IMG/VR virus record: IMGVR_UViG_3300035182_002586
Span: 186,001-250,000 of that record
Reading direction: 5' to 3' (one strand)
Length of the DNA: 64,000 nt
Shown here: positions 1-64,000 of the stretch, piece after piece
How positions within the stretch are numbered: position 1 is the first letter of the stretch
Layout: the number at the start of each line of letters is the position of its first letter
Position numbers and translations under genes: made by a program
The notes under the pieces: generated by a model
Seen by the model: only the letters and a program-made list of their open reading frames with translations
The model's database searches: none
What the model was told of the DNA's origin: nothing

Positions 1-2
1 TC

Positions 3-224
3 GGGAACATCGTCACGGCGCTGCGGAACGCGTCGATGGGGTTCTACACGCTTCAAGAAGGCGTCTACCTCGTCGTGACGAACACCGACTGCGCGGCGCT
101 ACGAGACTGGCTCGGCGTTCTCGGCGGCACCGTGGTCCTTGTCACGCGGCTGACAGGTGCATGGGCAACGCGCGGGGACGCGGCCCTCACGCAGTGGATT
201 CAGTCGGCTGGGCCGTACTTCTAA
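3..224 (+). CDS. 5'-truncated small protein, possibly ferredoxin-like (Cas2/VapD-like 'SinR family') fold
   Basis: Frame is open from the window edge (GNIVTALRNASMGF...). The pattern YLVVTNTDCAALRDWL...LVTRLTGAWATRG...WI resembles small ferredoxin-fold proteins, recalled from memory. Confidence 0.4.
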   Translation, partial: GNIVTALRNASMGFYTLQEGVYLVVTNTDCAALRDWLGVLGGTVVLVTRLTGAWATRGDAALTQWIQSAGPYF

Positions 225-249
225 GGTCGTGTAGCCTGTCGTCGTCTCC

Positions 250-1035
250 ATGGACGAGCCCGCGCCGACACCTGCTCCGAAGAAGCCGACAGAACCCGAA
301 CCGAAGCCACCGGGCGACGACGCAGAACTAAGGACGGAGGTTGACAAACTCGCGGATCTGAGCCGGAAGGATGCGTCACCCAAGGAGACGGCAGCCGAAG
401 TCCGGGAGACCCTCGCCTCGCTCGAAACGCTCTCGTGGAAGGCGGCGAGCAACCGCACGCTGAATCTCCAGGTTGTCCTTCGGCGCAGCTACGAAGATGC
501 CGTCACAGCGGCGGGCGCAGCAACCGGGAGCACGGCCGGGGTCACGAAGACGGCTTCGGCCACGCTCATTGCCGCCGTGTGCATCGCCGTCCTTGGCTGG
601 CTTACCACGGTCACGTGCGTCATCGCGCACACGGTCTTCCCGAACGCGGGAGCACCCTCGATCAGGGAGCTGTGGCCAGCTCTCGCAGCGACCTCTGGAG
701 CAGTTCTTCTGCTCGTTGGGATCGCAACGTTGGCGTACCGGTTCGCCTCTCGAACACACGGGCGCGCGATGAGCCACTTCGCGGATGCCCGCGAGACCCG
801 CAGGACCGAAGCCGCCGTCGGGCTCATGCTGATGATCGAGAGCGAGATCAAGCCTGAAAACGCCGATGGGCTGAGGGCATTTGCAGCGAAGCTGCTGGAA
901 CAGCGGCCTGTCAGCGCGCCGCCCATTGACCCGATCTCTGCGGTTCCGGCCGAGGCCACCAAGCTCGCCGAGAAGGCTCTCGACACGGTGCAGGCCACGG
1001 CGGAGAAGGTTCTGGCGGTGGTGAAGGCGAAGTAA
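250..1035 (+). CDS. hypothetical membrane protein (2 TM, Pro-rich N-terminus)
   Basis: 261-aa ORF with GC3-rich codons and two hydrophobic stretches (LIAAVCIAVLGWLTTVTCVIA; LAATSGAVLLLVGIATLAY). Confidence 0.7.
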   Translation: MDEPAPTPAPKKPTEPEPKPPGDDAELRTEVDKLADLSRKDASPKETAAEVRETLASLETLSWKAASNRTLNLQVVLRRSYEDAVTAAGAATGSTAGVTKTASATLIAAVCIAVLGWLTTVTCVIAHTVFPNAGAPSIRELWPALAATSGAVLLLVGIATLAYRFASRTHGRAMSHFADARETRRTEAAVGLMLMIESEIKPENADGLRAFAAKLLEQRPVSAPPIDPISAVPAEATKLAEKALDTVQATAEKVLAVVKAK

Positions 1036-1071
1036 CGCCGCCGACGGGTCCACCAGTCGCTTGTCTTGGGA

Positions 1072-1251
1072 CTAGCGCAGCGTGCCCATCGGCAACCCGC
1101 GCTTGAGAGTCAGCGCGGCCTGCATCTCAGGCGAGAGTTTCACCTCCCGCTCACGGACGCCGCCAACGAACCCGGTGGGGGCCGGAGTACGAACCTCGGG
1201 AACCTTCGGGCTCTCGCTGGTACCAACCTTCGGCGCGTCTTGGTCCGGCAT
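1072..1251 (-). CDS. small hypothetical protein
   Basis: ATG at 1251 follows a GAGGGG SD-like sequence directly downstream of the GAF gene. Confidence 0.45.
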   Translation of the reverse strand: MPDQDAPKVGTSESPKVPEVRTPAPTGFVGGVREREVKLSPEMQAALTLKRGLPMGTLR

Positions 1252-1265
1252 CGTGCTCACCCCTC

Positions 1266-2042
1266 TCATTTATACTTCTCGTTCGCATAAGTGGAAAGGC
1301 CAGCACAACCTTCGAGAACGAGCGCTACCGTTGCATCGTCGAAGAAGCCGCTTTCCGTCGCGTCGAAGTACACCACGGCATCAACCTTGCCGGAGGTCAT
1401 CAGCGGCACCCCCATGAACGCGAAGCGGCTCGGGTTCGTCTTCCTTGCGTCGGCATCCTTCATGCCGAGGTGTTCGACCAGATGGCGAACCCAGTCGTCG
1501 AACGACTGGTCTTGCAGGCGGTCGAGGATACGGGGCACGCACATCCTTGCGACCCGTCCGATGATGCCGCTGTGAATCAGGAACTTCCTTCGAGCCGTTC
1601 GGCCATGCTTGCCGTCATCGTCGGCGTCGCCGCCAACGTAATCGAGAAGTTGTACGAGATTGTCGCCGTCGACTTTGTGTAGCGTGATCCGAAGTTTCGT
1701 CACGTCTGATGGATCGAATCCCTTCGCCTTGTAGATCATGCGGTGCAACACGTGGAGGCACCCTGCAAGCTCGGCGGGGCTCGCAGACTCCATGTCCTTC
1801 TTATCCTTGTAGTAGGCCGCCACAACCCGAACGATGACGCACAGGGCTGCGATAGCGAGCGCACACCAGGCGGCCCAGACGAAGAGCATGTCGGGAGTCG
1901 CTTGCGACTTCTCCTTACAGAGTGCGACGACACCCGCGACAACTGGAAGCAAGGCTTGAAGCGTCGCCGATGCCAGCTCACGCGCAAGAAACGGCTTCTG
2001 CTCGATCCCAGGGATTCCTGCCATCACCGTCCATTGGAGCAA
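1266..2042 (-). CDS. membrane protein with C-terminal GAF-like domain (start may be ATG 2024)
   Basis: Two TM segments, then a GAF-like pattern (GIIGRVAR...FMGVPLM..GKVDAVVYFDA...FF). Confidence 0.65.
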   Translation of the reverse strand: MLQWTVMAGIPGIEQKPFLARELASATLQALLPVVAGVVALCKEKSQATPDMLFVWAAWCALAIAALCVIVRVVAAYYKDKKDMESASPAELAGCLHVLHRMIYKAKGFDPSDVTKLRITLHKVDGDNLVQLLDYVGGDADDDGKHGRTARRKFLIHSGIIGRVARMCVPRILDRLQDQSFDDWVRHLVEHLGMKDADARKTNPSRFAFMGVPLMTSGKVDAVVYFDATESGFFDDATVALVLEGCAGLSTYANEKYK

Positions 2043-2478
2043 CGCTCAGTGGACCGAGCAATACTCGCGTCCTGGCGCCCGCCTGCTGTGCGGGCGTCGT
2101 ACACCGGCACCAGGCTCATGTGGGGATCGCTGACGACGATTTCTGAGGCAGCGGACGACGATTCTGGATCAAGCAGCGGTTTTGGGGCAAAGCCCCCTCA
2201 TCATCGAGGCTGCGGGTCGCGTTCCTGGGATCTCCGAGGAGGACACCTACGACGCTCTCTACGAGACTGTCATCGCTGGCTCCATCGAGTGGGAGCCCTA
2301 CGTCCCCGATAGCGTCGAGCCCCTTGTCTGCCGCCTTCCGATGCAACGTGGGGGCGCGGCGTAGCCAGGTCTCCACTTCTTGTACGACGGCGCGCTCTGC
2401 TTCGACGGTGCTGTCCCGGACCGCTTTGCGAGCGGACTCGGGGTCGTCGAAGAGGTCGTCGAACGCGCGCGACACGGC

Positions 2479-3390
2479 TCAATGGCCGTACTGCATAAGG
2501 TCCAGTTCGAGGCGCCGGAGCTGATCGCACGCTTCGAGCCCCTTCGTCAGGTGCTCCGGGATGGCCGCGTAGCCGTAGTGGGCGCCAGCGAGCCCGCCCG
2601 CGACGGCAGCCGTCGTGTCGGTGTCCCCTCCTGCTCGGATGGCCGCTTGGACACAGGCCGTGTAGCTGTCCGTCAGAACGAGCGCCGCGATGGCTGCGGG
2701 CACCGTCTGGACGACGTGTGCCCCGGTCTGGAGGTCGGTCCCGAGTACGTCTTCGACGCGTCGGTTTTCTGCCTGCATGGCCTGGATCGAACGCAGGCCG
2801 GCGTAGATCTTGGACGTGCTCGGGAGATGGGTCAGGAGCCACGACAACAGGAGCTTCTTCGAGACCCCTGTGACGAGAAGCGCCACCGCTGCGGCGATCA
2901 CGGCCGACCCGTGCTGTGCCTCATCCGACTGGTGGGTGATGGTCGCGTCGAGGCGGGCGAACTCCGCCGCCGATGCCGGAAGCACGTGGTAGAAGGCGCC
3001 GAGCACTCCCGCACGCATGGCGGTGCCGTTGCCCTCCGCACCTTTGACCCCGCTGCTGTCCCACGGGGTCCCACGGGCAAGGCGTCCGAGGGCGTCTGCC
3101 GTCGCACGGCCCATTCCCCGTCTCTCTCCCGAGAGGAACCACTTCGTGTAGTGCGCGGCCGCGTCCACCGGGTCGTACCCGTGCCGTTCGAGCAGGGACT
3201 CGGCCAGACACTTCGACATCATCGTGTCGTCGGTCCACTGACCCGGAGCCAGCCCGTGGAAGCTGCTCGCCTGGTAGGAAAGGCCGTCCCACGCCAGCAG
3301 GCGGCTGTCGAGCATGTGGGCGGTCTCGAAGGGCATCCCGAGGGCATCGCCTACGGCAAGGCCCACGAGGGGGCTCGGGTTCTGTTTCAT
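2479..3390 (-). CDS. ADP-ribosylglycohydrolase (ARH/DraG family)
   Basis: Motifs GLAVGDALGMPFE, WTDDT, GNGTAMR, TH and GGDTDTTAAVAGGLAGA. Confidence 0.95.
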   Translation of the reverse strand: MKQNPSPLVGLAVGDALGMPFETAHMLDSRLLAWDGLSYQASSFHGLAPGQWTDDTMMSKCLAESLLERHGYDPVDAAAHYTKWFLSGERRGMGRATADALGRLARGTPWDSSGVKGAEGNGTAMRAGVLGAFYHVLPASAAEFARLDATITHQSDEAQHGSAVIAAAVALLVTGVSKKLLLSWLLTHLPSTSKIYAGLRSIQAMQAENRRVEDVLGTDLQTGAHVVQTVPAAIAALVLTDSYTACVQAAIRAGGDTDTTAAVAGGLAGAHYGYAAIPEHLTKGLEACDQLRRLELDLMQYGH

Positions 3391-3402
3391 GTTGCGGGGG
3401 AC

Positions 3403-3897
3403 TTACACCGCCGGGGCCGGTTCCAGCTCCGTGGCCTCCACCCAACACGGGGGGAGAGCCTTCTCACGGCCCTTCGCGCCGTCGAGGTTGGGGGCCATGA
3501 CCCGGTAGCTCAGGCCGTGCCCGTCGGACACGTCCATGATCACCACGGTCTGCCCTACGAGCGAAGGCATCGTCGCGGCCCGGTTGCGGCGCTCGCCTTC
3601 GACGTAGCCCCGATCCGCAACGTTCTCGTACCGCACGACACGGGCGCGATCGAGGACGTTCAGCCTTACGGTCACTGCCGGCTTCTTGTCTCGCCGCTCG
3701 ATGCGCGCCTGTGCGTCGGCCTTCGCTTCCTCCCCCGTCGTGTAGAGGGTCAGGTTCCGGTCCTCGGGCGCGCGTCCGAGGCAAGCGCTTCCGGCGGCCC
3801 AGTTGCAGAAGTCCTCTGGAGTGGCCTCGAAGCAGATGTCTGCCATCTCGGAGACGGGCGTGGGGTCGAGCACGGCCCACAGAGTGCTGATCTTCAT
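3403..3897 (-). CDS. hypothetical protein, possible C-terminal SH3-like domain
   Basis: 164-aa ORF with good codon bias and a GGTGTA motif just upstream of the ATG. Confidence 0.7.
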   Translation of the reverse strand: MKISTLWAVLDPTPVSEMADICFEATPEDFCNWAAGSACLGRAPEDRNLTLYTTGEEAKADAQARIERRDKKPAVTVRLNVLDRARVVRYENVADRGYVEGERRNRAATMPSLVGQTVVIMDVSDGHGLSYRVMAPNLDGAKGREKALPPCWVEATELEPAPAV

Positions 3898-3905
3898 GCT
3901 CTTCT

Positions 3906-4208
3906 CTACACCGACTTCTTCTTGGGCTTCGTCGCGTGCACCATGCGCCGGTGCAGCTCCATGTAGTCGGCCGTGATCCTCGTCAGGATGCTACCTGCAT
4001 CCCGTACCTGGTCGCCGATCTCCCCCAGGGAGGTAAGCGGTGCCTGGCTCGGCACGGCCTGCTGCTGGAGCTGCGTGTAGACGTGGAACATAGTCGTCTG
4101 TGAAGTCGCGTTACCCAAGTGCCGCACGAGGGTAGGGATGTTCTGCTCGATGCGGGCGATCAGGTCGGCGTCGGGGACTTCGCTCAGCGGGACACTCTTC
4201 TTGGGCAT
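3906..4208 (-). CDS. hypothetical protein
   Basis: ATG 4208 (MPKKSVP...) fills the gap between flanking genes. The longer ORF call overlaps the upstream gene. Confidence 0.65.
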   Translation of the reverse strand: MPKKSVPLSEVPDADLIARIEQNIPTLVRHLGNATSQTTMFHVYTQLQQQAVPSQAPLTSLGEIGDQVRDAGSILTRITADYMELHRRMVHATKPKKKSV

Positions 4209-4228
4209 GGGATCCGATCCCGGGCCGG

Positions 4229-5113
4229 CTAGTAGCCGAACCCGATGTAGTTGAAGTAGCTGTTCGACTTGTACGCGAGCTTGAGCGTCACGAGAGCCTC
4301 GTCCTGCCCCATCTTGGCCGCGTCGACGTGATCCTTGTAGTGGTAGCGGAGCTTCGCCTTCTTGGCGGCCTTGCGCATCTCGTCCTGGAGCACACGCGCC
4401 TTCGTGGCGGCCTCGGGGCCTTCCTTCGCCAGCTCGGCGAACTTCTGGCCCCACTCGGCGTAGAAGCTGTTCACGGCGTCCTCAGCGGCCTTCTCCTTGG
4501 CCTCACGCGCCGCCCGCTTCGCGTTCTCCGCGTCGCGCTTCGCCTGTGCGGCCGCCGCCCGCGCGTTCTTGCGCGCTTCCAGCTCAGCCTTCTCCATGAG
4601 GAGGACTTCTTCGGTCACCTCGCGGAGGGGCTTCGGCTCCCACCGGGCGATCATCCGGTCGAGGCGGTCGACCGAGATCTGGAGCATGCGCACGTGCGAC
4701 TCCGCCTGGAATTTTGCGTGGTCGAACAGTCTCTTCCACTCGTACCGGCGCGCCGGATCGGTCTCCGTGCTCGTGTACTCCTCGTACTTCGGCTCGATGA
4801 TGGTGCGGCGACCGTACTTGTACCCGTAGACAGACACGTCCTTGTGGAGGGTCTTGATACGCCCCTCGACGAGATCACTCAGGTGCAGCGCCGCGTTGGT
4901 GAGCTGCTGCGCGATGATCGCACGGTACTCTTGGGTGGCCTTGCACGAGACCTCGAAGGGCTCTCGACCCACGGCCCAACAGTCGCCGACGATGGACCCG
5001 TGCCCCGGGCGCTCGAACCCGTGGTGGACCATGGTGCCGCTCTGCACGTGGAACTCCCCTTCGCAGACGGGGCAGGTGCCGACGATGCCGATCCGGGTGT
5101 GCTGCTTGGCCAT
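4229..5113 (-). CDS. hypothetical phage protein with N-terminal Zn-binding motif (CPVC...HHG...C) and coiled coil
   Basis: ATG 5113 (MAKQHTR...) lies 4 nt after the -10-like element of the GATGGATC motif. Confidence 0.75.
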   Translation of the reverse strand: MAKQHTRIGIVGTCPVCEGEFHVQSGTMVHHGFERPGHGSIVGDCWAVGREPFEVSCKATQEYRAIIAQQLTNAALHLSDLVEGRIKTLHKDVSVYGYKYGRRTIIEPKYEEYTSTETDPARRYEWKRLFDHAKFQAESHVRMLQISVDRLDRMIARWEPKPLREVTEEVLLMEKAELEARKNARAAAAQAKRDAENAKRAAREAKEKAAEDAVNSFYAEWGQKFAELAKEGPEAATKARVLQDEMRKAAKKAKLRYHYKDHVDAAKMGQDEALVTLKLAYKSNSYFNYIGFGY

Positions 5114-5117
5114 GTTC

Positions 5118-5149
5118 CTACTACAACGGAACCCTCGGGGTGATCCATC
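5118..5149 (-). promoter_or_regulatory. promoter motif A (GATGGATC-N18-TAGTAG), leaderless geometry
   Basis: One of 5 copies with an identical 18-nt spacer. The hexamer ends 4 nt before ATG 5113. Confidence 0.65.
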
Positions 5150-5159
5150 CGGTCCCCTA

Positions 5160-5165
5160 CTTATC
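5160..5165 (+). promoter_or_regulatory. putative late-promoter motif CTTATC
   Basis: The same hexamer lies upstream of several structural/lysis genes. Here it is 14 nt before ATG 5180. Confidence 0.4.
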
Positions 5166-5179
5166 CATTTCCAGCAGGT

Positions 5180-6001
5180 ATGACGTTCCCGGAAGCAGGG
5201 GCCGCCCGCGAGGCATACATCATCGACCAGGTGCGCCAGGGGCGCTTCGAGGTCGAGTTCGCGACCATCACGTCCGACTACAACGGGCACCATGCGGAGT
5301 TCCAGGTCTTCGCGGACGCCCTCAAGGTTGACGGGGTGCGCGTCAACGTGAACGCACAGACGCAGCAGATCATCGCCGACATGACCGGGTGCATGCTGCT
5401 GACCCCGAAGCTCGCGGACCTGATCTGGATGCAGCGTCAGGTGACGTTGCCCCCGATGCCGCGTCCCATCACGTCGGCGACGGCGGCGATGATCGATCAG
5501 TCGAAGAAGATCGACGCAGCCCTCGCGAAGCTCGGGAACCCCAAGGGCCTCATCTGCACGGTCGGCAAGCACTGGGTCATCGACAACGACCTCTCACAGA
5601 CCAAGCTGATCTACGGCGTCCACGGGGCCGAGAACTACGGCTGGCACTTCGAGGGGGCGAGCTACCAGGGCATCGTCGGCGAGCAGATCGCCAGCGGCTT
5701 CAAGGACCCCAATGGACGCGTCTACCGGCTCATCCAGGGCCGTGGGTGGGCGCACAACATGTCCGAGGTCGACTACTCGCAGATCTGCATCTGCGTAGCG
5801 ATCATGTGCAAGGTCGACGGGCAGGACATGGACATCCGGGACCTGCTCCGTGATCCGAATCTCGCCCCCCTCGCCAGCCACAACGGCGTGATGAAGTTCT
5901 TTCGCCAGCCGGGTGTTCCGGAGCCGACCGACCACACGATCATCATGCCGATGATCACGATCACCGCGTCGCCGGGTTCGGACCCGGACACGTCCGCCTG
6001 A
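5180..6001 (+). CDS. uncharacterised enzyme-like protein, candidate cell-wall hydrolase
   Basis: 273 aa with conserved-looking motifs LLTPKLADLIW, GKHWV, NYGWH, IQG.G.AH...DYSQ and DP.LAPL.SH.G. The function is inferred. Confidence 0.6.
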   Translation: MTFPEAGAAREAYIIDQVRQGRFEVEFATITSDYNGHHAEFQVFADALKVDGVRVNVNAQTQQIIADMTGCMLLTPKLADLIWMQRQVTLPPMPRPITSATAAMIDQSKKIDAALAKLGNPKGLICTVGKHWVIDNDLSQTKLIYGVHGAENYGWHFEGASYQGIVGEQIASGFKDPNGRVYRLIQGRGWAHNMSEVDYSQICICVAIMCKVDGQDMDIRDLLRDPNLAPLASHNGVMKFFRQPGVPEPTDHTIIMPMITITASPGSDPDTSA

Positions 6002-6021
6002 CCCGGTGTAGCGTGCCCGCC

Positions 6022-6408
6022 GTGATCGACGACATATGCCGTGCTCTTCGTGCCTGCCGGCTCCGGTTTGGCGACGAAATCGAGCTGCAAGATGGGATCG
6101 AGCGCCTGTTCCAGGCCAGGGGGTTCCTCTACGAACGCGAGGCTCAGCTCGACGAGGCAGGCCGCGTCGACTTTCTCGTCTTCGGTTCCGGTGAGGTACA
6201 GGCCCCCAGCGTCGCCATCGGCGTCGAGGTGAAGATCAAGGGGTCTACGGCTGAGGTGACACGCCAACTCCACCGGTACGCCTCGACCGGGAAACTCTCG
6301 GGCCTCGTGCTGGCCACGACGCTGATGCGGCACGCCACACAGCTCCGGATGCCCTCCCTCGGGGGTGTGGAGTTCCGCTCCCTCTACCTCTCCGGATCTG
6401 CTTTCTGA
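6022..6408 (+). CDS. PD-(D/E)xK restriction-endonuclease-like nuclease
   Basis: E...RVDFLV...GVEVK...RQLHRYA (QxxxY). GTG 6022 is chosen because it lies 7 nt after GGTG-TAGCGT; 6013 is the alternative start. Confidence 0.75.
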   Translation: MIDDICRALRACRLRFGDEIELQDGIERLFQARGFLYEREAQLDEAGRVDFLVFGSGEVQAPSVAIGVEVKIKGSTAEVTRQLHRYASTGKLSGLVLATTLMRHATQLRMPSLGGVEFRSLYLSGSAF

Positions 6409-8144
6409 TGCCCCCTCCCGTTGTCGGTACGGCCGTCTACGACGAGGACCTACGTGTCTGGCGCATCCGGGCCGAGCCCCACGTGATGATGCGCCTCAAG
6501 CGTGTCTTCGGGCGCATCGCACAGAACGCCTTCGGGGAGGTGCGGCTGTCCGCCACCGAGGAGAACTGCCGGGAGCTTGCCTGGTTCACACAGCGCTTCG
6601 CATTCGACGTAGACCGCCCCGACATTCTCCAGGAGCGCGCAGAGGCTCACAGGGGCCGGGAAGACGCCCTGGCGGGCATCTTGTCGACCGATCACGTCCC
6701 TCCCCCGTTCCACACCCTCGCCCTTCCCGCTCGCGAGTACCAACGGCTCGCGGCTGAAATGGTCCTTCGCAACGGGTCCCTTCTGTTGGCGGATGATGTA
6801 GGTCTAGGGAAGACAGCCAGTTCGATCTGCGTCCTCACGGAAGCCAACGCGCTCCCTGCCCTCGTGGTGACCCTCGCTCACCTGCCTCGCCAGTGGGAGG
6901 CCGAGATCAAGAAGTTCGCCCCCCACCTCACGACCCACGTGGTCAAGAAGGGGACCCCCTACGACCTGACGAAAGCCCCTCGGGGTTCCAAGGCACCGAA
7001 CCGGTTCCCCGACGTGATCCTGCTGAACTACCACAAGCTCGCAGGGTGGGCGGACACTCTCGCCGAGAAGGTGAAGACCGTCATCTACGACGAGGCTCAG
7101 GAGCTTCGTCATGCGGGTACGAACAAGCACGCGGCCGCGCGACACATCTCCTCGGCCACGACCTACCGCATGGGGCTCACCGCGACCCCCATCTACAACT
7201 ACGGCGGGGAGATCTACAACGTCATCGACTCCATCAGGCCGGACTCCCTCGGGACACACGAAGAGTTCATGCGCGAGTGGTGCATCGATTGGGGGTACGG
7301 AGCCCGGCCCGGGGACAAGCCCAAGATCCGAGACCCCAAAGCGTTCGGCACCTACGTGCGCAGGTCGGGCCTCATGCTCCGTCGAACCCGCGCCGAGGTT
7401 GGGCGCGAGCTGCCTGCGTTGACCCGTGCCATCCATCACGTGGACGCGGACGAAGAAGCTCTCGACCGTGTGGGAGGCAGTGCCGCCGAGCTGGCGCGCA
7501 TCATCCTCAAGCAAGGGGAGAGCAAGCAGGGCGAGAAGTTCCTTGCGAGCGAGGAGTTCAACAACATCCTCAGGCAGGCAACGGGCATCGCCAAGGCTCC
7601 GTACGTCGCGGACTTCGTGCGGCTTCTCATCGAGAGTGGGGAGAAAGTCGTCCTCTACGGGTGGCACCGCGAGGTCTACTCCCTCTGGATGCACCGGCTC
7701 GCGGATCTCAGCCCGGTGATGTACACGGGGTCGGAGTCCTCTGCGCAGAAGGATGAGTCGAAGCGCAAGTTCCTTGCAGACGAGTCCCCACTCCTCATCA
7801 TCTCACTGCGTGCGGGCGCAGGGCTCGACGGGCTCCAGCACAAGTGCCGCACAGTCGTCTTCGGGGAGCTGGACTGGTCCCCGGGCGTCCACGAACAGTG
7901 CGTTGGACGCGTCTACCGCGACGGGCAGCCGGAACCTGTGCTCGCGTACTTCTTGCTCTCCGAGACTGGTAGCGATCCGGTCGTAGCAGACACGCTCGGG
8001 CTCAAGAAGCAGCAGATCGACGGGCTTCGCGATCCTTCGGCGGACATCGTGGAGACGCTCGAAGCGGATCCCGACCGCATCAAGAAGCTCGCGGAGGCGT
8101 TCTTGAAGCAGCGCGGGATCGCTCTACCCCCTTCCGGCCCCTAG
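6408..8144 (+). CDS. SNF2-family (SF2) helicase/ATPase
   Basis: LLADDVGLGKT, DEAQ, TATP, GAGLDGLQ, WSP...QCVGRVYRDGQ. TGATG overlap with the nuclease gene. Confidence 0.93.
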   Translation: MPPPVVGTAVYDEDLRVWRIRAEPHVMMRLKRVFGRIAQNAFGEVRLSATEENCRELAWFTQRFAFDVDRPDILQERAEAHRGREDALAGILSTDHVPPPFHTLALPAREYQRLAAEMVLRNGSLLLADDVGLGKTASSICVLTEANALPALVVTLAHLPRQWEAEIKKFAPHLTTHVVKKGTPYDLTKAPRGSKAPNRFPDVILLNYHKLAGWADTLAEKVKTVIYDEAQELRHAGTNKHAAARHISSATTYRMGLTATPIYNYGGEIYNVIDSIRPDSLGTHEEFMREWCIDWGYGARPGDKPKIRDPKAFGTYVRRSGLMLRRTRAEVGRELPALTRAIHHVDADEEALDRVGGSAAELARIILKQGESKQGEKFLASEEFNNILRQATGIAKAPYVADFVRLLIESGEKVVLYGWHREVYSLWMHRLADLSPVMYTGSESSAQKDESKRKFLADESPLLIISLRAGAGLDGLQHKCRTVVFGELDWSPGVHEQCVGRVYRDGQPEPVLAYFLLSETGSDPVVADTLGLKKQQIDGLRDPSADIVETLEADPDRIKKLAEAFLKQRGIALPPSGP

Positions 8145-8168
8145 CGGTGGCCGCGGGACCGTCGCGTC

Positions 8169-8441
8169 ATGCACTCGGACCCCGAACCGCGTGAAGCCGA
8201 GCGCGGACAGAATGCACGAGAGGGAGTGCCCGAACAGGTTGTGGAAGGACCACCTCCACCGGAGCCAGCACCGCCCCCTGAACCAGGTTGGGTGAGTGTG
8301 CGCGAGAAGCTCCAGTGCGTCGTGCCCTACGACACGAAAAGGCTCCCCTTGGAGTCCATCCCCTGGGTGGGTAAGGACAACCAGGGCGTGCTCCGTCTCC
8401 ATGTGAGACGTGTCGATGCACCTTACACAGGATTCGGGTAG
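8169..8441 (+). CDS. hypothetical Pro-rich small protein
   Basis: Has the best codon bias of the three overlapping frames and follows the helicase on the same strand. Confidence 0.45.
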   Translation: MHSDPEPREAERGQNAREGVPEQVVEGPPPPEPAPPPEPGWVSVREKLQCVVPYDTKRLPLESIPWVGKDNQGVLRLHVRRVDAPYTGFG

Positions 8442-8499
8442 GAGCAGAGGCCCTAGACGAACGAACACGAAGGGAGGGTGACACCTCTCGTGAGGTTCG

Positions 8500-8823
8500 T
8501 CACCTAGGTTCCACGCGAAGAGAGACCAGTCGCCCACGGCCGCGTTTCTCTTCGGCTGCGGACCCGTAGGTGAAGCACATCTCCGCGAGCATCTTCCTCG
8601 GATAGATCATGGTGAAGTGCTGGTGCTTCGCGTCCCACCACCCCCAGTACGTGCCCGTTGGGTCGTGAGAGATCCGCACGGGCACGATGGGGTTCTTCGT
8701 GTCGCAGGATCGTACCTGCATCTCGGAGGGGAAGAAGTGCTCGTACTCCCCATTCAACTTGCGGGCCGCGAGGAGGTCGGTGAACGCCCCTTCCGGGACC
8801 TCGACGATCTGTACCTGTTCCAC
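8500..8823 (-). CDS. hypothetical phage protein
   Basis: GTG 8823 directly follows the upstream stop. Aromatic motif YWGWWD...MIYP...MCF.YG. Confidence 0.6.
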   Translation of the reverse strand: MEQVQIVEVPEGAFTDLLAARKLNGEYEHFFPSEMQVRSCDTKNPIVPVRISHDPTGTYWGWWDAKHQHFTMIYPRKMLAEMCFTYGSAAEEKRGRGRLVSLRVEPR

Positions 8824-8825
8824 GG

Positions 8826-9086
8826 CTAGACCGATCCTCGAAAGCCCATCACTCGACTGCGCCATCTCGTGAAGCTGCTCTCGTTCGGGGGCTTGCGCTT
8901 GTCCGCGTCCTGGAACGCCTCCTCCCACGAGGCCCCCTTGCCGAGCACCCACATGTCCCGGCCGAGCAAGATGCCCACCGAGAAGCTCTTGGGACTCGTG
9001 CCTGTAGTGCACCCGAAGGACCGCGCGAAGGCTCCCCACCGACGGTAGGCTTCTTGGCTAGCCTCCCCTCGTGTCATGGCCTTCAT
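8826..9086 (-). CDS. hypothetical protein
   Basis: ATG 9086 overlaps the upstream stop (ATGA); contains LGKGASWEEAF. Confidence 0.6.
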   Translation of the reverse strand: MKAMTRGEASQEAYRRWGAFARSFGCTTGTSPKSFSVGILLGRDMWVLGKGASWEEAFQDADKRKPPNESSFTRWRSRVMGFRGSV

Positions 9087-9985
9087 GGGGTCGCCTCGTC
9101 CAGGAAGCGGAGCCCCTCCTCGACCGACACACGGCACGGGCGGAGGGCGAGCTTCGGCCTCGCTTCCTCCGGCTGGCTGTCGATCACTTCCTGCGCCTTC
9201 TTCTCCGTCTCGTAGACGCACAGGCCGTGGCCGTTCGAGATGACGTGTCCGTGCTCTTCGGTGAGGACGATGCAGACCCCCTCGAAGGGCGGGCCCGCTT
9301 TGCGGAGCAGGGCATCGACGACCTTCCGGGCCGCCGGGATGACCCTGGCGAGCAGCACTTGCTGGTGCACGTGCTCCTGGACCTTCCGCGTCTTCTCCCA
9401 CTCGACCTGCTCGGGAGTCGTTGCCTCGAAGCTGTTCCTGAAGAGATCTCGGTACGAGATGAACCGGAGACCGTACTCCAGCGTGCTGAGTGCGTTCTTG
9501 TCGCCGTCTTCGGCCTCGGGGGTGCGGGTGTTGGCCCGCATGAGAATCCCACTACGGAGCTTCGCCCGGCACGCCTGGTAGATGACGCCGATCTTCGTCC
9601 ATCGGTCGAGCGTCTTCCATTCCTTGAGACGGGCAGTGAGCTTCTGCGAGGTCAGCTCGTCCGCCCACCACTCGGTACCGTCGTGTTGTTCCCCGAGCTG
9701 TCCAAGTTCGAGAAGGTCGGAGTCACTGATGTACCCGGAGTCCCGGTGCACACCACAGAGGATGTCCTGCATCGCCCCGGTCGTGCCGCAGCAGGGCCCG
9801 ATGTAGTCTTCCCCGTCTCGCGTGACGAGCTGCCACCAGTCGGCGGGCTTGAACGGGAGGTAGACCCGGTTGATGCGAGTGGGGTCCGGTTCCGGGTGCC
9901 GCCCCTTGCCTGGTTCCCCGACCCAGTTTCGTTCGTACTGGACCTTGACTCCGACTTCGGACAGACGCTTTTCGTGTTCGGTCAT
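9083..9985 (-). CDS. hypothetical protein
   Basis: ATG 9985 (MTEHEK...) lies 7 nt after GGTG-TACTCA; good codon bias. Confidence 0.7.
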   Translation of the reverse strand: MTEHEKRLSEVGVKVQYERNWVGEPGKGRHPEPDPTRINRVYLPFKPADWWQLVTRDGEDYIGPCCGTTGAMQDILCGVHRDSGYISDSDLLELGQLGEQHDGTEWWADELTSQKLTARLKEWKTLDRWTKIGVIYQACRAKLRSGILMRANTRTPEAEDGDKNALSTLEYGLRFISYRDLFRNSFEATTPEQVEWEKTRKVQEHVHQQVLLARVIPAARKVVDALLRKAGPPFEGVCIVLTEEHGHVISNGHGLCVYETEKKAQEVIDSQPEEARPKLALRPCRVSVEEGLRFLDEATP

Positions 9986-10010
9986 CCCTCTCTGAGTACA
10001 CCAGCGAGAG

Positions 10011-10887
10011 TCAGACGACGGTGACCTCGCCATCGTCCTTGAGCTTGATCGCTCCGCTCGTCCACGCGTTCGTGGCTGCACGAAGAGCGAGGAGAGCGTC
10101 TTCTTCCGTCGCATCGATGCCCTGGGTGCCCATGTGGCTCTCGGCTTCATCCTCTGCCGTGATCAGCGTGATCGACGACTCGTTTGGGAGCGTGAGCGTC
10201 TGCATGGCACGAGCACACATGCAGAAGGAAAGGAACTTGAGCCCGGGAACTTCCGCCGAGTGTCCCTTCATGCGGGCCTTCTGGACGAACGCCTGGAGAC
10301 CCCCAAACCAGACCTTCGGCTCGAACTCGTTCTTCACGAACGCTTCGACGCGCTTGTACGAGGCGTTCACGTCGTCGTAGGTGCGCGGCTGCGCGACGGG
10401 GCGGTCGTTCTCGAACACACAGCAGCGTTCGTGCGCGTGTGCGACGTGACCCATGACTCGCTCCAGGGTGATGACCGTGTTGAGGCTCCCTAAGCCGAGC
10501 GTGTCCGCTTGCTGGTACAGGGCAACCCCTCGATCCACTTCCTGGAGGGCGAGCGCGAGGATGTGTTTGAACTCCGGCCAGCGCTCTTCCGGGACGTGCT
10601 TCGGAGGTACGTTCCGCAGGTCGTTGATCTGACGTCCCCACTCCTTGGGGTCCGTCCCGAGCCGGAAGGTGCGGTTCTTCCGCGCGAGTTCGTCACGGAC
10701 CGCGAAGAGCGAGGCGTTCAGCGTGAGCTGCGAGGTCAGGACCCGATCCTTGCGGTAGCGGAGGGATCGGGTCCAGCTCGTCGCACTCTTTGCACCACAC
10801 CTTCGTGGTGTTCCCCTGCTCGTCCCTCCACGTGACGTACGAGTTCGCAACGGGGGTCCCACACTGCGCACAGACAGGCTCGGGCAT
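10011..10887 (-). pseudogene. gene split by a +1 frameshift near 10764; N-terminal CxxC...CxxC Zn finger
   Basis: GC3 bias switches frame at ATC-CCT-CCG. Removing one C gives MPEPVCAQC...CKECDELDPILRYRKDRVLTSQL... The downstream frame has no plausible start near the switch. Confidence 0.6.
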
Positions 10888-10892
10888 GACGG

Positions 10893-11435
10893 TTACTCCG
10901 CGTCCCGCACTACACCGACGGAGACCTCGACGCGCTTGCCGCGGACAGCCTCGAAGAGTTCCCTGTCCGGCTTCGGGCCGGCGTAGTAGCCCGGAGGGAC
11001 GATCAGGTGCCCTTTCCGGCAGCCCTTCATCTTGCAGCGATCCGCGTCCGGAAGGCTCGCAGGGTCGTACCCGTCCCGGGGGACGCGGAACTCCTCGAAG
11101 CCGTTGGGGTCGATCCACGCCGAGAACTCCATCGTGTGGTAGAGGGGGCTCTGAAACGTCAGACCGATGAGCGGGAGCTGGAGGATGTACGCGCTGTCGT
11201 GCTCGCAGTCCGTAGCGTCTCCGAGGTACGCCTTCAACACACACTGCTTGGAGTGCTCGTGGTACTGGAGGTTCGCCTGACCGAACCGGAGCCACCTGAT
11301 ACGGTCGCCGTACTCGTGGCAGTCGAACACGGTCACGACCGTGATGCACCGGTCCGCTTCCCGCGAGAGCTTGCGGAAGTCCGCGGGCGTCACGATGAAC
11401 GGGGCCTTCTTCACGTCCTCAGTGCTCTTCGACAT
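10893..11435 (-). CDS. hypothetical Cys/His-rich protein
   Basis: ATG 11435 overlaps the helicase stop (TGATG). Confidence 0.7.
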   Translation of the reverse strand: MSKSTEDVKKAPFIVTPADFRKLSREADRCITVVTVFDCHEYGDRIRWLRFGQANLQYHEHSKQCVLKAYLGDATDCEHDSAYILQLPLIGLTFQSPLYHTMEFSAWIDPNGFEEFRVPRDGYDPASLPDADRCKMKGCRKGHLIVPPGYYAGPKPDRELFEAVRGKRVEVSVGVVRDAE

Positions 11436-13693
11436 CACGACTCCCCGTTGGCCGGCGGGCGGCCGACCTGGCGCCAGTACTTCGTGCAGAGAGCAGCGGC
11501 CAGCTCCCACTGCTTGTCCGTGAGGCCGCTGAGGACCTCGTTCGCGAGCTTGTGGCCAATGCCACCGTCGGACGCGTTGAAGCCCACGTCGTTCTGCATG
11601 CGGGCGCGATCCGGGTCGAGACCGGCGAGCGTGAGCACCGCCGACATGGCCCACTTGTCACGGGCGCTGGCGGGACCACGACGCGCGGGCTCGTCGGCCG
11701 GCTGCACGTGACGCAGCTCGGGAGGGAGCATTCGGTTCTCGGCGACGGCCTTCGCACGCTCCTCGGCGTATCGGGCGATACGCTCCTCGGCGTTCTTCTT
11801 CGCCTCGTCGGCCTTGCGGGCCTCGTTCGCCGCTTCCTCCGCCAGCCGAGCGAAGTCAACCTCGGGGAGGAGGACCGGTTCCACCGAGTCCCCCGCGCGG
11901 ATGCGGGAAGCATCGACCGAAGCGTTGATCATCGCCTGCTTCGAGGCGAGGAGCGTGAAGATGCGCGCGTCGAGCGGGTGCTCCGCGACGATTTGCGTGA
12001 TGACGACGCCACGGCTTTGACCTATGCGACACACGCGATCTTCCGCCTGTTCGTTCAAAGCGGGCGTGAATTCCTGGTCGAGGAAGATGGCGTGGCACGC
12101 CTTCGTCAGCGTGATCGCGACGCCACCGGCCTTGATGGTCGCGGCGATGCCCTTGAGCTTGCCATTCTGAAAGTCTTCCTCGATGCGCGACCGCTCTTCG
12201 GCGGGGATCTCGCCGGTGATCTTCGCCCACCCCTCACGAGTGGCGAGAAGGTCGACCGCCGCGAGGTGCGCGGAGAAGACCACGACAGGCTCTTCCTGCT
12301 CCTCGTAATCCGAGACCATCTCCAAGAGAGCGGGGATCTTCGCGCGGGCGAGCATCTCGCGGGCGCGGGAGAACTCCGTGAAGCTCGTCCCGTCCATCCG
12401 GGCGATCTTCGCGCGGGCGTCTTCGATCGACTCCAGGGCGAGGGGCTCCGGAAGGTCCGCCTCGAAGGGATCCTCGTCGCTGATGATCCGGTCCCACAGG
12501 GACGGGGACTGCGCGCGGAGGATGTTCATCGCCTTGTCGCACGCCTTCACGGCCTTGGCGTCGATCGACACGCTGACCTGGCGGTAGGTCTTCACCGGCA
12601 GCTCGGGGAGCACGTCGATGCGCATGCGGCGCAGCGAGACCTTGCGCAAGTGCTTGGTGACCAGCGCCTCGTCCGGGGTGCCCCACTCGTAACCGTAGTC
12701 GCCACGCCACCCGTTGAAGGCGACGCAGAAGTTGTCCCAACTGCCGAACGCCTCGCGGGCGATGTCGGCCGCCTGGAGGACCGACCAGATCTCCTGCGGG
12801 CGGTTGAGGAGGGGCGTGGCCGTGAGCAGCCAGACCTTGCCCTGGTTCTTACGGACCAGCTCCGACATGTTGCGGAAGCGGGTCGTGCGCAGCGCCTTCG
12901 AGTTCTTGACCGCGTGGGCCTCGTCCGCGATGAGGACCGTGCCACACGCGCAGTTGCCCACCAGCTCCGCCGGGAGGATGTCGTAGTTGATGACGATGAC
13001 CTCGCCGGCCTGCGGCCAGCGGAAGCTACCGCGACCCGACAGGACTTCGATCTTGAGGTCGGGGCGCCATTTGGCCGCCTCGCGCTTCCACACGCCCTTC
13101 GCGACCGCCGGGGCCACGATGATGACGGGGGACTTCTTCGGGATCGCGAGAAGCGCCTGGACCGTCTTGCCGAGGCCCATCTGGTCCGCGAGGAGCGCGC
13201 CCCACCGGTTGGTGAGCCAACGGACGCCCTCACGCTGGAACGGGAAGAGGAACAGGCCGCGCCCACGGAGAAGCGCGTCGGCCTCGTCGAGGCGCCCTTC
13301 GGCCTCGGTCACACCGGCCTTGAAGTCCGCCGCCTTGGCCTGGAGGGCCGCCGACAGCTCCGGGAGCATGTCGAGCACGAAGCCCGACTTGCGAAGCTGA
13401 TCGACGATGAACATCGCCTTGTCGAGCGACGCGACGTTCACCCGGCGCGTGCCGTCGTAGCGGGCGCTGGCCGTAGCCGCGCGATACTCACCGAAACGGT
13501 CACCGAGGAAGCCGTGGATGCGAAAGAGGACGTTCTGGCCGTCGCGCGCGACCTCGATCTTGACGGAATCGAGTTCCCCGGCGCAGAGGGCGCACTTGGT
13601 GACCCACGGGGGGCCGAACACGAAGCCCTGGCCCACGCCCACGTTCGCGCCGCAGCCAGAACAAGCACCCGCGTAGTAGTTCTTTCGAGCCAT
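11435..13693 (-). CDS. SNF2-family helicase with N-terminal Zn ribbon, possibly SMARCAL1/HARP-like
   Basis: CSGC...CALC, LLADQMGLGKT, DEAH, TATP, GVAITLT, QAEDRVCRIGQ. ATG 13693 lies 4 nt after motif A. Confidence 0.93.
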   Translation of the reverse strand: MARKNYYAGACSGCGANVGVGQGFVFGPPWVTKCALCAGELDSVKIEVARDGQNVLFRIHGFLGDRFGEYRAATASARYDGTRRVNVASLDKAMFIVDQLRKSGFVLDMLPELSAALQAKAADFKAGVTEAEGRLDEADALLRGRGLFLFPFQREGVRWLTNRWGALLADQMGLGKTVQALLAIPKKSPVIIVAPAVAKGVWKREAAKWRPDLKIEVLSGRGSFRWPQAGEVIVINYDILPAELVGNCACGTVLIADEAHAVKNSKALRTTRFRNMSELVRKNQGKVWLLTATPLLNRPQEIWSVLQAADIAREAFGSWDNFCVAFNGWRGDYGYEWGTPDEALVTKHLRKVSLRRMRIDVLPELPVKTYRQVSVSIDAKAVKACDKAMNILRAQSPSLWDRIISDEDPFEADLPEPLALESIEDARAKIARMDGTSFTEFSRAREMLARAKIPALLEMVSDYEEQEEPVVVFSAHLAAVDLLATREGWAKITGEIPAEERSRIEEDFQNGKLKGIAATIKAGGVAITLTKACHAIFLDQEFTPALNEQAEDRVCRIGQSRGVVITQIVAEHPLDARIFTLLASKQAMINASVDASRIRAGDSVEPVLLPEVDFARLAEEAANEARKADEAKKNAEERIARYAEERAKAVAENRMLPPELRHVQPADEPARRGPASARDKWAMSAVLTLAGLDPDRARMQNDVGFNASDGGIGHKLANEVLSGLTDKQWELAAALCTKYWRQVGRPPANGES

Positions 13694-13697
13694 GCTC

Positions 13698-13729
13698 CCT
13701 CTACCCCACGACCCCGGAGGCGATCCATC
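13698..13729 (-). promoter_or_regulatory. promoter motif A (GATGGATC-N18-TAGAGG), leaderless geometry
   Basis: Same geometry as the copy at 5118-5149. Confidence 0.65.
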
Positions 13730-13800
13730 CAGGGGGGTCGACATTTCCTCGGTTCGAGGAGGGGAGGGGGTTCCGGGGGCTCATAGCCCCATGTACACCG

Positions 13801-14250
13801 TCAGCCTTCCTTCGGGGGCTCAGCCTTCACCTCGGCCTCACGGGCCTCACGCTTCGCCTTGTCGAGCTTGCCGAGGCTCTTGATGCCCAAGGGAGTCCGC
13901 GGCCCCGTCTGCCCCCTCTGGAGGTCCTTGGTGACCTGCTGGACGCTCTGCTCTACCCTTTGGTCCCGACGAGCCCCTTCGAGCTTCTGGATCTCTGCGA
14001 GAGCGTAGTCCTCGGCCGCGACGACGAGCCGACCCAACGCAGCCGTGTCGATTCTCTTGAGGGTAGGCTGCCCCTGCCCCATGAAGGTCAGGGGCAGACG
14101 CCGGATCACCTTCTGTTGGTGGGTGCGGAAGCCGACCTCCAGGTTGTACTTCGGCTTCTCTGTCTTGAGGATCAGGACCGTTACGACGAGCCCTTGCTCC
14201 TCGAACTCCTTGACCTTCTCCCACTCCAAGTAGTCTTCTCGGTTGCGCAT
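13801..14250 (-). CDS. hypothetical basic protein
   Basis: 149-aa ORF with good codon bias. Confidence 0.7.
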   Translation of the reverse strand: MRNREDYLEWEKVKEFEEQGLVVTVLILKTEKPKYNLEVGFRTHQQKVIRRLPLTFMGQGQPTLKRIDTAALGRLVVAAEDYALAEIQKLEGARRDQRVEQSVQQVTKDLQRGQTGPRTPLGIKSLGKLDKAKREAREAEVKAEPPKEG

Positions 14251-14262
14251 GCGGGCGTCCTC

Positions 14263-14290
14263 AGGGTAGCTCGGGCGTGGTTTGGGTCAA
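14263..14290 (-). promoter_or_regulatory. possible sigma70-type promoter TTGACC-N16-TACCCT
   Basis: Read on the minus strand, 12 nt upstream of ATG 14250. Confidence 0.35.
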
Positions 14291-14295
14291 TCCAG

Positions 14296-14324
14296 CCTCA
14301 CCGAGGATCCTTTCTTCGGTGAGG
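14296..14324 (+). promoter_or_regulatory. stem-loop covering the SD of the 14332 gene
   Basis: CCTCACCGA / TCGGTGAGG perfect 9-bp inverted repeat, extendable with G-U pairs. The 3' arm is the SD-like GGTGAGG. Confidence 0.5.
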
Positions 14325-14331
14325 TTTGGTG

Positions 14332-14979
14332 ATGTCTCATCCACGTCGAATCGAGTGTTTCTTGATCGAGAGCACGAATGACCACTGGGTCTACCTGCGC
14401 CGGTACCGATCGACGTACCCTGAGGCCGGGCAGTGCCCTCGCGCCCCCGGTGCATACCACAACGCCGAAGCCCTGATCAGCGAAATCCAGGCAGAGATGC
14501 CTGTGTCGGGCGACCTGGGTGTGCCCCATGACGACCCGCGGTGGCCTCTCAAGTGTGATCACTGCGCCTACATCTTCCAGCCGGAGGACCAGTGGCAGGT
14601 CAACCACCGGCGGAAGTACGTGCACCAGGCCACAGGGCGAACCTACGCGCTCACCGGCCCCGAGAACTGCAACACAGACAAGTCCATCGACGCCCCCGTT
14701 GGAGCGCTCTGGCGTGCAGACTGGCTCGAAGATCTCGACTGGCGGGGCCCGGACGGCAAGAGCTACATCGTGCGGACACCCGGGGGCGACTGGACCATCG
14801 ATGGCCCGTCCACCACCGGCGGAGGGGTTCGTCAGTCCAAGGAGAGCGGTGGAGGCTGGACGCGCAGCGGGGAAGCACCCCACTTCACCGTCCGTCCCTC
14901 CATCCTGATCGGGAAGCAACCGAACGGGAGCTACACGTACCACGGCTTCATGAACGCCGGGTTCCTCGACGAGTGCTAG
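14332..14979 (+). CDS. Zn-binding protein with C-terminal DUF6527-like segment
   Basis: CDHC, and C-terminal WTRSG..P.FTVRPSILI......YHGF..AG.L resembling DUF6527. Confidence 0.6.
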   Translation: MSHPRRIECFLIESTNDHWVYLRRYRSTYPEAGQCPRAPGAYHNAEALISEIQAEMPVSGDLGVPHDDPRWPLKCDHCAYIFQPEDQWQVNHRRKYVHQATGRTYALTGPENCNTDKSIDAPVGALWRADWLEDLDWRGPDGKSYIVRTPGGDWTIDGPSTTGGGVRQSKESGGGWTRSGEAPHFTVRPSILIGKQPNGSYTYHGFMNAGFLDEC

Positions 14980-15389
14980 GTCTTCGGGGTCTCTACAGGG
15001 TCCCCGGCGAAGGTCAGGGGCTCTCCGTGCGGGTCCCACGGTAGTTGGACCCGCAGACCCTTCTTCTTGCCGTTGCACACGGTGCAACGCTCCAGCACGC
15101 CGCCGATGCACCCATTGTGAGGGACGCGCCCCACCCCCTGACAGGCGCGGCACGGCCCGTTCTCCATTCTGAGGGGGTTGTCCTCGTAGTAGTCGACGAG
15201 ACGTGTAGCTTCCTCCGTCGTCAGGTGGTCGTTGCTGCGAAAGAAGGCGATCGCAGCCTGTGCCCTTTCGTCTCGCCATGCACCCCACACGTGGTCGTAC
15301 TCCGCGAGCACGATCCGGGCGGGCGACCCTTCTGGCTCCAGGGCGATCTTGGCGCGCAGCTCAGTCCACTCGGCTTTGGAGAGGGGCAT
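14976..15389 (-). CDS. hypothetical protein with DnaJ-type CxxCxGxG zinc finger
   Basis: CRACQGVG...CTVCNGK; ATG lies 6 nt after GGTG-TAGAGC. Confidence 0.7.
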   Translation of the reverse strand: MPLSKAEWTELRAKIALEPEGSPARIVLAEYDHVWGAWRDERAQAAIAFFRSNDHLTTEEATRLVDYYEDNPLRMENGPCRACQGVGRVPHNGCIGGVLERCTVCNGKKKGLRVQLPWDPHGEPLTFAGDPVETPKT

Positions 15390-15395
15390 GGGCGG

Positions 15396-15420
15396 GCTCT
15401 ACACCGGGTTGGTGTAAGGG
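15396..15420. promoter_or_regulatory. back-to-back pair of GGTGTA motifs (TACACC-N5-GGTGTA) between divergent genes
   Basis: TACACC at 15400-15405 and GGTGTA at 15411-15416 within a 49-bp divergent gap. Confidence 0.6.
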
Positions 15421-15438
15421 GCCGTGGAGGAGAGCACC

Positions 15439-16131
15439 ATGCCCCACTACGGATCGACCGACAGCATCCACGTCCAGGCCAAGGGGAGCACCCCGACGGC
15501 CTTCGTCAGCGCGACCTTCAAGGCAAACATCAACACGGTCGCGAAGACGGGTCCGGCCGCCAAGGAAGCTGCCAAGGAGCGCATCGCGGCCATCTGGGAG
15601 GTCCTCAAGGCGTTCGGTCCGGCCGCCGGCATCGACACCGACCGTCTGCGCACGACGTTCGCCGTGGACAGTAGCAAGGAGCACGACCGAACCACCGGGG
15701 AGCTGCGGTTCCTCGGCTACAAGGCGGCCTACTCGATCACCTTCACGGCCAAGAACGTGCTCGAAGCAACGCGCCTCCACGACGCGCTCACGAGCATCGA
15801 GGGCGTCGAGAGCCCCTCGCCCGTCTTCAACATCAACGAGAGCCCCGAGATCTATGCGCAGGCGTTCAAGGTGGCGGCCGATGCTGCGCGGGTGAAGTTC
15901 CGCCTTCAGTGCGAAGCGCTCGGGCTGGATCCGAACGCCTACGAGCCGGCGACCTGGACCATCGAGGAAGAGCAGCAGCACGGCAAGACGCTCTCGGTGG
16001 GCAACGGCCCCAAGGCGTCGGCGGTGGGCATGGAGCCCGGCAAGGCCACTCTGGCGATGACCGTCACCTTCGTGTTCGTCGCCAAGAAGGGCTCGACGAT
16101 CGCCGTGACCGGCAGCGGTCTGCCTGGCTGA
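15439..16131 (+). CDS. SIMPL (DUF541) domain protein
   Basis: IHVQAKGS...GIDTDRLRT...GYKAAYSITFT...A...AADAAR.K...ALGL...PGKATLAMTVTFVF. GGAGG SD present; no signal peptide. Confidence 0.8.
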   Translation: MPHYGSTDSIHVQAKGSTPTAFVSATFKANINTVAKTGPAAKEAAKERIAAIWEVLKAFGPAAGIDTDRLRTTFAVDSSKEHDRTTGELRFLGYKAAYSITFTAKNVLEATRLHDALTSIEGVESPSPVFNINESPEIYAQAFKVAADAARVKFRLQCEALGLDPNAYEPATWTIEEEQQHGKTLSVGNGPKASAVGMEPGKATLAMTVTFVFVAKKGSTIAVTGSGLPG

Positions 16132-16138
16132 ACTCCCG

Positions 16139-16171
16139 GAGAGGGGCTCTACGTGAGTTCAAGCCCCTCTC
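16139..16171. terminator. inverted repeat at the junction of convergent genes
   Basis: GAGAGGGGCT / AGCCCCTCTC 10-bp stem; no U-tract. Confidence 0.45.
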
Positions 16172-16550
16172 GCAAGTCGTGTGCGATGCTACGGAAGTGG
16201 GCCCGGGTCTCACGGCAGATGCGGTCCCCGGGCTTCACAGCTTCTCGACATGCTCGGGGCCGGTCCTCGTAGACCGAGCACGACGTGTTCTGGAGGAGGT
16301 TGCCGCGCAGGGCAACACAGGCGCAGATCTGAGCCCCTTTGAAGGGGCCCTGTCGCTGTGTGGCCCATCTCGTTCGGATGGCCCCCTCGCCAGCCATGTC
16401 CGACTGGTACACGTGGAGTCGAACAAACTTGGGGCCTAGACGCACCACATCTTCCGCCGTGACGTCACAGAGTGCAGGTTGATCTTCCGTGGAGACGCAG
16501 CAGGCACCGCACGTCAGACAGGTCTCTGCGGTGATGGTCTCCCGTGCCAC
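16149..16550 (-). CDS. YkgJ-family cysteine-cluster (CxxCxxCC) protein
   Basis: CLTCGACC...CVAL...CSVYEDRPRACR. GTG 16550 overlaps the upstream TAG. Confidence 0.85.
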   Translation of the reverse strand: MARETITAETCLTCGACCVSTEDQPALCDVTAEDVVRLGPKFVRLHVYQSDMAGEGAIRTRWATQRQGPFKGAQICACVALRGNLLQNTSCSVYEDRPRACREAVKPGDRICRETRAHFRSIAHDLREGLELT

Positions 16551-16879
16551 TATCGGCCGTCCTGCGTGGGGTGCCACCCCATCGAGATCTCCAGCTCCTC
16601 GGCCACGTCTGCGGCCTGGAGGAGCATCCGAGCGAGGACGCGCGCCGTTCGCGGGCTCATCCCACGCTTGACCCCCTTCTCCTGGCCAATGAGGACGACC
16701 GGGGCGTAGGCCACACGGTGCTTGTTCGGAGCACCGTTGGGCAACGTCTCGGGGGCGTCCATCTGCCCTACGTACACATCGAGCGGCTCCCCCTTGCTCC
16801 ACTCGGGGTGTGTCATCATCGGGCGTTCGTTGATCTTGCGGGTCTTGATCCGCTGATACTTGCGTGTGTCCTCCGCCAT
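16550..16879 (-). CDS. hypothetical protein
   Basis: ATG 16879 with GGAG SD and an upstream TGG-TAGGAT extended -10-like element. Confidence 0.65.
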   Translation of the reverse strand: MAEDTRKYQRIKTRKINERPMMTHPEWSKGEPLDVYVGQMDAPETLPNGAPNKHRVAYAPVVLIGQEKGVKRGMSPRTARVLARMLLQAADVAEELEISMGWHPTQDGR

Positions 16880-16947
16880 AGTCTTCGCTCCAGTCCAAGA
16901 TATCCTACCACGGTAGCGCGGCCGTGTACCCCTAGAACCGTCGGACG

Positions 16948-18396
16948 CTACTTCGCACTGTACTTCCGAAAGAAGTCGGGGTCTTTGAGGGCAAGGGACA
17001 CCATCTTCGCGCCGAGACGGGAGAGGGCGTGGTCGAACTCGTCCGTCAGATGCCCCCCGTACTCGTGCGACAGCTCGTGGATCAGGAGGTCGTTCACCTC
17101 TTCGGTCGCCCCCCGCTCGAACCACTTCTTGCCGAGGCGGTCGTGATTGAACGTGAGCTGCGCGCCGCCGTAGTTCGCGGCCCACCGGTCCGTCATGCGC
17201 CCTCGCTCGAAGTGCACGTCGACGGAACGGCCGAGGAGCTTCCACGCCAGCTCGTGGGCGTAGGTCGCCAGGTTCGTCATCCCGGGGGTCCACTCGGACT
17301 CGGGGATGTAGCGAGCGTCCCTCGCATCCGGGTCGTTGCTGTAAGGCTTCGGCGTAGGCGCGATGCGCCCCGAGGGAAGGGTAGCGCCAGTGCTACGGAT
17401 GTTCCTCCAGGCGTCCTTCGAGAACGTTCCGCCGGGGATCACTGTGTACCCGTCGGCCACGAGGCGGCGATTCGCCTCCGGATCCGTGGGGTCGAAGATG
17501 GCGCGCTTCTCCCCAAACTGGTGGGTGAGCACCGTGTCCACGGCTTCGGCGACGACACGCTCATCCGCGAGTGCTTCCTGGATCGCCGGGAGTGCGGCCT
17601 GGTCGGGCCGAAGGGTCTCGTGTATCTCGTTCAGCACGAGGACCGCCAGCTCCCGCGCATAGGCGGGAGTCACGTTGTCCCGATCCGAGTTGAGAGGGAT
17701 CTTCTGCATGACCTCGACCGTCCACGGGAGGTCAGTCTCGACGACGGGGATCCCCATCTCGTAGATACGCGAGACGTTATCGATCGGCTCGTACACACGG
17801 ATGGTGGTCTTGCGCGCCGTCTTGCGCAGGTAGCCTTCCGCGTCAGCGATCTCCGTGGGCAACGTGGCCTCGAACGTCCGAAGAGGGGTCCGGATGGGGA
17901 TGACTTCGTTGTTCAGCGTCGTGGGGACCGGAGGAAGCAGCAGCTTCGCGGCCCGGATCACTTGCGCGTACTCGTCGCGCGTCATGCGCAACACGCAGTA
18001 GAAGATAGAGCCTCGTTCGAGATGGTTCCGAACAGGGCGCCGGCCGTTCTTGTCGAAGGCGAAGCCCCCCTTGGTCGAGAGGACCTCGGCCTTCTCGCAT
18101 GCGGCGAGCACGAGCTTCTCGCCGAGGTTGAAACGCCCTCGCTTCGTGGGGTCGCTTTTCTTGTTCGATTCCGCGTACAGCGTGAACGCGTGCGTCAGGT
18201 CCGCGAAGCCATCCGGGTCGTCGTCCTCGACGAGCATCGTCACGAGAGGGCGCCCCTCGACAGGCTCCATCTTCACCGTGACTTTGCTGGTCTTGGTGTC
18301 CCACGCGTTCTGGACCAGCTCGTAGAGGATGAACTCCATCCCCTTACGCTTGAGCAACTTGGCCAGACCCTCACGGTCAACTTCGAACCAACCCAT
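16948..18396 (-). CDS. GHKL-family ATPase with C-terminal HExxH (zincin-like) motif
   Basis: ELVQNAWD (N box), VEDDDPDG (G1), GRFNLGEK (G2); C-terminal LLIHELSH...H...F. Confidence 0.8.
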   Translation of the reverse strand: MGWFEVDREGLAKLLKRKGMEFILYELVQNAWDTKTSKVTVKMEPVEGRPLVTMLVEDDDPDGFADLTHAFTLYAESNKKSDPTKRGRFNLGEKLVLAACEKAEVLSTKGGFAFDKNGRRPVRNHLERGSIFYCVLRMTRDEYAQVIRAAKLLLPPVPTTLNNEVIPIRTPLRTFEATLPTEIADAEGYLRKTARKTTIRVYEPIDNVSRIYEMGIPVVETDLPWTVEVMQKIPLNSDRDNVTPAYARELAVLVLNEIHETLRPDQAALPAIQEALADERVVAEAVDTVLTHQFGEKRAIFDPTDPEANRRLVADGYTVIPGGTFSKDAWRNIRSTGATLPSGRIAPTPKPYSNDPDARDARYIPESEWTPGMTNLATYAHELAWKLLGRSVDVHFERGRMTDRWAANYGGAQLTFNHDRLGKKWFERGATEEVNDLLIHELSHEYGGHLTDEFDHALSRLGAKMVSLALKDPDFFRKYSAK

Positions 18397-18438
18397 GGAT
18401 CCTCCTACACCGCGGGGGCAGCGAAGCCTCCCGTACCC

Positions 18439-18470
18439 CCTCTACAACGTGACCTTGGGGGTGATCCATC
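18439..18470 (-). promoter_or_regulatory. promoter motif A (GATGGATC-N18-TAGAGG)
   Basis: 18-nt spacer; a GGTGTA motif follows at 18406-18411. Confidence 0.65.
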
Positions 18471-18555
18471 GGCGTAGGGGGACGTAGGGATCAACGCGAC
18501 AGTTTGCGTCTACCGTCGCGGTTCGCGGATCTTCCGATGGAGACGCAAGAGTGAG

Positions 18556-19191
18556 ATGTCAGATTGGACGAGCCTCATCCAGAACGCCGTCGCGGGCCTC
18601 ATCACTGGGGGTGCCGGGGCGACGAGCACATTCCTCGCTGTTTTCAAGGACATCAAGAAGCGCCTGGACAGCGTGGAGAAGACTGTAGGGTCAGCCGGAT
18701 CCTCCATCGAACCCCGCACTGGCTTCTTCTTGCTCCTCGGGCAGCTCACCGAGGCCATGGACAAGGCCAACGAGGAGATCCGGAAGCTCCGTCGAGGGTT
18801 CGACAACCTCGAAGACGACCCCCCGGATTGGTTCACCCGCGCGATGAACCGTCGTCCGAGCTACGCGCCGGACCACTCACAGGACTACGAACGGATCGAG
18901 AAGATCGCGAAGAGCGCTCTCGACCGAGCGAAGCAGGTCGAGAGCGAAGTCGAGGAGATGCGCAAGGACGTGGACCGTATGAGCCGCGACTTCGTGAGTC
19001 AAGACAGCTTCGACCACGACTCCGCGAAGCGTCTCGAAGACATCCGGAAGCTCCAGGAGAACCTGTCCACCGTGAACGGGTTCCTCCGTGGAGTCATGGC
19101 GACCCTCGGGTACATCGACACACCGCCTCAGCCGCCGCCTCAGCCTCAGCCTCAGCCCACGACCCCGCAGCTTCCTCCGAGGAGAAAGTGA
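18556..19191 (+). CDS. hypothetical protein with N-terminal hydrophobic segment and coiled coil
   Basis: 211 aa with good codon bias; C-terminal PQ repeat. Confidence 0.75.
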   Translation: MSDWTSLIQNAVAGLITGGAGATSTFLAVFKDIKKRLDSVEKTVGSAGSSIEPRTGFFLLLGQLTEAMDKANEEIRKLRRGFDNLEDDPPDWFTRAMNRRPSYAPDHSQDYERIEKIAKSALDRAKQVESEVEEMRKDVDRMSRDFVSQDSFDHDSAKRLEDIRKLQENLSTVNGFLRGVMATLGYIDTPPQPPPQPQPQPTTPQLPPRRK

Positions 19192-19193
19192 TC

Positions 19194-19451
19194 ATGAGCG
19201 CCAAGGAAGAGAACGACGCAATGCAGAAGCTCGCAGACGAGTCGGCCAAGACCGTCGAGTTGAGCCGCAAGTTCCACGAGGCGATCCGGAAGAGCGGGCC
19301 CCCGCCGAAGCGGGACAAGGACAGCACCCCGGTGCGTATCGCACCGCTCTACACGCCCTCGCCCATGATGTCCCCTTTCGCGAACGCAGCCGCAGCCGCA
19401 GCCCTGCTCGCGGACACCGCCGCAGCCGTCGCTGTGGTCGCGAAGAAGTAG
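19194..19451 (+). CDS. hypothetical protein with Ala-rich C-terminus
   Basis: ATG 19194 with GGAG SD just after the upstream stop. Confidence 0.6.
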   Translation: MSAKEENDAMQKLADESAKTVELSRKFHEAIRKSGPPPKRDKDSTPVRIAPLYTPSPMMSPFANAAAAAALLADTAAAVAVVAKK

Positions 19452-19508
19452 TCGCCGCTTCTCCCCTCCCCTAGGCCCGGAGGCCAGCAGCCTCCGGGGT
19501 GAAGACCC

Positions 19509-19976
19509 ATGTACTCGAACGCGAACCAGATCATCCCGAACTTGTGGCAGGGAGCTGCACCCCCCGTCGGGGGCACGATCGCAGCCGCCGGGTTCACGAT
19601 GCTGGTGTTGTGCGCGCAAGAGTACCAGCCCGCAGCCGTTTACTTTCCTGGGGTCGAGGTGGTCCACGCCGCCAACGATGACAACTTCGAGGCGGTGACA
19701 CGAGAGCAGGCTGCCACCGCCCTTGCGGCCGCACGTCGGGTCGATGCAGCTCTCCGGCAAGGTCAGAAGGTCCTCGTCACGTGTCGCATGGGCCTCAACC
19801 GGTCGGGTCTCGTGACCGGGATCGCGCTCCACTTGTTTACGGGCCTCCCCGGTGTGGTCTGCGTCCGGAAGATTCGCCAGGCTCGACGCGGTGCGCTTGG
19901 AAACCCCATCTTCCGCGCGATGATCGGCCGTCTCGGGGCCGTGCAGCAGACCGACGACTGGTTCGAGGGGTACTAG
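19509..19976 (+). CDS. dual-specificity/tyrosine protein phosphatase
   Basis: IIPNLWQG, DD loop, VLVTCRMGLNRSG (CX5R), IRQAR...NP.F. Confidence 0.9.
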   Translation: MYSNANQIIPNLWQGAAPPVGGTIAAAGFTMLVLCAQEYQPAAVYFPGVEVVHAANDDNFEAVTREQAATALAAARRVDAALRQGQKVLVTCRMGLNRSGLVTGIALHLFTGLPGVVCVRKIRQARRGALGNPIFRAMIGRLGAVQQTDDWFEGY

Positions 19977-19989
19977 CGCAGACCCTCTG

Positions 19990-20021
19990 GATGGATCATG
20001 ATACCCCTCCCATTGTAGAGA
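19990..20021 (+). promoter_or_regulatory. promoter motif A (GATGGATC-N18-TAGAGA), leaderless geometry
   Basis: 18-nt spacer; the hexamer ends 5 nt before ATG 20027. Confidence 0.6.
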
Positions 20022-20026
20022 GTGTC

Positions 20027-20194
20027 ATGTCCCGCAAGAACAAGGTCGAGATCATCAAGGTCGAAGAGCCCACGCCCCGCAGCGCCGTGGCGCTCGCGAT
20101 GCAGCGCCGCTACGGCTACGGCGTGAAGATCTTCAAGGATCGCCGCGCCCCCCGCGGCGGCGCCAAGCGCCAGGATCACCACGAGGGTTGGTGA
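20027..20194 (+). CDS. small basic hypothetical protein (55 aa)
   Basis: Very strong GC3 bias, own promoter motif, KDRRAPRGG motif. Confidence 0.7.
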   Translation: MSRKNKVEIIKVEEPTPRSAVALAMQRRYGYGVKIFKDRRAPRGGAKRQDHHEGW

Positions 20195-20217
20195 TTGGCT
20201 CGGGTGGTGTAACTGAA

Positions 20218-20258
20218 AGGGCTCCACGGCGACGAACCAAGCGCCACCATGGAGCCTT
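20218..20258. terminator. inverted repeat between convergent genes
   Basis: GGCTCCA / TGGAGCC stem, extendable with G-U and A-U pairs. Confidence 0.4.
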
Positions 20259-20261
20259 CGG

Positions 20262-20459
20262 TCATTTCTCCGGCGTAGGAAGCGTCGGATCCGACGGATC
20301 CGACGGCAGCTTCTTGACCTCCAGACGCGCGATCTTCCAGGCGCGCTGAACGACCCAAGACAGGGATCGGTCGAGTCTGGCCGCCTCGTCCTTGATCTCC
20401 TGGAGGGTCTCCTCCGGGAAGTAGAGTGACTGCTTCCTTTTATCCGTCGTGTTGTTCAT
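20262..20459 (-). CDS. TIGR04563 (MXAN_4361/MXAN_4362) family small protein, ribbon-helix-helix-like
   Basis: TDKRKQSLYFPEETLQEIKDEAARLDRSLSWVVQRAWKIAR closely matches the myxobacterial family consensus as I recall it. Confidence 0.85.
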   Translation of the reverse strand: MNNTTDKRKQSLYFPEETLQEIKDEAARLDRSLSWVVQRAWKIARLEVKKLPSDPSDPTLPTPEK

Positions 20460-21000
20460 GGAGAAGACCTGCTTCACTTGTGGGGTGTATAAGGACACTT
20501 CCGACTTCTATCGGGACAAGTCCAAGAGTGACGGCCTCAGCTATCAGTGCAAGGGTTGCACTTCGATACGGGTCAAGCAGCGCAACTGGAGACCGTCAAA
20601 GATTTGTTTGGAGAGTGGGTGTGCTAAAGTAGCTAGACGTAGAGGGCTGTGTCCTAAACACTTTCATCGTAAGTTCGTGAACCCAGACTATCTGCGGCGG
20701 CGAGAGGGTGGGACAATCACACCGGATGGGTACATTGTCATTGTTCGAAAGGGTCATCCTAACGCGACGACCAACGGAGGCATTCTAGAGCACCGGTGGG
20801 TGATGTCGGAGTTCCTGGAGCGTCCCCTGCGAGACAATGAGTACGTACACCACAAGAACGGAGTTCGAGACGACAACCGTTTGGAGAACCTGGAGTTGTG
20901 GTGTTCGTCACAACCTCCGGGGCAACGCGTCACCGATCTCCTCGCATGGGCTCGTGAGATCCTGAGTGTGTATGCAGGGGACGAGCTAAAAGTAACCTGA
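20458..21000 (+). CDS. HNH endonuclease with N-terminal Zn motifs
   Basis: CFTC...CKGC, C...GC...GLCPKH, EHRWVM...E.VHHKNGVRDDNRLENLEL; lower GC than neighbours. Confidence 0.9.
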   Translation: MEKTCFTCGVYKDTSDFYRDKSKSDGLSYQCKGCTSIRVKQRNWRPSKICLESGCAKVARRRGLCPKHFHRKFVNPDYLRRREGGTITPDGYIVIVRKGHPNATTNGGILEHRWVMSEFLERPLRDNEYVHHKNGVRDDNRLENLELWCSSQPPGQRVTDLLAWAREILSVYAGDELKVT

Positions 21001-21002
21001 CC

Positions 21003-21779
21003 ATGCCTCGCACAATCGTCTTCGGTGACATCCACGGAATGCTCGACGAGCTACGTCGACTGATCGACGCACTCAAGGTCGAACAGGAGGATCGTCTTGT
21101 CTTCCTCGGAGACCTCATCGACAAGGGCCCGGACTCGCAGGGTGTTGTCCAATTCGTCCGTGAGAACGGGTGGAAGTGTCTCAAAGGCAACCATGAGGAG
21201 ACGGCTCTGCGCTGGCTTCGGCACGAGGAGAAGCACGCTGCGAACCCGAAGTACGAGAACCCGATGAAGATCGGGCCGGACCGGTTCGCACCCTGGCTGA
21301 CCCTCAAGCCCGAGGACGTGGCCTGGCTGCGCACGCTCCCCGTCACCGCCGACCTCGGGGGCGGCACCATCGCGGTGCACGCGGGCTTCATGCCGCGCAT
21401 CCCGATCGACAAGCAGGAGAAGAATCACATCCTGCGGTTGCGGTGGGTCGACGACACCACAGGTAAGCCTGTGCCCATGGACCGCTCCCCCGACGGCATC
21501 AAAGTACCCGAGGGCACCCATCCGTGGATGGAGGTCTGGGACGGCCCTCAGGGGGTCGTCTACGGGCACGTCGTCCACACCCTCGACGTGCCCCGGGTAG
21601 ACATCCGACCCGGTGGGGTCAGAGCGTGGTGTTACGGCATCGACACCGGAGGCGTCCACGGAGGGCGGCTCACGGCCCTCGTCTTCGCAGACGAGACCTC
21701 GGCCCCGCAGATCGTCCAGGTCAACGCTGATCGGGTCTACGTGCCGTTCGGCATCCACGGAAACGGCAAGATGGACTGA
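21003..21779 (+). CDS. calcineurin-like metallophosphoesterase (PPP / PrpE-ApaH-like)
   Basis: GDIHG, GDLIDKG, GNHE, VHAG, YGH, IDTG...G.LTA. Confidence 0.92.
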   Translation: MPRTIVFGDIHGMLDELRRLIDALKVEQEDRLVFLGDLIDKGPDSQGVVQFVRENGWKCLKGNHEETALRWLRHEEKHAANPKYENPMKIGPDRFAPWLTLKPEDVAWLRTLPVTADLGGGTIAVHAGFMPRIPIDKQEKNHILRLRWVDDTTGKPVPMDRSPDGIKVPEGTHPWMEVWDGPQGVVYGHVVHTLDVPRVDIRPGGVRAWCYGIDTGGVHGGRLTALVFADETSAPQIVQVNADRVYVPFGIHGNGKMD

Positions 21780-21791
21780 TCCTGCGTGGGG

Positions 21792-22205
21792 TCAATCCAT
21801 CTTCTGCCTTGGGAAGGTCCTCTGGATCACGTGCACGTGATCTGTGGTAACTCCCATCATCTCGCGGATGATGTTGATCGCAAGCCCCGCGTTGAAGTCC
21901 TTACACGAGAAAGCGTCAAGGCTGAACTTGTTCTGGAGGGGCCATGCGTGGAGCGACAGGTGACTCGTCGAGATCACCTGGATCGACGAAATGCCGCCCT
22001 CATCCTCGAACGTCCCCGTGCGCTTGACGCGTTCGAGTACTTCTGGATCTACCGGGACTTCGTACACTTGCGCCTTGTCGAGGGGCTTCATTTCCAACGC
22101 CTCGACGATCTTCGCGAACAGGTCTTCCAAACGCTCGCGCGTGAAGACCGACGAATCCGCTACGTACGCGTCCATGACGAGGTGGAGCCCGGCCGAGTCT
22201 TTCAT
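21792..22205 (-). CDS. speD: pyruvoyl-dependent S-adenosylmethionine decarboxylase family proenzyme
   Basis: GLHLVMD...GGIS...ISTSHLSLHAWP....SLDAFSCK. Confidence 0.85.
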   Translation of the reverse strand: MKDSAGLHLVMDAYVADSSVFTRERLEDLFAKIVEALEMKPLDKAQVYEVPVDPEVLERVKRTGTFEDEGGISSIQVISTSHLSLHAWPLQNKFSLDAFSCKDFNAGLAINIIREMMGVTTDHVHVIQRTFPRQKMD

Positions 22206-22903
22206 TGAGAGTCTTCCTTTTCCGTACGCGCACGTTTGGCAGCGGCGACTTTAGCCCCGTGGCCCGGAGGCTTAGGGCGTCCCCGTTGATAAGCTCCGAT
22301 CTTCTCTCGGTGTTCATCGGACAACTTCCGCCCCAACATCTTGCCCTTCATCGCAGCAGCGATCTTGGCTCGATGTTCCTCGGACTTTGGTTGCCCTCGT
22401 CGGGCCTGGCTCATTGCAGCTCGACGCTCAGCAGAAAATGGTACGCCTCGGTGTGCCTCAATCAGACTTGTTACATGTTCCACTTGTGCAGGAGATCGAG
22501 GCTTCCCGCGTTGCGCGGCTCCGATCCTCTCCCGATGCGTGGGGGTCAGGGGCTTCCCTTTTAGAGCAGCCGACACCTTTGCCCGACTCTCAGCAGAGAG
22601 AGTCTTACCCCCTCGTCCTCCGCTCTCTATGTTGTACCCAAACTCCGGTTGGTCCGACTTGAAGTAAGACACCCAGTAGCGCTCTCGCTCGTAGGCCGCA
22701 TCCTCAGTGATACACCACTCAAGAACCTTGAACTCAAATTCACTCTGCCCGTACTTCTTTAGAGCACGGCCAATGCAAGTCTCTGGGCAGGTCCGTCGTG
22801 CATCTGTGTGATGAGCACGCCACCGTGTTACGGCGTGATTCGCCTTGCCCACGTAGCGTTTACCAGACGCGCAGTGAGTAATTACGTAGACACAAGGCTT
22901 CAT
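22202..22903 (-). CDS. GIY-YIG homing endonuclease with NUMOD3 repeats
   Basis: VYVIT...YVGKA...RW..H, RALKKYG..EF, GYN...GG, repeated SxEHRxKIxxAxxG. Confidence 0.9.
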   Translation of the reverse strand: MKPCVYVITHCASGKRYVGKANHAVTRWRAHHTDARRTCPETCIGRALKKYGQSEFEFKVLEWCITEDAAYERERYWVSYFKSDQPEFGYNIESGGRGGKTLSAESRAKVSAALKGKPLTPTHRERIGAAQRGKPRSPAQVEHVTSLIEAHRGVPFSAERRAAMSQARRGQPKSEEHRAKIAAAMKGKMLGRKLSDEHREKIGAYQRGRPKPPGHGAKVAAAKRARTEKEDSQ

Positions 22904-22906
22904 GTC

Positions 22907-23530
22907 TCACCAGAAAGCGAAGTTGGCCCCAATGAATGGGTTGGAGCGCAGCTCGGAGAACGTTACGGCGTAGCCGAGATACAACCCGAAGTTTCTGGTG
23001 AGGTCGAGACCAACGCCAGCCCCGAACGACCGGATCCCCACGGCAACGTTGAAGTTCAACGAACGATAGAAAAACGGTTCGACCAGTACACCGACGTCCA
23101 CGGCGTCTGACCACGGGCTGCGCTTGAACGCGTCGAGCCCGAGGACCCCCATGGACGCCTTCACCCGGAAGCGGAACCCGTAGTCCGGCTCCACGTGCTG
23201 TGCAGCGACGATCTTCATGTTCCCGGAGCCGTCGACGCTGTACCCGCACCACGACATATGGAGCTTCCACGGCACGGGCTCTGAGCCGCTCCCGTAGATG
23301 CGGCTGTCCTTGTCCACCACGATGGTGATGGGGTCCACGGTGAAGGTCGGCTTCTCCGTCTGAAGGCAGTGCTTCTCCTTGAGGACCTTCACGAACACGT
23401 CCATGTCCTCTTTGGGCACGCACGTGGACCCCGCAGCGCAAGCTGTGGGCGTGGCAGGGTCACTCGCCCACGCGGCCGAAGAAGTCAGAAGGGCGAGAGC
23501 CGTTACGAGAACGGCTAGGGCGTGACGCAT
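22907..23530 (-). CDS. exported protein with C-terminal amphipathic beta-strands (outer-membrane protein-like)
   Basis: Signal peptide (AWA cleavage), 4 Cys, alternating strands ending GANFAFW with a terminal aromatic residue. Confidence 0.65.
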   Translation of the reverse strand: MRHALAVLVTALALLTSSAAWASDPATPTACAAGSTCVPKEDMDVFVKVLKEKHCLQTEKPTFTVDPITIVVDKDSRIYGSGSEPVPWKLHMSWCGYSVDGSGNMKIVAAQHVEPDYGFRFRVKASMGVLGLDAFKRSPWSDAVDVGVLVEPFFYRSLNFNVAVGIRSFGAGVGLDLTRNFGLYLGYAVTFSELRSNPFIGANFAFW

Positions 23531-23545
23531 GGGGAAGCCTCCCGT

Positions 23546-24454
23546 CTACTTGAATTCGCGGGCGAGGTGGTCGAGCCCGTCGACGAGTGCCCGCGTCTCT
23601 TTCTCGACGCGAAGAATGCCGTCGAGGGCCTTCTTGAGGTGGTCCGCGTGGGCCTTGGCAGCGTGGTCGCCTCCGTGGGCCATCATCGCGACCTCGGACT
23701 GGATGCCCTTGAGGAACTGCTCGCTCTGGTGAGTGCGAGCAAGAGCCTCGTTCATCCACTGGTGCACGTCACGGATGCGGTTCATGACCGAGCTGCCGGC
23801 GTACCGGCGCATCACGCGGACGGGCATCATGTCGGAGGCCGTCTTCACGTCCGCCATCCACGCCTTCGTCTCGCTCACGGTCTCCTGGATGAAGGACATG
23901 ATGCGGTTGGCTTCGTGGAGGATGTTCGCCTTCTCGAAGTCTTTGACGATCTCGTCCGCCATCTCGGCGACCGCGTAGAACGCATCACCCTTCTGCTTGA
24001 GACCGGGCCTGCGCTGATAGTTCTTCGGCAGGAAGCCGCGAGCCTCTTGACCCATGAGGCGCATCATGTTGAGGGCCGTCTGGAGCTTGCGCGTCGCCTC
24101 CTGCATGTCCTTCAGCGACAGCTCGGCGAGAGGTTCGAGCCGGTTCACGGCTGCCGTGCGCTGAGAGGACAGTTTCGGCATGGGAGCCATCTCCGGAGGC
24201 GGGTTGCACTGGTAGCACGAGTCAACGTACTCGGTGCGCTTCGGGCCCTTGCACCGGCACTGCATGGTGTTGCCGCAGGCTAGGCAGATCTTGTTCGTGT
24301 GCTCGTGGACGGGCGCCGGGACGACCTTGTGTTCCTCGCCGGGCTTGCACCTCTCGCACGAGTCCACGTAGACCACGGGGGTCTCGCCGTAGCACTTGCA
24401 CTGCTCGACGATGGCTCGGCAGGTGTTGCACAGGACGTGGTAGTGCCCGTCCAT
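23546..24454 (-). CDS. hypothetical protein with duplicated Cys-rich N-terminal motif
   Basis: Two copies of CxxC...QCxC.G....YVDSCxxC, then a helical region. Confidence 0.75.
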   Translation of the reverse strand: MDGHYHVLCNTCRAIVEQCKCYGETPVVYVDSCERCKPGEEHKVVPAPVHEHTNKICLACGNTMQCRCKGPKRTEYVDSCYQCNPPPEMAPMPKLSSQRTAAVNRLEPLAELSLKDMQEATRKLQTALNMMRLMGQEARGFLPKNYQRRPGLKQKGDAFYAVAEMADEIVKDFEKANILHEANRIMSFIQETVSETKAWMADVKTASDMMPVRVMRRYAGSSVMNRIRDVHQWMNEALARTHQSEQFLKGIQSEVAMMAHGGDHAAKAHADHLKKALDGILRVEKETRALVDGLDHLAREFK

Positions 24455-24456
24455 GA

Positions 24457-25014
24457 TCAACTCCCGCCGTACTTCTTGAGGAGGTCGTCGACGTGCTGAG
24501 CGGAGACCCCGGAGTTGTCCTTCACGGTCACCGCGATCACGTCAGGCTTCACGACGATCACCTTGTCCACGTCTTTGTTCTTCACCCCGTCCGGAAGCTG
24601 CACCTCGACGGGCTTGTCAGAACCCGGAGGCGTGAACGTCACCGTACTCGGGTTCGAGAAGAGTCCTGGGTTCTGGATCGGTACGACCACTGCCTGTGTG
24701 TCCCCCTTCGAGTCGGGGACGCCCACCGGGATGATCTTGCCGTCCTTGTCGACGCGGTTCGGAGGGACGGAGTTGGCAACGTCGATGACGGTCGCCTCCG
24801 GGTCCTTCTTGCCTAGCAGACGAGCCAGCCAGCCACCGATCTGTAGCTCTTTCAGCCCCATCGTGAGCAGGAGCCCTGCCAGGATGATGAGGACGATGGC
24901 CACGATGAGCCCCACGCCGGGAGCCAAGAGCTTCGTGCCGACCCACTTGAGGACGGCCTTCGTCTTCTCCCACGCCGTCGCCCAGAACGAGGGGCTCTCC
25001 TGAGTGTCAGCCAC
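24457..25014 (-). CDS. N-terminally anchored membrane protein (i-spanin-like topology)
   Basis: One long TM (GVGLIVAIVLIILAGLLLTMGL), then a Pro/Val-rich domain; directly downstream of the holin-like gene. Confidence 0.6.
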   Translation of the reverse strand: MADTQESPSFWATAWEKTKAVLKWVGTKLLAPGVGLIVAIVLIILAGLLLTMGLKELQIGGWLARLLGKKDPEATVIDVANSVPPNRVDKDGKIIPVGVPDSKGDTQAVVVPIQNPGLFSNPSTVTFTPPGSDKPVEVQLPDGVKNKDVDKVIVVKPDVIAVTVKDNSGVSAQHVDDLLKKYGGS

Positions 25015-25017
25015 GGC

Positions 25018-25434
25018 TCAGCCCTTCGGAGGCTCCGGGGGCTCCGGGTCCTTGGGGATCGGGATCTCGGCCGGAGCTGCCACCGAGGCTGCGGGCGGCG
25101 TGGAGTCCTTGTCCTTGCCTCCCAGCTCCTTGATGAACTTGCGGAAGTGGACGTAGACCCACCCGCTCGCCAGGCCGCAGATCCCGCCGTACATCACACG
25201 AGCGAGCACGCTGGTGAGGAGCGGCGTCGGCCACGGGAACTTCTTCGACAGTAGGCCGAGAACCATCCCCGTGCCGATGGCACCGAGGGGCAGGAAGATC
25301 CCCGCGTAGTACCGGTTGGTCGGCGCGGCGAGCCACACGGTCTCGACGATGCGTCGGATCGCGTAGGTGAAGACGAACACGCCGAGGCAGAGCAGGCCGG
25401 TCTGCCAGTTCACGAAGGTGGAGAACAGGTCCAT
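25018..25434 (-). CDS. holin-like membrane protein (3 TM)
   Basis: 138 aa, three hydrophobic helices, GLASGWVY followed by a charged C-terminus. Confidence 0.55.
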   Translation of the reverse strand: MDLFSTFVNWQTGLLCLGVFVFTYAIRRIVETVWLAAPTNRYYAGIFLPLGAIGTGMVLGLLSKKFPWPTPLLTSVLARVMYGGICGLASGWVYVHFRKFIKELGGKDKDSTPPAASVAAPAEIPIPKDPEPPEPPKG

Positions 25435-25464
25435 AAGGGGGAAGCCCTTTCACCCCCTACCGGG

Positions 25465-25471
25465 GATAAGA
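25465..25471 (-). promoter_or_regulatory. putative late-promoter motif TCTTATC
   Basis: In the intergenic gap upstream of the holin-like gene. Confidence 0.45.
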
Positions 25472-25486
25472 AAAACAGGGAGATCG

Positions 25487-25756
25487 TCAGTTCTCCTTGA
25501 CTTTGACGCCTTCCGTCAGAGAGACGACGTGACTGGTGGAACGCGTCACGTTGACCTCAGGGTCCAACGAGCTGACGGACAGCTCGCCGGCCTCCCACTT
25601 GTCGATCTCCACGAGCTTGCTGTGGATGGTCGCTGCCTGGTCCGGCGTCAGAACGGGGCTGGAGAGATGGTCGTGGAGGCGCTTACGCGCCACCGCGGCT
25701 GCTTCCCGTCGCTGCTCTACCGGGATGTCCAGGTAGTTCATGTGCTTGACGGCCAT
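25487..25756 (-). CDS. small hypothetical protein
   Basis: ATG 25756 overlaps the upstream stop (TGATG). Confidence 0.7.
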   Translation of the reverse strand: MAVKHMNYLDIPVEQRREAAAVARKRLHDHLSSPVLTPDQAATIHSKLVEIDKWEAGELSVSSLDPEVNVTRSTSHVVSLTEGVKVKEN

Positions 25757-28700
25757 CAGGTCAACCTCGGGCTCAGGATGATGGTCGACGGATCGACCGC
25801 GTAGTGGACGTTGTTGGTCAGCAGCGGGTGCCCTTCGATGCGGTAGAGGTCTGCCGCTGCGGTCCCTTCGGCCGTCCCGTTCGTGCTGATGGCGATGTAG
25901 GAGGTCTTCGGGTTGGTGTCCTTGAGCTGGACGCCGTTCGTGATGACCAGCATCATCAGCTCGTCTCCCGGCGAAACCTCCGTGGCGCCTACGCTGGTGG
26001 GCGCGTTCCGAACGAGGAATGCTCGACCCGTGATGACGTTGGTGTGGCCTGCGGGTGCCTGGATCTGGCCTTGGGCGGCTACGACTTCCCCGCCCGGGTG
26101 CGAACCCGAAGCAGTGAAGGCGGACCCTCCACGGTTCGTCCGGAAGTTGACCAGGAGGGAGTAGTTCCCCTGTTCCCCGTCGACGTGCACCACAACGTCC
26201 CCGGGGGCGCCCGAAGCGGTCGAGGCAGCGTTGAGCGGAGCTTCCGACTGCTCCAGGGCACTCATCTGCGCGAGGCCCGCCATCAGCGTGCCCACGCCCG
26301 TGTTCCCGAGGTAGACGAACGTGCCTGCGGTCCCGTCCCCGAGGCCGAGGCTGCCCCCACGGAAGTCCTTGTCCCTCCACAGGGCGCCGAGCGGGAGACG
26401 CTCAGTGGCCCCTAGGTAGGCAGTATCGGCTTCGATGAGAGTGGCTTCGCCGCTCGCCGCTCCGTCGATCAGCACGCGCGGACGCGCTGCAATCGGAGAG
26501 ACCGGCGGGTAGACAGTGGGATCCTCGTAGCCCACGTTGCGGAAGTCGAAAGCGTTGGTGAGGAGGAGCGTCGGGTTCTTGGTGTCCCCGGAGAAGCGTC
26601 CCGTCCCGAGGGTCGTTGCGAAACCCACAGAGGCGAGGACTTCGAGGACCTTCTGGTTCGGCCGCGTGAGACCGTTCGGGATCAGGTGTGTGGTTGAGAG
26701 CTGGTAGGCGACGCCGCTCGTGAGAGGACCGGGGGCGTACCCGATGTCCGAGTAGCTCGTCTGCGAGCCCCACGCATCCCCCTGGTAGGGCGTACGCGAG
26801 TAGTTGACGACGACCTGATCGGTCCCCGTGGCGGGGCCCGGAAGCACGCTGGTCGGCCCGTTGATGATCGCGTTGACGTTGTTCGTGCGCACCGGGTCGA
26901 CGGCCTGGTTGCGCATCAGCGACGTGCTGGTCGGCCTCGTGAGCACGAGACGGAACTCGTGGTTGAGGTCGAACGAGCCCCGGTCGAAGCCGAAGATCGA
27001 CGACTCGATCACATAGTTCCCGGAAGCGAACGACGTGATCGGGTTGAGGACCGACTTCGAGAGGTCGAGCGCGTCGGCGTTGATGATGAACGTGCTGTCA
27101 CCATCGTCGTCGATCTCGACCCAGAAGGTCGGACCCTGGAAGTCCTGACGGAGCAGGTTGCGTGCGCCCGCGCCAGTGGGTGCACGCGTCGTCGGGTTGT
27201 ATGCCGACCCGTTGGCCTGGTAGTCACCCGCCTCATAGACGGCGAAGAGGCGGGCGATGCCGTAGAACGGCGGCAGTTCGAGGCCCATGCGGCCCAGGCC
27301 CCGGGTGTCCGTGAAGAAGCGGAGACCCGCGAACGTGATGCCACCGAAGGTGAACGCCGCGTTGTACGTCGCCGGGGTGCCCGGCGGGTTGAAGTTGAAC
27401 GTCGAGAAGATCGCGTACGACAGCGATCCGTTCGAGTACGGGACGTAGTTCTTGTCCCCGTCTGTGAAGGACGCGCCCTTCTTCGACAAGCACATGAAGT
27501 TGACGCCCTCAGCGAAGTTCGTGCTGGCCGCGTCCTGCCAGAGAATCGGGCAACGCACCTCGCCCCAACCGGGCACGAGATGCCGCGGAAGGGTCACGTA
27601 TAGGTTGTTGGTGCTCGCCGTGGGGAACGTCGTTCCCGAGAAGAGCTGGAGGGGATCGGTCGTTGCCCACTTCGGCGTGGCCGCATCCGCCTTGAGCAGC
27701 GGCATGAGGTTCTGCGCGTGCGAGAGCGTGTAGTTGACACCCACAGCCACGGGCATCGACGTTGCCAGCGTGAGCTTGGTCACGTCTGCGCCCGGAGCCA
27801 CCGCCGTCACGACGTAGGTTCCGGCTGCCCCACCGAGGGCTACAACGAGAACGTCTCCGATCTGCGTGCCCGCAGTGACGAAGTTCTTCGATGCATCCGT
27901 AAACGTCGTGGAACCAGCGCCGACACCCACAGTACCCGTCGTGAAAGACGTCGGGGCGACGTTGGCCGAGGTGCCGTCCATGGTCCGGAACTCGGTCGGC
28001 CACACGATGCGACGGAACGGCTGGAGGATGACCGTCTTCGAGCCGAGGTCCCCGTAGGTCTCTGCGGTCGAGGGTAGCGAGTTCTTGTACATCGCGCTCC
28101 GGTACTTCGACCAGAGCGGTGCCCACGTGATCCTCGTTGGCAGGTTCGTCGGCACGACCCCCGACTGCTGGAGAAGCAGCTCGGTGCTCGGGCTGATGTA
28201 GTTGACCGAGTGCATCGAGTCCGGCTTGCGGGAGAGACCGCGCCCTGCCCCGTACACGACGTGCGCCGTGATGTAGAGCTGGTTGCCGGTTGCCGGGAAG
28301 CTCGGTCCGAGCGTGATCACGAGGTCGTCGTTCGGCCCCGGGTTCGCCGGAGTCACCGTGTACAGTGACGCGGACACCGGGGTCGTCTGACCATCGACGC
28401 GGATGTCGACCGCGTGTGCGTACCCATCGTTGACGAAGCGCACCTGATCGGCGTCACCACCCGGGAGTCCGCTCTTGAACTGCGAAATCGGGATGGAGAG
28501 CACGTCGTTCGGAGAGAACACGCTCGGCGTTGCACGCGTCGTGTGCGTGACCGTCAGCGACAAGGACCACCCGACGTTGGACGGGGAAGGAACGGCCACG
28601 CCGTTGGCCTTCGCGATCAGCTCGACCGGCTGCAACGCAGCCGCGTCCGAGAAGATCATGCGGATGTCGTCGGCGCCGTCGAGACGAGTCACGCCGAGAG

Positions 28701-30096
28701 CAACACCACTGCCGACCGAAGCGATCTTGTCCTGGTACGCGACGAACGGACCCTGCGGCCCCGCGCCCGAGCGTTTCCAGTTGGCGCGGAGCTGTCCGCG
28801 CACGAGCTTGTCGAGGTTCGTTCGAAGCATCGCCTCGTAGTCGAACCCGTTCGGGTTGATCGCGTGGCGGAGATCGAGCACGTCGGTCGACGCGATCTGG
28901 TCCGAGAAGAGACCGTCAGGACGGCCTGACATGACCACGACCGGAGTGCCCGCTGCGTGCGTCTCGGCGCGGGTGCCGTTGACGCCACGGATCACGCCCG
29001 TGACGTTCGTACCCGTGATGCCCGCGTACGTCATCAGCTCGTCGCCGACCTTGATGAGGACCGGGAATGCAGGCGTCGCCGGGAGCGGCACCCCCGAGGA
29101 GGACGCCAGAACGAACGTCGTCGCAGCGGCCGTGATGGACGAAGCGAGCGTCGGAACCGTCGAGAACGTTAGGATTCCGGTTCGGTCGACCGCGAGCGGG
29201 TTCCGGTTGAACGCGCCGTTGAGGTTCTGGCTCGGGTCTCCCGACCAGGCCACGCCGTTGCGACGGAAGACGGCGGCGATCGGGATGGCGTACGTGTAGC
29301 CGTCGACCGTGCCGAGAGCGTTCGAGGTTCCATCCCCAGCTCGCCACAGACCGGGATCCCCCAGCGTGGTGCGCATGTTCTGGAAGATGAATGACGTCGG
29401 AGAAGCCGCAGCGCCCTGCGCCTTGACGATCGCCGGGTCGAAGCCGTCCGGGTTGCTCGTGAGACCCACGAGCCCCTTCGCGACACGGATGCGGTACTGG
29501 AGCTGGAGCCTCTGCGTCGTCTCGAAGCCGATGGCCGGATCGACGAGATCATCGGGGAGGAACGCGAAGCCACCCTCGACGTTGCCGTAGCGCCAGATGG
29601 CGGACCCTGCCGGCTTGTTCGTGGTCGACGGGTTCGGCGGGATACGCGCGACCCACGCCTCCAGGAACACGAAGTCGACTCGGAAGTCACCGCTGTTCGC
29701 GGGCGGGGGATCGAGAGCGATCACGTTCGTCGTGTCGCTGTTGTTCGGTGCACCGGGAGGCGTACCCGTACGCGTGCCTGCGACGGGGATGAGCCACCCG
29801 TTGACCGCAGCCCACATGACCGATTGGGTTTCGCCCGTGCGCTGACGTCCGAAGCGGAGCCAGTTCGACCACGCGGGGTTCGTCTGGAAGTCCGACGGGA
29901 GACTGGTTTCGTTGCCAAGCCAACCAGACGGGGTGTCTCGGAGGGCGCCCGTTCGGTGCTCCTCGTTCGAGATCTGCTGGAGGAAGTTCAACTCGGAGTC
30001 GAGCGGCGGCTTCCCTTCCTGCCAGAGAACCTGGAGGAATGCAGTACCTTGAGGGGCAAGAACCCGGGAGACCCCACCACCGAAGTTGTCGGTCAT
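25756..30096 (-). CDS. large virion structural protein (baseplate/tail-associated, DUF4815-like N-terminus)
   Basis: 1446 aa, G/T/P-rich and beta-rich. N-terminal WQEGKPPLDSELN; the first ~450 aa are paralogous to 43042-45630. Confidence 0.7.
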   Translation of the reverse strand: MTDNFGGGVSRVLAPQGTAFLQVLWQEGKPPLDSELNFLQQISNEEHRTGALRDTPSGWLGNETSLPSDFQTNPAWSNWLRFGRQRTGETQSVMWAAVNGWLIPVAGTRTGTPPGAPNNSDTTNVIALDPPPANSGDFRVDFVFLEAWVARIPPNPSTTNKPAGSAIWRYGNVEGGFAFLPDDLVDPAIGFETTQRLQLQYRIRVAKGLVGLTSNPDGFDPAIVKAQGAAASPTSFIFQNMRTTLGDPGLWRAGDGTSNALGTVDGYTYAIPIAAVFRRNGVAWSGDPSQNLNGAFNRNPLAVDRTGILTFSTVPTLASSITAAATTFVLASSSGVPLPATPAFPVLIKVGDELMTYAGITGTNVTGVIRGVNGTRAETHAAGTPVVVMSGRPDGLFSDQIASTDVLDLRHAINPNGFDYEAMLRTNLDKLVRGQLRANWKRSGAGPQGPFVAYQDKIASVGSGVALGVTRLDGADDIRMIFSDAAALQPVELIAKANGVAVPSPSNVGWSLSLTVTHTTRATPSVFSPNDVLSIPISQFKSGLPGGDADQVRFVNDGYAHAVDIRVDGQTTPVSASLYTVTPANPGPNDDLVITLGPSFPATGNQLYITAHVVYGAGRGLSRKPDSMHSVNYISPSTELLLQQSGVVPTNLPTRITWAPLWSKYRSAMYKNSLPSTAETYGDLGSKTVILQPFRRIVWPTEFRTMDGTSANVAPTSFTTGTVGVGAGSTTFTDASKNFVTAGTQIGDVLVVALGGAAGTYVVTAVAPGADVTKLTLATSMPVAVGVNYTLSHAQNLMPLLKADAATPKWATTDPLQLFSGTTFPTASTNNLYVTLPRHLVPGWGEVRCPILWQDAASTNFAEGVNFMCLSKKGASFTDGDKNYVPYSNGSLSYAIFSTFNFNPPGTPATYNAAFTFGGITFAGLRFFTDTRGLGRMGLELPPFYGIARLFAVYEAGDYQANGSAYNPTTRAPTGAGARNLLRQDFQGPTFWVEIDDDGDSTFIINADALDLSKSVLNPITSFASGNYVIESSIFGFDRGSFDLNHEFRLVLTRPTSTSLMRNQAVDPVRTNNVNAIINGPTSVLPGPATGTDQVVVNYSRTPYQGDAWGSQTSYSDIGYAPGPLTSGVAYQLSTTHLIPNGLTRPNQKVLEVLASVGFATTLGTGRFSGDTKNPTLLLTNAFDFRNVGYEDPTVYPPVSPIAARPRVLIDGAASGEATLIEADTAYLGATERLPLGALWRDKDFRGGSLGLGDGTAGTFVYLGNTGVGTLMAGLAQMSALEQSEAPLNAASTASGAPGDVVVHVDGEQGNYSLLVNFRTNRGGSAFTASGSHPGGEVVAAQGQIQAPAGHTNVITGRAFLVRNAPTSVGATEVSPGDELMMLVITNGVQLKDTNPKTSYIAISTNGTAEGTAAADLYRIEGHPLLTNNVHYAVDPSTIILSPRLT

Positions 30097-30238
30097 TTCT
30101 GCGATCCCTTCTGCATCCGGGGCCGCATCAATGGAAGCGCGGCCTCCCCGTGCGGAAGCATGAAAAGAAACGCGAGGGTGGCCCCTTGGCCCCGGTCGGG
30201 CACGAGACCTCCGGATGGGCTATGCCGCTGGTGTGGTC

Positions 30239-30270
30239 CGAGAATGTCCGAACGGGCACGAGAATGTCCG
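30239..30270 (+). repeat. 12-bp direct repeat CGAGAATGTCCG x2, 20-bp period, putative operator
   Basis: Copies at 30239-30250 and 30259-30270, ending 7 bp upstream of motif A. Confidence 0.6.
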
Positions 30271-30277
30271 CCCCCTC

Positions 30278-30309
30278 GATGGATCGCCCCCGGGGTCGCG
30301 CTGTACAGG
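30278..30309 (+). promoter_or_regulatory. promoter motif A (GATGGATC-N18-TACAGG)
   Basis: 18-nt spacer, followed by AGGAG SD and ATG 30326. Confidence 0.65.
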
Positions 30310-30325
30310 GTCTAGGAGTGTTCCC

Positions 30326-31348
30326 ATGACCAAGACCAAGACCCTCTTCGTAGCGGTGACTTCAGCAATTCTCGCGGCCTGTTCAGGTGGTAACTTCGAC
30401 GTCGCGCCGGGGGACGACGACTCGGCCACGCTGGACACCGGAGCGGAGATCGAGACCCTCCCCAACATCGATGCCCCCGAGGTCGGGGACACCGGGACCG
30501 ACACGGGCGCCTCTGAGGCCGGGGACACCGGGACGATCGACAGCGCTCCCGAGGCCGGGGACACCGGGTCGGATACGGGTGCCTCTGAGGCCGGGGACAC
30601 CGGGACCGACACGGGCGCCTCTGAGGTCGGGGACACCGGGGTGGCCGACAGCGCTCCCGAGGCCGGGGACACCGGGACCGACACCGGGATGGTCGACTCG
30701 GGGGTGGTGGCCGACTCCGGCGACTCCGGCGACTCCGGCCCTCCCTGTACAGAGTGGACGAGGCGGTGCGTGGGGATGCAGTTGGAGCAGTGCGTTAGCA
30801 CGAGCGACGGTGGTACGAGCGATAGTGGCACGAGTAGCACTGCGTGGGTGACCATTGGCGGCCTCTGTAACTACGCCTGCCTCGACGCCACGAGCACGAA
30901 GAGGGCCACGTGCGCGTGCGATGCACCTCTCGGACGCTTCTCGACGGTCGCGGACACCAAGTCGCCCGACGGGTACGCCATCAAGGACACGAAGACCGGC
31001 CTCACGTGGGCCGACAGCGACATCAAAGCGTCGTTGTCGGGGATCTCGTTGGCGTGCGCCTCTTACGGAAAAGGCGGATGGCGCGTGCCCACGAAGGCCG
31101 AGTGGGAAGCCATCCTAGGGCAGGTCACGGGTCCTGTTCCGTACACTACGAACTACGCGCAGGTCTCGTGTTACGGGCCGGACGCCCCTCCCGTGTTCAA
31201 GTTCCCTGTGACTACAACGTCCCCTCTGACGCAGTACTGGTCGAGTGATTCGACGCCCACGGGCACGCCTCTGGTCATCGACATCTACTACGGAGAGTGG
31301 GTCACGGCGCCGGCCTCGTCGAACCAGCTCCGCTGCGTCCACGATTGA
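30326..31348 (+). CDS. lipoprotein with DTG-repeat stalk, Cys-rich segment and DUF1566/Lcl (C-type-lectin-fold) C-terminal domain
   Basis: Lipobox LAAC; KDTKTGLTW...AC...GWRVPTKAEW...YWSS...LRCV. Confidence 0.8.
   Translation: MTKTKTLFVAVTSAILAACSGGNFDVAPGDDDSATLDTGAEIETLPNIDAPEVGDTGTDTGASEAGDTGTIDSAPEAGDTGSDTGASEAGDTGTDTGASEVGDTGVADSAPEAGDTGTDTGMVDSGVVADSGDSGDSGPPCTEWTRRCVGMQLEQCVSTSDGGTSDSGTSSTAWVTIGGLCNYACLDATSTKRATCACDAPLGRFSTVADTKSPDGYAIKDTKTGLTWADSDIKASLSGISLACASYGKGGWRVPTKAEWEAILGQVTGPVPYTTNYAQVSCYGPDAPPVFKFPVTTTSPLTQYWSSDSTPTGTPLVIDIYYGEWVTAPASSNQLRCVHD
30479..30694 (+). repeat. six in-frame 36-bp tandem repeats (EAGDTGTDTGAS-like)
   Basis: Units start at 30479, 30515, 30551, 30587, 30623 and 30659, each with GAGGYCGGGGACACCGGG. 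Confidence 0.9.
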
Positions 31349-31354
31349 AACGAC

Positions 31355-31390
31355 TCGACCCCTCACCAGTGTTCACTGGTGAGGGGTCGA
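31355..31390. terminator. perfect 17-bp inverted repeat (2-nt centre) at convergent gene ends
   Basis: TCGACCCCTCACCAGTG-TT-CACTGGTGAGGGGTCGA; no U-tract. Confidence 0.6.
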
Positions 31391-31978
31391 AGTGTCGACC
31401 CCTTCGACGAACTCCCACCGGAACCCGGCGACCATTGCAGTCACCCCTCGCGCACATCGAGCGAGAGTGTCAGGTGCGCATCCGACAACCCTCGCGGCTG
31501 CTGACAGGGAGGGGTACTCAGCTACCGTACTTCCAAGTGCGTCGATCTGACGAATTTTACACCGATGGGGGAAGGTGCGACCGAGACGTGAAGCCGCGAT
31601 CTTTTGCCGGTGCTCTTCGGTCTGAGGTCCCCGCTCCACCCCACGATTTCTCGTATGCCCCGCGTGTGCCTTACTCAGGGCAGCTTTCGTGGAGTCCGGT
31701 ATCCCAGGATGGGTGGCTTTGATCAAAGCTGACAGCTTTTCGATCGCCCCTGGTTGTGCGAACCGTCTCTTCTGAACTTCGCTCTGCTTCTTCCGGGTCT
31801 CTTCCTGAGTGCACCGCACATTACCGCCGGGCTCAAGATTGTAGCCAAACCTTCGATCTTGTGTTTGAAAGTGGCCTACCCACTTCATTTCAGCGGCGTT
31901 CGCCTCTACCTGTGTGGGGACGACTTCGAGGACGGTTAGGTCAAATGCGCCACGTCCGTACTTGAGAAGAGCACGGTA
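31373..31978 (-). pseudogene. 5'-truncated GIY-YIG endonuclease (NUMOD3/NUMOD1 tail retained)
   Basis: The frame opens after a TGA as YRALLKYGRGAFDLTVLE...E.KW...FGYNLEPGG. The GIY and YIG motifs are missing. Confidence 0.75.
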
Positions 31979-31992
31979 TCAATAGATCAGTG

Positions 31993-32682
31993 CTAATACG
32001 TGAGCGCCCACGAACCGATCCGCACGCGCTTGCTCGCGTGCGGGTTGGATAGCTTCAGGATGAAGCTGAGCCCCTGACTGGCCGGCGGGATGAAGACGAC
32101 AGCGCCGCTCGTGGCCGGCGTCCACGTGACCCCGTTGTCGAAGCTGACTTCCCCGGTGATGTACGTGGATGTAGCAGCGAGTTCACTGTAAACTCTCGTA
32201 AACCGAGACGTAGCGGGGTCAGTATCTACGGCCTCCCACAGCTCCCACGTGGGGACCACGTAGGCGGGCGCCGGTCCGACGAGCGGGATCATGACCGTCT
32301 GGAGCACCCCCGTCGGCGTGAGCGACCATGCCGGCTTGGGGTTGAGGGCCGGAGACGCTCGTTCCCCCATCGGCAGCGACGGCGGATTGGGTCCGTTCGG
32401 GCTGATGCCGTGAGAGTTCAGAGGGTCCACGTCGGCGGTGTTGAGGAGGTCGTCGTAAACAATCCTCGTGAACCCCGCGTAGTAGGCGAGAAGCCCCGCG
32501 TGCTTCTTGGTGATGAGGTCGGACAGGCTCGTCGGGGGCGTCAAGATAGACACCCCGTCCGGAACGCGGAGAACGAACTGACCGTTCAACGCAGACTGCC
32601 CGTTGGCGGGGTACCGCACGTCGACAATCTTGAGGTTGCTGACGACCGGCCCGAACATGTCGATGAGGTAGTGCGCTGACAT
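31993..32682 (-). CDS. putative virion structural protein
   Basis: ATG 32682 with GAGG SD; VSFDNGVTW (Asp-box-like); lies in the structural operon. Confidence 0.65.
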   Translation of the reverse strand: MSAHYLIDMFGPVVSNLKIVDVRYPANGQSALNGQFVLRVPDGVSILTPPTSLSDLITKKHAGLLAYYAGFTRIVYDDLLNTADVDPLNSHGISPNGPNPPSLPMGERASPALNPKPAWSLTPTGVLQTVMIPLVGPAPAYVVPTWELWEAVDTDPATSRFTRVYSELAATSTYITGEVSFDNGVTWTPATSGAVVFIPPASQGLSFILKLSNPHASKRVRIGSWALTY

Positions 32683-32687
32683 GTTCC

Positions 32688-35600
32688 TCACCCCCTCCCG
32701 TTGTTGCTGCGGAAGGCGGTTCTATCGAAGTAGGGGTTGCCGGGTGTGAACCCGTACCCGTACTTCGTTGCCGTGGTGGACTTGACGTTGGTGAGACGCA
32801 GTGTCTCGACCTTGTTCGCCGGGGTGAGGAAGCGGTGATTGTACTGGCTCCCACGGAGCCGGTAGTACAGCGAGGGTTCGCCGAAGGACGGACCGCCGGA
32901 CTGCCAGACCGGCCTCGACATGTGCACGAAGCGCTCTTCGATGTCGACCTGACTACCCGTGATCTCCACATCGTGGAGGGTCACCTCGTCCGCATCGGTG
33001 AGCTGGACAGCCGGCATCTTGTCGCTGATCGTCCAGCAGAACACGTCCTCGCGAGGCATGATGTAGACGCTGATCGGGGTGTTGGTGGTGAAGTCGGCGG
33101 CTGACGCGGGGGACACCTCGATGACATCTGTGTCGAGCGTGATCGTGCGGTTCCCGTCGAAGTGAACCACCATGGGCGTGATCACCGGGTTGGCCGACAC
33201 GTTGAAGAGACGAACACCCGGCTGGATGTTCATGAGCCCTGCACCCGGAACGTCCGCTACGTTGAACGTCAGGGTTCGACCTACCCACGTGGCTACGTTG
33301 TTGAGGTTGGCTCCCGACTTGAGCAGGGGGAACGCCACAGGGATTTGAGTGGTCGCCGAGGTGTAGTACCCGAAGGCGGCTGCACCCGTGTCGTCGTGCC
33401 AGAGGTACCCAGCAGAAATGACCCACCGAGACATCCGGTTGTTCCAACGGATCGTGACCTTCCTCGCCTTGGGTTTGACGTTCGAGGTGAGGACGGGGGC
33501 CGTGAAGCCAGGGCCAGGGGCCTGACCCTCCGCAATACCCCACACGCCAGAGGAGCCCGTGAGAGTAGCGAGGGTGCCCGACCGTTGTACCTGGCCCGAA
33601 GGGGTCACCATGTACCAGGTCAGGTCCCCCGTCGTCTGGTTGTTGTAGACGACGAGGTACTGGTGACCGTTCCAGGCGAGCGAGGCTACACCGTCCTCGC
33701 TACCGACCAGAGGCACGATCACGTTTTCCTGGCGGAACTGGAAGGTACCCTTCTTCCACGTGGAGAGGACGATGGCGCTGTTGCCGACGCCAACGTTGAT
33801 GCCCGTGTAGAGGACGGCGTACTCGTCCGTCACGTCATTGTACACGGCATCGTTGAGGCGGAGGATGGTGGTCCCGAACGGTGCCAGGTCTGCCCACGAC
33901 CCGTACCCGAGAGCCTTCGGGCGAGGGTTAATGCCGCTCATTGCGGCACTCATCAACCCCGTGTTCTCGGCGAGCTGCGGGAGGTTCGTGACATCCCCGA
34001 TCCCGCCACTCAGGATCATCCCGTACACGACCGTGCCCGGACCCACGTTCTTGAACGTGGTGGAGGTGCTCGGGTGCATGAAGATCTTCCTCGTGAGGAG
34101 ATCGTGGTCGAGCACGACATAGCCACCGGCATCACGGTAATCGTCGACACCACCCTTGCGGGTCTTGTTGACGATCACGATGTCTCCGGGCTGGCAGTTC
34201 ACCGGGTGATCGATTGTATCGTAGAGATACCCGTCTCCAGCGATGACCCCGATACCGAGGTTTGCGTTGAAGGACTTGCCGATCGCAGCATCCTCTGCGG
34301 CTACACGCTTCACCTGGACGGCGTAACCAAGGCCCGTTTCGGGGACGATGGCGTACTCGATCTGACGGAGCGGGTCGGTCCCACCAGGGAGGCTGCCACG
34401 CCTCCACATGACGATGAAGTTCTTGCCGTCCCAGAGGATCTTTGGATTGGTGTACGCTCCCGTCAGTTCTGAGGCGTTGATCAGGTAGGACACTGCGCCG
34501 CTGGCGTCGCCGGTGCCCGTGAAGATCGCGACACCAATCGCGCTGCCTCCGTAAGGGGCGGCGTCCGTCGGGTTCGTGCCTGCGACCCACACGGCCGCGT
34601 AGACCTTGCCCGAGTAGGCCATGTCGCAGGCGTAGAGCTGGTGCGTCCCCAAGATCGTGGGGAACCCGTTCTGGTCTCCGCACGAAACCCGGGCGAGTTC
34701 GGTGATCTTGTGTTGGATCACCGCGTCGCCGGTCAGCTCCGTACCCTGCTCGAAGCCGTCTTCGTCTCCCGGCATCGTGCCGAAGCACACGAATCCGTTG
34801 AACGGCTGGACGATCGAGTAGTTGGCAGCCGTCCAGCAAGCGACGAACCGGCTACCGTCCCAGATGACGACCGGGCTGCTCGGCGTCGTAGGGCTCTTCG
34901 CCATGTAGTCGTAGGGCGAACCGTTGGGGTTCGACCAGAGGTCGTTCATGAACTCCGTGCGGATGTTCTGCTGCTGCTCCAGGGACTCGATCCACGTGAT
35001 CGACCCGTTGCTTGCGTCAGGAGCGGACCCTAGCGGATTCGCGACAAGCACGGTGGTCGAGTTGACGTAGGCGATGATCGGGAAGTACCCCCGGTTGGCG
35101 AGGGTGGTCGTTGCGTTGATCTGTAGGTAGTGCCCGACCGACTGCGGCGTCATGCCGGTAAGGCCGGTGACCGTCATGTGGCCGGAAGAGAACGCGGTGA
35201 TGGAGGCGGCCGCTCCACTCTGCCCCGAGAGCACCGCGAGGAGGTTGAGCTGCTCGTGTGCACGCGTCCGGATCTTCGTGCGCCCCGTCTGATCCGTGTA
35301 CACGGCTTCCATGACCGTGCGAGGATCGAGCGCGTTGGTGTACGAGTACGAAGAGGGGTACACGAAGCAGTTGCGGTAGCCGTCGGTGGCAAACCCTCCC
35401 GTGAACGTGACCGGCGAGCCGTGCCTCGTGTACACGTGGTTGAACGTATACTGCGTGGGGCTCAGTGCGTTGGTCCCGACCACCTGGAGCGACCGGAGAC
35501 CTGACTGATAGGGTCCGAACGACTGACGGTAGAACGCCGTACGCGCGAGTGGGGCGACCGCGCCGCTGTAGATGCGGTCGAGGAAGCCGTAGCAGTTGTC

Positions 35601-38600
35601 GCCCCATGCGATAGCGACGCTGGGGGTCTCGTTCCGAGCAGCGTACTTCTCGGAGAAGCCCTTCTTGTCACCGACTGCAACGCCCTCGTAGAAGATGTTG
35701 CCTTCGATACGGGCGTGGGTATCGTCTCCGAAGTCCTCTCGGATGCCGTTGAGGGCGCTGTTGGTGAGGTTCCGCTCCTTTCGGTACATGAGCGGAGTCA
35801 GAGAAGTCGACGGGGTGCCGTTCGTCGGAGGCGTGTCATCCGCGAACGTCGTGTAGCTCGTTCCCATGAGGAGCCGCCCGTCCGATGCGACGCGGAACCC
35901 TGGGTTCTTGATACGGCCGTTGCTCCCGCCTGCGTCTGCAAGCGCCCACTTGACGTGTGTGGTCCCGCTTGCGATGGCCGGTGCGAGGAGGCTAAGGTCC
36001 GTGTCGATCGTGATCGTGTGCTCGTCGTAGATCCCCGTGATGACAGCGAGAGTGCCGCTGGGCCCGGCGTCCGGGAAGAAGACGACCTCCCCGAAGAGAC
36101 CACCTCCGAGGTTGCTCAGTGTGGCCCGCAGCAGGTTTCCGTCGTGTCCCGGCGTGAACCCGTCACCGAAGTAGAAGCTCGGATCGGACAGGTAGAAGAC
36201 GCCGCCGGACACCGTGTACGTACCCAGCTCGGAACGGATCTCCCCCTTTGAGGGGCTGACGATGGACCAGTCTGAGCCCGTCCAGGTCACGTCCGGGATC
36301 AGAGAGGGGACGACCGGCGTTGCAAGAGTAGTGTTCCACTGGTGGTGGAAGTTGAGCGCGGAGACCTCACGGTCGTGCGAGCGCGTGTCGTACCACCCCT
36401 GGTTCGGACGTACGCCGATGGGCGCACGTGAGCTGAGGGACCGGCTGGACACCTCGATGTCGCGTGCCATGTGCTCGGTGGCCAGGGCCGCAGACACGTC
36501 GATGCGACGCGGAGCCTGCGAGAGAATCTGCCCTGCGTCGTTCAGAAGGACAGCACAGGTGGAGAGGTGCTCTCGGAACGGGTGGGGGGACTTGGCTGTG
36601 AGACCCGCTGCGTCGATGAAGGACGAGTCAAGCCCGTTGTCGAAGTTGTAGATCTTGTCCGACGACAGGTATGAAGTGGTGTTGAAGCTCTGGTAGACGA
36701 GCAGCCACTTGTTGTCGCCGTGTGAGATACGTACGAAGTCCGGCTCGCGTGCTTCGAGAGCGTATTCATTCGACGTGTAGTCGTTGTCCGTCAACGCGAT
36801 GGCAGCGTCCGTGAACCCGCCCGGGTTGAGACGGCGGACCCATAGCTTCGAGGTGGGTGCAATTGCCCACACGATGCCGGTGTTGTCGTCGTAGTCGACA
36901 GCACCTACAGGTTCCGGCTTCGTCGTGATGAGGTGGATGGTCGAGGGGTTCACGAAGGCGGAAACCACGCCATCGAACCCACGGTTTCCAGCAGCACCGG
37001 CATCATTGAGATAGAGGAACCGGCTTCCACGCTGGATACCGGACGCGGCCCACGAACCCCAGATGCCTGTGAACACGGCGTCCGTGAAGTCGCCTGTGTT
37101 GCTGGCGCCTGCCGTCCCGAAGTACAGAGGGTGACTTCGGATGGAGTACGCGTAGAGGAACCCGCCGTAGTCGTCCGCGTCCACATCCGTGGAGGACACG
37201 ACTTGGTTCGCCATCGCTCCGTTGTGGTCGGCGGTGACGTTGGTGAACGTCCCGCCTCCGGCCGTGTATGCAAACGTCGCGAATGTCGAGTTCAGGAGCG
37301 TTCCATCATAGGCCCAGAACCCGATGGCAACCTTGTACCCCGTCCCCGTCGAGTACTTCTCGACTGCGACAGACGGGTGGTCCGTGCAGACGTTGTAGGG
37401 GGCCGGCACGTCCGCCAGGATCTCGTACGGCGATGCTAGCGTGGTGGTAGCCCCCTTGAGGAGATACCGTACGCCCCCCATGTCCGTGGCTACAGGTCGA
37501 TCCAGGTAGATGGTGTTCCCAGACACCCCGGTGACTTGGAAGTCGCCCTTGACGTTCCCCCATACGATCTGGAGGGAGCTTCCGGGCATAACGCCCGCCG
37601 TCGTGAAATTGGTGCTGCTATCGTACAGGAAGTCGCTTCCAGAGGTCTGCCCGAAAACGCTGGTGATCACGAGCGTTCGGACGCCTTGGTACATCACGGT
37701 TGGACCCGTGCCGCCGTTTCTTTGCGTCCATACAACCGAGTACTCGTCCTGGCCCTCGTGATAGGCAACACGCGGGTAATGCCCGAGCGTGTGGTTCCGT
37801 GCGTTCCCGGATGTGGCGTTGAAGAACGGAGTGGTCGTCTTCTTGACGTCGATGCCGGGGGTGCCGAGAGACCAGGAGATGAAGGTGTTGTTCGCGTCGT
37901 TTCCGACGGCTGTGATGTTGGAGACCTCGACCGAAGTAGGGGAAAGGTACGTGATGATCTTGAATGTGCCGTTGTTTCCACCAGAGGCAGCACTGAAGAT
38001 CGTGAGGTTGAAACCCACGACGCTCGGGGTGATGTCTGTCAGGCCCGTGATGGTTGCGACACCGGCAACGACCGTGGTGACCGAGGCGTGCGTACCCGTC
38101 GGCGCAGGGTAGACGCGTGTACCGTCGGCACGGACTTCGTTGAACCACAGGCCCGTGCCGATGGCCTGGAAGACACCCCAGACCCTTCGGTTTGAGTTCC
38201 ACGCGATGTCGTATCCGTAGACCGTGACATCATCCGGGAGATCGAACGTGAGGGGGCTGAGGAACGTCCCGAAGATGGTGGTCGTCGAAGTCGGATCGTA
38301 GACACCCGTAGGCGTGTTCGGCCCGAACTTCACGAAGGGGTCGGTAGTTCCAACCGCCACGTTTTGGCGGGACACGAGCTTCGTTGCCGAACCTTCCCCT
38401 TCGAGGATGATTCCGGGCGGGACCGACAGAGACCCCGTGTAGTAGTAGCGACCCTTGCGGAGGTGGACGACGCCGTAGCCGCTGGCGAACGCATCCTTGA
38501 GGAGCTGATCCAGGTCTGCGGTCGTATCCCTTGCGCCCGTTTGAGACCCGAGAGGGAGAGCCTGCTGCGGGTTTGCGTCTGCACCGGGGGACTGCGCCGG

Positions 38601-40070
38601 AGCCGAGCTGTCGCCCATCGTGAGGGCGGTCTTATCCCCCACGTGCAGCTCCATGGTAGTCGGACTGTCCGTGAAAGACGGGCTGACGCCGTTCTGCACG
38701 AAGCGCCACGAACCCGATACAGCCCCGAAGCCACTCGTGTAGCGGAAGTAACGGAACGCATGCGTTGCCGGACCCGGGTAGTGTCCGTCGAGGGTGCCGA
38801 ACTCGACCCCTTGCACAAGATCTTCGTCGGAAGCGCGGGCCTGTGCGTAGAAGAAGTTCGAGTCCTTCGCCGTGGTGGACGACAGACGCCAGACACAAGC
38901 ATCTACATCGAACATGACCAGGCCCGGCTCACGGGCGCTGAACATGTCGCTGCGCGGCCTGTACAGAGTCGCTGCGCTGTTGCGGGTGAAGCTATGGTCG
39001 ACGGCCCAGAAGACCGCGAAGAGGCTCAGACGTCCTGCGGGACCTACCCCGCCCGTGACCTTGATGTCATCCCCGAGACGAGGCGCGCACGAGAAGCGGA
39101 CCACGCCGGCTGCGTAGTCGATCGTCATCCGCTGATCAGCAGCGGGGATCGTCGAGTCGATGACCGGGTTCAGCGACGCGATTGGGGACATCATGTCCGG
39201 CGCCGTACCCGAGCCGTCGGACTTGTAGAGGATGACACGGTAGCCCGTGGCATCGAGACCCTGCCCGGGGCCTCCAGTCGTGGGTCCTCCGAAGATCGCA
39301 TCCGCACGATCCCCCAACCCGTAGAACGGGGGGATGATGTTCACGATGCGGTCAGCGTTGATCGCAGTGAGGGTCGGAGCCGGATCCGAATGGAGCGTGG
39401 ACCCCGGCTTGACCATGAGGAACGTCTGCTCGCGTCCGAGAGGGCCTGACCCCGGGACGGCGAAGAGCTGGACGGCCTTCGGCTTGACGATCGTGTACGC
39501 GTACTGCTCCGTCCCTGCGTCGAGGGGGGTGGCGGCGCCTGTGGTCTTGCGAATGCTCGTCAGGGTCAGCCGCGTGGTGCTGACGCCGCTGATGAAGGCG
39601 ACGGCGTTGCCGTTGGTGAGCGCTGCGGTCTCGGACGCGTGGATGATCAGGAGATCGCCGTAGTTCACCCCTGCGGCGATGAAGTCCGCCTGGAGGTCGT
39701 CCCAGTGGGTCGTGTCCGAAGCGAACCCCTGCTGCCCCGTTCGCACGGGGGTCTCAGAGGGGCCGTACCACTTGGCGACTTCCGCAGGTCCCGGGGACGG
39801 TACGTCTGCGACCTGGTTAAGCCTCGACAGGTCGTACAGCGGGAGGCCGGATGGCGCGACCGAGTTCACGTCCTGGAGGAAGAGGGACGGGAGCGTCTGG
39901 TAGGGCTCTGCGTTGACGGACCCCACCCCAACGACGCCTTCCGGCAGGAGGCCGGAGTCGCCGATCGTCAGTGCTTTCCCGCCAGCGGCGAAGTCTGCAC
40001 GACGGAGCTGCTCCAGCTCCTTGCGGGTGAGGTTCGAGTAGGAACCCGTTGCGGTGAAAGTACCGGCCAT
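32688..40070 (-). CDS. giant virion protein (tailspike/adhesin-like) with pectate-lyase-type beta-helix entry motif and propeller-like repeats
   Basis: 2460 aa; DTTADLDQLL...GVVHLRKGRYY...LSVPPGIILEGEG; repeated P.V.W.G..Y.VVW units. Confidence 0.7.
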   Translation of the reverse strand: MAGTFTATGSYSNLTRKELEQLRRADFAAGGKALTIGDSGLLPEGVVGVGSVNAEPYQTLPSLFLQDVNSVAPSGLPLYDLSRLNQVADVPSPGPAEVAKWYGPSETPVRTGQQGFASDTTHWDDLQADFIAAGVNYGDLLIIHASETAALTNGNAVAFISGVSTTRLTLTSIRKTTGAATPLDAGTEQYAYTIVKPKAVQLFAVPGSGPLGREQTFLMVKPGSTLHSDPAPTLTAINADRIVNIIPPFYGLGDRADAIFGGPTTGGPGQGLDATGYRVILYKSDGSGTAPDMMSPIASLNPVIDSTIPAADQRMTIDYAAGVVRFSCAPRLGDDIKVTGGVGPAGRLSLFAVFWAVDHSFTRNSAATLYRPRSDMFSAREPGLVMFDVDACVWRLSSTTAKDSNFFYAQARASDEDLVQGVEFGTLDGHYPGPATHAFRYFRYTSGFGAVSGSWRFVQNGVSPSFTDSPTTMELHVGDKTALTMGDSSAPAQSPGADANPQQALPLGSQTGARDTTADLDQLLKDAFASGYGVVHLRKGRYYYTGSLSVPPGIILEGEGSATKLVSRQNVAVGTTDPFVKFGPNTPTGVYDPTSTTTIFGTFLSPLTFDLPDDVTVYGYDIAWNSNRRVWGVFQAIGTGLWFNEVRADGTRVYPAPTGTHASVTTVVAGVATITGLTDITPSVVGFNLTIFSAASGGNNGTFKIITYLSPTSVEVSNITAVGNDANNTFISWSLGTPGIDVKKTTTPFFNATSGNARNHTLGHYPRVAYHEGQDEYSVVWTQRNGGTGPTVMYQGVRTLVITSVFGQTSGSDFLYDSSTNFTTAGVMPGSSLQIVWGNVKGDFQVTGVSGNTIYLDRPVATDMGGVRYLLKGATTTLASPYEILADVPAPYNVCTDHPSVAVEKYSTGTGYKVAIGFWAYDGTLLNSTFATFAYTAGGGTFTNVTADHNGAMANQVVSSTDVDADDYGGFLYAYSIRSHPLYFGTAGASNTGDFTDAVFTGIWGSWAASGIQRGSRFLYLNDAGAAGNRGFDGVVSAFVNPSTIHLITTKPEPVGAVDYDDNTGIVWAIAPTSKLWVRRLNPGGFTDAAIALTDNDYTSNEYALEAREPDFVRISHGDNKWLLVYQSFNTTSYLSSDKIYNFDNGLDSSFIDAAGLTAKSPHPFREHLSTCAVLLNDAGQILSQAPRRIDVSAALATEHMARDIEVSSRSLSSRAPIGVRPNQGWYDTRSHDREVSALNFHHQWNTTLATPVVPSLIPDVTWTGSDWSIVSPSKGEIRSELGTYTVSGGVFYLSDPSFYFGDGFTPGHDGNLLRATLSNLGGGLFGEVVFFPDAGPSGTLAVITGIYDEHTITIDTDLSLLAPAIASGTTHVKWALADAGGSNGRIKNPGFRVASDGRLLMGTSYTTFADDTPPTNGTPSTSLTPLMYRKERNLTNSALNGIREDFGDDTHARIEGNIFYEGVAVGDKKGFSEKYAARNETPSVAIAWGDNCYGFLDRIYSGAVAPLARTAFYRQSFGPYQSGLRSLQVVGTNALSPTQYTFNHVYTRHGSPVTFTGGFATDGYRNCFVYPSSYSYTNALDPRTVMEAVYTDQTGRTKIRTRAHEQLNLLAVLSGQSGAAASITAFSSGHMTVTGLTGMTPQSVGHYLQINATTTLANRGYFPIIAYVNSTTVLVANPLGSAPDASNGSITWIESLEQQQNIRTEFMNDLWSNPNGSPYDYMAKSPTTPSSPVVIWDGSRFVACWTAANYSIVQPFNGFVCFGTMPGDEDGFEQGTELTGDAVIQHKITELARVSCGDQNGFPTILGTHQLYACDMAYSGKVYAAVWVAGTNPTDAAPYGGSAIGVAIFTGTGDASGAVSYLINASELTGAYTNPKILWDGKNFIVMWRRGSLPGGTDPLRQIEYAIVPETGLGYAVQVKRVAAEDAAIGKSFNANLGIGVIAGDGYLYDTIDHPVNCQPGDIVIVNKTRKGGVDDYRDAGGYVVLDHDLLTRKIFMHPSTSTTFKNVGPGTVVYGMILSGGIGDVTNLPQLAENTGLMSAAMSGINPRPKALGYGSWADLAPFGTTILRLNDAVYNDVTDEYAVLYTGINVGVGNSAIVLSTWKKGTFQFRQENVIVPLVGSEDGVASLAWNGHQYLVVYNNQTTGDLTWYMVTPSGQVQRSGTLATLTGSSGVWGIAEGQAPGPGFTAPVLTSNVKPKARKVTIRWNNRMSRWVISAGYLWHDDTGAAAFGYYTSATTQIPVAFPLLKSGANLNNVATWVGRTLTFNVADVPGAGLMNIQPGVRLFNVSANPVITPMVVHFDGNRTITLDTDVIEVSPASAADFTTNTPISVYIMPREDVFCWTISDKMPAVQLTDADEVTLHDVEITGSQVDIEERFVHMSRPVWQSGGPSFGEPSLYYRLRGSQYNHRFLTPANKVETLRLTNVKSTTATKYGYGFTPGNPYFDRTAFRSNNGRG

Positions 40071-40104
40071 TTTCCGCCTATCCCTGCTTCATCCCGGTGG
40101 TGCT

Positions 40105-40111
40105 GATAAGA
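40105..40111 (-). promoter_or_regulatory. putative late-promoter motif TCTTATC
   Basis: In the 63-bp gap upstream of ATG 40070. Confidence 0.45.
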
Positions 40112-40133
40112 ACCTTCGTGGCTTCTACGCCGA

Positions 40134-42308
40134 TCACGGCGGGAGCCACTCTACTTCGTCTACGGCGAGGGAAGAACCCGCACCCTTGACGAGCCCCAAC
40201 CCAAAGAAGATCGGGTACTCCCCCGCACCGTTGTCCGCCGTGAAGAACCCGGTGTTGTAGGAGATGATGTGTTCGGTTGCGCTCAGGGACAGAACTCCCG
40301 TCTGGCAGCCGCGTAGCTCCAGAGCGAAGTTCAGGTCCGGGTCGCCCATCGTCCGGCCGAGGTCGCAGTGGCCCGTTGCACCAGGCACCTGCACGGTGAG
40401 GAGAGCGCCTCCCGGGTGGTCCAGAGCCGCGTTTCCCGTGTACGGACCCACGGCCGTGAGTGCGGCGAGGGTGAGCCCCTTCACACGGATCTTCCCGGTG
40501 TTTCGAGCGATCCCCGTATTGAATGCCCGTTGGTAGATGCGGACGTGGTTGGCCGCATCTCCTGCCAAGACCGCCGAGTAGTTGGGCTGCCCGATCGGGT
40601 GCATGGCCGAGTAGTCGACGTGAGGGTAGATCGCCTGATCCCCAACGACCTGCGCGTCCTGTGTCCCCACCGTGATGACGGTGGCCGAGACGTACGGTGC
40701 CGGAGGGGCTGAGAGCGTGGGATCGATACGATCCGTCGCCACGGGGGTGTGCGTGGTCAGGTAGCGATACTTCTCGTCCCGGAAGGGCTCGAACGTGTCC
40801 GTGGACGAGGTGATGCCCGTTTGCGCCCACGAGTTGAAGATGAAGGCCAGAGAGCTGGTCGTAGCCGCCGAGGAGACCGGCCGGCGCAACTGCGCTACCA
40901 CTCGGGCAACCCCCAGGGTAGGGGTGTGAGGAGTGGACATACCAGCGTAGGCTAGTGCGGGATCGAGGTGTTGGACCTGATCTCCGACCTGCGGAGCAGC
41001 CGTGTTGGTGTAGGTGGAACCGGCTCCGGTCTTCCTCGTGAGGTAGTAGGGGACGGGGAGCCAGGCCATTGCTCCGAAGTCCGTGAGATCGTAAGCGATC
41101 GGGTCCGCTGTCGTCACGAAGTCGGCAGGAAGAAGCGCACCGGAGGCGATCGTTCCAGGCAGCCATGCGTTGTCCACAAGCCCGTCCACACGCAGATCCG
41201 TGTCGAACACGAATGGTGTGTGGTAGTGCACCACGCCAGAGATCGTGACCGTCGGGATGACACCCGTTTCCGTGATGGTCCACGAAGCAGTTGTGGGAGC
41301 TGCTGCCGAGAGGGCGTCACGGAAGATGTAGCGACGGTTGAGGGACTGAATGCCTTCGGCGTCTTCGGGTACCGCATCGTAGTTCGGGGGGTACGCCGAG
41401 TAGATGTTCGCCGCGAGGTAGTTGGCCGCCATGGCGGCGGGAGCGATCGCTGCGTCCGAGATGGCGTAGGTCTCACGCCAGTGGACGATCAGGTAGGAAC
41501 CGTGGGCGCCGGCACCGTAACCAACCTGGTGCAACGCGTACTTGGCGATCTGGTAGGCCGGAAAGTCCGCCGTGTACGGTGTGTAGAAGGAACCCGGGTA
41601 TGCCGAGTAATCCTTGAGGTACGGGAGACGATACGTGAGCGAAATCATGTCCGGCGAAACGTTCGTCGCCGTGTAGTCCACCTGTGTGGTGTCTCGCAGA
41701 GTCTCGTTGAAGTCCGCCGAAGGGCACGTTAGTGCAGCCGGCCGGGTTGCTGTCGAACCCAACCAGAGGGCTGCGTAGAGGGTCGTCGTCCCTGCGTTGA
41801 GGAAGTTGCCGTCTGTCGAGAAGTAGACGGCAACCACGCCACGGTCAGCGGGGTAGACGACGCCCACTGTGGCGCCAGATAGCCCCAGGTTCGGCGTGAT
41901 GAAGTGGGAGAAGACAGCGGTGGTGCCGTTCGTGTACGCACCGTGGTACCCACTCACGCCCCATCCCGGCAACCCGCTGTTCGGCACGGCGAGATTGCTG
42001 AAGCCCATCTTGTTCGGGCGGACCGGGAACAGGTACTTGGCCTGCTCGATGAAGTCGAGGACGGACTCTCCGTCGATCGGTCCTCCGACGCTGGAGAGCA
42101 CGGGGGTGGTCCCACCGGGCGGGTAGTACGGGTTGACGCCGATCGCGCTCGCCATGTGGGCGTCGTGCGGGTTCAGAATGTGCGCGCTGAGAGCCGCGCC
42201 GCCACCGCCACCGGACACGAAGAGGAGAGACGACGCCGGGACGGTGCCTGCGGGCAGACGACCAGGGCCAGGGTTGACGACCGCGTTGGGGTCTTTGTTC
42301 GACGGCAT
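40134..42308 (-). CDS. putative virion structural protein
   Basis: 724 aa, T/A/P/Y-rich; HILNPHDAHMASAI motif typical of fibre proteins. Confidence 0.7.
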   Translation of the reverse strand: MPSNKDPNAVVNPGPGRLPAGTVPASSLLFVSGGGGGAALSAHILNPHDAHMASAIGVNPYYPPGGTTPVLSSVGGPIDGESVLDFIEQAKYLFPVRPNKMGFSNLAVPNSGLPGWGVSGYHGAYTNGTTAVFSHFITPNLGLSGATVGVVYPADRGVVAVYFSTDGNFLNAGTTTLYAALWLGSTATRPAALTCPSADFNETLRDTTQVDYTATNVSPDMISLTYRLPYLKDYSAYPGSFYTPYTADFPAYQIAKYALHQVGYGAGAHGSYLIVHWRETYAISDAAIAPAAMAANYLAANIYSAYPPNYDAVPEDAEGIQSLNRRYIFRDALSAAAPTTASWTITETGVIPTVTISGVVHYHTPFVFDTDLRVDGLVDNAWLPGTIASGALLPADFVTTADPIAYDLTDFGAMAWLPVPYYLTRKTGAGSTYTNTAAPQVGDQVQHLDPALAYAGMSTPHTPTLGVARVVAQLRRPVSSAATTSSLAFIFNSWAQTGITSSTDTFEPFRDEKYRYLTTHTPVATDRIDPTLSAPPAPYVSATVITVGTQDAQVVGDQAIYPHVDYSAMHPIGQPNYSAVLAGDAANHVRIYQRAFNTGIARNTGKIRVKGLTLAALTAVGPYTGNAALDHPGGALLTVQVPGATGHCDLGRTMGDPDLNFALELRGCQTGVLSLSATEHIISYNTGFFTADNGAGEYPIFFGLGLVKGAGSSLAVDEVEWLPP

Positions 42309-43045
42309 TAGCCCACCATGCTCGACGTTTGAAGTGTGTCCCTACGGGCAGCCCGGAACGAAGGAATACTCTTACCCCTTCGACACATGCTCACGGCAGA
42401 TCGGGTGACTCCAGCAAGCACCGCGACCTTAGCGTCAGACATCGTTCCAACAAGTGCGTGCCACTCCCGAACGAGTCTGAGATCTGCGGGGTACTCCACA
42501 CCTCTTGCAGTTTCATCGAAAACGGATAGCAGGACCTCAGAGTACCCGTTCTTCGTCTGCCTCGTGTTGGTGTTCGTTCGTACGCGATGGCAGTTCGCAC
42601 AAACAAGGTGGCACTTAGCAACCTCTCGTCGAAGCTCTTCGAGAGTGTGTCGAAGAAGCCAGCTCACATGCGTGGTCTTCTCCGCTACGTGATCGAAGTC
42701 CATCTGGCAGGACTTCAAGTTCCTACCGCAGTCTGCACAAGGGAGTCGTTCTTTCAGGGTGTCTACGATTGCTCGGTGGTACTTGTACGTTCTCGTGTGG
42801 TAGCTGTGGTCACCTTTGTATGTACGGAGCCTGTGGCAACAAGCACACACAAGATCGCACTTTGCAACCTCCGCTAGTACGACGGACCAGTCTGCGTAGA
42901 GGTACAGCCAAGAGATCTTCTTGATCTTCAAGGCCCTATCTCGGTGATCAAAGTCCATTGCACACGACGCGAACGAGTGCCCACAGTCCTGGCAAGGCCC
43001 GGCTTTCAACGCAGCTAGAGCTTCCCTTCGTTCGCTGGGGGTCAT
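42308..43045 (-). CDS. HNH endonuclease with two tandem HNH domains and C-terminal HTH
   Basis: 2x (CxDC...MDFDH...KC.LVCAxCHR.RT), then SDAKVAVLAGVTRSAV; lower GC; overlaps both neighbours. Confidence 0.85.
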   Translation of the reverse strand: MTPSERREALAALKAGPCQDCGHSFASCAMDFDHRDRALKIKKISWLYLYADWSVVLAEVAKCDLVCACCHRLRTYKGDHSYHTRTYKYHRAIVDTLKERLPCADCGRNLKSCQMDFDHVAEKTTHVSWLLRHTLEELRREVAKCHLVCANCHRVRTNTNTRQTKNGYSEVLLSVFDETARGVEYPADLRLVREWHALVGTMSDAKVAVLAGVTRSAVSMCRRGKSIPSFRAARRDTLQTSSMVG

Positions 43046-45630
43046 CGCTTGCTCAGGAGGTTGCCCTTGATCCGGAACACGCTCGCGACCGTCGTGTTCT
43101 GGGTAAGGTCAGAGTTGAAGACCACGTTGTTCCTCTCGTCGAAGAAGGCTCCCCGAATGAGGAGCATGAGGGCAAGCTGCCCCGGCATCCCGATCGGAGA
43201 GGCGGGAGGAAGCTCCACGAGGACAGGTAGGATGACCTTGTGGCGCGTCGGATCGGACAGGTCTTGTGCGTACGCGTTCGGGACGTACCCACCGGAGTAG
43301 TTCTTGAAGAACGTGCGCCCTTCCACGTCCGTGTCGCCGATACCCCGAGTGAACGTCGCGAGGTTGGTCGTGTCCGGGGAGTAGGGGACGTTGACCGGGA
43401 GCTGGAGGAAGCCTGTGGCAGCGTTGAAGGTCGCCGTAGCCACCTCCGCACGCCCGTTGAACATGTGCTCCCCGTCGAAGCTACCAGCCGAAGTGGGGTA
43501 CACCCCGCCCGTCTGCACGTACGCGTAGGGGAACGGGTACGCTTCATCCGGCGACCCCGAACCGACCGTCAGCGTGTAGATCTTGTCGGAGACATACCGG
43601 GGGATGACGGAGAGTGTCGTGCCGACGATGGCACTGCGGACCGTCTGAGGGGCTCGGGTCTGGTACCAGAGCGAGATCTGCTCGTCGTTCTGCGGCAGGG
43701 GCCTGAGAGACGAGTACGTGATGGCGATCACGTCGCCAGGGCTCGTGTAGTCCGCAGCGTTCGAGAACGTGACGATGCGACCCGTCGAGTCGAGCGAGAC
43801 GCCTCCCACGAGCGGACCACCGTTCCGGAGGACGGTGTTGATCGTGTTCACGCGCTCCGGCATGATGAAGGACGAGGCGTTGACGGTCTCCGTGCTCGCA
43901 GCCAGCGTGATGGTCTGGTTGACCGTCGTGTACTGGAGCTGCACCTCGCGGTGGGCGTTGTCGAACCCACAAGAGGCTGCGAGAGCGGAGTACGCAACCG
44001 GAGCGGCTGCGGGGAGCTGTGCCGGGTTGTTGACCGTAATACTAGACGTACCGTACGTGCTTGTCGGTGTGTACGTGAGCCCCTGGCCCGACGGGTACGC
44101 CACGAGGATGTCGATGTCGAGCGGTTCGTCGGTGAGGCCGATGCCCGTGTAGGACACGAAGAAGGACAGGTCCACGGGGACCACGGGATCTGCCCCGAGG
44201 CCAGAGACCGATCCGATGTACGGCATCGCGTCGACACACTTCTTGCCCGCCGCAGCACCGGACCACCTCGCTGCCACGATGTCCATGAACAGGACCTCGG
44301 CAGGGTTGTACGAGGCCCAGTTGAAGGCTGCGTACGGGTAGATCGGAAGCGCCGTGGGGTCGATGGTGACCGTGGACCCGATCAGCCACCCGCCCAAGGG
44401 GGCCGGGATCCGCACCGTGACGACTTCGGTGATGGCGCGATCGGAGAAGACGCGGCGAGCTGCATCGAACTCCCCGATGAGCGGGCCGCCGGGCGTCGAA
44501 CCCGTGACAATGCCGTCTCCACCGTGGGCGTTGCTGATGCCGATCTCGTCGTTGAACAGGAACGTGTGCCCGCTCACCCCGCCACCGTAGAGGGTCGTCG
44601 TCCACTCGGTGTTGAGGTCGTTGTCGAGGAGGTTCTGGAACGAGCGACGGAGGACGTCCGAGTAGTCCCATCCGGTGGGGGAGACACCCACGCGGAAGTC
44701 TACGAGGTCGCTTCCGTCGAGGAGGTCGTAGAAACGACCGTCGGGGCGTCCAGAGGGGCCACCGAAAGCGCCTGCGCCGTTCTGGTTCGAGTTGCGATCG
44801 AACGCCGTCTGGTTGCGACGGAAGGCGCCGATCAGAGGCATCGCGTAGACGTACCCGTCGACTGTGTTGAGAGCGTTCGCCGGGTTGCCGTCACCTGCAC
44901 GCCAGAGAGCGGGGTCACCGTTCGCAGCTTGGTTGACGTAGGGGAAGATGGTGGCCACGCCATCCGGCGCAGCGGGGCCCGTGGGGCTGCTGTTGGCGAA
45001 GATAGCGGGGTCGTTGAGGACGTACGGGTAGGCGAAGATGTCGACCCCGGAAATCACGCGAAGACGGTACTGGATCTGGACGCGCTTGGTGGACTCCGCG
45101 CCTACGCCGGCATCCAAAATGTCATCCGCCGGGTTCAGTGCGGCGTCCGACCCGATGGGGACCTTCACGTTGCCGTTGAGCCAAATGCGTCCCGTGAAGG
45201 ACTTGCCATCTGTGCTCGGAGACGCCGAGATCAGCTTGCGCCAGACCTCCAGGATCACGACGTCCGTGCGCTTCGTGCCAGCCCCTACGGGAGCTGCCGG
45301 GAGCGTGATCTGGTTGTCCGTGACCATCGAGGTGTTCGTGACCTGGATGATCCACCCGTTGACGTGTGCCGTGAGCGGGCTGATGGTGAAGATGTTCGGG
45401 GCCGTGATCGAGAACCCGAGAGGTGCACCTCCGAGGAGATCTGGAGAGATCCACCCGGAAGGCGTGCTCAAACGGATGGCGCGCTGTGCCGCCCCGTCAT
45501 CGATGTCCTGCGCAAGGTTCAGCTCCTTGTCGAGGACCGGCTTGCCTGCTTGGTAGACCGCCGTTTCCCACGCACGACCATCGGGGTCGAGGTATCCGGA
45601 GACGGCAGGCCCGTAGTTCTTCTGGCTCAT
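43042..45630 (-). CDS. virion structural protein (DUF4815-like N-terminus), paralogue of 25756-30096
   Basis: YQAGKPVLDKELN, RTDVVILEVW, STKRVQIQYRLRV, LWRAGDG...TVDGY.YA, RPDG.F.D. Confidence 0.7.
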   Translation of the reverse strand: MSQKNYGPAVSGYLDPDGRAWETAVYQAGKPVLDKELNLAQDIDDGAAQRAIRLSTPSGWISPDLLGGAPLGFSITAPNIFTISPLTAHVNGWIIQVTNTSMVTDNQITLPAAPVGAGTKRTDVVILEVWRKLISASPSTDGKSFTGRIWLNGNVKVPIGSDAALNPADDILDAGVGAESTKRVQIQYRLRVISGVDIFAYPYVLNDPAIFANSSPTGPAAPDGVATIFPYVNQAANGDPALWRAGDGNPANALNTVDGYVYAMPLIGAFRRNQTAFDRNSNQNGAGAFGGPSGRPDGRFYDLLDGSDLVDFRVGVSPTGWDYSDVLRRSFQNLLDNDLNTEWTTTLYGGGVSGHTFLFNDEIGISNAHGGDGIVTGSTPGGPLIGEFDAARRVFSDRAITEVVTVRIPAPLGGWLIGSTVTIDPTALPIYPYAAFNWASYNPAEVLFMDIVAARWSGAAAGKKCVDAMPYIGSVSGLGADPVVPVDLSFFVSYTGIGLTDEPLDIDILVAYPSGQGLTYTPTSTYGTSSITVNNPAQLPAAAPVAYSALAASCGFDNAHREVQLQYTTVNQTITLAASTETVNASSFIMPERVNTINTVLRNGGPLVGGVSLDSTGRIVTFSNAADYTSPGDVIAITYSSLRPLPQNDEQISLWYQTRAPQTVRSAIVGTTLSVIPRYVSDKIYTLTVGSGSPDEAYPFPYAYVQTGGVYPTSAGSFDGEHMFNGRAEVATATFNAATGFLQLPVNVPYSPDTTNLATFTRGIGDTDVEGRTFFKNYSGGYVPNAYAQDLSDPTRHKVILPVLVELPPASPIGMPGQLALMLLIRGAFFDERNNVVFNSDLTQNTTVASVFRIKGNLLSKR

Positions 45631-46451
45631 GCCGCCCTCTCACCGCGACGGTTCAGCACGACACCAGCTTTACGCCGGTACCAAGCCACCATCTCTCGTG
45701 AAATGCCTGTCTTCATCGCCAGTTCCTTGTCAGGCACCACCCCAAGAAGCTCCGGGTGGGGGAAGGGCACGAACCTCTGGTCCGTTGGGGTCGGGATGCG
45801 TGTCTCGATCTCACGAAAGCGTTGAATGAGAAGATCCCCGTAACAGGGGGCTTCTGGACGCACTTTCGTGAATCCTCGACTGCGGTGGCAGTTCGCACAC
45901 ACAAGGTGGCATTTCCGCAGTTCAGACACGAGGACGTTGGTGGGGCCCCCCACAAGTCGCGCGACATTCGACACCTTTGCCTCGACCCCCGTGTGGTCGA
46001 AGTCCATCTGGCACGGCTTGAAGTACCCACCGCAGTCGAGGCAGGGGGTCGTAGACTTCAACTCGTCCAGAATCGCCTTGTGTTGCTCGAAACGTCGCGT
46101 CTTGTAGCTGTTGCTGCCGTGGTACGTGCGAAGCCGGTGGCAGTTGGCGCATACGAGGTCGCACTTGGCGATCTCGTTCAGCACCGTCTCCCAGGTGAAC
46201 ATACGTTTGACCATGGACGCGACATCATCTGTTTTGAATGCCGGGTCACGATGATCGAAGTCCATCACGTAGTATGGGAAGGCCCTTCGGCAGTCCGTGC
46301 AGGGCTCTGACTTGAGCCTCTGGACCTCAGCGTAACGATCATGTCGTCGACGCTTGTTGGCGACGGCCATACGGCCATTGAGCACATCCCTGTGCCCCGC
46401 GTAGTACGCTCGGTGGTAGGCGTTTTTTTCGATCCGATCTTTGTGCGGCAT
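45627..46451 (-). CDS. HNH endonuclease with two tandem HNH domains and C-terminal HTH
   Basis: 2x (CxDC...MDFDH...KC.LVCANCHR), then PDKELAMKTGISREMVAWYRRK; paralogue of 42308-43045. Confidence 0.85.
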   Translation of the reverse strand: MPHKDRIEKNAYHRAYYAGHRDVLNGRMAVANKRRRHDRYAEVQRLKSEPCTDCRRAFPYYVMDFDHRDPAFKTDDVASMVKRMFTWETVLNEIAKCDLVCANCHRLRTYHGSNSYKTRRFEQHKAILDELKSTTPCLDCGGYFKPCQMDFDHTGVEAKVSNVARLVGGPTNVLVSELRKCHLVCANCHRSRGFTKVRPEAPCYGDLLIQRFREIETRIPTPTDQRFVPFPHPELLGVVPDKELAMKTGISREMVAWYRRKAGVVLNRRGERAA

Positions 46452-46458
46452 GGCCCCC

Positions 46459-47118
46459 TCAGAAGGTCAGTCGCCACGTAATTGTGAGCGTCGACGTAGG
46501 TGGCTTGGAAATTGCGTTGAACGTGAGGTAGTTGATGAGAGTCTCTTTCGTCGTGAGATCGACGAGAGGGTTGTACGGCCCGTTCGGGGGACTCACGGGG
46601 TTGCGGATCGACAGGTTCGTCGAGATGTTCCCGCCTACGAGTCCCATCTCGCAGAGTGGACCCACGGCCTCCGACTCGCTGAACGTCGTCGTGAAGTCCA
46701 CGACGTGCGTGGGGATCGCAGTCGGGACGCCTCCAGCGTCGATGAACTGCGTCTGCGCGAAGGTCTTGCGGCTCAGCTCTGAAAAGAGAGCGCGCTGTGT
46801 GGCGGTCGGAGCGGGCGGGGCCAGGGGGTTCCAGCCAACGTCACCCGTACCGACTGCGAGAACATAGGCGCTGAACGGTGGCTCGGCGCTCAGCTTCATC
46901 AAGCGAGCGATCAGGATCGAGGCGTCGAGGACGACGAGATTGCGGTGCTCGCGCTCGTCCTGGATCTCCCCGGTCTCGCCGTCTCGGAGGGTGATGAAGA
47001 CATCGCCACGGATGTAGTAGCCAGACGGACCGAGTTTCTCCTCGTTCCGCAAGCCCATTCCGAAGCTAGGGGGCGCCGCCTGTACCGAGCGAAATTGCTC
47101 GCCGATTTTCATTCTCAT
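46459..47118 (-). CDS. baseplate / tail-fibre attachment protein
   Basis: NLVV...LAVGTG...L.SELSRK...F.TTF...EAVGPL.EMGL...K....L.ITWRLTF resembles myophage baseplate proteins. Confidence 0.65.
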   Translation of the reverse strand: MRMKIGEQFRSVQAAPPSFGMGLRNEEKLGPSGYYIRGDVFITLRDGETGEIQDEREHRNLVVLDASILIARLMKLSAEPPFSAYVLAVGTGDVGWNPLAPPAPTATQRALFSELSRKTFAQTQFIDAGGVPTAIPTHVVDFTTTFSESEAVGPLCEMGLVGGNISTNLSIRNPVSPPNGPYNPLVDLTTKETLINYLTFNAISKPPTSTLTITWRLTF

Positions 47119-47143
47119 CCCTCCGCGTTCAATCGGAGGGGGA

Positions 47144-47150
47144 CATAAGA
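47144..47150 (-). promoter_or_regulatory. putative late-promoter motif variant TCTTATG
   Basis: In the short gap upstream of ATG 47118. Confidence 0.35.
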
Positions 47151-47164
47151 GGAACCGCGCGGTT

Positions 47165-48457
47165 CTACGTGGCGGAGGCCGAAACCGTGGCGGAGGCCGA
47201 AACCGCAGCCGTGGCACCGTAGCCCATCGCCGCCGCCGCGCTGGTGGCTGCCTCGGCTACGAGGGGCATGCTGACGATGAGCAACGTGGCCGGACCCGGG
47301 GGGATCGGCGTCAGGTTGTCGGCCGTGATGAAGACCGGAGGGACCGTCGCCCCTGTATTGTCGAAGAGCTTCCAGGCCGTGTTGTTCAACAGGGCGACGC
47401 GGTTCTTGACCCACGTTTCCTGCAAGGTTGCCGTCACGGCGCCGTCGATGGGCGCCGGCACGAAGTCGTTGTTGTGCGACCCCGTGAACTCCAGGATGAA
47501 CTTGGCGTCCACCAGCCGGGGGAAGGGGGCGAAGAGAACGTCCTGGTTGAGCGCCGTCGCGTAGGGGGTCGGGGTGACAGACCCTCCGAACGTGTAGAGC
47601 GGCCGTGGGTCGAGGGGCTGCGGGAGGGTGTACGTGTCGTACGCCTTCGAGCAGACGCCCACCTCGTCGACCTGCATGGTCGAATTCGGTACGGCGGTGA
47701 CGAGTGCCGGGGAGAAGAACACGAGCCCGAGAGGGTTCCCGAGCAGCCCTCCAGACACCTCTCCCGTGAAGTCGCTGACTCGGAACGTCCCCGTCGAGGC
47801 CGCCTTGACCCACTGGAAAGCCGAAGTGGGCGGGGAGATGGCGTCCCCGCCAAGGTCGACGACACCAGGGCCTAGAGCCACCTGGTAGTAGATCGTCGAG
47901 CGCATGGGGGTGCTGAGGACGAGGACGAGGCTGGTAGCTCCTCGTTCAACGACCACGGAGGTCACGGGGATGGGGGGTCCGTTGACCTCCGTGACCGTGT
48001 AGCTCGTCGGATCCGTCAGTGCCGCGTTCTGGAGTAGTTCTGCGTTGAAGACCAGGTGGATGCGGGTCTCCGAGGTCCCGACAGCGCGGAAAGCTCCCCC
48101 AGGACCACTCGGCCCTGCGAAGGTGGCCGTGTTGTGCGCCGGGTTGATCGGCGTGCCTACCGTGCTCGTGATCCCTACGACGGTGACTTCGTAGGGGATG
48201 TGGATGAGCGGGGGTGCACTGACGATCAGGCGTGCCGTCGTCCCGGAGGGACGCTGCACCGACGTGACCGTGACCGGAGGAGAGACCTGGTAGTTCGCCG
48301 GATTTGCAGACGCCGCGTCGTACGCAACGACATCGTTGAACTCGACGTCGATCGCGTACGGGGTGATCGCGGTGGCACCGGTGACGATGAAGTCCGCGAT
48401 TGACCCGTACGGGTCAATACCGAGAGCACTAGTTCCGTAGGGGCCGACGAAAGGCAT
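47165..48457 (-). CDS. virion protein with tandem Ig-like domains
   Basis: ATG 48457; two repeats of I.V.F...A..P.NY.V...V.SV...Y.V. Confidence 0.65.
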   Translation of the reverse strand: MPFVGPYGTSALGIDPYGSIADFIVTGATAITPYAIDVEFNDVVAYDAASANPANYQVSPPVTVTSVQRPSGTTARLIVSAPPLIHIPYEVTVVGITSTVGTPINPAHNTATFAGPSGPGGAFRAVGTSETRIHLVFNAELLQNAALTDPTSYTVTEVNGPPIPVTSVVVERGATSLVLVLSTPMRSTIYYQVALGPGVVDLGGDAISPPTSAFQWVKAASTGTFRVSDFTGEVSGGLLGNPLGLVFFSPALVTAVPNSTMQVDEVGVCSKAYDTYTLPQPLDPRPLYTFGGSVTPTPYATALNQDVLFAPFPRLVDAKFILEFTGSHNNDFVPAPIDGAVTATLQETWVKNRVALLNNTAWKLFDNTGATVPPVFITADNLTPIPPGPATLLIVSMPLVAEAATSAAAAMGYGATAAVSASATVSASAT

Positions 48458-48467
48458 CTGAGGGCTC

Positions 48468-51400
48468 CTAGGAATCGATGAAGAGTTGGACCGTGCCCGC
48501 AGACGGGTCGCGGACGATGCGGTAGTCGTGGAACAACCCATCCAAGAAGTCGAACGGGAGTCCGCCCACGATGGTCAGGCTGTTCATGTCGTAGACGAGA
48601 ACGTACCTCTCTCCCGTGACGACGGTGACAAGGCCCAAGCCGAAGGTCAGGCCGGGGGCGGAGAAGCCGAACCGGACCTGCGAGTCCCCGAGACCCCCGG
48701 AGGCGTCGTTCAGCAGCCGGATCCGGAAGAGGATCTGCGTTTGGAGACCAGGGGCGTCCGGGAGCGGCGTCATGTTGCGGTACGCCGTCTTCGTGCCGAC
48801 CCCCAGGGTTCCGTACGTCAACACCCCGGCGAAGGCTGAACGGGACACCTCGCTCGGGTTGTCGCTCTGGATGGTCCACGGGGTCGGCGACAGCGTATTC
48901 TCGGGGAGAGCCGTGCCGTCGTAGACGAGGCAGACACGGTTCTGGTAGGAGAGTGTCCCGAGGTCCGAGAACGAGTCGTCGAACGGTGCGAGGATGTCGG
49001 AGTCCCCGGTGATCGTCTCGACGAGCTGGAGGCTGTTGTAGAGCACGTCGTCCGGCACGATTAGCCGGATCTGGCTCGTAGCGTTGTTGAGGATGAACGG
49101 CCCGTTGTTGTTCAGCACGTCCTCGGGCCGGTTGAGGCCCGAGATAGGGACGAGCGTGGGGACAGGGTGGCGCACTTCACTCGTCTGCGTGAGCAGCATC
49201 GGTGGCGTACCCTGGTTCAACCGCGTGTAGGCCGCGATGGTCGCATCCTGGAGGAAGTCCGGGGCCGTTTGCGGGGGGATCCCCGTCGAGCTGCTCCAGA
49301 ACCCGGTGTGCGGGTGCGCCACCATCGCCGTGAGGTGCTCTGGCGACGAGATGGTGTTCCGCTGGTTGAGGATCTGGTGGGGCGGGACGGTGCGAAGTTC
49401 GACCGGCGACCGGACGATGCCGAAGCGCACGAAGTCCCACGAGGACTGCGAGAGGTTGGTCGGGTCGAAGGCTCCGAACGCGATCGCAGGAAGTCCGCCG
49501 GAGATCTTCCGCACGATCCCTGCGAGGGACGAAGGCAGGTCGAGGTTGTTGTACCCGAGCTGGATGATCGGGGCGGCTGCTCCGTCGAGGAAGAGAGCAA
49601 CCCCACCCCCAGGATCTCGGACCAGCCGGTAGGTGTGCTGGATGGACCAGTCGACCTGCGCAGGGATTCGGTACGTGACCCTTGACGGCTGCACCGGGAA
49701 CGGTGTCGACACGTCTACGGTCAGGGCCATGGAGGCCACGGAAGCAATGAGGTAGACGCCCTTGTTCGGGCCATCGTCGACGATCAGGTAGTCGCCTGCC
49801 ACGACTCCTGCGGCCACGAAGTCGGCCGCGCCGTCTCCGAGTGCGTTCCCGATCACGAGTGCGTTGCGCCCCTGCGTCTTGGTCGGGAGGTGGTAGTCCA
49901 CGAGCGTGCCCGTGCTCGTACCCTTCCAGATACCCGCGAATCGCTTCGGGTTGCTGTAGACCTGCCACGCGTTCGCGTAGAACCAGTCGACGACGGAGAG
50001 GGCGCCTGTGCTGCTAGAGGTGGCCGACCCCCATGAGATGACCCCGTTGGCAACCGGTGCCGGGATGGAGAACGACGTGTACGGCATCGTCCCAAGGAGG
50101 ACGGCATCGGCGAACACCGAGACGACGTTGGATCCGGGCACAACGACGAAGCGGTATGTGTGCGGCTTGCCGTCGAACCACTCGAAGGCGAACTGCCCAC
50201 CCAAGAGAGGCACACCGTCCGAGTGGAACGTGACGTAGCGCGTCCCGCTGACGTCCTGGAGCAAAATGCCCACAGACCTCCCGAGGTCGTAGGTCTGAGC
50301 CGTGATGCCTGCGAAGCCCGTCCCGTCCACCGTGTAGGACCGGACCTGCACTCGGATCTCCATGATGTAGGAGCCCGAGGTGGCCACCACGTGGGGGAGG
50401 TTCGTGTCGTCGACGTAGTAGACCTTGCCGCTGCCTACGAGCGCGTCGGTGATGCGCAGCGTACGGCCGACCATCGTTGCCGTAGCCGTCCCCATCGGCG
50501 TCCACGCGGTGGGAGTGGCGTTCTCCGGGAGACAACGCCCGCCGTAGCTGTACTTCGAGCTGGCGTGATCCGGGAAGAAGCAGAGCTGAATGAGACGGTC
50601 CCCATCATCGATCGCCGCCATCATCGCGTTCGGGGCGATCCCGTGCGTGAAGGTCCGAAGCTGTGCTCCGATGTCGAGCACCACGTCGGACGAGGCGATG
50701 AGCAAGGGCTCGATCTTCATGTACCCACGGAAGTCACCTCCGACGAGCCCGACGAGCGCCTCGGTGGCCTCCGTCGTCGCACTCGTCGAGTCGACGAGCA
50801 GAACGCTGCTCCCGATGATGGTCTCGTTCCCGTGGTAGCCGATGGGCGTCCACGGAGGGGTAGACTCTTCTGGCGGCTGCGTAGCCTCGTAGGAGACGAA
50901 GCTGGACGGTGCGGTCTGTGTGGGGTTGGTCGGCAGGACCGTGTAGCTGAGGAAGCTCCACGTCGAGGTGTTCTCCGCAGGGCGAGAGATCGAACCGAAG
51001 AACACCCCCTGGAGAGCCAGGAACGGGTCGTCCAGCTCCTCCAGGAAGGGCAGGTCAGCCTCCACGAGGCGGAGCGATTCGACCACTTCTCCGTCGACGT
51101 AGAGGCGCAGGATGCCCGAAAGGTCCCGGTAGATGCGGTAGCTGTGGAGGATCGACCAGTCGAACTCGAAGGGGGCTCCAGTGGCGTTGCCCGAACCGTC
51201 GATGCCACCGGACCAGGCGGAGATGTCCGAGGGGTCGTTGCCGTACCCCTTCTTGAGGAAGCCGATCTTCTTCACTCCACCGTCATCGAGGAAGCCGACG
51301 ATGGCTGCGCGCAGGTCGTCCGAGTACCCCACCGCGACGCCCGTGAAGACGCCTTGCGGGATGGGGTCCGCGTTGATGAGGCAGCGCCAGGCGGCTGCGA

Positions 51401-53984
51401 ACACGTGGTCGAACGTGAGGTCGACGGGCCGTGTCCAGAAGATGGGGTTCCCGCTCGGGAACGGCCCGCCCGTGTTGTCACCGACCACGAGCTGGTTGGA
51501 AGAGATGACCGCCGTACCCGTGCCCACACGCGTCCACGGGTTTGTCGGATCCGACTCGGGGAGGACCGTCGCCTCGTAGCGAAGGAAGGTCGAATCGATC
51601 GGCCGGCTGAGCGGCGGGAAGGCGATCTTCTGGCTTGGGGAGTTGAGCAGGAGAAGGTTGGGGTCGTTCAACAGTGCCGTGTACGCGCGCTCGTAGGCGC
51701 GGTACTTCACGTCACGCTGAAGGGGGGCCGCGAGAGCCGCCTGGAAGTCATCCTTCGGATCTACTACGGTCCACGGGCTCAGTGTCGCATCGGCCGTGAG
51801 GGCGCCCACGATCGTCACGATGTTTCCACTCGTGACGCCTGCGATCACATGGTCCCCGGCGTTGACGCCGAGAGAGATCGTCAGACGCATGCCCACGTTC
51901 GCAGAGCTGAGCGACGCGCCCGGGAGCTGGAACTGCGTCGAAGAGTAGACCGCCGCGTTGATACCTGACTGAACGGTGACCGGAGGGACAAAGTTCTCAG
52001 GCCGCGTCAGAACGCACCGGTACGCGTAGGTGTGCTGCGTGAGGGGGTCCGTACGCCTACGCGAGTTCAAGGCGAACTGCGTGTTGTTCAGCGCCCGGAT
52101 TTCGACCATGGGGTCACGGACCCACGAGTAGTCGACGCGCACGTCAGCGCTGTGTGGGGGCGCCGTGGGCATTACGATCTGCCCGAGGAGCCCAATGACG
52201 TTGCTGGCTTGCGTAGGCACACCATTGATGCGGACCACCACGTCCGTGGCGTTGTCCGCGATCTGCCCGTGGCGAGGGTCGAAGAGCGTCCAGGCGAGTG
52301 TGCCTGCGGCCGGGTCGGGGAGCGAGAACGACGCCTGCACTCGAACGCGCGTTGCGGACACGACGCCGGTGACGAGGAACGTCCCACCGTTCGTAGTGCC
52401 CCCGGAGAGGCTCAGGTAATGCCCGATGGCCGTTGTGGTGAACGATGCTCCAGGGCAGGACACATCCGTGACTGAGACGACCGAAGCGCCCGTACCAGAC
52501 TGGAGAGTCAACGGGGGCTTGGCGATCGGGCCCTTGTCCACGAAGATCGAGCGAGCATCCAGGGGGACCGACCCGGAGAAGGTCCCGAGGTTGAAGCTTG
52601 CGTCGATGGGGTTGCCGGCGATGTCGTGCGGCGTACCGGACGCGTTGATCGTCAGCGTGTAGGTGCCCGCACCCATTCCGACCGTGCGGAGTAGCACCTG
52701 CGTGGGCGAGACCTGCGAGGCGCTCCGGATCTGGACGGCTGTGGGACCCGTGATCGTGTAGTCCTCGATCCGCACGATCCCTGAGTCGGCTCGCATCTCT
52801 TCGCTGAACGTCACCAGGACGAAGCCGTTGGGGAGGAACTCGACCGCCGAGAGGCGCGGATGGTCCACGACCGTGAGAAGGTTGTCGTGCCTCGTGATCG
52901 GTAGCCCGGAGACCTTCTGCTTGAGCCCTTGGTAAGTGATCGCGTAGTTGCGGTTGTTCGTGGGCTTCGTGGTCGTCAGGACCATACGCCGCACAGCCGT
53001 GGTGTGTGTCCACGTGAGGGCTGAGGTATCCGTGGCGACAAGGGTATTGTCCACCTGCACACTCGCGGGGGACAGGATCGCACTGATGCGAGCCATCACC
53101 CCGAGGTTAGGGGAGGACGCCGGACCCGTGACCTCGATGTAGTCGCCGAGGTTCTGCGAGGTGAACGACCCCGGCAGGTTCAACACGTGCGTGAAGAACG
53201 TCCCCTCGTCGGGATCGCCTACGGACCCACCAGTCCCGGAACCGATCACGTCGACTTCGGGGTAGGCGTCCACGACATCGATCGGCACCCCACCGTCCGT
53301 GGGGCGGATCACGTACTTTGTGTAATCGCACACCCCGTCATATTGAACTTGCTGCGTCAAGGGCAACAAGATCGTGTACGAGTCGAGATTGGTGGGGGCT
53401 GCCCCTTGGAGGTGCTCGGCGATCGCTACCGTCTCGTAGACGACCGCGACGTTCGAGCCGTCTTCCTCTCCAGACTCGGTGACGGTGACCGTCTCCGTGA
53501 CGATCGGGCGTGTACCCTGGCGGGTCACCAGGGCTTCGGCGACGGCGACGGACTCTGCAAGCGGGACGTTCGCGTTGCCCGTGAAGAGCGTGTAGGTGAA
53601 GCTCCCCGAGACCGTTGCAACGTCGCTGACCTCGATGTGGATCAGCAGTGGGCGGCCGTCTGCGAAGTCCGGGTGCGTGGAGATCGTGACGAGGGCGTAG
53701 GTACCCGGAGTGCCGATGGGGCCCGGGTTAGGAGCGACGTAGATCGAGCCGTTGTAGGCCCCTACGAACACGCCAGCGAGGACGGCAGGGTTGCCGTCCA
53801 CTGTCACATTAAGCGTGAAGAGGTCGAGGTCCGCGTCCGACGCAACGACGAAAGCGACCGTCGCGTTGACCGGGACCCCCGACGCATCGATGGCGGGGTC
53901 CGTGCTAACGAGCTGCGGCCCCCCAGAGGACAGGGCGTAGCCCGCGTAGGGCGTACCTCCGTAGGAGCCCTGTCCGTACGACAT
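48468..53984 (-). CDS. large virion protein with Ig-like and four ConA/LamG-like domains
   Basis: 1838 aa; four YxxxxLPE...W(T) starts and four [DE][WF]...HxYR cores. Confidence 0.7.
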   Translation of the reverse strand: MSYGQGSYGGTPYAGYALSSGGPQLVSTDPAIDASGVPVNATVAFVVASDADLDLFTLNVTVDGNPAVLAGVFVGAYNGSIYVAPNPGPIGTPGTYALVTISTHPDFADGRPLLIHIEVSDVATVSGSFTYTLFTGNANVPLAESVAVAEALVTRQGTRPIVTETVTVTESGEEDGSNVAVVYETVAIAEHLQGAAPTNLDSYTILLPLTQQVQYDGVCDYTKYVIRPTDGGVPIDVVDAYPEVDVIGSGTGGSVGDPDEGTFFTHVLNLPGSFTSQNLGDYIEVTGPASSPNLGVMARISAILSPASVQVDNTLVATDTSALTWTHTTAVRRMVLTTTKPTNNRNYAITYQGLKQKVSGLPITRHDNLLTVVDHPRLSAVEFLPNGFVLVTFSEEMRADSGIVRIEDYTITGPTAVQIRSASQVSPTQVLLRTVGMGAGTYTLTINASGTPHDIAGNPIDASFNLGTFSGSVPLDARSIFVDKGPIAKPPLTLQSGTGASVVSVTDVSCPGASFTTTAIGHYLSLSGGTTNGGTFLVTGVVSATRVRVQASFSLPDPAAGTLAWTLFDPRHGQIADNATDVVVRINGVPTQASNVIGLLGQIVMPTAPPHSADVRVDYSWVRDPMVEIRALNNTQFALNSRRRTDPLTQHTYAYRCVLTRPENFVPPVTVQSGINAAVYSSTQFQLPGASLSSANVGMRLTISLGVNAGDHVIAGVTSGNIVTIVGALTADATLSPWTVVDPKDDFQAALAAPLQRDVKYRAYERAYTALLNDPNLLLLNSPSQKIAFPPLSRPIDSTFLRYEATVLPESDPTNPWTRVGTGTAVISSNQLVVGDNTGGPFPSGNPIFWTRPVDLTFDHVFAAAWRCLINADPIPQGVFTGVAVGYSDDLRAAIVGFLDDGGVKKIGFLKKGYGNDPSDISAWSGGIDGSGNATGAPFEFDWSILHSYRIYRDLSGILRLYVDGEVVESLRLVEADLPFLEELDDPFLALQGVFFGSISRPAENTSTWSFLSYTVLPTNPTQTAPSSFVSYEATQPPEESTPPWTPIGYHGNETIIGSSVLLVDSTSATTEATEALVGLVGGDFRGYMKIEPLLIASSDVVLDIGAQLRTFTHGIAPNAMMAAIDDGDRLIQLCFFPDHASSKYSYGGRCLPENATPTAWTPMGTATATMVGRTLRITDALVGSGKVYYVDDTNLPHVVATSGSYIMEIRVQVRSYTVDGTGFAGITAQTYDLGRSVGILLQDVSGTRYVTFHSDGVPLLGGQFAFEWFDGKPHTYRFVVVPGSNVVSVFADAVLLGTMPYTSFSIPAPVANGVISWGSATSSSTGALSVVDWFYANAWQVYSNPKRFAGIWKGTSTGTLVDYHLPTKTQGRNALVIGNALGDGAADFVAAGVVAGDYLIVDDGPNKGVYLIASVASMALTVDVSTPFPVQPSRVTYRIPAQVDWSIQHTYRLVRDPGGGVALFLDGAAAPIIQLGYNNLDLPSSLAGIVRKISGGLPAIAFGAFDPTNLSQSSWDFVRFGIVRSPVELRTVPPHQILNQRNTISSPEHLTAMVAHPHTGFWSSSTGIPPQTAPDFLQDATIAAYTRLNQGTPPMLLTQTSEVRHPVPTLVPISGLNRPEDVLNNNGPFILNNATSQIRLIVPDDVLYNSLQLVETITGDSDILAPFDDSFSDLGTLSYQNRVCLVYDGTALPENTLSPTPWTIQSDNPSEVSRSAFAGVLTYGTLGVGTKTAYRNMTPLPDAPGLQTQILFRIRLLNDASGGLGDSQVRFGFSAPGLTFGLGLVTVVTGERYVLVYDMNSLTIVGGLPFDFLDGLFHDYRIVRDPSAGTVQLFIDS

Positions 53985-53987
53985 GGA

Positions 53988-54338
53988 TCAGCTCTTCGCT
54001 TCGGGCTTCTTCGAGGGAGCGTCGGTGACGGCGCGGAGGAAGTCCGTGACCTGCACCACGAGGACGGGAGCGTACGGCGACGAGGGCTCCTTGATGACGC
54101 CCGAGAGCCGCTCCCACTCGGCATCCGAGAGATCGACGACGGCGCCCGAGGCCCACTCGACATCCTTGAACTTCTGCCGGATGTCCGATGCGACGAAGAT
54201 GTCGGCGGCCGTCTTCCCCCACTTGAGGTCCATGAGCATCTGGCCCATGAACTCCTTGAAGGTGTAGGTGCGGTCCGTCACCTCGTCGGTCATGAGGTCA
54301 CGGAGGCGGATGGGGGCGGGGATCTGGATGTATCTCAT
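53988..54338 (-). CDS. small helical protein, possible fibre-assembly chaperone
   Basis: ATG 54338 with AGGAG upstream; VDLSDAEWERL motif. Confidence 0.6.
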   Translation of the reverse strand: MRYIQIPAPIRLRDLMTDEVTDRTYTFKEFMGQMLMDLKWGKTAADIFVASDIRQKFKDVEWASGAVVDLSDAEWERLSGVIKEPSSPYAPVLVVQVTDFLRAVTDAPSKKPEAKS

Positions 54339-54378
54339 CTGGGTCTGGCTCCTGCTAGAGGGCTCGAAACGTCCTGGC

Positions 54379-54385
54379 GATAAGA
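54379..54385 (-). promoter_or_regulatory. putative late-promoter motif TCTTATC
   Basis: In the gap upstream of ATG 54338. Confidence 0.45.
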
Positions 54386-54390
54386 AGAAG

Positions 54391-54993
54391 CTAGGTGGTG
54401 ACCTCCCACACGGAATCCACCTGGATATCCGTGAGCGGAGACACACCGCAGCGGGCTCCTGAGTAGAGCACCCCCGTGCTGTCGGGTGCTCCCGTGACGA
54501 TCCACGTCCTGTATGTGAGCGTCCCGCAGTCGATGTCACGGGCTCGCATCTTGTAGTACGTGACGACGTTCGACGCAGGGGGGATGATGACCGAGGCGCC
54601 GCCGCTGGAGAACTTGGCAAGCGCCTGCGTCTTCATCGTCCAGACGTGTCGAGTGTCTCTCCATGGGGACGTGAGCATCGACAACGACACCGTGTGTGTG
54701 CTGTGGCTTGGGTTCGCCATGTCGTACTGACGCGAGGCAGTAGCCGTCGAGCCGGCAGGGACCCGTTCTTGCCTCGTGCCGGAACGAACGATGGGGGTCA
54801 GCATCAACGTGATGTTAGAGTCCCTGTCCGTTATCCCCCACCCACGGGTGACGAAAGTGTGCTGACGGACAGCACCCCCATAGGCCCCCGAGCCCTTGTC
54901 CATAGAACGGGGGTTCGTAGGCTGACCTGCGATGGTACGGCCCGCTTGTACGCAGCACCGAAGAGTCGTTGCACCACGATCGACTGAGGCCAC
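54391..54993 (-). CDS. hypothetical protein with C-terminal YxKMRA domain
   Basis: C-terminal YYKMRARD...LTYRTWIVTGAPD..G..Y.G...WE matches 58514-58699. Confidence 0.6.
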   Translation of the reverse strand: MASVDRGATTLRCCVQAGRTIAGQPTNPRSMDKGSGAYGGAVRQHTFVTRGWGITDRDSNITLMLTPIVRSGTRQERVPAGSTATASRQYDMANPSHSTHTVSLSMLTSPWRDTRHVWTMKTQALAKFSSGGASVIIPPASNVVTYYKMRARDIDCGTLTYRTWIVTGAPDSTGVLYSGARCGVSPLTDIQVDSVWEVTT

Positions 54994-55004
54994 GTTTCAC
55001 CCCC

Positions 55005-56786
55005 TCAGTAGAACTGGTTGCTGGACAGTGGAAGCGTCGATTGATCCCACGGGCCCAACAGGTAGGGCATCCCGTCAGAATTGGCGTTCGTGCTCTGCCA
55101 GTGGTTCCTGAACTGGACCCAACGTTTACCGTCCCATGTGTCATTACACTGAGCGCCGCAAGCCAGGTAGATCCACCGGTATGTACCCTTACGAAGTCGG
55201 GAACCCTGGTTTGGGGATGTGACCCAGATGGGTTCTCGGAGAAGTGCTTGAACGTACGTGGACTGAGTTTTCTCGGGGTCCGTCAGAGAGTAGCCCCACG
55301 AGTTCATCAGTGTGACGGGGCCACCGTTGTATGCCGTCCCTGGACGAAGTATTGCCGGCAAACAGACTGCGATGTTCTCGTTGGAACCAAGGCCACGGCG
55401 ACGAGTGGCTTTCATGTTGTACCGATCCGTTCGGATGTTGATGGACCCGAACGCAAAGCTGTAGTGGTCGGTAGTGTCTCCTTGCAGCCCTGTCTTGGTA
55501 TAGGAGGCGTTTTGTGTGCTGAACGACGTGTTAGTGTGCCCACCCGTCCAACAAGCGTAGGGATCAACGTCCCCCTCTTCGGTGTCGTCAAGACGCTGGA
55601 AGTAGAATCCCGCGTAGTCAACAGACGAGAAGCTGACCATGTTCATGGCGATGATCCAAGAACCGTCCCCACTCTGCCCGGGACGTTCGATCGCGTTCGC
55701 GCACATGACATGGGAGTTTCCCGTCGCAGAAGACTGAAACTGGTTGGAAGGGTCCCACCAGCTCGACGTCCCGCCCCCAAGGGCACCATACATCCCAAAG
55801 ACTCCTGTGCTAGGCACAGCAGCCTGTGTGTTCCCGGTGCCCCCAAGGCACGGACCCACGGTCGCCGTGCAACCAGCGGCGTTGGCTGCGAGGTAGGAGA
55901 AGCGTTGCGCGTTCTCTGTGAGCACGGAGAGGCGTTGGTAGAACCAGTGCCCGCGACGATTGGCGTCTGTGGAGTCGCGGGCGAACACCATCTCGCACAC
56001 GAACTCTTCGATCGTGCCTGTAGGCGTCAGCGTTGCGCTGGTCGAGGCTCCGGTGATCACGTCTGTGTTCGACCAGCCTCGGGCACCGGCTCCGGAACCT
56101 GTGTGTCGCGGGAGAATGACTGCGTACCCCACGCCAGAGGTCGGGTCGTAGGTCACCCCCAGAAGCTCACCCTCGGCGTTCGAGTTGGCTTGCGTGACCT
56201 TCTCGCCACGCAAGAACGTCCCTACCGGGAAGGTCGAGAGCGGGACCTTGAGCGTGCTCGGGCCCTGCATGCAGATCCACGAGGCGTTACCGATGGTGAC
56301 GGTGTTGTTGGCGTTGGTGTTTACGATGTCGAGCGTGGGATCTCGCTCCGTCCAGGAGATGGACCCCGAGGTTTCCACGGTGGACCCCGCCGCGTTACGG
56401 ATGATGCACGAAGTCGCCGAGAGCACCTGGACAATCTGAAACGTCCCGTTGTTCCCAGACGTATTCGCGCCCGTGATGGTCAAGAACCTGCCTTCGCTCC
56501 CACCGAAAGCCGCCGTCGAGAGACCTGACAACCCGGTGAGGGTCAGCAGGTCGTTGTTCATCGTCGTGAAGTTCGTTCCCGCGATGGTGCCGTTGTTCGT
56601 GATGACGCCGATGCCCCACTTGTCGTTCTGAGGTAGGCCGCTCGTGTCCTTGTTGGTGCCGTCAGACGACGCCTTGACGATCCACCCTGCCTTCTTCATG
56701 GCGCGCGTGAGCTTCCACACTGCCTGGAAGTAGTAGCAGTTGAACGTATCGGGCGGGGGGATGTTCGGAACAACGACGTGAGCCAT
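55005..56786 (-). CDS. putative tail-fibre/receptor-binding protein, paralogue B
   Basis: 593 aa, colinear with 56793-58514 (VWKLT.A..KAGW, GGSEGRFLTI, ANAIER.GQS.DGS, RKGT.RW, GPWDQST). Confidence 0.65.
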   Translation of the reverse strand: MAHVVVPNIPPPDTFNCYYFQAVWKLTRAMKKAGWIVKASSDGTNKDTSGLPQNDKWGIGVITNNGTIAGTNFTTMNNDLLTLTGLSGLSTAAFGGSEGRFLTITGANTSGNNGTFQIVQVLSATSCIIRNAAGSTVETSGSISWTERDPTLDIVNTNANNTVTIGNASWICMQGPSTLKVPLSTFPVGTFLRGEKVTQANSNAEGELLGVTYDPTSGVGYAVILPRHTGSGAGARGWSNTDVITGASTSATLTPTGTIEEFVCEMVFARDSTDANRRGHWFYQRLSVLTENAQRFSYLAANAAGCTATVGPCLGGTGNTQAAVPSTGVFGMYGALGGGTSSWWDPSNQFQSSATGNSHVMCANAIERPGQSGDGSWIIAMNMVSFSSVDYAGFYFQRLDDTEEGDVDPYACWTGGHTNTSFSTQNASYTKTGLQGDTTDHYSFAFGSINIRTDRYNMKATRRRGLGSNENIAVCLPAILRPGTAYNGGPVTLMNSWGYSLTDPEKTQSTYVQALLREPIWVTSPNQGSRLRKGTYRWIYLACGAQCNDTWDGKRWVQFRNHWQSTNANSDGMPYLLGPWDQSTLPLSSNQFY

Positions 56787-56792
56787 GTCTCC

Positions 56793-58514
56793 TCACTGAA
56801 CCGGAGCGGTGGATTGGTCCCAAGGACCGAAGCAAACGGCCTGATCGTAGAGCGTTGTACCGGTAGTATCCAACGTGACCCACTTCTTCGAGTCGTATGT
56901 GTCAAATGCCGTAGATCCACAGAGAGACCGGCACCAGCGAAGGGTCCCTTTTCGGATCTTCATGTTCGCAACTTCGGTCACAACCCAGACGGGCTCTGTC
57001 ACCGCAACGGTGTTGACTGCGTTTGCGACCTTTTCGGGGTCTGTAGTGGGAGTCGAGTTCAACAGGCTAGCTAGCCCAGACCCGTGCCCCCACGCGAGCG
57101 TTGCGGCGAGCATATCGACGAAGCCGTCACCGGAGAGCCCTCTTTTACGCCAACCCGTGAAAGCTCCACGGGCACCATTGCTAAGGTTACCCATCCGCCA
57201 CGAGATGTCGTTGTCGATGACACCGACCTCTGTGGTTCGACTGCGTGTCCCGATGCTGACGGAGGACGTGAGGGTACACCATGCGAACGGGTTGACATCT
57301 CCCTCCTCACTGTCATCGCAGCGCATGAAGAAGAACCCCCCGTTTGCACGGGCACCGTTGCCGCTACCAGTGCAACCGACGCTCCACATGAAGCTGCCGT
57401 CCGCACTCTGTCCGGTGCGCTCGATCGCGTTGGCAACCATAATCTGAGCGTTGCCGAATGGGCCCGCAGCAGTGTAGTTCGTGCGATGCCAGTATTGCCC
57501 GAGCGTCGTTCCTCCAGTGCCACTCGGGGCCCAAGTGCCCACAGAGGGGAACGTGTTACTCGTTCCACCTCCACCGGGGCACACGGCTGCCGTACAGCCT
57601 GCGGAACCCGCCAACGTGGAGAACAACGAGGTGCTCTCCCCCACGATGTCCACGCACTGGTGGAAGATGTTCCCCGCTCGATAACGGTCCGAGTTGCTGT
57701 TCTGACTGAACACCGTCTCCTGAACATACTCAACGATCGTCCCATTTGGGTTGACCGTTGCCCCGCTCGTCGAGCCTGTGATGACATAGGTGGAGGTGCC
57801 GTCCTGGTGCCAGCCACGTCGGCTCGCGCCCGATCCCGTCACCCGAGGCATGACCACGAGATAGCCCGTACTGGTCCCATCCCAGGTGATGCCTACAAGC
57901 TCCCCCTCTGCACCGGTCGTAGCTTGCGTAATGGTCTCCCCACGAAAGAACGAGCCCGATGCTGCGACCGTGATCGGGATCTTGAGAACACTCGGCCCAC
58001 GAAGAAGAATCCACGACCCGTTGCCGAACGATGGGTAGGAGACACCCGTGATGGGGTCTTTCTCAGCCCAAGTGAGGCCAACCGTACCGTTGTTGGCATC
58101 GCCTGCGACGCCAGAGGCGTTCCGAATCCAGCAGCTCGTCGCGCTGACAACGTTGACGATCTGGAACGTCCCGTTGTTACCACCAGAAGCCGCTCCGGCG
58201 ATGGTCAGGAAACGCCCCTCTGAGCCACCCTGGTTGCTCGGCGTGGGGCTGACGAGACCCGTGAGTCCCGTGAGCAAGAGGTCGTCCCCGGTCTTTGTGG
58301 TGATGGAGAAGCTGTTGCCGGTCTGCCCCCCAACGGCTGCGGGGGCGCCCCAGAGGCAGCTTGTGATAGCGGCGGAGGTGTCCTTCGACGTGCCGTTGCC
58401 CGACGCACGGTAGAGCCACCCTGCCTTGATGAGGGCGAGGGTGAGCTTCCAAACACCGTTGGTCGTCTCGGTGTTTGCAGAGAGGGTGTAGTTGGGGATC
58501 GTGACATTCGCCAT
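56793..58514 (-). CDS. putative tail-fibre/receptor-binding protein, paralogue A
   Basis: ATG 58514 (MANVTIPN) aligns with the paralogue start MAHVVVPN and overlaps the upstream TAA. Confidence 0.65.
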   Translation of the reverse strand: MANVTIPNYTLSANTETTNGVWKLTLALIKAGWLYRASGNGTSKDTSAAITSCLWGAPAAVGGQTGNSFSITTKTGDDLLLTGLTGLVSPTPSNQGGSEGRFLTIAGAASGGNNGTFQIVNVVSATSCWIRNASGVAGDANNGTVGLTWAEKDPITGVSYPSFGNGSWILLRGPSVLKIPITVAASGSFFRGETITQATTGAEGELVGITWDGTSTGYLVVMPRVTGSGASRRGWHQDGTSTYVITGSTSGATVNPNGTIVEYVQETVFSQNSNSDRYRAGNIFHQCVDIVGESTSLFSTLAGSAGCTAAVCPGGGGTSNTFPSVGTWAPSGTGGTTLGQYWHRTNYTAAGPFGNAQIMVANAIERTGQSADGSFMWSVGCTGSGNGARANGGFFFMRCDDSEEGDVNPFAWCTLTSSVSIGTRSRTTEVGVIDNDISWRMGNLSNGARGAFTGWRKRGLSGDGFVDMLAATLAWGHGSGLASLLNSTPTTDPEKVANAVNTVAVTEPVWVVTEVANMKIRKGTLRWCRSLCGSTAFDTYDSKKWVTLDTTGTTLYDQAVCFGPWDQSTAPVQ

Positions 58515-58699
58515 TAGGAACGGGTCTCCCACTTCGAGGCCACGACGATCTCTTGCAGATTGGGGTGTTCCCCCACGAAAGGTCCTTGGTAGTACCGTCC
58601 GTCTACGTCCGGTTGACCCACGACGGTCCAGTGCCGCCACGTCAGTTCAGCAGCATTCCCGTCTTTTGCTCGCATCTTGAAGTACTTGGTGGCCGCCAT
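58514..58699 (-). CDS. small YxKMRA-domain protein (61 aa)
   Basis: GAGG SD; homologous to the C-terminus of 54391-54993. Confidence 0.7.
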   Translation of the reverse strand: MAATKYFKMRAKDGNAAELTWRHWTVVGQPDVDGRYYQGPFVGEHPNLQEIVVASKWETRS

Positions 58700-58706
58700 C
58701 GGTGCC

Positions 58707-61700
58707 TCAGACGTAGGTGACTTCGAGTTGGGCCATCTTGCAGGTTGCCTGGTCACCTGCCGTTGGCGACCCCACCAACGCGATCTGTACTTCGTAGTCG
58801 TGCTCGGCTCCGGCTGCGAGGTTGCCGGAGATGTCGACCGAGGAAAGAAGCACCGGCGTCGCCGACGATGTAGAGAGCGTCGAGCTGGTCACCACCGAAG
58901 CCGAGGTCAGGTCGTAGAGCCGGATCTGTGCGGTGAGTCCGTTCGTGCTCTCCAGGTATGCTTTGAATTTGATCCGCTTGGTCGACCCTCCATCGAGGGT
59001 CGGGAAGTAGTGGTTCGGATTGAACCGGATGAGTCCAATGCCGGTGAACGCCGTCGTACCCGTTGACTGCGCCCCAGAGACTCCGTACGCCGCAGCGTAG
59101 GTCCTCGCCGAGAGACGAGTGCCACCCGGAGCCCCGAGACTCTTCAAGGCGTCCAAGACCCCTTGAACGTTGGTAGAACCGAACGTCGGCGTGTTCGTGT
59201 CCACGTAGGCCACTGCCGAAGCGTTGGTGGTGCCACCAACGCTCAACGCTGACCAAGCACCGTTTGCCCGAACGTAGGCAGTTGTGGCGGCTACCGTGGA
59301 CCCCTGAACGAGGTAGAACGAACCGTCTGGCGCCGAACCAGATGGTGCGCCTACACCACTGGAGATTGCCGGTAGCGTCGGCCCTCCAAGATAGAGGGCC
59401 GTCGATGCCCCCAGAACGAGTTGGTTGAGACCGACGTATGCCTGCTCTGCACCGGAGATACTGAAAGACACCTTCCCGGCCGCTCCCGCGCCCACAGGCG
59501 AGGGGACAGTCAAGACGATGTTGCCCGGGGACGTGTTCAGGGCCGCCGATGCCCACGGGGCCTGCGACGTGATCGTCAGGGCGTGGGTCGCGTGGTCGGA
59601 GGTCGCCGTGGCCTGCGTGATGAGGGGGTTCTGGTTTTCTTCCCACCGGAACGTCCCGGTGCGCATCGTGACGACACCGCCTGAACCCGTAAGTGCCGTG
59701 ACCTGCGGGCTTGCATACGTGTTCGTCAGGTCTCCCGCAGAGAAGTTGGGTAGGTCGGCCGTGCTAATGGTCGTGTAGGTGAGCTGCGTGGGAGAAGTCG
59801 CTTTGATGAAGTGCCCCGAGGAGGGCGCGAACCCAGGGGCACTCACCCCGTTGAGCTTTGCGACCGTCGGGCCCGGATAGCTTCCAGAAAGGTCCCCCGA
59901 AGCAGGGCCCGTTGGAGTTGCTCCACCACCCGTGCCCACGGCAACCCATGACCCACCCTGGTAGGAGTAGAGCGCCGTTGTACCGTCCGTCCCGTCCGTT
60001 CGCATGAAGAGCGAACCGTTGGGCTCCGTGGCCGAGGCAGGGACACCGGTTCCCTTCGTGATGGTCGGCCCGCTCGTCTGGACTGTGAGCTTGCCTGCCG
60101 TGAGCGTCTGCGAGCCGAAGTCCGGGGTGATCTTCGAGCCCGCGATGGCCGCCGACCCCGAGATGTTTGCGTTGACGATGAAGTTCCACGCGGAGACCGT
60201 CCCACTCGTCGCCACCAAGACCGTGTTCGCCGAGGGCGTTGCGTTGACACTCGTGCCGTTGATCTTGGCGACCGTGGGGTTCGGGTACGTCCCCGAGAGG
60301 TCCCCTCCCGCAGGGCCCGTGGGAGGACCACCAGCACCCGCACCGACTTGGTACCAGGCCCCACCCTGCCGGGTGTAGAGACCGTTCGAGCCGTCGGTGC
60401 CATCTGTCTGGATGTAGAGCGAGCCGTTTGCCGGCGTTGTCGCCGGAGCCCCGGTCCCCTTCGTGATCGTCGGACCAGAGGAGCCGACCGTAAACTGCGT
60501 CCCTGCGAGGACCGTCCCCGTCGTCTGGACCGTCTGGCCCCCGAAGTCTGGCGAGATCTTCGTGCCCGCGATGGCCGCTGAGGCCGAGACGTTGGCGTTG
60601 GCCAGATAGCCGTAGGAGAGTGCTGCCGCCCCCGAGACCATCAGGATGTGGCTCGTTGTGAGGCTGCCCGAGACAGGCACCGTCGCGCCGTTGATCTTGG
60701 CCACGGTCGGTCCGGGGTACGTCCCCGAGAGGTCACCCGAAGCCGAGCCCGACGGAGCGCCCAAAGACGCCCACGTTGTGCCCTGACGCACCCAGAGCAC
60801 GTCGGTCGTATCCGCTGCCCCGGTCTTCATGTAGACCGAACCCGTGGGCTCGTTGGCTACGGGTGTCGCCGAGCCCGAGGTCAGCGTCGGAATGCTCGTG
60901 AGCGTCACCGGGTTCACGCCCGTGCCGCCCATGTAGAGCTTCTTACCCGAGGCGATGTTCACGCCCGTGTCGAGAACGTGGGCGATGGCAGCGGGGGTCC
61001 CGTCCTCCCAGACCTGGAGCACACCGGAGATACCCGAGTGCTGGAGGACCTGGATGTACCCCCCGTGCGTCGAGCTGTAGGTGTTGTTCCCGAGCGTGAC
61101 GATGAGCCCACCACCGAAAGCCGCTGCACTGCCAGCGTTTCCGCCAATGACCTGAACGCTGCCGCCCGCGGACGCTGTGATGCCGGGCTTGCCGTGCTGC
61201 CCCTGGAAGATGTAGTTGTAGGCGTCTCCAGAGGGGGAGTTGGAGCTGGCCGGGGCGAACGTGTACGCAGTGACAATCGTGCTGTCGATGGCGAAGAACG
61301 GGGCCACCGCCTGGACGATGCCACTGACGCCAGAGAGGAACGCTACGACGGGGTTGGGATACGACCCTGAAAGATCGCCGCTTGCCGGCCCTGACGTACC
61401 ACCGCCCGAGCCTGCTGAACCGAGCGAGTAGAAGTTGGTTCCGTCCGTGTAGACGATGGCAGAGCCTCCGAAAGGCACCTGTACCGTAAGGCCCGTCGGC
61501 CCCTTCACGTTGACGTTGAACCCACCCGTCGTCGCGTTGCGGACGAACCAGACAGAGCCACTCGTCGAGGCCGCGTTGGCGTTGAGAAGAGGGAAGATGG
61601 CCGTGCGGTCTGCCGGGGTGTTCCCGTAGAACTCGATGACCGGGTGACCGTACTCCGCTGCCGACAACGTGTGATCCGAGATCGCCACATTGATCTGCTG

Positions 61701-63650
61701 GACGGCAGCCCACTGCGGGCTCGACCCCGTGGCGAAGAGGATCTGCGAAACCGTGGCCACCCCAACGGTCAGGGTCCCCGTCGTCAGGATGTTCTGTGAG
61801 CCGAAGCTCGGGTTGATCTTCGTGCCCGCGATGGCGGCCGAAGCGGAGACGTTCGCATCCGCGACGTACCCATAGGAGAGGGCCGAAACCCCGCTCACCT
61901 GGAGGACGTGGCCCGTTGTGAGTGCACCTGCTGCCGGGAGGGTCGCCCCATTGGCCTTGGCCACGGTCGGATTGGGGTAAGTACCGGAGAGGTCGCCCCC
62001 CGCGCTACCAGTCGGCTGCCCGCCACCAAGAGCGAACCATGAGCCGGCCTGGCGCGAGTAGAGCGCAGACGAAGCATCCGTGCCGTCCGTGCGAAGGAAG
62101 AGGGATCCGTTCGCTTCGTTGGAGACGGGCACCCCCGTTCCCGAGGTGAGCGTGGGACCGCTCGTGGAAGCGACCTGGAGCTTCGCGCCCGTGATCGTGC
62201 CGGTTGTCAGGATGTTCTGCGCACCGAAGTTCGGGGAGATCTTCGTACCAGCGATGCCCGCCCCGGAGGCGACGTTCGCATCCCCGATGTAGTCATAGGC
62301 CAGCGCCGACACGCCCGAGACCTGGAGGACATGCCCTGTGGTCAGAGCACCGGAAGCGGGGACGGAGGCTCCGTTGATCTTCACGACCGCAGGGGTCGCC
62401 GCACTTCCGGACAGGTCTCCGGCGAGGATGATGGCGCCCTGCGCGCCGACGGTCGCCGAGGGGAGGTCGCCCGCCGTGAGAGCGGCGTACGTGAGCGATG
62501 TCGCACCGAGAGCCTTGAGGAACTGCCCGGCCAAGGGTGCGGAACCAGGGGCCGTCACCCCATTCAGCTTCGCGACTGTGGGGCTGGGGTACGTCCCCGA
62601 GAGATCTCCGCCAGCGCTGCCCGAAGGTGTCGTGGAGACGGTTGCCCACGTGGGGTCTGCTCCGGCGCCGTTCGTCTGGAGGAGCTGCCCCGAAGAGCCT
62701 GCCGCGAGTCGTGTCCACTGCGTACCATTGAAGAAGAGAACGTCCCCACGAGTCTGGCTGGTGATCGAGAGGTCGGTGATCCCGACGGTCGTAGCGCCGA
62801 TCAGGTTCCCGGCAGCATTCGTACGAACGTAGGCGTTGGCCGCCAGAGAGACCGGGGCGACCCGCGAAACGAGCCAGTCGGTCCCGTCGTAGACCGCCTC
62901 CGCGTCGTACACAGACGTCCCACTGACCGGGGCCGTGAAGGTGGCGATTGCCGGCCCCCCGACACCGTTGTGGAGCACGAACCCGCCCGAGGTCGAAGCG
63001 ATCGAGAGCAGGTAGCGGACCGTCTTGCCGATGGCAGTCCCGGTCGTCACCAGCTCCTCTGTGTAGGCACCGGTTCCTGTGGCGAGCAGGATGCGATAGG
63101 GCTTGTCCGTGCCATCCGTGTACGGAACGACCGACGCCGAGGAGCTGGTGTAGTTGATTCGTTGGACGTTGCCGACCCAACGGCCCACACGCGTGCGAAC
63201 GAACCTCAGATAGGCATCGAGCTGATCGTTCGTTGTAGCGTCCGCTCGACCTGCCCAACCCGCCGCGATCGCCAGTGTGGGCGTCGCGCCGATGTTGTGC
63301 ATGTTTGACGACTGGCCCGGACTCGGAAGGATCATCCCGTCTTCGTCAGCGACGCCGAAGAAGCGGATGTCCACCGTGGTCCCCGAGAGGTCCACACGCG
63401 TCAGCTTGACGAGGTATACGCCGTCGAGGGTCGGAGGGTCGACCGTGGCAACCTGTGCGGTGGGGTTCGTGATGCTAGGTGGCGACGACAGGGGGCTCGG
63501 CCAGGAGACGATCTGCCAGCTCCAGCTCGTCGCTCCAGGGCCGGCAGCGTCCGTGAGAGTGACGGGCAGGCCGCGCACGAAGCCGAGCACCGACTGGCCG
63601 TTGCCGCCGATGTTCGCACCCTGCGTGAACTGGATCATCGCCTGAGCCAT
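58707..63650 (-). CDS. long tail fibre protein built from interspersed repeats
   Basis: 1647 aa; 8 GDLSGxYPxPxV-like units, 5 GxGxP...GSxx...W units and 4 ANxxxxAxIAGxKIxPxFG units. Confidence 0.8.
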   Translation of the reverse strand: MAQAMIQFTQGANIGGNGQSVLGFVRGLPVTLTDAAGPGATSWSWQIVSWPSPLSSPPSITNPTAQVATVDPPTLDGVYLVKLTRVDLSGTTVDIRFFGVADEDGMILPSPGQSSNMHNIGATPTLAIAAGWAGRADATTNDQLDAYLRFVRTRVGRWVGNVQRINYTSSSASVVPYTDGTDKPYRILLATGTGAYTEELVTTGTAIGKTVRYLLSIASTSGGFVLHNGVGGPAIATFTAPVSGTSVYDAEAVYDGTDWLVSRVAPVSLAANAYVRTNAAGNLIGATTVGITDLSITSQTRGDVLFFNGTQWTRLAAGSSGQLLQTNGAGADPTWATVSTTPSGSAGGDLSGTYPSPTVAKLNGVTAPGSAPLAGQFLKALGATSLTYAALTAGDLPSATVGAQGAIILAGDLSGSAATPAVVKINGASVPASGALTTGHVLQVSGVSALAYDYIGDANVASGAGIAGTKISPNFGAQNILTTGTITGAKLQVASTSGPTLTSGTGVPVSNEANGSLFLRTDGTDASSALYSRQAGSWFALGGGQPTGSAGGDLSGTYPNPTVAKANGATLPAAGALTTGHVLQVSGVSALSYGYVADANVSASAAIAGTKINPSFGSQNILTTGTLTVGVATVSQILFATGSSPQWAAVQQINVAISDHTLSAAEYGHPVIEFYGNTPADRTAIFPLLNANAASTSGSVWFVRNATTGGFNVNVKGPTGLTVQVPFGGSAIVYTDGTNFYSLGSAGSGGGTSGPASGDLSGSYPNPVVAFLSGVSGIVQAVAPFFAIDSTIVTAYTFAPASSNSPSGDAYNYIFQGQHGKPGITASAGGSVQVIGGNAGSAAAFGGGLIVTLGNNTYSSTHGGYIQVLQHSGISGVLQVWEDGTPAAIAHVLDTGVNIASGKKLYMGGTGVNPVTLTSIPTLTSGSATPVANEPTGSVYMKTGAADTTDVLWVRQGTTWASLGAPSGSASGDLSGTYPGPTVAKINGATVPVSGSLTTSHILMVSGAAALSYGYLANANVSASAAIAGTKISPDFGGQTVQTTGTVLAGTQFTVGSSGPTITKGTGAPATTPANGSLYIQTDGTDGSNGLYTRQGGAWYQVGAGAGGPPTGPAGGDLSGTYPNPTVAKINGTSVNATPSANTVLVATSGTVSAWNFIVNANISGSAAIAGSKITPDFGSQTLTAGKLTVQTSGPTITKGTGVPASATEPNGSLFMRTDGTDGTTALYSYQGGSWVAVGTGGGATPTGPASGDLSGSYPGPTVAKLNGVSAPGFAPSSGHFIKATSPTQLTYTTISTADLPNFSAGDLTNTYASPQVTALTGSGGVVTMRTGTFRWEENQNPLITQATATSDHATHALTITSQAPWASAALNTSPGNIVLTVPSPVGAGAAGKVSFSISGAEQAYVGLNQLVLGASTALYLGGPTLPAISSGVGAPSGSAPDGSFYLVQGSTVAATTAYVRANGAWSALSVGGTTNASAVAYVDTNTPTFGSTNVQGVLDALKSLGAPGGTRLSARTYAAAYGVSGAQSTGTTAFTGIGLIRFNPNHYFPTLDGGSTKRIKFKAYLESTNGLTAQIRLYDLTSASVVTSSTLSTSSATPVLLSSVDISGNLAAGAEHDYEVQIALVGSPTAGDQATCKMAQLEVTYV

Positions 63651-64000
63651 CAGATCCTCGCACCCCCCGCTCGAAGCGGGGCTAGTCGTCGGTGGATGAA
63701 CGTTGCAGAGACCCCAAGCTGTTTGGCCACTTCCACTTTGGTCAACCCTTGGCTCAGAAGGGAGAGAATCTCAGACGTGCTCAGGTCTGAACGCCAAGCG
63801 TGGTGATTTTGTCCCCCGGCCTTCCCCCGTCGTGAAGCGGACACTTTAGCTCTGACTTCCGCCGACAGCTCTTTGCCCTTCATCGAAGAGGGGCGGCCAA
63901 GATTCGCCAGACGGACGGCATCACGAACATGCGGGGGTCGAGGGACACCGCGCTTTGCGGCTGCGAGCCGTTCGTAGTGTTCCGAAGGGTTCGGATTCCG
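63650..64000 (-). CDS. C-terminal part of a homing endonuclease (NUMOD3 repeats + HTH), runs off the window
   Basis: Frame open to the window edge: ...AKRGVPRPPHVRDAV...KGKELSAEVRAKVSASRRGK...TKVEVAKQLGVS. Confidence 0.7.
   Translation of the reverse strand, partial: RNPNPSEHYERLAAAKRGVPRPPHVRDAVRLANLGRPSSMKGKELSAEVRAKVSASRRGKAGGQNHHAWRSDLSTSEILSLLSQGLTKVEVAKQLGVSATFIHRRLAPLRAGGARI

What the first reader, a model, noticed from the sequence alone, without database searches (positions are those of the whole stretch)
2100..20211. GGTGTA motif at early-gene junctions, many with leaderless geometry
GGTGTA on the transcribed strand occurs at 2100, 3404, 3907, 6005, 9997, 10911, 13794, 15400, 15411, 18406 and 20206, almost always in or beside a short intergenic gap. 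If TAxxxx is read as a -10 hexamer, the start codon follows after 5-9 nt for genes at 3390, 3897, 6022, 9985, 15389 and 18396. At 3404 and 3907 the motif is built from the last Val codon plus the stop of the upstream gene (GTG TAA, GTG TAG). No common -35 is visible. Inference: a phage-specific, -10-only promoter class that makes largely monocistronic, often leaderless mRNAs, possibly read by a phage sigma factor.
Basis: partly seen in the sequence, partly recalled or inferred. Interest (0 to 1): 0.6.

Follow-up and report, generated by a model that had tools for sequence, protein, structure and literature searches.

The report
Leaderless-gene promoter motif of huge phages
A strict 7-base signal (C-GGTGTA) sits 9-12 bases in front of the ATG of roughly a quarter of the genes of a 530-620 kb uncultured phage and of its relatives; it is most likely a one-box promoter that makes mRNAs with no or almost no leader, which points to a private gene-expression regime in these giant phages.

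Summary
All 11 GGTGTA sites exist. In the whole 529-kb record, GGTGTA is the most enriched hexamer upstream of independently called starts (115 vs 6.8 expected). It peaks sharply with the motif starting at -18..-15 and is the top intergenic hexamer of all 4096 (217 vs 27 expected).

Motif genes start with ATG in 90% of cases (others 59%). Only 14% carry a Shine-Dalgarno-like word (others 40%). Nothing is conserved at -35. Twenty-two back-to-back pairs lie between divergent start codons and none in the convergent orientation.

The motif and its spacing recur in related huge-phage contigs. In a complete 407-kb relative it is again the top upstream hexamer.

A second promoter class shares the GTA core: GATGGATC, 16-17 nt, GTAG, 7 nt, ATG. 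A third candidate is YTTATC.

The genome has no RNA polymerase of its own that I could detect. It does encode a divergent sigma-like protein conserved in the relative.

No RNA data exist, so transcription starts are inferred. Verdict: a -10-only promoter for leaderless or near-leaderless mRNAs, and a new variant of a known kind.

The parts
3404..3409 (-). Class 1 motif GGTGTA, built from the last Val codon and TAA stop of gene 3403-3897. It lies 13 nt before the ATG (3390) of the ADP-ribosylglycohydrolase gene 2479-3390.
3907..3912 (-). Class 1 motif (GTG + TAG stop of the upstream gene), 9 nt before the ATG (3897) of gene 3403-3897.
6005..6010 (+). Class 1 motif 11 nt before the GTG (6022) of the ~129-aa gene that precedes the SNF2/DEAD helicase 6408-8144. 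The same junction carries GGTGTA in three related contigs.
9997..10002 (-). Class 1 motif 11 nt before the ATG (9985) of gene 9083-9985.
15400..15405 (-). Class 1 motif 10 nt before the ATG (15389) of gene 14976-15389. It is the left half of a back-to-back pair (TACACC-N5-GGTGTA).
15411..15416 (+). Class 1 motif, right half of the back-to-back pair. It is followed by GGAGGAG and an ATG at 15439 (SIMPL/DUF541 gene, to 16131), so this is a leadered case.
18406..18411 (-). Class 1 motif 9 nt before the ATG (18396) of the 482-aa gene 16948-18396. It lies inside the leader of the class 2 promoter at 18443-18469, so the two promoters are in tandem.
2100..2105 (-). GGTGTA without a start codon at the typical distance. 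The sites at 10911-10916(-), 13794-13799(-) and 20206-20211(+) are the same. They may be leadered promoters or chance copies.
5122..5148 (-). Class 2 promoter (ATGGATC, 17 nt, GTAG, 7 nt, ATG) of gene 4229-5113.
13702..13728 (-). Class 2 promoter of the SNF2 helicase gene 11435-13693. A two-box promoter of the same build, followed directly by ATG, precedes the orthologous helicase in seven related contigs.
18443..18469 (-). Class 2 promoter upstream of gene 16948-18396. Here no ATG follows at once, so the transcript is leadered and contains the 18406 motif and a GGAGGA.
19991..20017 (+). Class 2 promoter of the 55-aa gene 20027-20194.
30279..30305 (+). Class 2 promoter of gene 30326-31348, leadered with an AGGAG word.
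5161..5165 (+). Third motif (C)TTATC, 14 nt before the ATG of gene 5180-6001. The same word lies upstream of genes 25018-25434(-) at 25465-25469, 32688-40070(-) at 40105-40109 and 53988-54338(-) at 54379-54383.

Best explanation
C-GGTGTA-(G/C) is a one-box, -10-like promoter element of a clade of huge phages. Its TA lies about 10-13 nt (mostly 11-12) before the start codon. This is where the -10 box of a leaderless gene sits, with 5-8 nt between the 'hexamer' and the first base of the ATG. RNA polymerase would therefore start at, or 1-4 nt before, the ATG, and the mRNA would be translated without a Shine-Dalgarno sequence.

The 5' part (C-GGT) would stand in for a -35 box. A second class uses the same GTA core together with a real upstream box (GATGGATC in this phage). 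Two hybrid sites place GGTGTA exactly in the -10 register of that class.

The reader of the motif is inferred to be the host core polymerase carrying a phage-specified sigma-like factor. The candidate is the 393-aa protein at record position 93299-94480, which is itself behind a class 2 promoter.

Shown: the motif, its position, its association with ATG and with lack of SD, its conservation, and the sigma-like genes. Inferred: that it is a promoter, where transcripts start, and which factor reads it.
For: 1. Position and enrichment. GGTGTA is the top upstream hexamer (115 vs 6.8 expected), and 84 genes have it starting at -18..-15. It is the top intergenic hexamer of all 4096, with 217 of 332 copies touching the 19% of the genome that is non-coding, against 27 expected. 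No degenerate variants are enriched.

2. Leaderless signature. 83 of 92 motif genes start with ATG, against 59% of the others. An SD-like word occurs in 14% against 40%. Another 52 sites precede an ATG-ORF that my gene caller mis-started or missed.

3. No other promoter. The logo is flat from -45 to -2. There are no sigma-70 consensus promoters in 1-20000 (0 found, 1.4 expected).

4. DNA-level arrangement. There are 22 TACACC-Nk-GGTGTA pairs with k<=22 (mode 3-7), flanked by CAT and ATG about 10 nt away. No convergent pair has k<=22. The motif is most frequent at divergent genes with gaps under 40 nt (12 of 24).

5. Link to a two-box promoter. About 70 sites read ATGGATC, 16-17 nt, GTAG, 7 nt, ATG, and all 49 called genes of this class start with ATG. 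Hybrids ATGGATC-N13/14-GGTGTA put the GTA in the same register.

6. Conservation. The same motif and spacing occur in contigs whose helicase is 44-57% identical. The orthologous junction before the 129-131-aa gene is conserved in 4 genomes. A complete 407-kb relative with 58% GC gives GGTGTA as top hexamer de novo (46 vs 4.1), peaking at -16/-15. There, 22% of sites precede an ATG-ORF against 2.6% for permuted words.

7. Candidate reader. I detected no polymerase. A sigma-like protein is present: Atlas neighbours are viral Sigma70_r2 clusters (0.94); 15 of 35 family members hit Pfam Sigma70_r2; the fold search is dominated by sigma factors at Z 5.5-7.3; and an orthologue is present in the 407-kb relative. 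A separate protein carries sigma region 4 (63 bits).

8. Precedent. A -10 motif 6-7 bp before the ORF has been shown by experiment to drive leaderless genes without a -35 box in Deinococcus-Thermus (PMC12340547).
Against: No transcription start is mapped, because only DNA metagenomes hold this sequence.

The sixth place of the TAxxxx hexamer is T in only 11 of 92 sites, so a standard primary sigma would not be expected to read it.

The GTA of class 1 sits 1-4 nt further from the ATG than in class 2. One enzyme with one start-site rule would therefore give 1-4-nt leaders rather than none.

Some motif genes keep an SD word right after the motif (for example 18406), which a truly leaderless mRNA does not need.

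The sigma-like protein itself is below Pfam's cut-off (E 0.024). Foldseek and a PDB profile search gave nothing significant, and the structural Z values are in the range the tool calls 'middling'.

The host is unknown, so a host factor cannot be excluded.
Confidence: 0.65

Rival explanations
1. It is a promoter, but it is read by a host sigma factor with an unusual -10 preference, not by a phage factor. The motif is then invariant among these phages because their hosts share that sigma.
For: GGTGTA is invariant across relatives, while the upstream box of class 2 changes from phage to phage: GATGGATC, AGTGGAT, ATGGACC, TTTGATC, GGTTGATTC, GTTGAAA. I detected no phage polymerase. Leaderless -10-only promoters are a host trait in some phyla (PMC12340547).
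Against: The word has no T at hexamer position 6, unlike every described primary-sigma -10 box. The phage and its 407-kb relative both carry a conserved sigma-like gene. The host is unidentified, so nothing positive supports this reading; one search gave only generic helicases.
Confidence: 0.2
2. It acts in the RNA as a start-associated translation signal, like the SAS of Cluster K mycobacteriophages. It would be a site for a ribosomal or phage factor, lying in the leader of transcripts that begin further upstream.
For: The motif keeps a fixed distance to the start codon and shows a strong ATG bias. These are the same two features reported for SAS, where 80 of 93 sites precede ATG (PMC3203893).
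Against: Nothing else is conserved within 45 nt upstream that could be the promoter such genes would still need. In back-to-back pairs with 1-7 nt between the two motifs, each leader would have to start inside the opposing motif or gene. The motif has no SD core and lies 9-12 nt from the start, while normal SD words in this genome start at about -11 to -9. Two tRNA genes, which are not translated, have it 19-21 nt upstream. Hybrid sites place it in the -10 register of a two-box promoter.
Confidence: 0.08
3. It is a cleavage site for a sequence-specific endoribonuclease that cuts long transcripts into short-leader, single-gene mRNAs.
For: The motif lies at gene junctions, often overlapping the upstream stop codon.
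Against: It is more frequent at divergent genes (23%) than at co-directional ones (12.5%), and most frequent in divergent gaps under 40 nt. There is no upstream transcript to cut in those places. The link to the two-box class and the hybrid sites also argues against it.
Confidence: 0.04
4. It is an operator or 'stoperator' for a phage DNA-binding regulator, not a polymerase recognition site.
For: Pairs TACACC-N-GGTGTA are inverted repeats. [quoted passage not shown]
Against: The spacing between the two halves varies from 1 to 22 nt. Most sites are single. A 6-7-bp asymmetric site is short for a regulator. The sharp distance to ATG, the ATG bias and the loss of SD are not expected of operators.
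Confidence: 0.03

Closest known systems
The -10 motif (TANNNT) adjacent to ORFs that drives leaderless genes in Deinococcus-Thermus (PMC12340547). A similar pattern exists in Actinobacteria (leaderless transcriptome of M. tuberculosis, PMC3898074, title only).
   Same: A single -10-like box, no -35 needed, ending about 6-7 bp before the start codon, with no SD. About a third of genes are affected there and about a quarter here.
   Different: The word is C-GGTGTA-G/C. Its 5' half is invariant, and it has no T at the last hexamer place. It is a phage-clade signal, and its reader is unknown.
Middle and late promoters of Thermus phages phiYS40 and P23-45 (Sevostyanova 2007, listed in PMC12340547; Berdygulova 2011). 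Details are from my memory, as the papers are not held.
   Same: As I recall, these are phage promoters without a -35 box, and many phiYS40 middle and late transcripts are leaderless. The best phage-database hits of the window's helicase are Thermus and Rhodothermus phages.
   Different: As I recall, those promoters are read by the host primary sigma and keep a normal -10 box. Here the box is non-canonical, and the phages are 3-4 times larger and only distantly related (about 30% identity).
T4 late promoters (TATAAATA read by gp55). From general knowledge.
   Same: One strict 8-bp box at -10, no -35, read by a very divergent phage sigma-like protein. The T4 gp45-dependent activation complex is among the fold matches of the sigma-like protein (7d7d_F, Z 6.1).
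   Different: The word is different. T4 late mRNAs are leadered. No clamp dependence can be inferred here.
ECF-sigma promoters (-35 GGAAC-like, 16-17 nt, -10 CGT-like). From general knowledge.
   Same: Class 2 has two boxes at a fixed 16-17 nt, with an invariant G-T at -11/-10 from the ATG. It reads CGTAG or CGTTG in relatives. ECF sigmas dominate the fold matches.
   Different: The upstream box lacks the AAC hallmark and varies by phage. Class 1 has no upstream box at all.
Start-associated sequences (SAS/ESAS) of Cluster K mycobacteriophages (PMC3203893).
   Same: A short asymmetric word in one orientation just before the start codons of many non-structural genes. It has a strong ATG bias, is conserved across subclusters, and its function is unproven.
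   Different: SAS is 13 bp, contains the AGGAG core, lies 3-7 bp from the start, and was proposed to act in translation. GGTGTA has no SD core, lies 9-12 nt away, and motif genes lack SD.

Membership tests
Standard sigma-70-type -10 box (TATAAT / TANNNT) | A at hexamer position 2 | tested here: met
   Invariant by construction of the motif (GGTG-TA).
Standard sigma-70-type -10 box (TATAAT / TANNNT) | T at hexamer position 6 | tested here: not met
   T in 11 of 92 aligned sites, G in 45.
Standard sigma-70-type -10 box (TATAAT / TANNNT) | Transcription starts 5-8 nt after the hexamer | not testable with these tools
   No RNA runs hold the sequence. The start codon does lie 5-8 nt after TAxxxx in the main peak.
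Extended -10 promoters (TGn + hexamer) | TG one base upstream of the hexamer | tested here: not met
   In GGTGTA the TG abuts the TA with no base between. The conserved extension is C-GGT.
Leaderless-gene promoters (-10 box adjacent to the ORF) | Box ends about 5-8 nt before the start codon | tested here: met
   The motif starts at -18..-15 in 84 genes, and at -16/-15 in the 407-kb relative.
Leaderless-gene promoters (-10 box adjacent to the ORF) | No Shine-Dalgarno sequence, and ATG strongly preferred | tested here: met
   SD-like word in 14% vs 40% of genes; ATG in 90% vs 59%; ATG in 75% vs 36% in the relative.
Leaderless-gene promoters (-10 box adjacent to the ORF) | The 5' end of the mRNA is the start codon | not testable with these tools
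   Needs 5'-end mapping.
ECF-type two-box promoters (applies to class 2) | Two conserved boxes with a fixed 16-17 nt spacer | tested here: met
   GTA lies 23-24 nt after the A of ATGGATC in 67 of 95 sites. The same build occurs in relatives.
ECF-type two-box promoters (applies to class 2) | AAC in the -35 box | tested here: not met
   The boxes are GATGGATC, TTTGATC, GTTGAAA and others.
SAS of Cluster K mycobacteriophages | 13-bp word containing the AGGAG core, 3-7 bp from the start | tested here: not met
   The word is 6-8 bp with no SD core and lies 9-12 nt from the start. The definition is from PMC3203893.
Sigma-70 family (for the 393-aa protein, record 93299-94480) | Region 2 recognisable by profile | tested here: inconclusive
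   The protein itself scores E 0.024, below the cut-off. 15 of 35 family members hit Sigma70_r2, best E 4.9e-6. TIGR02937 gives E 0.0019.
Sigma-70 family (for the 393-aa protein, record 93299-94480) | Sigma-2 and sigma-4 folds | tested here: inconclusive
   The model has pLDDT 80. About 22 of the top 30 VIA matches are sigma factors, at Z 5.5-7.3 and rmsd about 3 A over 70-90 residues for domain 2. Foldseek found nothing significant.
Phage-encoded RNA polymerase (multi-subunit or T7-like) | Catalytic domains or the DxDGD metal motif | tested here: not met
   No Rpb2_6 or T7 RNA_pol hit in six frames; the T7 control genomes did not ring either. No convincing DxDGD motif in ORFs of at least 250 aa. 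Very divergent enzymes could be missed.

The most novel reading that the evidence does not exclude
A whole clade of 400-760 kb phages runs an orthogonal expression regime. A phage sigma with a split region 2 would read a non-canonical one-box promoter (C-GGTGTA, no T at -7), and a related two-box promoter would place the start exactly on the ATG. Hundreds of phage genes would then be expressed as leaderless mRNAs that bypass Shine-Dalgarno-dependent initiation. This would let the phage favour its own translation when it alters host initiation.
Probability: 0.3. Interest if true: 0.75.

Novelty: new variant of a known kind. Interest (0 to 1): 0.6.

Why it matters
Huge phages are known almost only from metagenomes, and their gene regulation is largely unknown.

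A strict, clade-wide promoter word with leaderless geometry offers several uses:
- It corrects gene starts. In this record it relocated or added about 50 starts.
- It delimits phage DNA. The motifs run on into the 91 kb that was trimmed as 'host'.
- It helps to sort genes into regulatory classes.
- It makes one hypothesis directly testable: these phages combine their own sigma factor with SD-independent translation.

It also adds a non-canonical -10 word (no T at the last place) to the range of sequences that sigma-like factors may read.

Tried and rejected
- Megablast of 18 kb against the phage collection found no match.
- A single-protein scan of IMG/VR with the helicase found nothing. The alignment scan then worked.
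- The genome-contig scan with the helicase alignment gave only generic SNF2 helicases at 25-30% identity, so there is no host clue.
- RNA evidence is unavailable. Only DNA metagenomes (sediment, microbial mat, groundwater, hot spring) hold the stretch.
- Laying contigs of four runs showed a strain 4-14% diverged. The difference table is cut (466 rows not shown), so conservation of the motifs within the population could not be judged.
- Six-frame searches for Sigma70_r2, Rpb2_6 and T7 RNA polymerase gave no hit. The T7 control rang nowhere, so that blank is weak.
- A DxDGD scan gave nothing convincing.
- Foldseek against the PDB and a PDB profile search for the sigma-like family gave nothing significant.
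- Pfam and PHROGs left most window proteins, including four giant ones, unnamed.
- The phiYS40 paper is not held.
- Literature searches for the motif strings found only primers.
- Terminator-like sites are not enriched, so 'monocistronic' could not be tested.
- A codon artefact (Tyr-Thr or Gly-Val) was considered and rejected. Coding copies (115) are at or below the mean for permuted words (146), while intergenic copies are about 8-fold above expectation.

Full report
WHAT THE WINDOW IS

The window is bases 186001-250000 of a 528,957-bp IMG/VR record with 64% G+C, labelled 'provirus'.

The record carries 54 tRNA genes and a tmRNA in arrays. Most of its proteins have no family. It has no near relative among sequenced phages.

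It is the last 529 kb of a 620,031-bp metagenome contig. All three upstream motifs described below continue into the 91 kb that was cut off as 'host'. The provirus label therefore looks like a trimming artefact, and the whole contig looks like one huge phage genome.

CHECK OF THE OBSERVATION

All 11 GGTGTA sites exist at the stated places. The window has 30 copies against 15.0 +/- 3.6 in shuffles.

The GTG start at 6022 is supported by orthologues that begin with the same codons.

Four listed sites (2100, 10911, 13794, 20206) have no start codon at the typical distance. 15411 is followed by GGAGGAG and an ATG 22 nt on, so it is leadered.

GENOME-WIDE TEST

I called 622 genes from codon usage alone, without using any upstream signal. 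The results were:
- In the 40 nt before these starts, GGTGTA is the most enriched of all hexamers: 115 copies against 6.8 expected.
- 84 genes have the motif starting at -18, -17, -16 or -15, against about one copy per position elsewhere.
- The aligned sites read C-GGTGTA-(G/C), and nothing is conserved from -45 to -2.
- No one-mismatch variant is enriched at that position. The remaining genes show Shine-Dalgarno words instead.
- A further 52 sites precede an ATG-initiated ORF that my caller had mis-started or missed.
- 217 of the 332 copies touch the 19% of the genome that is non-coding, against 27 expected. That is the highest score of all 4096 hexamers. The 115 coding copies are at or below what permuted words give.

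SIGNS OF LEADERLESS EXPRESSION

Motif genes start with ATG in 83 of 92 cases, against 59% for other genes. They carry a GGAG or GAGG word in 14% of cases, against 40%.

The TA of the motif lies 10-13 nt before the start codon. This leaves 5-8 nt after a notional TAxxxx hexamer. That is the distance at which a -10 box adjacent to an ORF drives leaderless genes, without a -35 box, in Deinococcus-Thermus, where it was shown by experiment (PMC12340547).

PROMOTER RATHER THAN RNA SIGNAL

Four observations speak for a DNA-level promoter:

1. Genes with the motif have no other conserved element within 45 nt upstream that could serve as their promoter. The region also has no sigma-70 consensus promoters.

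2. There are 22 back-to-back pairs TACACC-Nk-GGTGTA with k of 1-22 (mostly 3-7). Each is flanked by CAT and ATG about 10 nt away. No convergent pair occurs at such distances. The start codons of these divergent genes are only about 35-45 bp apart. The two promoters must therefore lie in that gap, where the motifs are the only shared sequence. The motif is most frequent in exactly these gaps (12 of 24 gaps under 40 nt), and it is 1.8 times more frequent at divergent than at co-directional genes.

3. A second class of about 70 sites has a plainly promoter-like, two-box build: (G)ATGGATC, 16-17 nt, (T/G)GTAG, 7 nt, ATG. Every called gene of this class starts with ATG. Two hybrid sites, at record positions 447408(-) and 491770(+), combine ATGGATC with GGTGTA and put its GTA in the same register as the GTA of class 2.

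4. Two tRNA genes, which are not translated, have GGTGTA 19-21 nt before their 5' ends. This is weak support, since about 0.4 such cases are expected by chance.

CONSERVATION

The window's SNF2 helicase has more than 100 homologues at 42-57% identity, on contigs of up to 763 kb.

In six such contigs, GGTGTA again lies 9-14 nt before the starts of 13-27% of the genes as called by the database. The junction before the 129-131-aa gene next to the second helicase carries it in four genomes. Two more distant contigs lack it.

In a complete 407-kb relative with terminal repeats and 58% G+C, I repeated the whole analysis from scratch:
- GGTGTA is again the top upstream hexamer (46 vs 4.1), with its peak at -16/-15.
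- 22% of its copies precede an ATG-ORF, against 2.6% for permuted words.
- Back-to-back pairs occur, but close convergent pairs do not.

The helicase gene has a class 2 promoter followed directly by ATG in seven relatives. The upstream box differs from phage to phage: GATGGAT, AGTGGAT, ATGGACC, TTTGATC, GGTTGATTC, GTTGAAA. The -10 part keeps G-T at -11/-10 from the ATG.

WHO READS IT

I found no RNA polymerase and no standard sigma region 2.

A 393-aa protein at record position 93299-94480 is the best candidate for a phage sigma:
- It has weak hits to sigma profiles.
- Its nearest Atlas clusters are viral Sigma70_r2 proteins.
- It belongs to a family of 155 representatives, of which 15 of 35 sampled members hit Pfam Sigma70_r2.
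- Its model (pLDDT 80) matches sigma factors in about 22 of the top 30 structural rows, at Z 5.5-7.3. An extra domain of about 110 residues is inserted in region 2.
- Foldseek and PDB profile searches were blank.

The gene lies behind a class 2 promoter in this phage, and an orthologue lies behind a two-box promoter of the same build (GGTTGAAG with CGTTGTAG) in the 407-kb relative. A cascade in which class 2 comes first is therefore plausible.

Another protein, at 479185-479790, has a clear sigma region 4. Which factor reads which class is not known. The host is unknown too, so a host sigma remains a live rival.

OPEN POINTS

- The GTA of class 1 sits 1-4 nt further from the ATG than that of class 2. 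If one enzyme reads both classes, class 1 mRNAs would have leaders of 1-4 nt.
- Some motif genes keep an SD word. At 18406 this fits a tandem arrangement, where a leadered transcript from the class 2 promoter at 18443-18469 would use the SD.
- 'Early' and 'monocistronic' remain untested. Both classes are rare or absent in the long one-strand blocks of large genes (record 220-280 kb and 360-400 kb). Some of those large genes instead carry the third word, YTTATC.

COMPARISON AND NOVELTY

The logic is known: a one-box promoter next to the ORF giving leaderless mRNA, and phage-specific promoter words read by divergent sigma-like factors.

What is new:
- the word itself, which breaks the T-at-position-6 rule;
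- its strictness;
- its conservation across a clade of huge uncultured phages;
- its pairing with a two-box class fixed on the ATG;
- the scale, at about a quarter to a third of the genes.

Searches of the paper library for the motif strings found nothing relevant. I file it as a new variant of a known kind.

Noticed in passing
window 5122-5148(-), 13702-13728(-), 18443-18469(-), 19991-20017(+), 30279-30305(+); about 70 sites in the record, dense at 416-524 kb: A second, two-box promoter class: (G)ATGGATC, 16-17 nt, (T/G)GTAG, 7 nt, ATG. It always precedes ATG. The upstream box differs between related phages, while G-T at -11/-10 is kept.
   Followed up: yes
window 5161-5165(+), 25465-25469(-), 40105-40109(-), 54379-54383(-); 23 called genes in the record: A third upstream word, YTTATC. 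It lies either about 14 nt before the start or 30-45 nt before it with an SD word. It occurs upstream of several giant genes (2460 aa, 1403 aa) and may be the promoter class of the large structural-looking operons.
   Followed up: partly
record G000:C1 123254-176528 (outside the window): 54 tRNA genes and a tmRNA (tag ANDNGTVITALKAAA), all on one strand. They include a tRNA with anticodon TTA, which would read the TAA stop codon.
   Followed up: no
L103:12764-21797 (contig bases upstream of the record's start): The record is the last 529 kb of a 620,031-bp contig. The trimmed 'host' part has the same G+C, phage-like genes (an RF-1-domain protein, endonuclease VII, a histone-deacetylase-like protein) and all three motifs. 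The 'provirus' call is probably wrong.
   Followed up: partly
window 25756-30096(-), 32688-40070(-), 48468-53984(-), 58707-63650(-): Four giant ORFs (1446, 2460, 1838 and 1647 aa) on one strand with no Pfam family. Two shorter neighbours (724 and 862 aa) also had no PHROG hit. No class 1 or class 2 promoter lies among them.
   Followed up: partly
record G000:C1 479185-479790(+) and 71524-72171(-): Two small proteins with sigma region 4 only (63 and 43 bits). The open frame of the first overlaps the preceding 273-aa gene by about 250 nt, so its true start is unclear.
   Followed up: partly
record G000:C1 447408(-) and 491770(+): Hybrid promoters in which the class 2 upstream box is combined with GGTGTA as the -10 part. 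The second precedes a 221-aa partial paralogue of the sigma-like protein.
   Followed up: partly
record G000:C1 139956 and 150448(+): GGTGTA lies 19 and 21 nt before the 5' ends of tRNA-Thr(TGT) and tRNA-Ser(TGA). The latter heads a three-tRNA cluster after a 560-nt gap.
   Followed up: partly
window 13781-13799(-): GGTGTA is followed after 1 nt by a three-codon mini-ORF (ATG GGG CTA TGA), about 100 nt upstream of the helicase start and just before its class 2 promoter. Its purpose is unknown.
   Followed up: no

What the first reader, a model, noticed from the sequence alone, without database searches (positions are those of the whole stretch)
5118..30309. Bipartite promoter-like element GATGGATC-N18-TASWRR, five copies with invariant spacing
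Copies lie at 5118-5149(-), 13698-13729(-), 18439-18470(-), 19990-20021(+) and 30278-30309(+). All are intergenic and point into the adjacent gene, with exactly 18 nt between TGGATC and TAGTAG/TAGAGG/TAGAGG/TAGAGA/TACAGG. Four spacers share RCCYCSRRGGT. In three cases the ATG is only 4-5 nt after the hexamer. The regulon would be a Zn protein, a SNF2 helicase, the GHKL-HExxH protein, a 55-aa basic protein and the surface lipoprotein. Inference: an immediate-early promoter class with a non-canonical -35. The core contains GATC, so methylation sensitivity is possible.
Basis: partly seen in the sequence, partly recalled or inferred. Interest (0 to 1): 0.65.

Follow-up and report, generated by a model that had tools for sequence, protein, structure and literature searches.

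The report
Leaderless promoter class of a megaphage
The five repeats are real. They belong to a set of 66 near-identical two-part promoters in a 529-kb phage genome, most placed so that the mRNA would begin at the ATG, and they are probably read with a phage-encoded sigma-like factor.

Summary
The window is part of a 528,957-bp IMG/VR virus record, cut from a 620-kb metagenome contig.

- **Count:** the genome has 78 GATGGATC. 66 are followed after 17 nt (18 sites) or 18 nt (48 sites) by TA(G), and a reversed-pattern control gives 0. The other 12 match the number expected by chance.
- **Box:** it is essentially invariant, with about 11 one-mismatch boxes against 7 in the control.
- **Position:** 92% of motif bases are intergenic and the sites face same-strand genes. 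In 45 of 66 sites the T of TAG lies 10-11 nt before a called ATG.
- **Start site:** the base before that ATG is a pyrimidine in 51 of 51 cases, against 59% for SD-led genes. Copies with longer leaders carry their own SD. This points to a sigma-type promoter producing mostly leaderless mRNAs.
- **Relatives:** huge-phage relatives (SNF2 49-57% identical) keep the element before orthologous genes, with lineage variants (GGTGGATC, RATGGACC).
- **Second class:** yGGTGTA-N9-12-ATG has at least 110 copies, shares the -10 core and never carries the box.
- **Candidate reader:** no RNA polymerase gene was found. A divergent ECF-like sigma (393 aa) sits behind this promoter here and in relatives.

"Immediate-early" timing and GATC methylation sensitivity remain untested, and some relatives lack the GATC. 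The host is unknown. No RNA data were available.

The parts
5118..5149 (-). Class A promoter 1: box GATGGATC 5142-5149, 18-nt spacer, TAGTAG 5118-5123, then 4 nt to ATG at 5113. Predicted leaderless.
4229..5113 (-). Downstream gene, 294 aa, one CxxC near the N-terminus, PHROG 17208 (unknown function)
13698..13729 (-). Class A promoter 2: box 13722-13729, TAGAGG 13698-13703, then 4 nt to ATG at 13693. Predicted leaderless. The element is conserved before SNF2 orthologs in relatives.
11435..13693 (-). SNF2-family helicase, 752 aa
   Evidence: SNF2-rel_dom 1.5e-23, Helicase_C 1.7e-11
18439..18470 (-). Class A promoter 3: box 18463-18470, TAGAGG 18439-18444, 42-nt leader with GGAGG before the ATG at 18396
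18406..18411 (-). Class B element GGTGTA, 9 nt before the same ATG (18396). It forms a tandem A + B promoter pair on the GHKL gene.
16948..18396 (-). GHKL-type ATPase with HExxH at residue 440, 482 aa
19990..20021 (+). Class A promoter 4: box 19990-19997, TAGAGA 20016-20021, then 5 nt to ATG at 20027. Predicted leaderless.
20027..20194 (+). 55-aa basic protein (14 K+R, 6 D+E), no family match
30278..30309 (+). Class A promoter 5: box 30278-30285, TACAGG 30304-30309, 16-nt leader with AGGAG before the ATG at 30326
30326..31348 (+). Lipoprotein-like protein, 340 aa (signal peptide with lipobox LAAC, acidic repeats, below-cut-off Lcl_C match)
1708..1715 (+). Sixth GATGGATC, without the downstream half and inside a gene on the other strand. 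A chance copy, not part of the class.
15400..15405 (-). Class B element GGTGTA, 10 nt before the ATG of gene 14976-15389(-). It forms a TACACC/GGTGTA palindrome with a + strand copy at 15411-15416.
9997..10002 (-). Class B element GGTGTA, 11 nt before the ATG of gene 9083-9985(-)
3907..3912 (-). Class B element GGTGTA, 9 nt before the ATG of gene 3403-3897(-)

Best explanation
The element is one of at least two phage-specific promoter classes of an uncultivated 529-kb (contig 620-kb) phage.

**Anatomy.** Class A is GATGGATC, a 17- or 18-nt spacer whose 3' half reads yCnC-R-Y-K-G, then TAG-w-r-G, then 4 nt ending in C, then ATG.

**Proposed mechanism.** The cell's core RNA polymerase carries a sigma-type specificity factor that contacts both halves. 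The GATGGATC box acts as a -35 element and C-R-Y-K-GTA as an ECF-like -10 element. Transcription starts at the A of the ATG, so most transcripts are leaderless. Where the gene starts further downstream, the transcript has an ordinary SD leader.

**Likely reader.** The factor is most likely phage-encoded. The prime candidate is a divergent ECF-like sigma of 393 aa (genome 93,299-94,480), whose own gene lies behind a class A promoter, as is common for ECF sigmas.

**Relation to class B.** Class B (yGGTGTA-N9-12-ATG, no box) shares the -10 core. The box would therefore be what sets class A apart, probably in time.

**Shown versus inferred.** Shown: motif statistics, position, orientation, conservation in relatives, and the sigma fold of the candidate.
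For: **1. Number and invariance**
- 66 complete copies against 0 for the reversed pattern.
- One-mismatch boxes are at control level, 11 against 7.
- The 12 lone boxes equal the chance expectation.

**2. Position**
- 92% of motif bases are intergenic in a genome that is 14% intergenic.
- 58 of 66 have a same-strand gene start within 60 nt.
- 45 of 66 have it exactly 10-11 nt after the T.

**3. Bipartite behaviour**
- The box-to-TA distance is 17 or 18 nt while the TA-to-ATG distance stays fixed.

**4. Start at the ATG**
- The -1 base is a pyrimidine in 51 of 51 cases (48 C), against 84% in class B and 59% in SD-led genes.
- The hexamer sits 2-3 nt closer to the ATG than the genome's SD peak.
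- Copies with leaders of 16-48 nt carry separate SDs.

**5. Conservation**
- The same architecture lies before SNF2 orthologs that are 53-56% identical in protein, while flanking DNA is not conserved (alignment A2).
- Relatives carry several copies per 22 kb, with lineage variants GGTGGATC and RATGGACC.

**6. No polymerase gene found**
- No RNA polymerase beta-prime domain was found, and the control rang in 14 of 14 genomes.
- There is no DFDGD motif and no T7-type hit.

**7. The sigma candidate**
- Sequence matches are weak but collinear: Pfam Sigma70_r2 0.024, PHROG 1740 sigma factor 1.2e-4, TIGR02937 0.0019.
- 17 of 40 family members hit Sigma70_r2.
- The AlphaFold model has pLDDT 79.8. About 16 of its best 20 VIA matches are sigma factors, at Z 5.5-7.1.
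- Its orthologs in L156, L195, L157 and L196 are also preceded by box-type promoters.

**8. ECF behaviour in the literature**
- ECF sigmas need near-consensus promoters, use 16-18-bp spacers and often autoregulate (PMC7776599).

**9. Relation between the classes**
- Class A never has GGT before GTA (0 of 49) and class B never has the box.
Against: - No transcript data of any kind: no RNA run was listed, so the start site and the timing are inferred.
- The sequence and fold evidence for the sigma is individually weak. E-values are 0.02 to 1e-4, Foldseek gave nothing below 0.28, and the VIA Z values are in a range the tool calls middling.
- If the 393-aa sigma reads class A, its only visible promoter is class A. 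A fresh infection would then need some other source of the first sigma molecules.
- Nothing links that sigma to class A rather than class B.
- The phage also has other candidate readers: two region-4-only proteins and a 221-aa protein that shares the sigma's inserted domain.
- About 90 kb of the original contig was cut off by IMG/VR and was not examined.
Confidence: 0.6

Rival explanations
1. Activator-box model, which works like T4 middle promoters. The GATGGATC box is bound by a separate phage DNA-binding protein that takes the place of the -35 contact. Candidates are the 215-aa protein with two region-4-like HTH motifs, the 117-aa region-4-only protein, and the 221-aa protein that shares the sigma's inserted domain. 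The GTA core is read by the same sigma that serves class B.
For: - Classes A and B share the core C-G-n-T-GTA. They differ at one position and in the presence of the box, and they are mutually exclusive.
- The phage encodes stand-alone region-4 proteins (Sigma70_r4 5.6e-18 and 2.4e-11).
- The 221-aa protein lies behind a class A promoter.
Against: - The 117-aa protein keeps the RERVRQ recognition-helix residues. From my own knowledge these are typical of primary sigmas that read TTGACA, which does not fit GATGGATC (sequence).
- No MotA or AsiA relatives were looked for.
- The 393-aa sigma has its own C-terminal helical domain of region-4 type, so it does not need a substitute.
Confidence: 0.22
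2. A host sigma factor, for example an alternative or ECF sigma, reads the element. Class A would then be truly immediate-early, and the phage sigma expressed from it would switch on class B and later genes.
For: - This solves the bootstrapping problem, because both regulator genes (393 aa and 221 aa) lie behind class A promoters.
- Primary-sigma-like promoters are scarce, with 7 intergenic candidates.
- Class A genes look early: small unknown ORFs and a GmrSD_N-domain protein. Class B genes look like middle functions: ArgRS, ClpX-like, D12 methyltransferase.
Against: - The box varies between phage lineages (GATGGATC, GGTGGATC, RATGGACC), as expected if it co-evolves with a phage factor.
- Within a genome it is invariant to a degree typical of phage-specific factors.
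- The strict pattern gave only single, chance-level hits in GTDB genomes and in 401 genomes of the Sorangium phylum. The true host is unknown, and a small host regulon could escape this search.
Confidence: 0.14
3. It is not a promoter. It is an RNA-level or translational element, with TAGAGG acting as an SD, or a small mobile repeat.
For: The hexamer is purine-rich and SD-like (TAGGAGG in a few copies), and many copies sit in a region of small genes.
Against: - A 4-nt gap to the ATG is shorter than the genome's own SD spacing.
- TAG is the conserved part, not GGAGG.
- Leadered copies have a second, properly placed SD.
- The 17/18 spacer variation and the pyrimidine at -1 have no translational meaning.
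- Spacers and flanks are unrelated between copies and there are no terminal repeats, so these are not recent copies of a mobile element.
Confidence: 0.04

Closest known systems
Promoters of phage-encoded sigma factors (Bacillus phage SPO1 gp28 middle and gp33/34 late promoters; own knowledge, not tested here)
   Same: A phage-specific two-block consensus, unlike the host's, with a 17-18-nt spacer. It occurs in tens of copies and is read by host core polymerase with a phage sigma, as part of a temporal cascade.
   Different: The sequence is different.
ECF (group 4) sigma promoters
   Same: A -35 block of GGAxC type, a 15-16-nt gap to a short G-T-rich -10 block, a near-consensus requirement, and a sigma gene preceded by its own promoter type (PMC7776599). 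The candidate sigma has only sigma-2-like and sigma-4-like domains.
   Different: The -10 block is KGTA rather than CGT(C/A). The candidate sigma has an insertion of about 120 aa inside domain 2 and only marginal sequence similarity to ECF models.
T4 middle promoters (MotA box plus sigma-70 -10) and T4 late promoters (TATAAATA, gp55); own knowledge
   Same: One class has an upstream box and another is -10-only, within one phage. The -10-only motif is invariant. A gp55 complex is among the structural matches of the candidate sigma (7d7d_F, Z 5.7).
   Different: No MotA or AsiA homologs were sought or found, and here both classes share one -10 core.
Leaderless mRNAs of Actinobacteria and Deinococcus, and phage lambda cI from PRM
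   Same: A -10 element at a fixed short distance before the start codon, with the transcription start at the A of AUG. In Deinococcus deserti, 47% of mRNAs start exactly at the initiation codon and 60% at or very near it (PMC4007540 abstract).
   Different: Those use the primary sigma's TAnnnT. Here the last hexamer position is G (38 of 48), not T.
phiKZ early and middle promoters
   Same: A giant phage with two promoter motifs, where some genes carry both (PMC8244752). The GHKL gene here likewise has A and B in tandem.
   Different: phiKZ uses its own polymerases and no leaderless transcripts were detected. Here no polymerase gene was found and about a quarter of genes look leaderless.

Membership tests
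Primary-sigma (sigma-70/SigA) promoter | -35 hexamer close to TTGACA | tested here: not met
   The block is an invariant GATGGATC.
Primary-sigma (sigma-70/SigA) promoter | -10 hexamer TAnnnT with conserved final T | tested here: not met
   The last hexamer position is G in 38 of 48 and T in 1 of 48.
Primary-sigma (sigma-70/SigA) promoter | Spacer of 17 +/- 1 bp between the two blocks | tested here: met
   48 copies have N18 and 18 have N17, counted from the box to TA.
ECF-sigma-type promoter | Two short conserved blocks about 16-18 bp apart, near-consensus in all members | tested here: met
   GGATC is followed by 15-16 nt and then KGTA. The box is invariant in 66 copies. The spacer range comes from PMC7776599.
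ECF-sigma-type promoter | -10 block of CGT/GTC type | tested here: inconclusive
   The block is C-R-Y-K-G-T-A-G. GT is invariant, but the preceding base is T or G, not C.
ECF-sigma-type promoter | A cognate ECF sigma whose own gene carries the promoter | tested here: inconclusive
A sigma-like gene (393 aa) lies behind a class A promoter here and box-type promoters precede its orthologs in 4 of 5 relatives.
Sigma-70 family protein (for the 393-aa candidate) | Sigma domain 2 and domain 4 recognisable by sequence or fold | tested here: inconclusive
   All matches of the protein itself are below curated cut-offs. 17 of 40 homologs hit Sigma70_r2. The top structural matches are mostly sigma factors, but at Z 5.5-7.1.
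Leaderless mRNA genes | Transcription start at, or within a few nt of, the start codon | not testable with these tools
   No RNA run was listed. Indirect support comes from the fixed 10-nt T-to-ATG distance, 51 of 51 pyrimidines at -1, and no SD at the normal distance.
Sigma-54 promoter | GG and GC doublets exactly 10 bp apart (TGGCAC-N5-TTGC) | tested here: not met
   The GG of the box and the conserved TG/GG before TA are about 20 nt apart.
Single-subunit (T7-like) or phage multisubunit polymerase promoter | A phage-encoded RNA polymerase and a contiguous promoter with fixed geometry | tested here: not met
   There was no PF00623 hit (control 14 of 14), no DFDGD motif and no PF00940 hit, although that control was uninformative. 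The two blocks move by 1 nt relative to each other. The trimmed 90 kb of the contig was not searched.
T4-type middle promoter (sigma appropriation) | An activator bound to a box near -30, plus a co-factor remodelling region 4 of the host sigma | not tested
   No search for MotA or AsiA relatives was made. Region-4-only proteins exist, but their role is unknown.

The most novel reading that the evidence does not exclude
A whole clade of 300-760-kb phages may run its early programme with a sigma factor that has a DNA-binding-like domain inserted into sigma domain 2. This sigma would read a three-part promoter (invariant box, conserved spacer 3' half, GTA core) and start exactly on the AUG. A single base before GTA (G or Y) would decide whether the box is needed. 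To start the cascade, the sigma would have to be carried in the virion or made from a few host-type promoters.
Probability: 0.15. Interest if true: 0.75.

Novelty: new member of a known kind. Interest (0 to 1): 0.5.

Why it matters
For uncultivated huge phages almost nothing is known about gene regulation. Here the sequence alone gives a readable regulatory code: two mutually exclusive promoter classes covering roughly a quarter of the genes, both fused to start codons, and a short list of candidate readers. That has three uses:
- It makes the transcription programme of a megaphage clade testable in vitro without culturing it.
- It gives exact gene starts for about 160 genes.
- It implies a host whose ribosomes handle leaderless mRNAs well, which narrows the search for the host.

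Tried and rejected
- **Phage collection:** megablast of 13 kb of the window against GenBank phages gave no match.
- **Strict pattern in IMG/VR:** 5 single hits.
- **Sorangium phylum:** 2 hits in 401 genomes, and a chance-level count for the loose pattern in one Sorangium genome. No other genome shows a cluster, so close kin are not in those collections and no host regulon was seen.
- **The search for related loci with the 1838-aa protein:** nothing.
- **Relatives and handles:** Whole relatives' genomes could therefore not be scanned, only about 20-kb pieces.
- **RNA runs:** none was listed.
- **Rfam:** a scan of the window and two loci found only a tRNA.
- **Spacer hairpin or operator idea:** spacers are not enriched for inverted repeats. 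It survives only as a local feature of the four window copies.
- **Likeness to the 16S 3' end:** 'TGGATCAC' resembles the 3' end of 16S rRNA, but the base after the box is G in 34 of 48 and the following bases vary. I treated this as coincidence.
- **Foldseek against PDB for the sigma model:** no hit below E 0.28.
- **Pfam on the six largest window proteins:** nothing.
- **Phage hallmarks:** terminase and HK97-capsid Pfam models gave only sub-threshold hits, so the viral nature rests mainly on IMG/VR's call and on the relatives.


Full report
**1. The observation**

The pattern GATGGATC-N18-TA occurs five times in the window, at the coordinates and strands given. Shuffles of the window give 0.02 on average. 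A sixth GATGGATC at 1708 lacks the downstream half and lies inside a gene.

**2. Where the window lies**

The window is bases 186,001-250,000 of a 528,957-bp IMG/VR virus record with 63.9% G+C. The same SNF2 protein is on JGI metagenome contig 3300035182 Ga0373636_0000001, which is 620,031 bp long. IMG/VR therefore trimmed about 90.6 kb from one end, and I could not read that part.

The record carries 53 tRNA genes, a tmRNA and a CRISPR-like array. Its proteins have relatives on metagenomic contigs of 300-760 kb. Pfam models for terminase and HK97 capsid gave only sub-threshold hits.

**3. Genome-wide census**

- There are 78 GATGGATC in the genome. 48 are followed by N18-TA and 18 by N17-TA. 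The reversed-pattern control gives 0.
- From base composition about 12 GATGGATC are expected by chance, which accounts for the 12 without the downstream half.
- Allowing one mismatch in the box adds 11 sites, against 7 in the reversed control. The 8-mer is therefore practically invariant.
- The logo shows no conservation upstream of the box. After it comes an R, a C-rich stretch, and then yCnC-R-Y-K-G-T-A-G-w-r-G-G-n-n-C-A-T-G.

**4. Position relative to genes**

No gene caller was on hand, so I called genes with a codon-composition model. This gave 703 genes covering 86% of the genome. The start choice did not use the motif.

- 92% of motif bases are intergenic.
- 58 of 66 sites have a same-strand start within 60 nt.
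- In 40 sites the T of TAG is exactly 10 nt before the called ATG, and in 5 more it is 11 nt.

The box-to-TA distance takes two values while the TA-to-ATG distance is fixed. That is the behaviour of a two-block, sigma-type promoter, not of a contiguous recognition site.

**5. Is the hexamer a -10 element or a Shine-Dalgarno?**

Four observations argue for a -10 element:
- In genes without the box, GGAG-type words peak 10-13 nt before the start. In class A the purine run begins at -8.
- The conserved letters are T-A-G, not GGAGG.
- Copies whose gene starts 16-48 nt further on have a separate, normally placed SD.
- The base before the ATG is a pyrimidine in 51 of 51 leaderless-type copies (48 C). 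It is a pyrimidine in 84% of class B and 59% of SD-led ATG genes.

A pyrimidine at -1 and a purine at +1 is the usual preference of bacterial RNA polymerase at the start site (established knowledge). It has no role in a leaderless mRNA, because the -1 base would not be transcribed. I therefore take the A of the ATG as the start site. This is an inference, since no RNA run was listed for this sequence.

**6. A second class**

A k-mer screen of intergenic DNA and a follow-up found yGGTGTA followed after 9-12 nt by the ATG of at least 110 genes. There is no conservation upstream of it.

An unbiased scan of all coding ATGs with GTA 8-12 nt upstream splits cleanly:
- Without the box, 109 of 203 have [C/T/A]GGT before GTA.
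- With the box, 0 of 49 do. They have C-R-Y-K instead.

The two -10 regions therefore align as C-G-(G or Y)-T-G-T-A. The classes are mutually exclusive.

Both classes are concentrated in the regions of small genes at 420-529 kb and 0-20 kb. Both are absent from the 220-280-kb block of very large genes.

Known functions differ by class:
- Class A: SNF2 helicase, GHKL ATPase, a GmrSD_N-domain protein, lipoprotein-like proteins, the sigma-like gene, and many unknowns.
- Class B: arginyl-tRNA synthetase, a ClpX-like ATPase, a D12 methyltransferase, SPFH and others.

The GHKL gene in the window has both, in tandem.

**7. Relatives**

Pieces of about 20 kb around SNF2 orthologs (49-56% protein identity) were fetched.

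| Locus | Element before the SNF2 ortholog | Other copies in the locus |
|---|---|---|
| L149 | GATGGATC-N18-TAG-N4-ATG | two more |
| L151 | GATGGATC-N18-TAG, ATG 6 nt after the hexamer | one more, box GTGGATC |
| L152 | GGTGGATC | three more, one of them GATGGATC |
| L150 | TTTGATC-N17-TACAGG-N4-ATG | none found |
| L148 | RATGGACC | several |

In an alignment of the six SNF2 upstream regions, only box letters, G..GTA and ATG are invariant (A2). Class B elements also occur before genes in these loci.

The element is therefore under selection across a clade, and its box changes between lineages.

**8. Who reads it?**

*No polymerase gene.* No polymerase beta-prime domain was found, and the control rang in 14 of 14 genomes. 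There is no DFDGD motif and no T7-type hit. Host core polymerase is therefore implied.

*Region-4-only proteins.* Region-4 models hit two proteins that lack region 2:
- a 117-aa protein at 479,437-479,790;
- a 215-aa protein at 71,524-72,171.

*The 393-aa candidate.* A 393-aa protein at 93,299-94,480 gives weak but collinear sigma signals:
- TIGR02937 0.0019;
- Sigma70_r2 0.024;
- PHROG 1740 1.2e-4;
- an Atlas neighbour named as a region-2 protein.

Its family has 155 clusters in the 1.8-billion-protein library. 17 of 40 aligned members hit Sigma70_r2, and the best PDB profile hits are sigma factors at E about 0.05.

The AlphaFold model from that alignment has pLDDT 79.8. Foldseek found nothing significant. 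In the exhaustive VIA search, about 16 of the best 20 chains are sigma factors or their domain 2, at Z 5.5-7.1. The tool itself calls that range middling.

*Inserted domain.* Domain 2 is interrupted by an insertion of about 120 aa. This insertion recurs in a 221-aa protein at 491,832-492,497.

*Promoters of the regulator genes.* Both genes lie behind class A promoters with SD leaders. Orthologs of the 393-aa protein are preceded by box-type promoters in L156 (GATGGATC), L195 (GGTGGATC, before an in-frame internal ATG), L157 (AATGGACC) and L196 (AATGGACT), but not clearly in L197.

*Fit to ECF behaviour.* ECF sigmas need near-consensus promoters, use 16-18-bp spacers, and about half autoregulate (PMC7776599). 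This fits, but it does not prove that this sigma reads class A rather than class B.

*Bootstrapping.* The sigma gene's only visible promoter is class A. Seven intergenic sites resemble primary-sigma promoters, and none leads into the sigma gene.

**9. Methylation and the spacer**

- The phage has two D12-class adenine methyltransferases, one of them behind a class B promoter.
- GATC is neither avoided nor enriched, with observed/expected 0.96.
- The RATGGACC and AATGGACT lineages have no GATC in the box, and L148 still encodes a D12 enzyme. A role for methylation is possible in this phage but is not part of the conserved mechanism.
- The spacer pattern RCCYCSRRGGT occurs only in the four window copies (4 of 66), and spacers are not palindromic overall. 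It could be a local operator or shared ancestry of these four. It is not seen in relatives' SNF2 promoters.

**10. Comparison with known systems**

The closest known systems are promoters of phage-encoded sigmas (SPO1; own knowledge) and ECF-type promoters. The box-plus-core and core-only pair recalls T4 middle and late promoters.

The leaderless design recalls Actinobacteria and Deinococcus (PMC4007540). It contrasts with phiKZ, where no leaderless transcripts were found (PMC8244752).

No paper in the library uses this motif in this sense.

**11. Verdict**

This is a real, clade-conserved, phage-specific promoter class that yields mostly leaderless mRNAs. It is a new member of a known kind.

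The host is unknown. The strict pattern is at chance level in GTDB genomes and in 401 genomes of the Sorangium phylum.

Noticed in passing
G000:C1 about 501,200-501,860 (+), outside the window: CRISPR-like array: 9 copies of a 36-nt repeat (starts GTCTCGGCGTACC, ends GTTCCTAG) with spacers of about 37 nt. A related contig from the same metagenome (L196) carries type I-C-like cas genes (Cas5d, Csd1, Cas7) near its sigma ortholog.
   Followed up: no
G000:C1 123,254-176,528 (+), outside the window: 53 tRNA genes, a tmRNA (tag ANDNGTVITALKAAA) and a tRNA with anticodon TTA (would read UAA), all on one strand.
   Followed up: no
window 3907-3912(-), 9997-10002(-), 15400-15405(-), 18406-18411(-); at least 110 copies genome-wide: Second promoter-like class, yGGTGTA-N9-12-ATG, without any upstream block. 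It often occurs as back-to-back TACACC-N4-7-GGTGTA palindromes serving divergent genes, for example window 15400-15416.
   Followed up: partly
G000:C1 93,299-94,480 (+) and 491,832-492,497 (+): A sigma-like protein with an insertion of about 120 aa (residues about 135-255) inside sigma domain 2. The same domain stands at the C-terminus of a separate 221-aa protein. One family member hits Pfam HTH_17 at 2.4e-4. I did not check which part of that member matches. The domain's function is unknown.
   Followed up: partly
G000:C1 479,437-479,790 (+) and 71,524-72,171 (-): Two proteins consisting of sigma region 4 without region 2: 117 aa (Sigma70_r4 5.6e-18, with an RERVRQ helix like primary sigmas) and 215 aa (two region-4-like HTH motifs). 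They could be decoys or substitutes for the host sigma's region 4.
   Followed up: partly
window 25756-63650 (-): A run of very large ORFs (1446, 2460, 724, 862, 1838 and 1647 aa) with no Pfam match. They are part of a 220-280-kb block that has neither promoter class. The 1838-aa protein has homologs at 44-59% identity on contigs of up to 530 kb.
   Followed up: partly
whole record: IMG/VR labels the record 'provirus' and cut it from a 620,031-bp contig. By my coordinate arithmetic about 90.6 kb at one end and about 0.45 kb at the other were removed. Whether the removed part is host or phage was not checked.
   Followed up: no
window 14263-14290 (-) and 31501-31528 (+); five more genome-wide: Only 7 intergenic sites resemble a primary-sigma promoter (TTGACA with at most 1 mismatch, N16-18, TAnnnT). 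These are possible host-read entry points of the programme.
   Followed up: no
G000:C1 122,249-122,275 (-) and 135,328-135,354 (+): Two class A promoters without a normal gene behind them. One is followed by ATG-TCC-TAC-TGA (a 3-codon ORF). The other is followed by about 2 kb without a called gene, and Rfam found nothing there.
   Followed up: partly
G000:C1 15,807-16,541 (-) and 507,493-508,101 (-): Two D12-class (Dam-family) adenine methyltransferase genes. Relatives carry one near their SNF2 gene.
   Followed up: partly

What the first reader, a model, noticed from the sequence alone, without database searches (positions are those of the whole stretch)
22907..25471. Putative non-canonical lysis cassette: holin, inner-membrane anchor and beta-barrel-type outer-membrane partner
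Behind a late motif lie a 3-TM holin-like gene, a type II membrane protein, a Cys-rich protein, and an exported non-lipoprotein ending in beta-strands and FAFW. The holin-like ATG abuts an AGGGGG/CCCCCT hairpin (25436-25458), reminiscent of lambda S translational control. Known o-spanins and u-spanins are lipoproteins. An i-spanin-like protein paired with a BAM-inserted beta-protein would be a new way to disrupt the outer membrane. No recognisable endolysin is adjacent (see 5180-6001).
Basis: inference. Interest (0 to 1): 0.6.

Follow-up and report, generated by a model that had tools for sequence, protein, structure and literature searches.

The report
Huge-phage envelope module, probable lysis genes
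A giant (529 kb) uncultured phage carries, behind its tail-fibre gene, a small three-helix membrane protein and a tightly coupled pair of an inner-membrane-anchored protein and an exported beta-barrel-type protein. The pair is conserved across a whole clade of huge phages, and in one small relative it is fused into one gene right behind a lysozyme gene, so it may be a new way for phages to break the outer membrane; this is not proven.

Summary
The genes are real and as described: 3-TM protein (25018-25434, -), N-terminally anchored protein (24457-25014), Cys-rich protein (23546-24460) and signal-peptide protein ending FAFW (22907-23530). All have strong coding signatures. The window lies in a 529-kb phage genome.

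The anchored protein and the OMP-like protein are adjacent in 21 of 21 related big-phage loci, directly after a 1,100-1,540-aa tail-fibre-like gene. Seven distant clusters fuse them into one polypeptide. In one 10.7-kb contig the fused gene overlaps the 3' end of a GH25 muramidase gene, after an ORF ending in a TM helix: a holin-endolysin-X layout.

The 3-TM gene is present in only part of the clade, has only weak holin signals, and is once fused to a J domain. The Cys-rich gene is an orphan insert. The AGGGGG/CCCCCT hairpin exists but is no more stable than shuffles and is not conserved.

No canonical spanin turned up in the genome. A GH25 gene lies 81 kb from the cassette.

Against the lysis reading: no coiled coil, a 6-strand barrel model, conflicting topology evidence, a solo homologue in a P4-like element, and no verdict from the complex prediction. 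Lysis function: about 0.45.

The parts
25018..25434 (-). 138-aa small membrane protein with 3 predicted TM segments, N-out/C-in, and a Pro/charge-rich cytoplasmic tail. Holin-like candidate.
   Evidence: ORF and GC3 0.91. Family alignment A4 has invariant T23, R27, E31, G56, P69, G83, G87, Y94. 5 of 8 members hit phrog_1299 'holin' weakly, best E 0.0017, but that profile rings in 10/14 control genomes. Language-model neighbours include Phage_holin_5 clusters at 0.88. Fused to a J-domain protein in L007:5261-6994. Not detected in L014, L015, L019, L020, L031, L033 or L034.
24457..25014 (-). 185-aa bitopic membrane protein: N-terminal amphipathic helix, one TM (about 34-56), then a highly conserved ~120-aa beta/extended domain ending in a short helix (DDLLKKYG). 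Candidate inner-membrane partner.
   Evidence: More than 350 homologues at about 60% identity. 119 clusters at 50% identity in 1.8 billion representatives. AF2 pLDDT 69.7, no coiled coil. As conserved as the SNF2 helicase, DnaB and PolA of the same phages. Positive-inside tally is weakly N-in.
22907..23530 (-). 207-aa Sec-exported protein: signal peptide, N-domain with two conserved Cys pairs, and a C-terminal Gly-rich 6-strand beta domain with a uniformly hydrophobic face, ending FAFW. Candidate outer-membrane partner.
   Evidence: Alignment A1 has invariant C55 and C95, nearly invariant C31 and C37, and invariant R120, R122, K124, D176. AF2 pLDDT 84.6. VIA: designed barrel Z 9.2, designed TM barrel 5.8, OprF/OmpA/OmpW/PagL/CarO/TamA 4-5. 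3/31 members hit PF13505 weakly. Always next to the anchored-protein gene and fused to it in 7 clusters.
23546..24460 (-). Cys-rich, mostly helical cytoplasmic protein (304 aa as listed from TTG 24460; likely start ATG 24454) with two 6-Cys zinc-ribbon-like repeats. An insert, not part of the conserved module.
   Evidence: No homologue in any related locus or elsewhere in the genome. Relatives have nothing, or unrelated inserts, at this place.
25487..25756 (-). 89-aa conserved small soluble protein (MAVKHMNYLDIP...) between the tail-fibre-like gene and the 3-TM gene. Its start overlaps the stop of the 1446-aa gene (TGATG).
   Evidence: Sequence. Homologues in L003, L004, L006, L008, L017 and L019. 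No Pfam family.
25436..25486 (-). Intergenic region upstream of the 3-TM gene: T-run after a weak terminator-like hairpin, a T-rich...TAT element, and the AGGGGG/CCCCCT inverted repeat.
   Evidence: The repeat is not conserved and not unusually stable.
25756..30096 (-). 1446-aa tail-fibre-like structural protein. The module always follows its orthologue.
   Evidence: Weak phrog_1101 tail protein, E 4e-8. 49-66% identical orthologues precede the pair in all big-phage loci.
22202..22903 (-). GIY-YIG/NUMOD3 homing endonuclease inserted between the OMP-like gene and the AdoMet decarboxylase gene.
   Evidence: Pfam and PHROG hits. In L004 and L006 the AdoMet_dc gene directly follows the OMP-like gene.

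Best explanation
The region is a conserved late-expressed envelope module of a clade of huge phages, and it most likely serves host lysis.

Shown:
- The obligate core is a translationally coupled gene pair: a bitopic inner-membrane protein (185 aa) and a Sec-exported, disulfide-bearing protein (207 aa).
- The C-terminus of the exported protein has the sequence logic of an outer-membrane beta-barrel: hydrophobic outside, Gly/polar inside, aromatic end.
- The two proteins occur either as neighbours or as one fused chain.
- One fused copy occupies the spanin position behind a GH25 endolysin gene.

Inferred:
- The anchored protein's conserved domain lies in the periplasm and binds the N-domain of the exported protein.
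- This gives an IM-to-OM bridge that is held in check by peptidoglycan.
- After a holin (probably the 138-aa 3-TM protein in this sub-clade) lets the distant GH25 enzyme destroy the wall, the bridge destabilises or fuses the outer membrane.
- On this reading it is a spanin equivalent built from an anchor plus a barrel protein instead of a coiled coil plus a lipoprotein.

The Cys-rich gene and the hairpin are not part of the mechanism.
For: - The pair is adjacent, often with overlapping stop/start, in 21/21 big-phage loci from 37 to 64% GC.
- There are seven fusion clusters, two of them direct fusions with precise domain boundaries.
- L012 reads: ORF ending in a TM helix, then GH25 (E 4.8e-29), then the fused gene overlapping GH25 by 40 nt, then a recombinase on the other strand.
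- The signal peptide and conserved Cys pairs place the 207-aa protein outside the cytoplasm, so it cannot be a virion part.
- The barrel-type C-terminus is supported.
- The 3-TM protein has class-I holin topology and weak holin leads from two methods.
- No small lipoprotein or embedded o-spanin was found in 529 kb.
- A GH25 candidate endolysin is present in the genome.
- The module lies at the end of the late structural block behind a terminator-like site and a semi-conserved upstream element.
Against: - The anchored protein has no predicted coiled coil and no Cys.
- Five fusion clusters keep a signal-peptide-like segment between the two domains, with no internal start codon. That fits a cytoplasmic, not periplasmic, anchored domain.
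- The positive-inside tally favours N-in only weakly: 51 against 24.
- The barrel model has 6 strands, and the C-terminal residue is N or H in divergent clades.
- A solo homologue sits in a P4-like integrative element without lysis genes.
- The 3-TM gene is missing in divergent clades and is fused or adjacent to J-domain proteins in others.
- The phrog_1299 profile is unspecific.
- Endolysin adjacency rests on a single contig.
Confidence: 0.45

Rival explanations
1. Superinfection exclusion or receptor masking. The anchored protein and the exported barrel-type protein sit in the envelope of the infected cell. There they block entry of related phages, or mask the receptor so that progeny are not lost on debris, as T5 Llp does. 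Llp is encoded beside the receptor-binding protein gene.
For: The pair always lies directly after, sometimes overlapping, the tail-fibre-like gene. A solo homologue with a classical N-terminal signal anchor lies in the accessory region of a P4-like element next to the integrase, a typical place for interference genes. Lipoprotein genes share the neighbourhood in several clades.
Against: Exclusion genes are usually patchy and fast-evolving. This pair is universal and as conserved as the replication enzymes. It does not co-vary visibly with the fibre protein. The fused copy sits behind an endolysin gene, not a fibre gene.
Confidence: 0.2
2. A chaperone-linked envelope module unrelated to lysis. 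The 3-TM protein is a membrane anchor that recruits a J-domain protein and host Hsp70. The anchored protein's conserved domain is cytoplasmic. The exported protein is a separate outer-membrane or periplasmic factor made from the same transcript, for example for envelope remodelling during a long infection.
For: A 3-TM::J-domain fusion occurs in L007, and J-domain genes are interleaved in three other loci. Five fusion clusters have an intact internal signal peptide and no internal start; these work naturally only if the anchored domain is cytoplasmic. The anchored protein is very highly conserved.
Against: The two direct fusions lack any hydrophobic segment between the domains, and one retains the conserved Cys pair; they make no sense if the domains lie on opposite sides of the membrane. 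In this genome the J-domain genes lie 85-109 kb away. This rival does not explain the GH25 adjacency.
Confidence: 0.2
3. The genes are independent membrane proteins kept together only by conserved synteny at the end of the structural block. There is no complex and no common function.
For: The complex prediction gave no verdict. Neighbouring genes in this region are syntenic in general.
Against: Repeated independent fusions of exactly these two proteins. Adjacency persists in clades where everything else around them has changed.
Confidence: 0.1
4. Virion components, such as ejection or tail-associated membrane-active proteins encoded after the fibre gene.
For: Position directly behind the tail-fibre-like gene. 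Ejection proteins often carry TM segments.
Against: The 207-aa protein has a cleavable Sec signal peptide and conserved disulfide Cys pairs in 31/31 homologues, so it leaves the cytoplasm where virions assemble. The 3-TM and anchored proteins have no structural-protein matches.
Confidence: 0.05

Closest known systems
Two-component spanins (lambda Rz/Rz1; Kongari et al. 2018, PMC6139136)
   Same: Adjacent or overlapping genes for an inner-membrane-anchored protein and an outer-membrane-targeted protein. Both two-gene and single-chain forms exist. One copy sits behind an endolysin gene. Late expression context.
   Different: The outer partner has no lipobox; it has a signal-peptidase-I site and a beta-barrel-type C-terminus. 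The inner partner has no coiled coil and no Cys. There is no sequence or fold similarity. Function is untested.
Unimolecular spanin (T1 gp11)
   Same: The fused forms (P0195, P0244) would link both membranes in one chain.
   Different: Polarity is reversed: a membrane anchor at the N-terminus and a barrel at the C-terminus, instead of an N-terminal lipoprotein and a C-terminal TM segment. No lipobox.
Class I holins (lambda S; Pfam Phage_holin_5 families, phrog_1299/1129)
   Same: Small protein, three TM segments, N-out/C-in, charged cytoplasmic tail, end of late operon.
   Different: Only sub-threshold and unspecific profile matches. No dual-start motif. Once fused to a J domain. Absent from part of the clade.
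Small outer-membrane beta-barrels (OmpA/OprF N-domain, OmpX/Ail/Lom, OmpW, PagL)
   Same: Signal peptide, amphipathic Gly-rich strands with a hydrophobic outer face and a polar inner face, aromatic C-terminus. Weak structural matches (Z 4-5) and weak PF13505 hits.
   Different: Only six strands are predicted, with an additional disulfide-bonded N-domain. The best structural match is a designed six-strand barrel. The terminal residue is not always aromatic.
T4-type scattered lysis genes
   Same: The endolysin (here GH25 at G000:292.7 kb) is far from the holin and spanin candidates.
   Different: No homology to T4 t, e or pseT.3/pseT.2.
Disruptin (phiKT gp28, bioRxiv 10.1101/515445)
   Same: An alternative to spanins for the outer-membrane step in a phage without spanins.
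   Different: Disruptin is a small cationic peptide. Here there are two structured, membrane-targeted proteins.

Membership tests
Two-component spanin | i-spanin: N-terminal TM segment with a periplasmic C-terminal domain (type II) | tested here: inconclusive
   There is one TM segment. The positive-inside tally is weakly N-in. Direct fusions to the exported protein support a periplasmic domain; signal-peptide-containing fusions argue against it.
Two-component spanin | i-spanin periplasmic domain is mainly coiled-coil alpha-helix | tested here: not met
   The AF2 model shows short strands and extended segments after residue 66 and only one short terminal helix.
Two-component spanin | o-spanin is a lipoprotein with a lipobox and a Cys at +1 | tested here: not met
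   The signal peptide ends AWA|SD, and there is no lipobox in any of 31 homologues.
Two-component spanin | The two genes are embedded, overlapping or adjacent | tested here: met
   Adjacent in 21/21 big-phage loci, often overlapping. In the window they are separated only by an orphan insert.
Two-component spanin | Located in a lysis cassette with the endolysin or holin | tested here: inconclusive
   The window has a holin-like gene upstream but no endolysin. In L012 the fused gene overlaps a GH25 gene. That is a single example.
Two-component spanin | Needed for outer-membrane disruption; mutants arrest as spherical cells | not testable with these tools
   Needs genetics or complementation.
Class I holin | Small protein with three TM segments, N-out/C-in, and a charged C-terminal tail | tested here: met
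   Hydropathy and alignment A4. A cytoplasmic C-terminus is implied by the in-frame J-domain fusion in L007.
Class I holin | Significant match to a curated holin family | tested here: not met
   No Pfam family. phrog_1299 E 0.0017-0.0034 only, and that profile rings in 10/14 control genomes. Atlas score 0.88, below 0.9.
Class I holin (lambda S type regulation) | Dual-start motif with an RNA structure that sets the holin/antiholin ratio | tested here: not met
   There is a single Met start in all 8 members. The hairpin has z = -0.08 and is not conserved.
BAM-dependent outer-membrane beta-barrel protein | Cleavable Sec signal peptide | tested here: met
   31/31 homologues have n-h-c regions and an AxA-type site.
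BAM-dependent outer-membrane beta-barrel protein | C-terminal beta-signal ending in an aromatic residue | tested here: inconclusive
   The family ends in F-x-F or F-x-F-W. Divergent clades end ...FSFN...SFN or ...ALH.
BAM-dependent outer-membrane beta-barrel protein | Closed barrel of at least 8 membrane-spanning strands | tested here: not met
   There are six long strands in the high-confidence C-terminal domain, and the best match is a designed small barrel. An oligomeric barrel is not excluded.
Unimolecular spanin | N-terminal lipoprotein signal and C-terminal TM segment in one chain | tested here: not met
   The fused forms have an N-terminal anchor and a C-terminal beta domain.

The most novel reading that the evidence does not exclude
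A third architectural class of phage outer-membrane disruptors. It consists of an inner-membrane anchor and a Sec-exported, non-lipoprotein mini beta-barrel protein, found as two genes or as one fused chain. It would replace spanins throughout a large clade of uncultured huge phages and, rarely, in small temperate elements.
Probability: 0.35. Interest if true: 0.8.

Novelty: new variant of a known kind. Interest (0 to 1): 0.62.

Why it matters
About 15% of phages of Gram-negative hosts have no recognisable spanin (bioRxiv 10.1101/515445). How huge phages lyse their hosts is essentially unknown. If this pair does the outer-membrane step, it shows that the IM-OM bridge solution evolved a second time with a barrel-type protein instead of a lipoprotein. 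It would also give an annotation handle for more than 100 protein clusters in huge-phage genomes. Finally, it offers a short natural single-chain version (273 aa, L012) that can be tested directly in laboratory strains. If the pair is not lytic, it is still a universal, unexplained envelope module of this clade.

Tried and rejected
- Complex prediction of 185-aa (56-185) with 207-aa (23-207): no verdict, ipSAE 0.29 and 0.01. This is not evidence either way.
- Foldseek against PDB for the 207-aa model: nothing at E <= 0.001.
- VIA search for the 185-aa model: only generic long-helix matches.
- Profile searches of A1 and A2 against PDB sequences: nothing.
- GenBank phages: megablast of the region, and tblastn with five family members, found no match.
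- GTDB genomes: no relative of the anchored protein, so the 'provirus' label gets no support.
- IMG/VR and JGI metagenome scans for relatives of the L012 fusion: none.
- Several alignments were too diverse to scan with.
- Own-genome searches for Phage_lysozyme, Amidase_2, GH19, GH108, Peptidase_M15_4, M15_3 and PG_binding_1: none.
- The SLT domain lies in a 632-aa protein next to a 1171-aa protein. I read this as a virion lysin, by inference.
- There is a weak, interrupted M23 match at G000:116313.
- A TM plus coiled-coil protein at G000:147733-148221 looks i-spanin-like but has no lipoprotein partner.
- A 112-aa Pro/Cys-rich lipoprotein at G000:404455 is not in a lysis context.
- TonB/ExbB-type reading: rejected. 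The 3-TM protein lacks the large loop, the anchor has no TM Asp, and there are no family matches.
- T4 holin-T-type reading of the 185-aa protein: no family match.
Full report
**Setting.** The window is bases 186001-250000 of a single 528,957-bp virus record with 64% GC. IMG/VR labels it 'provirus', and CheckV rates it 100% complete. Proteins identical to those of the window occur on a 620-kb contig. Nothing similar exists in GenBank phages, and there is no relative in GTDB genomes. This is an uncultured huge phage. The region of the finding lies at the end of a block of very large minus-strand structural genes of 2460, 1838, 1647 and 1446 aa.

**Observation.** All four ORFs exist at the stated coordinates and have the coding signature of this genome: GC3 0.82-0.91, GC2 0.39-0.49.
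- The 138-aa product has three hydrophobic segments and a Pro/charge-rich tail.
- The 185-aa product has one TM segment. AF2 gives an amphipathic helix at 10-30, a long helix at 34-66, then short strands; mean pLDDT is 69.7.
- The 304-aa product has two copies of a 6-Cys motif and a helical rest.
- The 207-aa product has a signal peptide (AWA|SD), an N-domain, six long C-terminal strands and ends FAFW; pLDDT is 84.6.

The region folds no better than shuffled sequence (z = -0.08), and the minimum-energy fold uses other pairings. That segment is missing in six relatives, and no member of the 3-TM family has a dual start. What is semi-conserved upstream of the 3-TM gene is a T-rich...TAT(GGGC) element 25-35 nt before the start. 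It follows a weak terminator-like hairpin at the end of a small conserved gene, 25487-25756.

**What is conserved.** The 207-aa protein has 31 homologues of about 200 aa. All of them carry the signal peptide, invariant C55 and C95, nearly invariant C31 and C37, and an F-x-F(-W) end. The 185-aa protein has more than 350 homologues at about 60% identity. A profile search of 1.8 billion representatives finds 119 clusters, almost all 150-190 aa with the same layout.

Across the first seven loci the gene order recurs (L002 holds only part of it):
- a roughly 2400-aa gene;
- a roughly 210-aa gene;
- a roughly 1450-aa tail-fibre-like gene;
- a small soluble protein;
- the 3-TM protein;
- optional inserts;
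- the anchored protein;
- optional inserts;
- the OMP-like protein;
- then AdoMet decarboxylase or replication genes.

Fourteen further IMG/VR loci from contigs of 52-452 kb and 37-62% GC all show the anchored-protein gene immediately followed by the OMP-like gene. The pair usually has overlapping stop and start, and it lies directly after the fibre-like gene. In total the pair is adjacent in 21 of 21 big-phage loci.

The 3-TM gene is found in only part of them. It was not detected in L014, L015, L019, L020, L031, L033 or L034, some of which have a Gly-rich lipoprotein gene at that place. The Cys-rich gene has no homologue anywhere. Relatives carry other inserts there, several with J domains. 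Against six related loci, the anchored protein (56-67% identity) is at least as conserved as the fibre-like protein, SNF2 helicase, DnaB and PolA. The OMP-like protein is 44-61% identical and the 3-TM protein 31-49%.

**Fusions.** Seven of the 119 clusters are single chains that match both family profiles.
- Two are direct fusions. P0244 loses only the signal peptide and the first Cys loop. P0195 also loses the terminal helix of the anchored protein and the first helix of the OMP-like protein.
- Five (P0216, P0230, P0236, P0251, P0273) keep a signal-peptide-like segment, with a short hydrophobic core and small residues at -1 and -3, between the domains. In L013 there is no start codon at that junction. 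P0273 lies in the usual big-phage synteny.

These fusions show that the two proteins work together. They disagree on topology. The direct fusions require both domains on the same side of the membrane; that side is the periplasm, given the signal peptide and Cys pairs of the free form. The signal-peptide-type fusions work most naturally if the anchored domain is cytoplasmic and signal peptidase separates the two parts. A positive-inside tally over 102 sequences is only weakly N-in: 51 against 24, with 27 ties. I favour a periplasmic domain but regard this as open.

**Link to lysis.** P0195 lies on a 10.7-kb contig (L012). The order there is:
- a 5'-truncated ORF ending in a hydrophobic helix;
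- a 219-aa GH25 muramidase (Pfam E 4.8e-29) that overlaps it by 4 nt;
- the 273-aa fusion, overlapping the GH25 gene by 40 nt;
- a serine recombinase on the other strand.

This is the holin-endolysin-spanin layout of a temperate phage, with the fusion in the spanin place.

In the window's own genome no T4-type lysozyme, amidase, GH19, GH108, M15 or PG_binding_1 was found. It does have a GH25 gene at G000:292723-293220 (E 7.5e-20; likely gene 292648-293418), 29% identical to the L012 enzyme. Beside it is an exported 252-aa protein whose 'SHESGF' motif looks to me like a lytic transglycosylase motif; this was not tested against any family. The lysis genes would therefore be scattered, as in T4.

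A scan of every possible start in all six frames found no small lipoprotein that could be an o-spanin. It found only lipoproteins of 280-340 aa. A TM plus coiled-coil protein at G000:147733-148221 has no lipoprotein partner.

**The holin candidate.** Topology, size and tail fit a class I holin. Five of eight family members hit phrog_1299 ('holin') and two hit phrog_1129, all sub-threshold. Language-model neighbours include Phage_holin_5 clusters at 0.88 with 185-188 shared features. However, phrog_1299 rings in 10 of 14 control genomes, archaea included. There is no Pfam match. In L007 the 3-TM protein is fused in frame to a J-domain protein, and J-domain genes follow it in two other loci. In this genome the J-domain genes are far away.

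**The barrel.** One face of all six strands is uniformly hydrophobic. The other face is Gly-rich with invariant R120, R122, K124, D176 and Asn residues (my reading of the sequence). That is the pattern of a membrane barrel rather than a soluble one.

The structural matches are:
- a designed small barrel, Z 9.2;
- a designed TM barrel, Z 5.8;
- OprF, OmpA, OmpW, PagL, CarO and TamA, Z 4-5.

Atlas neighbours are viral hypotheticals, then PagL and OMP_b-brl families. Three of 31 members touch PF13505 weakly. Six strands are fewer than in any known monomeric OMP, so an oligomeric barrel or a non-canonical insertion must be assumed. Divergent clades end in N or H after the F-x-F.

**Counter-evidence and rivals.**
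- A solo 133-aa homologue with a classical MKK signal anchor lies between a D5-type primase and a tyrosine integrase in a P4-like element, with no OMP-like partner. This fits an interference or exclusion role better than lysis.
- The constant position behind the fibre gene recalls T5 llp beside its receptor-binding protein gene (my knowledge).
- The J-domain links and the signal-peptide-type fusions support a reading in which the anchored domain is cytoplasmic.
- The complex prediction gave no verdict.

**Verdict.** I put about 0.45 on a lysis role with the pair as a spanin equivalent, 0.2 each on exclusion/masking and on a chaperone-linked non-lytic module, and the rest on independent genes or virion parts.

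Noticed in passing
Genome-wide, e.g. window 2479-3390, 3403-3897, 14976-15389 and 16948-18396 (G000 188479-204396); none in the structural block G000 205-283 kb: The motif CGGTGTA(G/C) sits at a fixed 9-12 nt upstream of the start codon of about 50 genes (73 hits within 120 nt of starts). It is strongly enriched upstream of genes (CGGTGTAGA: 21 of 30 genomic copies). It looks like an early/middle promoter or initiation element giving very short leaders. A second enriched motif is GATGGATCGG.
   Followed up: partly
L007:5261-6994; also the 202.9-kb contig that carries P0012 (genes listed, no DNA held), L008:5710-7008 and L003:6335-7528: J-domain (DnaJ) proteins are interleaved with the module in relatives, and once a J-domain protein is fused in frame to the 3-TM protein. 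In this genome J-domain genes lie at G000:126411-126563 and G000:102511-102624.
   Followed up: partly
L025:5001-5402 (also L026-L028): A solo 133-aa homologue of the anchored protein lies in a P4-like integrative element (D5-type primase, tyrosine integrase), without an OMP-like partner.
   Followed up: partly
window 30326-31348 (+): A 340-aa lipoprotein (LAAC lipobox) with acidic DTGT repeats and a weak Lcl_C domain is divergent from the fibre-like gene. A 55%-identical paralogue lies at G000:169490-170401. Unrelated Gly-rich, Cys-rich lipoproteins occupy the place before the pair in L014, L015 and L034.
   Followed up: partly
G000:292648-293418 (+) and G000:294044-294802 (-), outside the window: A GH25 muramidase (candidate endolysin) and, next to it, an exported 252-aa protein with a 'SHESGF' motif that I read as lytic-transglycosylase-like (not tested). 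A separate SLT domain lies in a 632-aa protein at G000:272911-274809, beside a 1171-aa protein.
   Followed up: partly
window 22202-22903, 42308-43045 and 45627-46451 (all -): Homing endonucleases (one GIY-YIG/NUMOD3, two HNH) are inserted between conserved genes. The GIY-YIG gene has a lower GC3 than its neighbours and is absent at this place in L004 and L006. Relatives carry inteins in DnaB and PolA.
   Followed up: no
window 21792-22205 (-) and 21003-21779 (+): An S-adenosylmethionine decarboxylase and a NinI-like metallophosphatase flank the module. The AdoMet_dc gene follows the OMP-like gene in L004 and L006 too.
   Followed up: no
Whole record G000: IMG/VR calls the 529-kb record a provirus cut from a 620-kb contig, yet no relative of its most conserved module protein occurs in 185,579 GTDB species genomes. 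In relatives the replication genes follow the module directly, whereas here they lie at G000 318-327 kb, so the genome is rearranged.
   Followed up: partly
Nothing marks it as an endolysin.
   Followed up: partly
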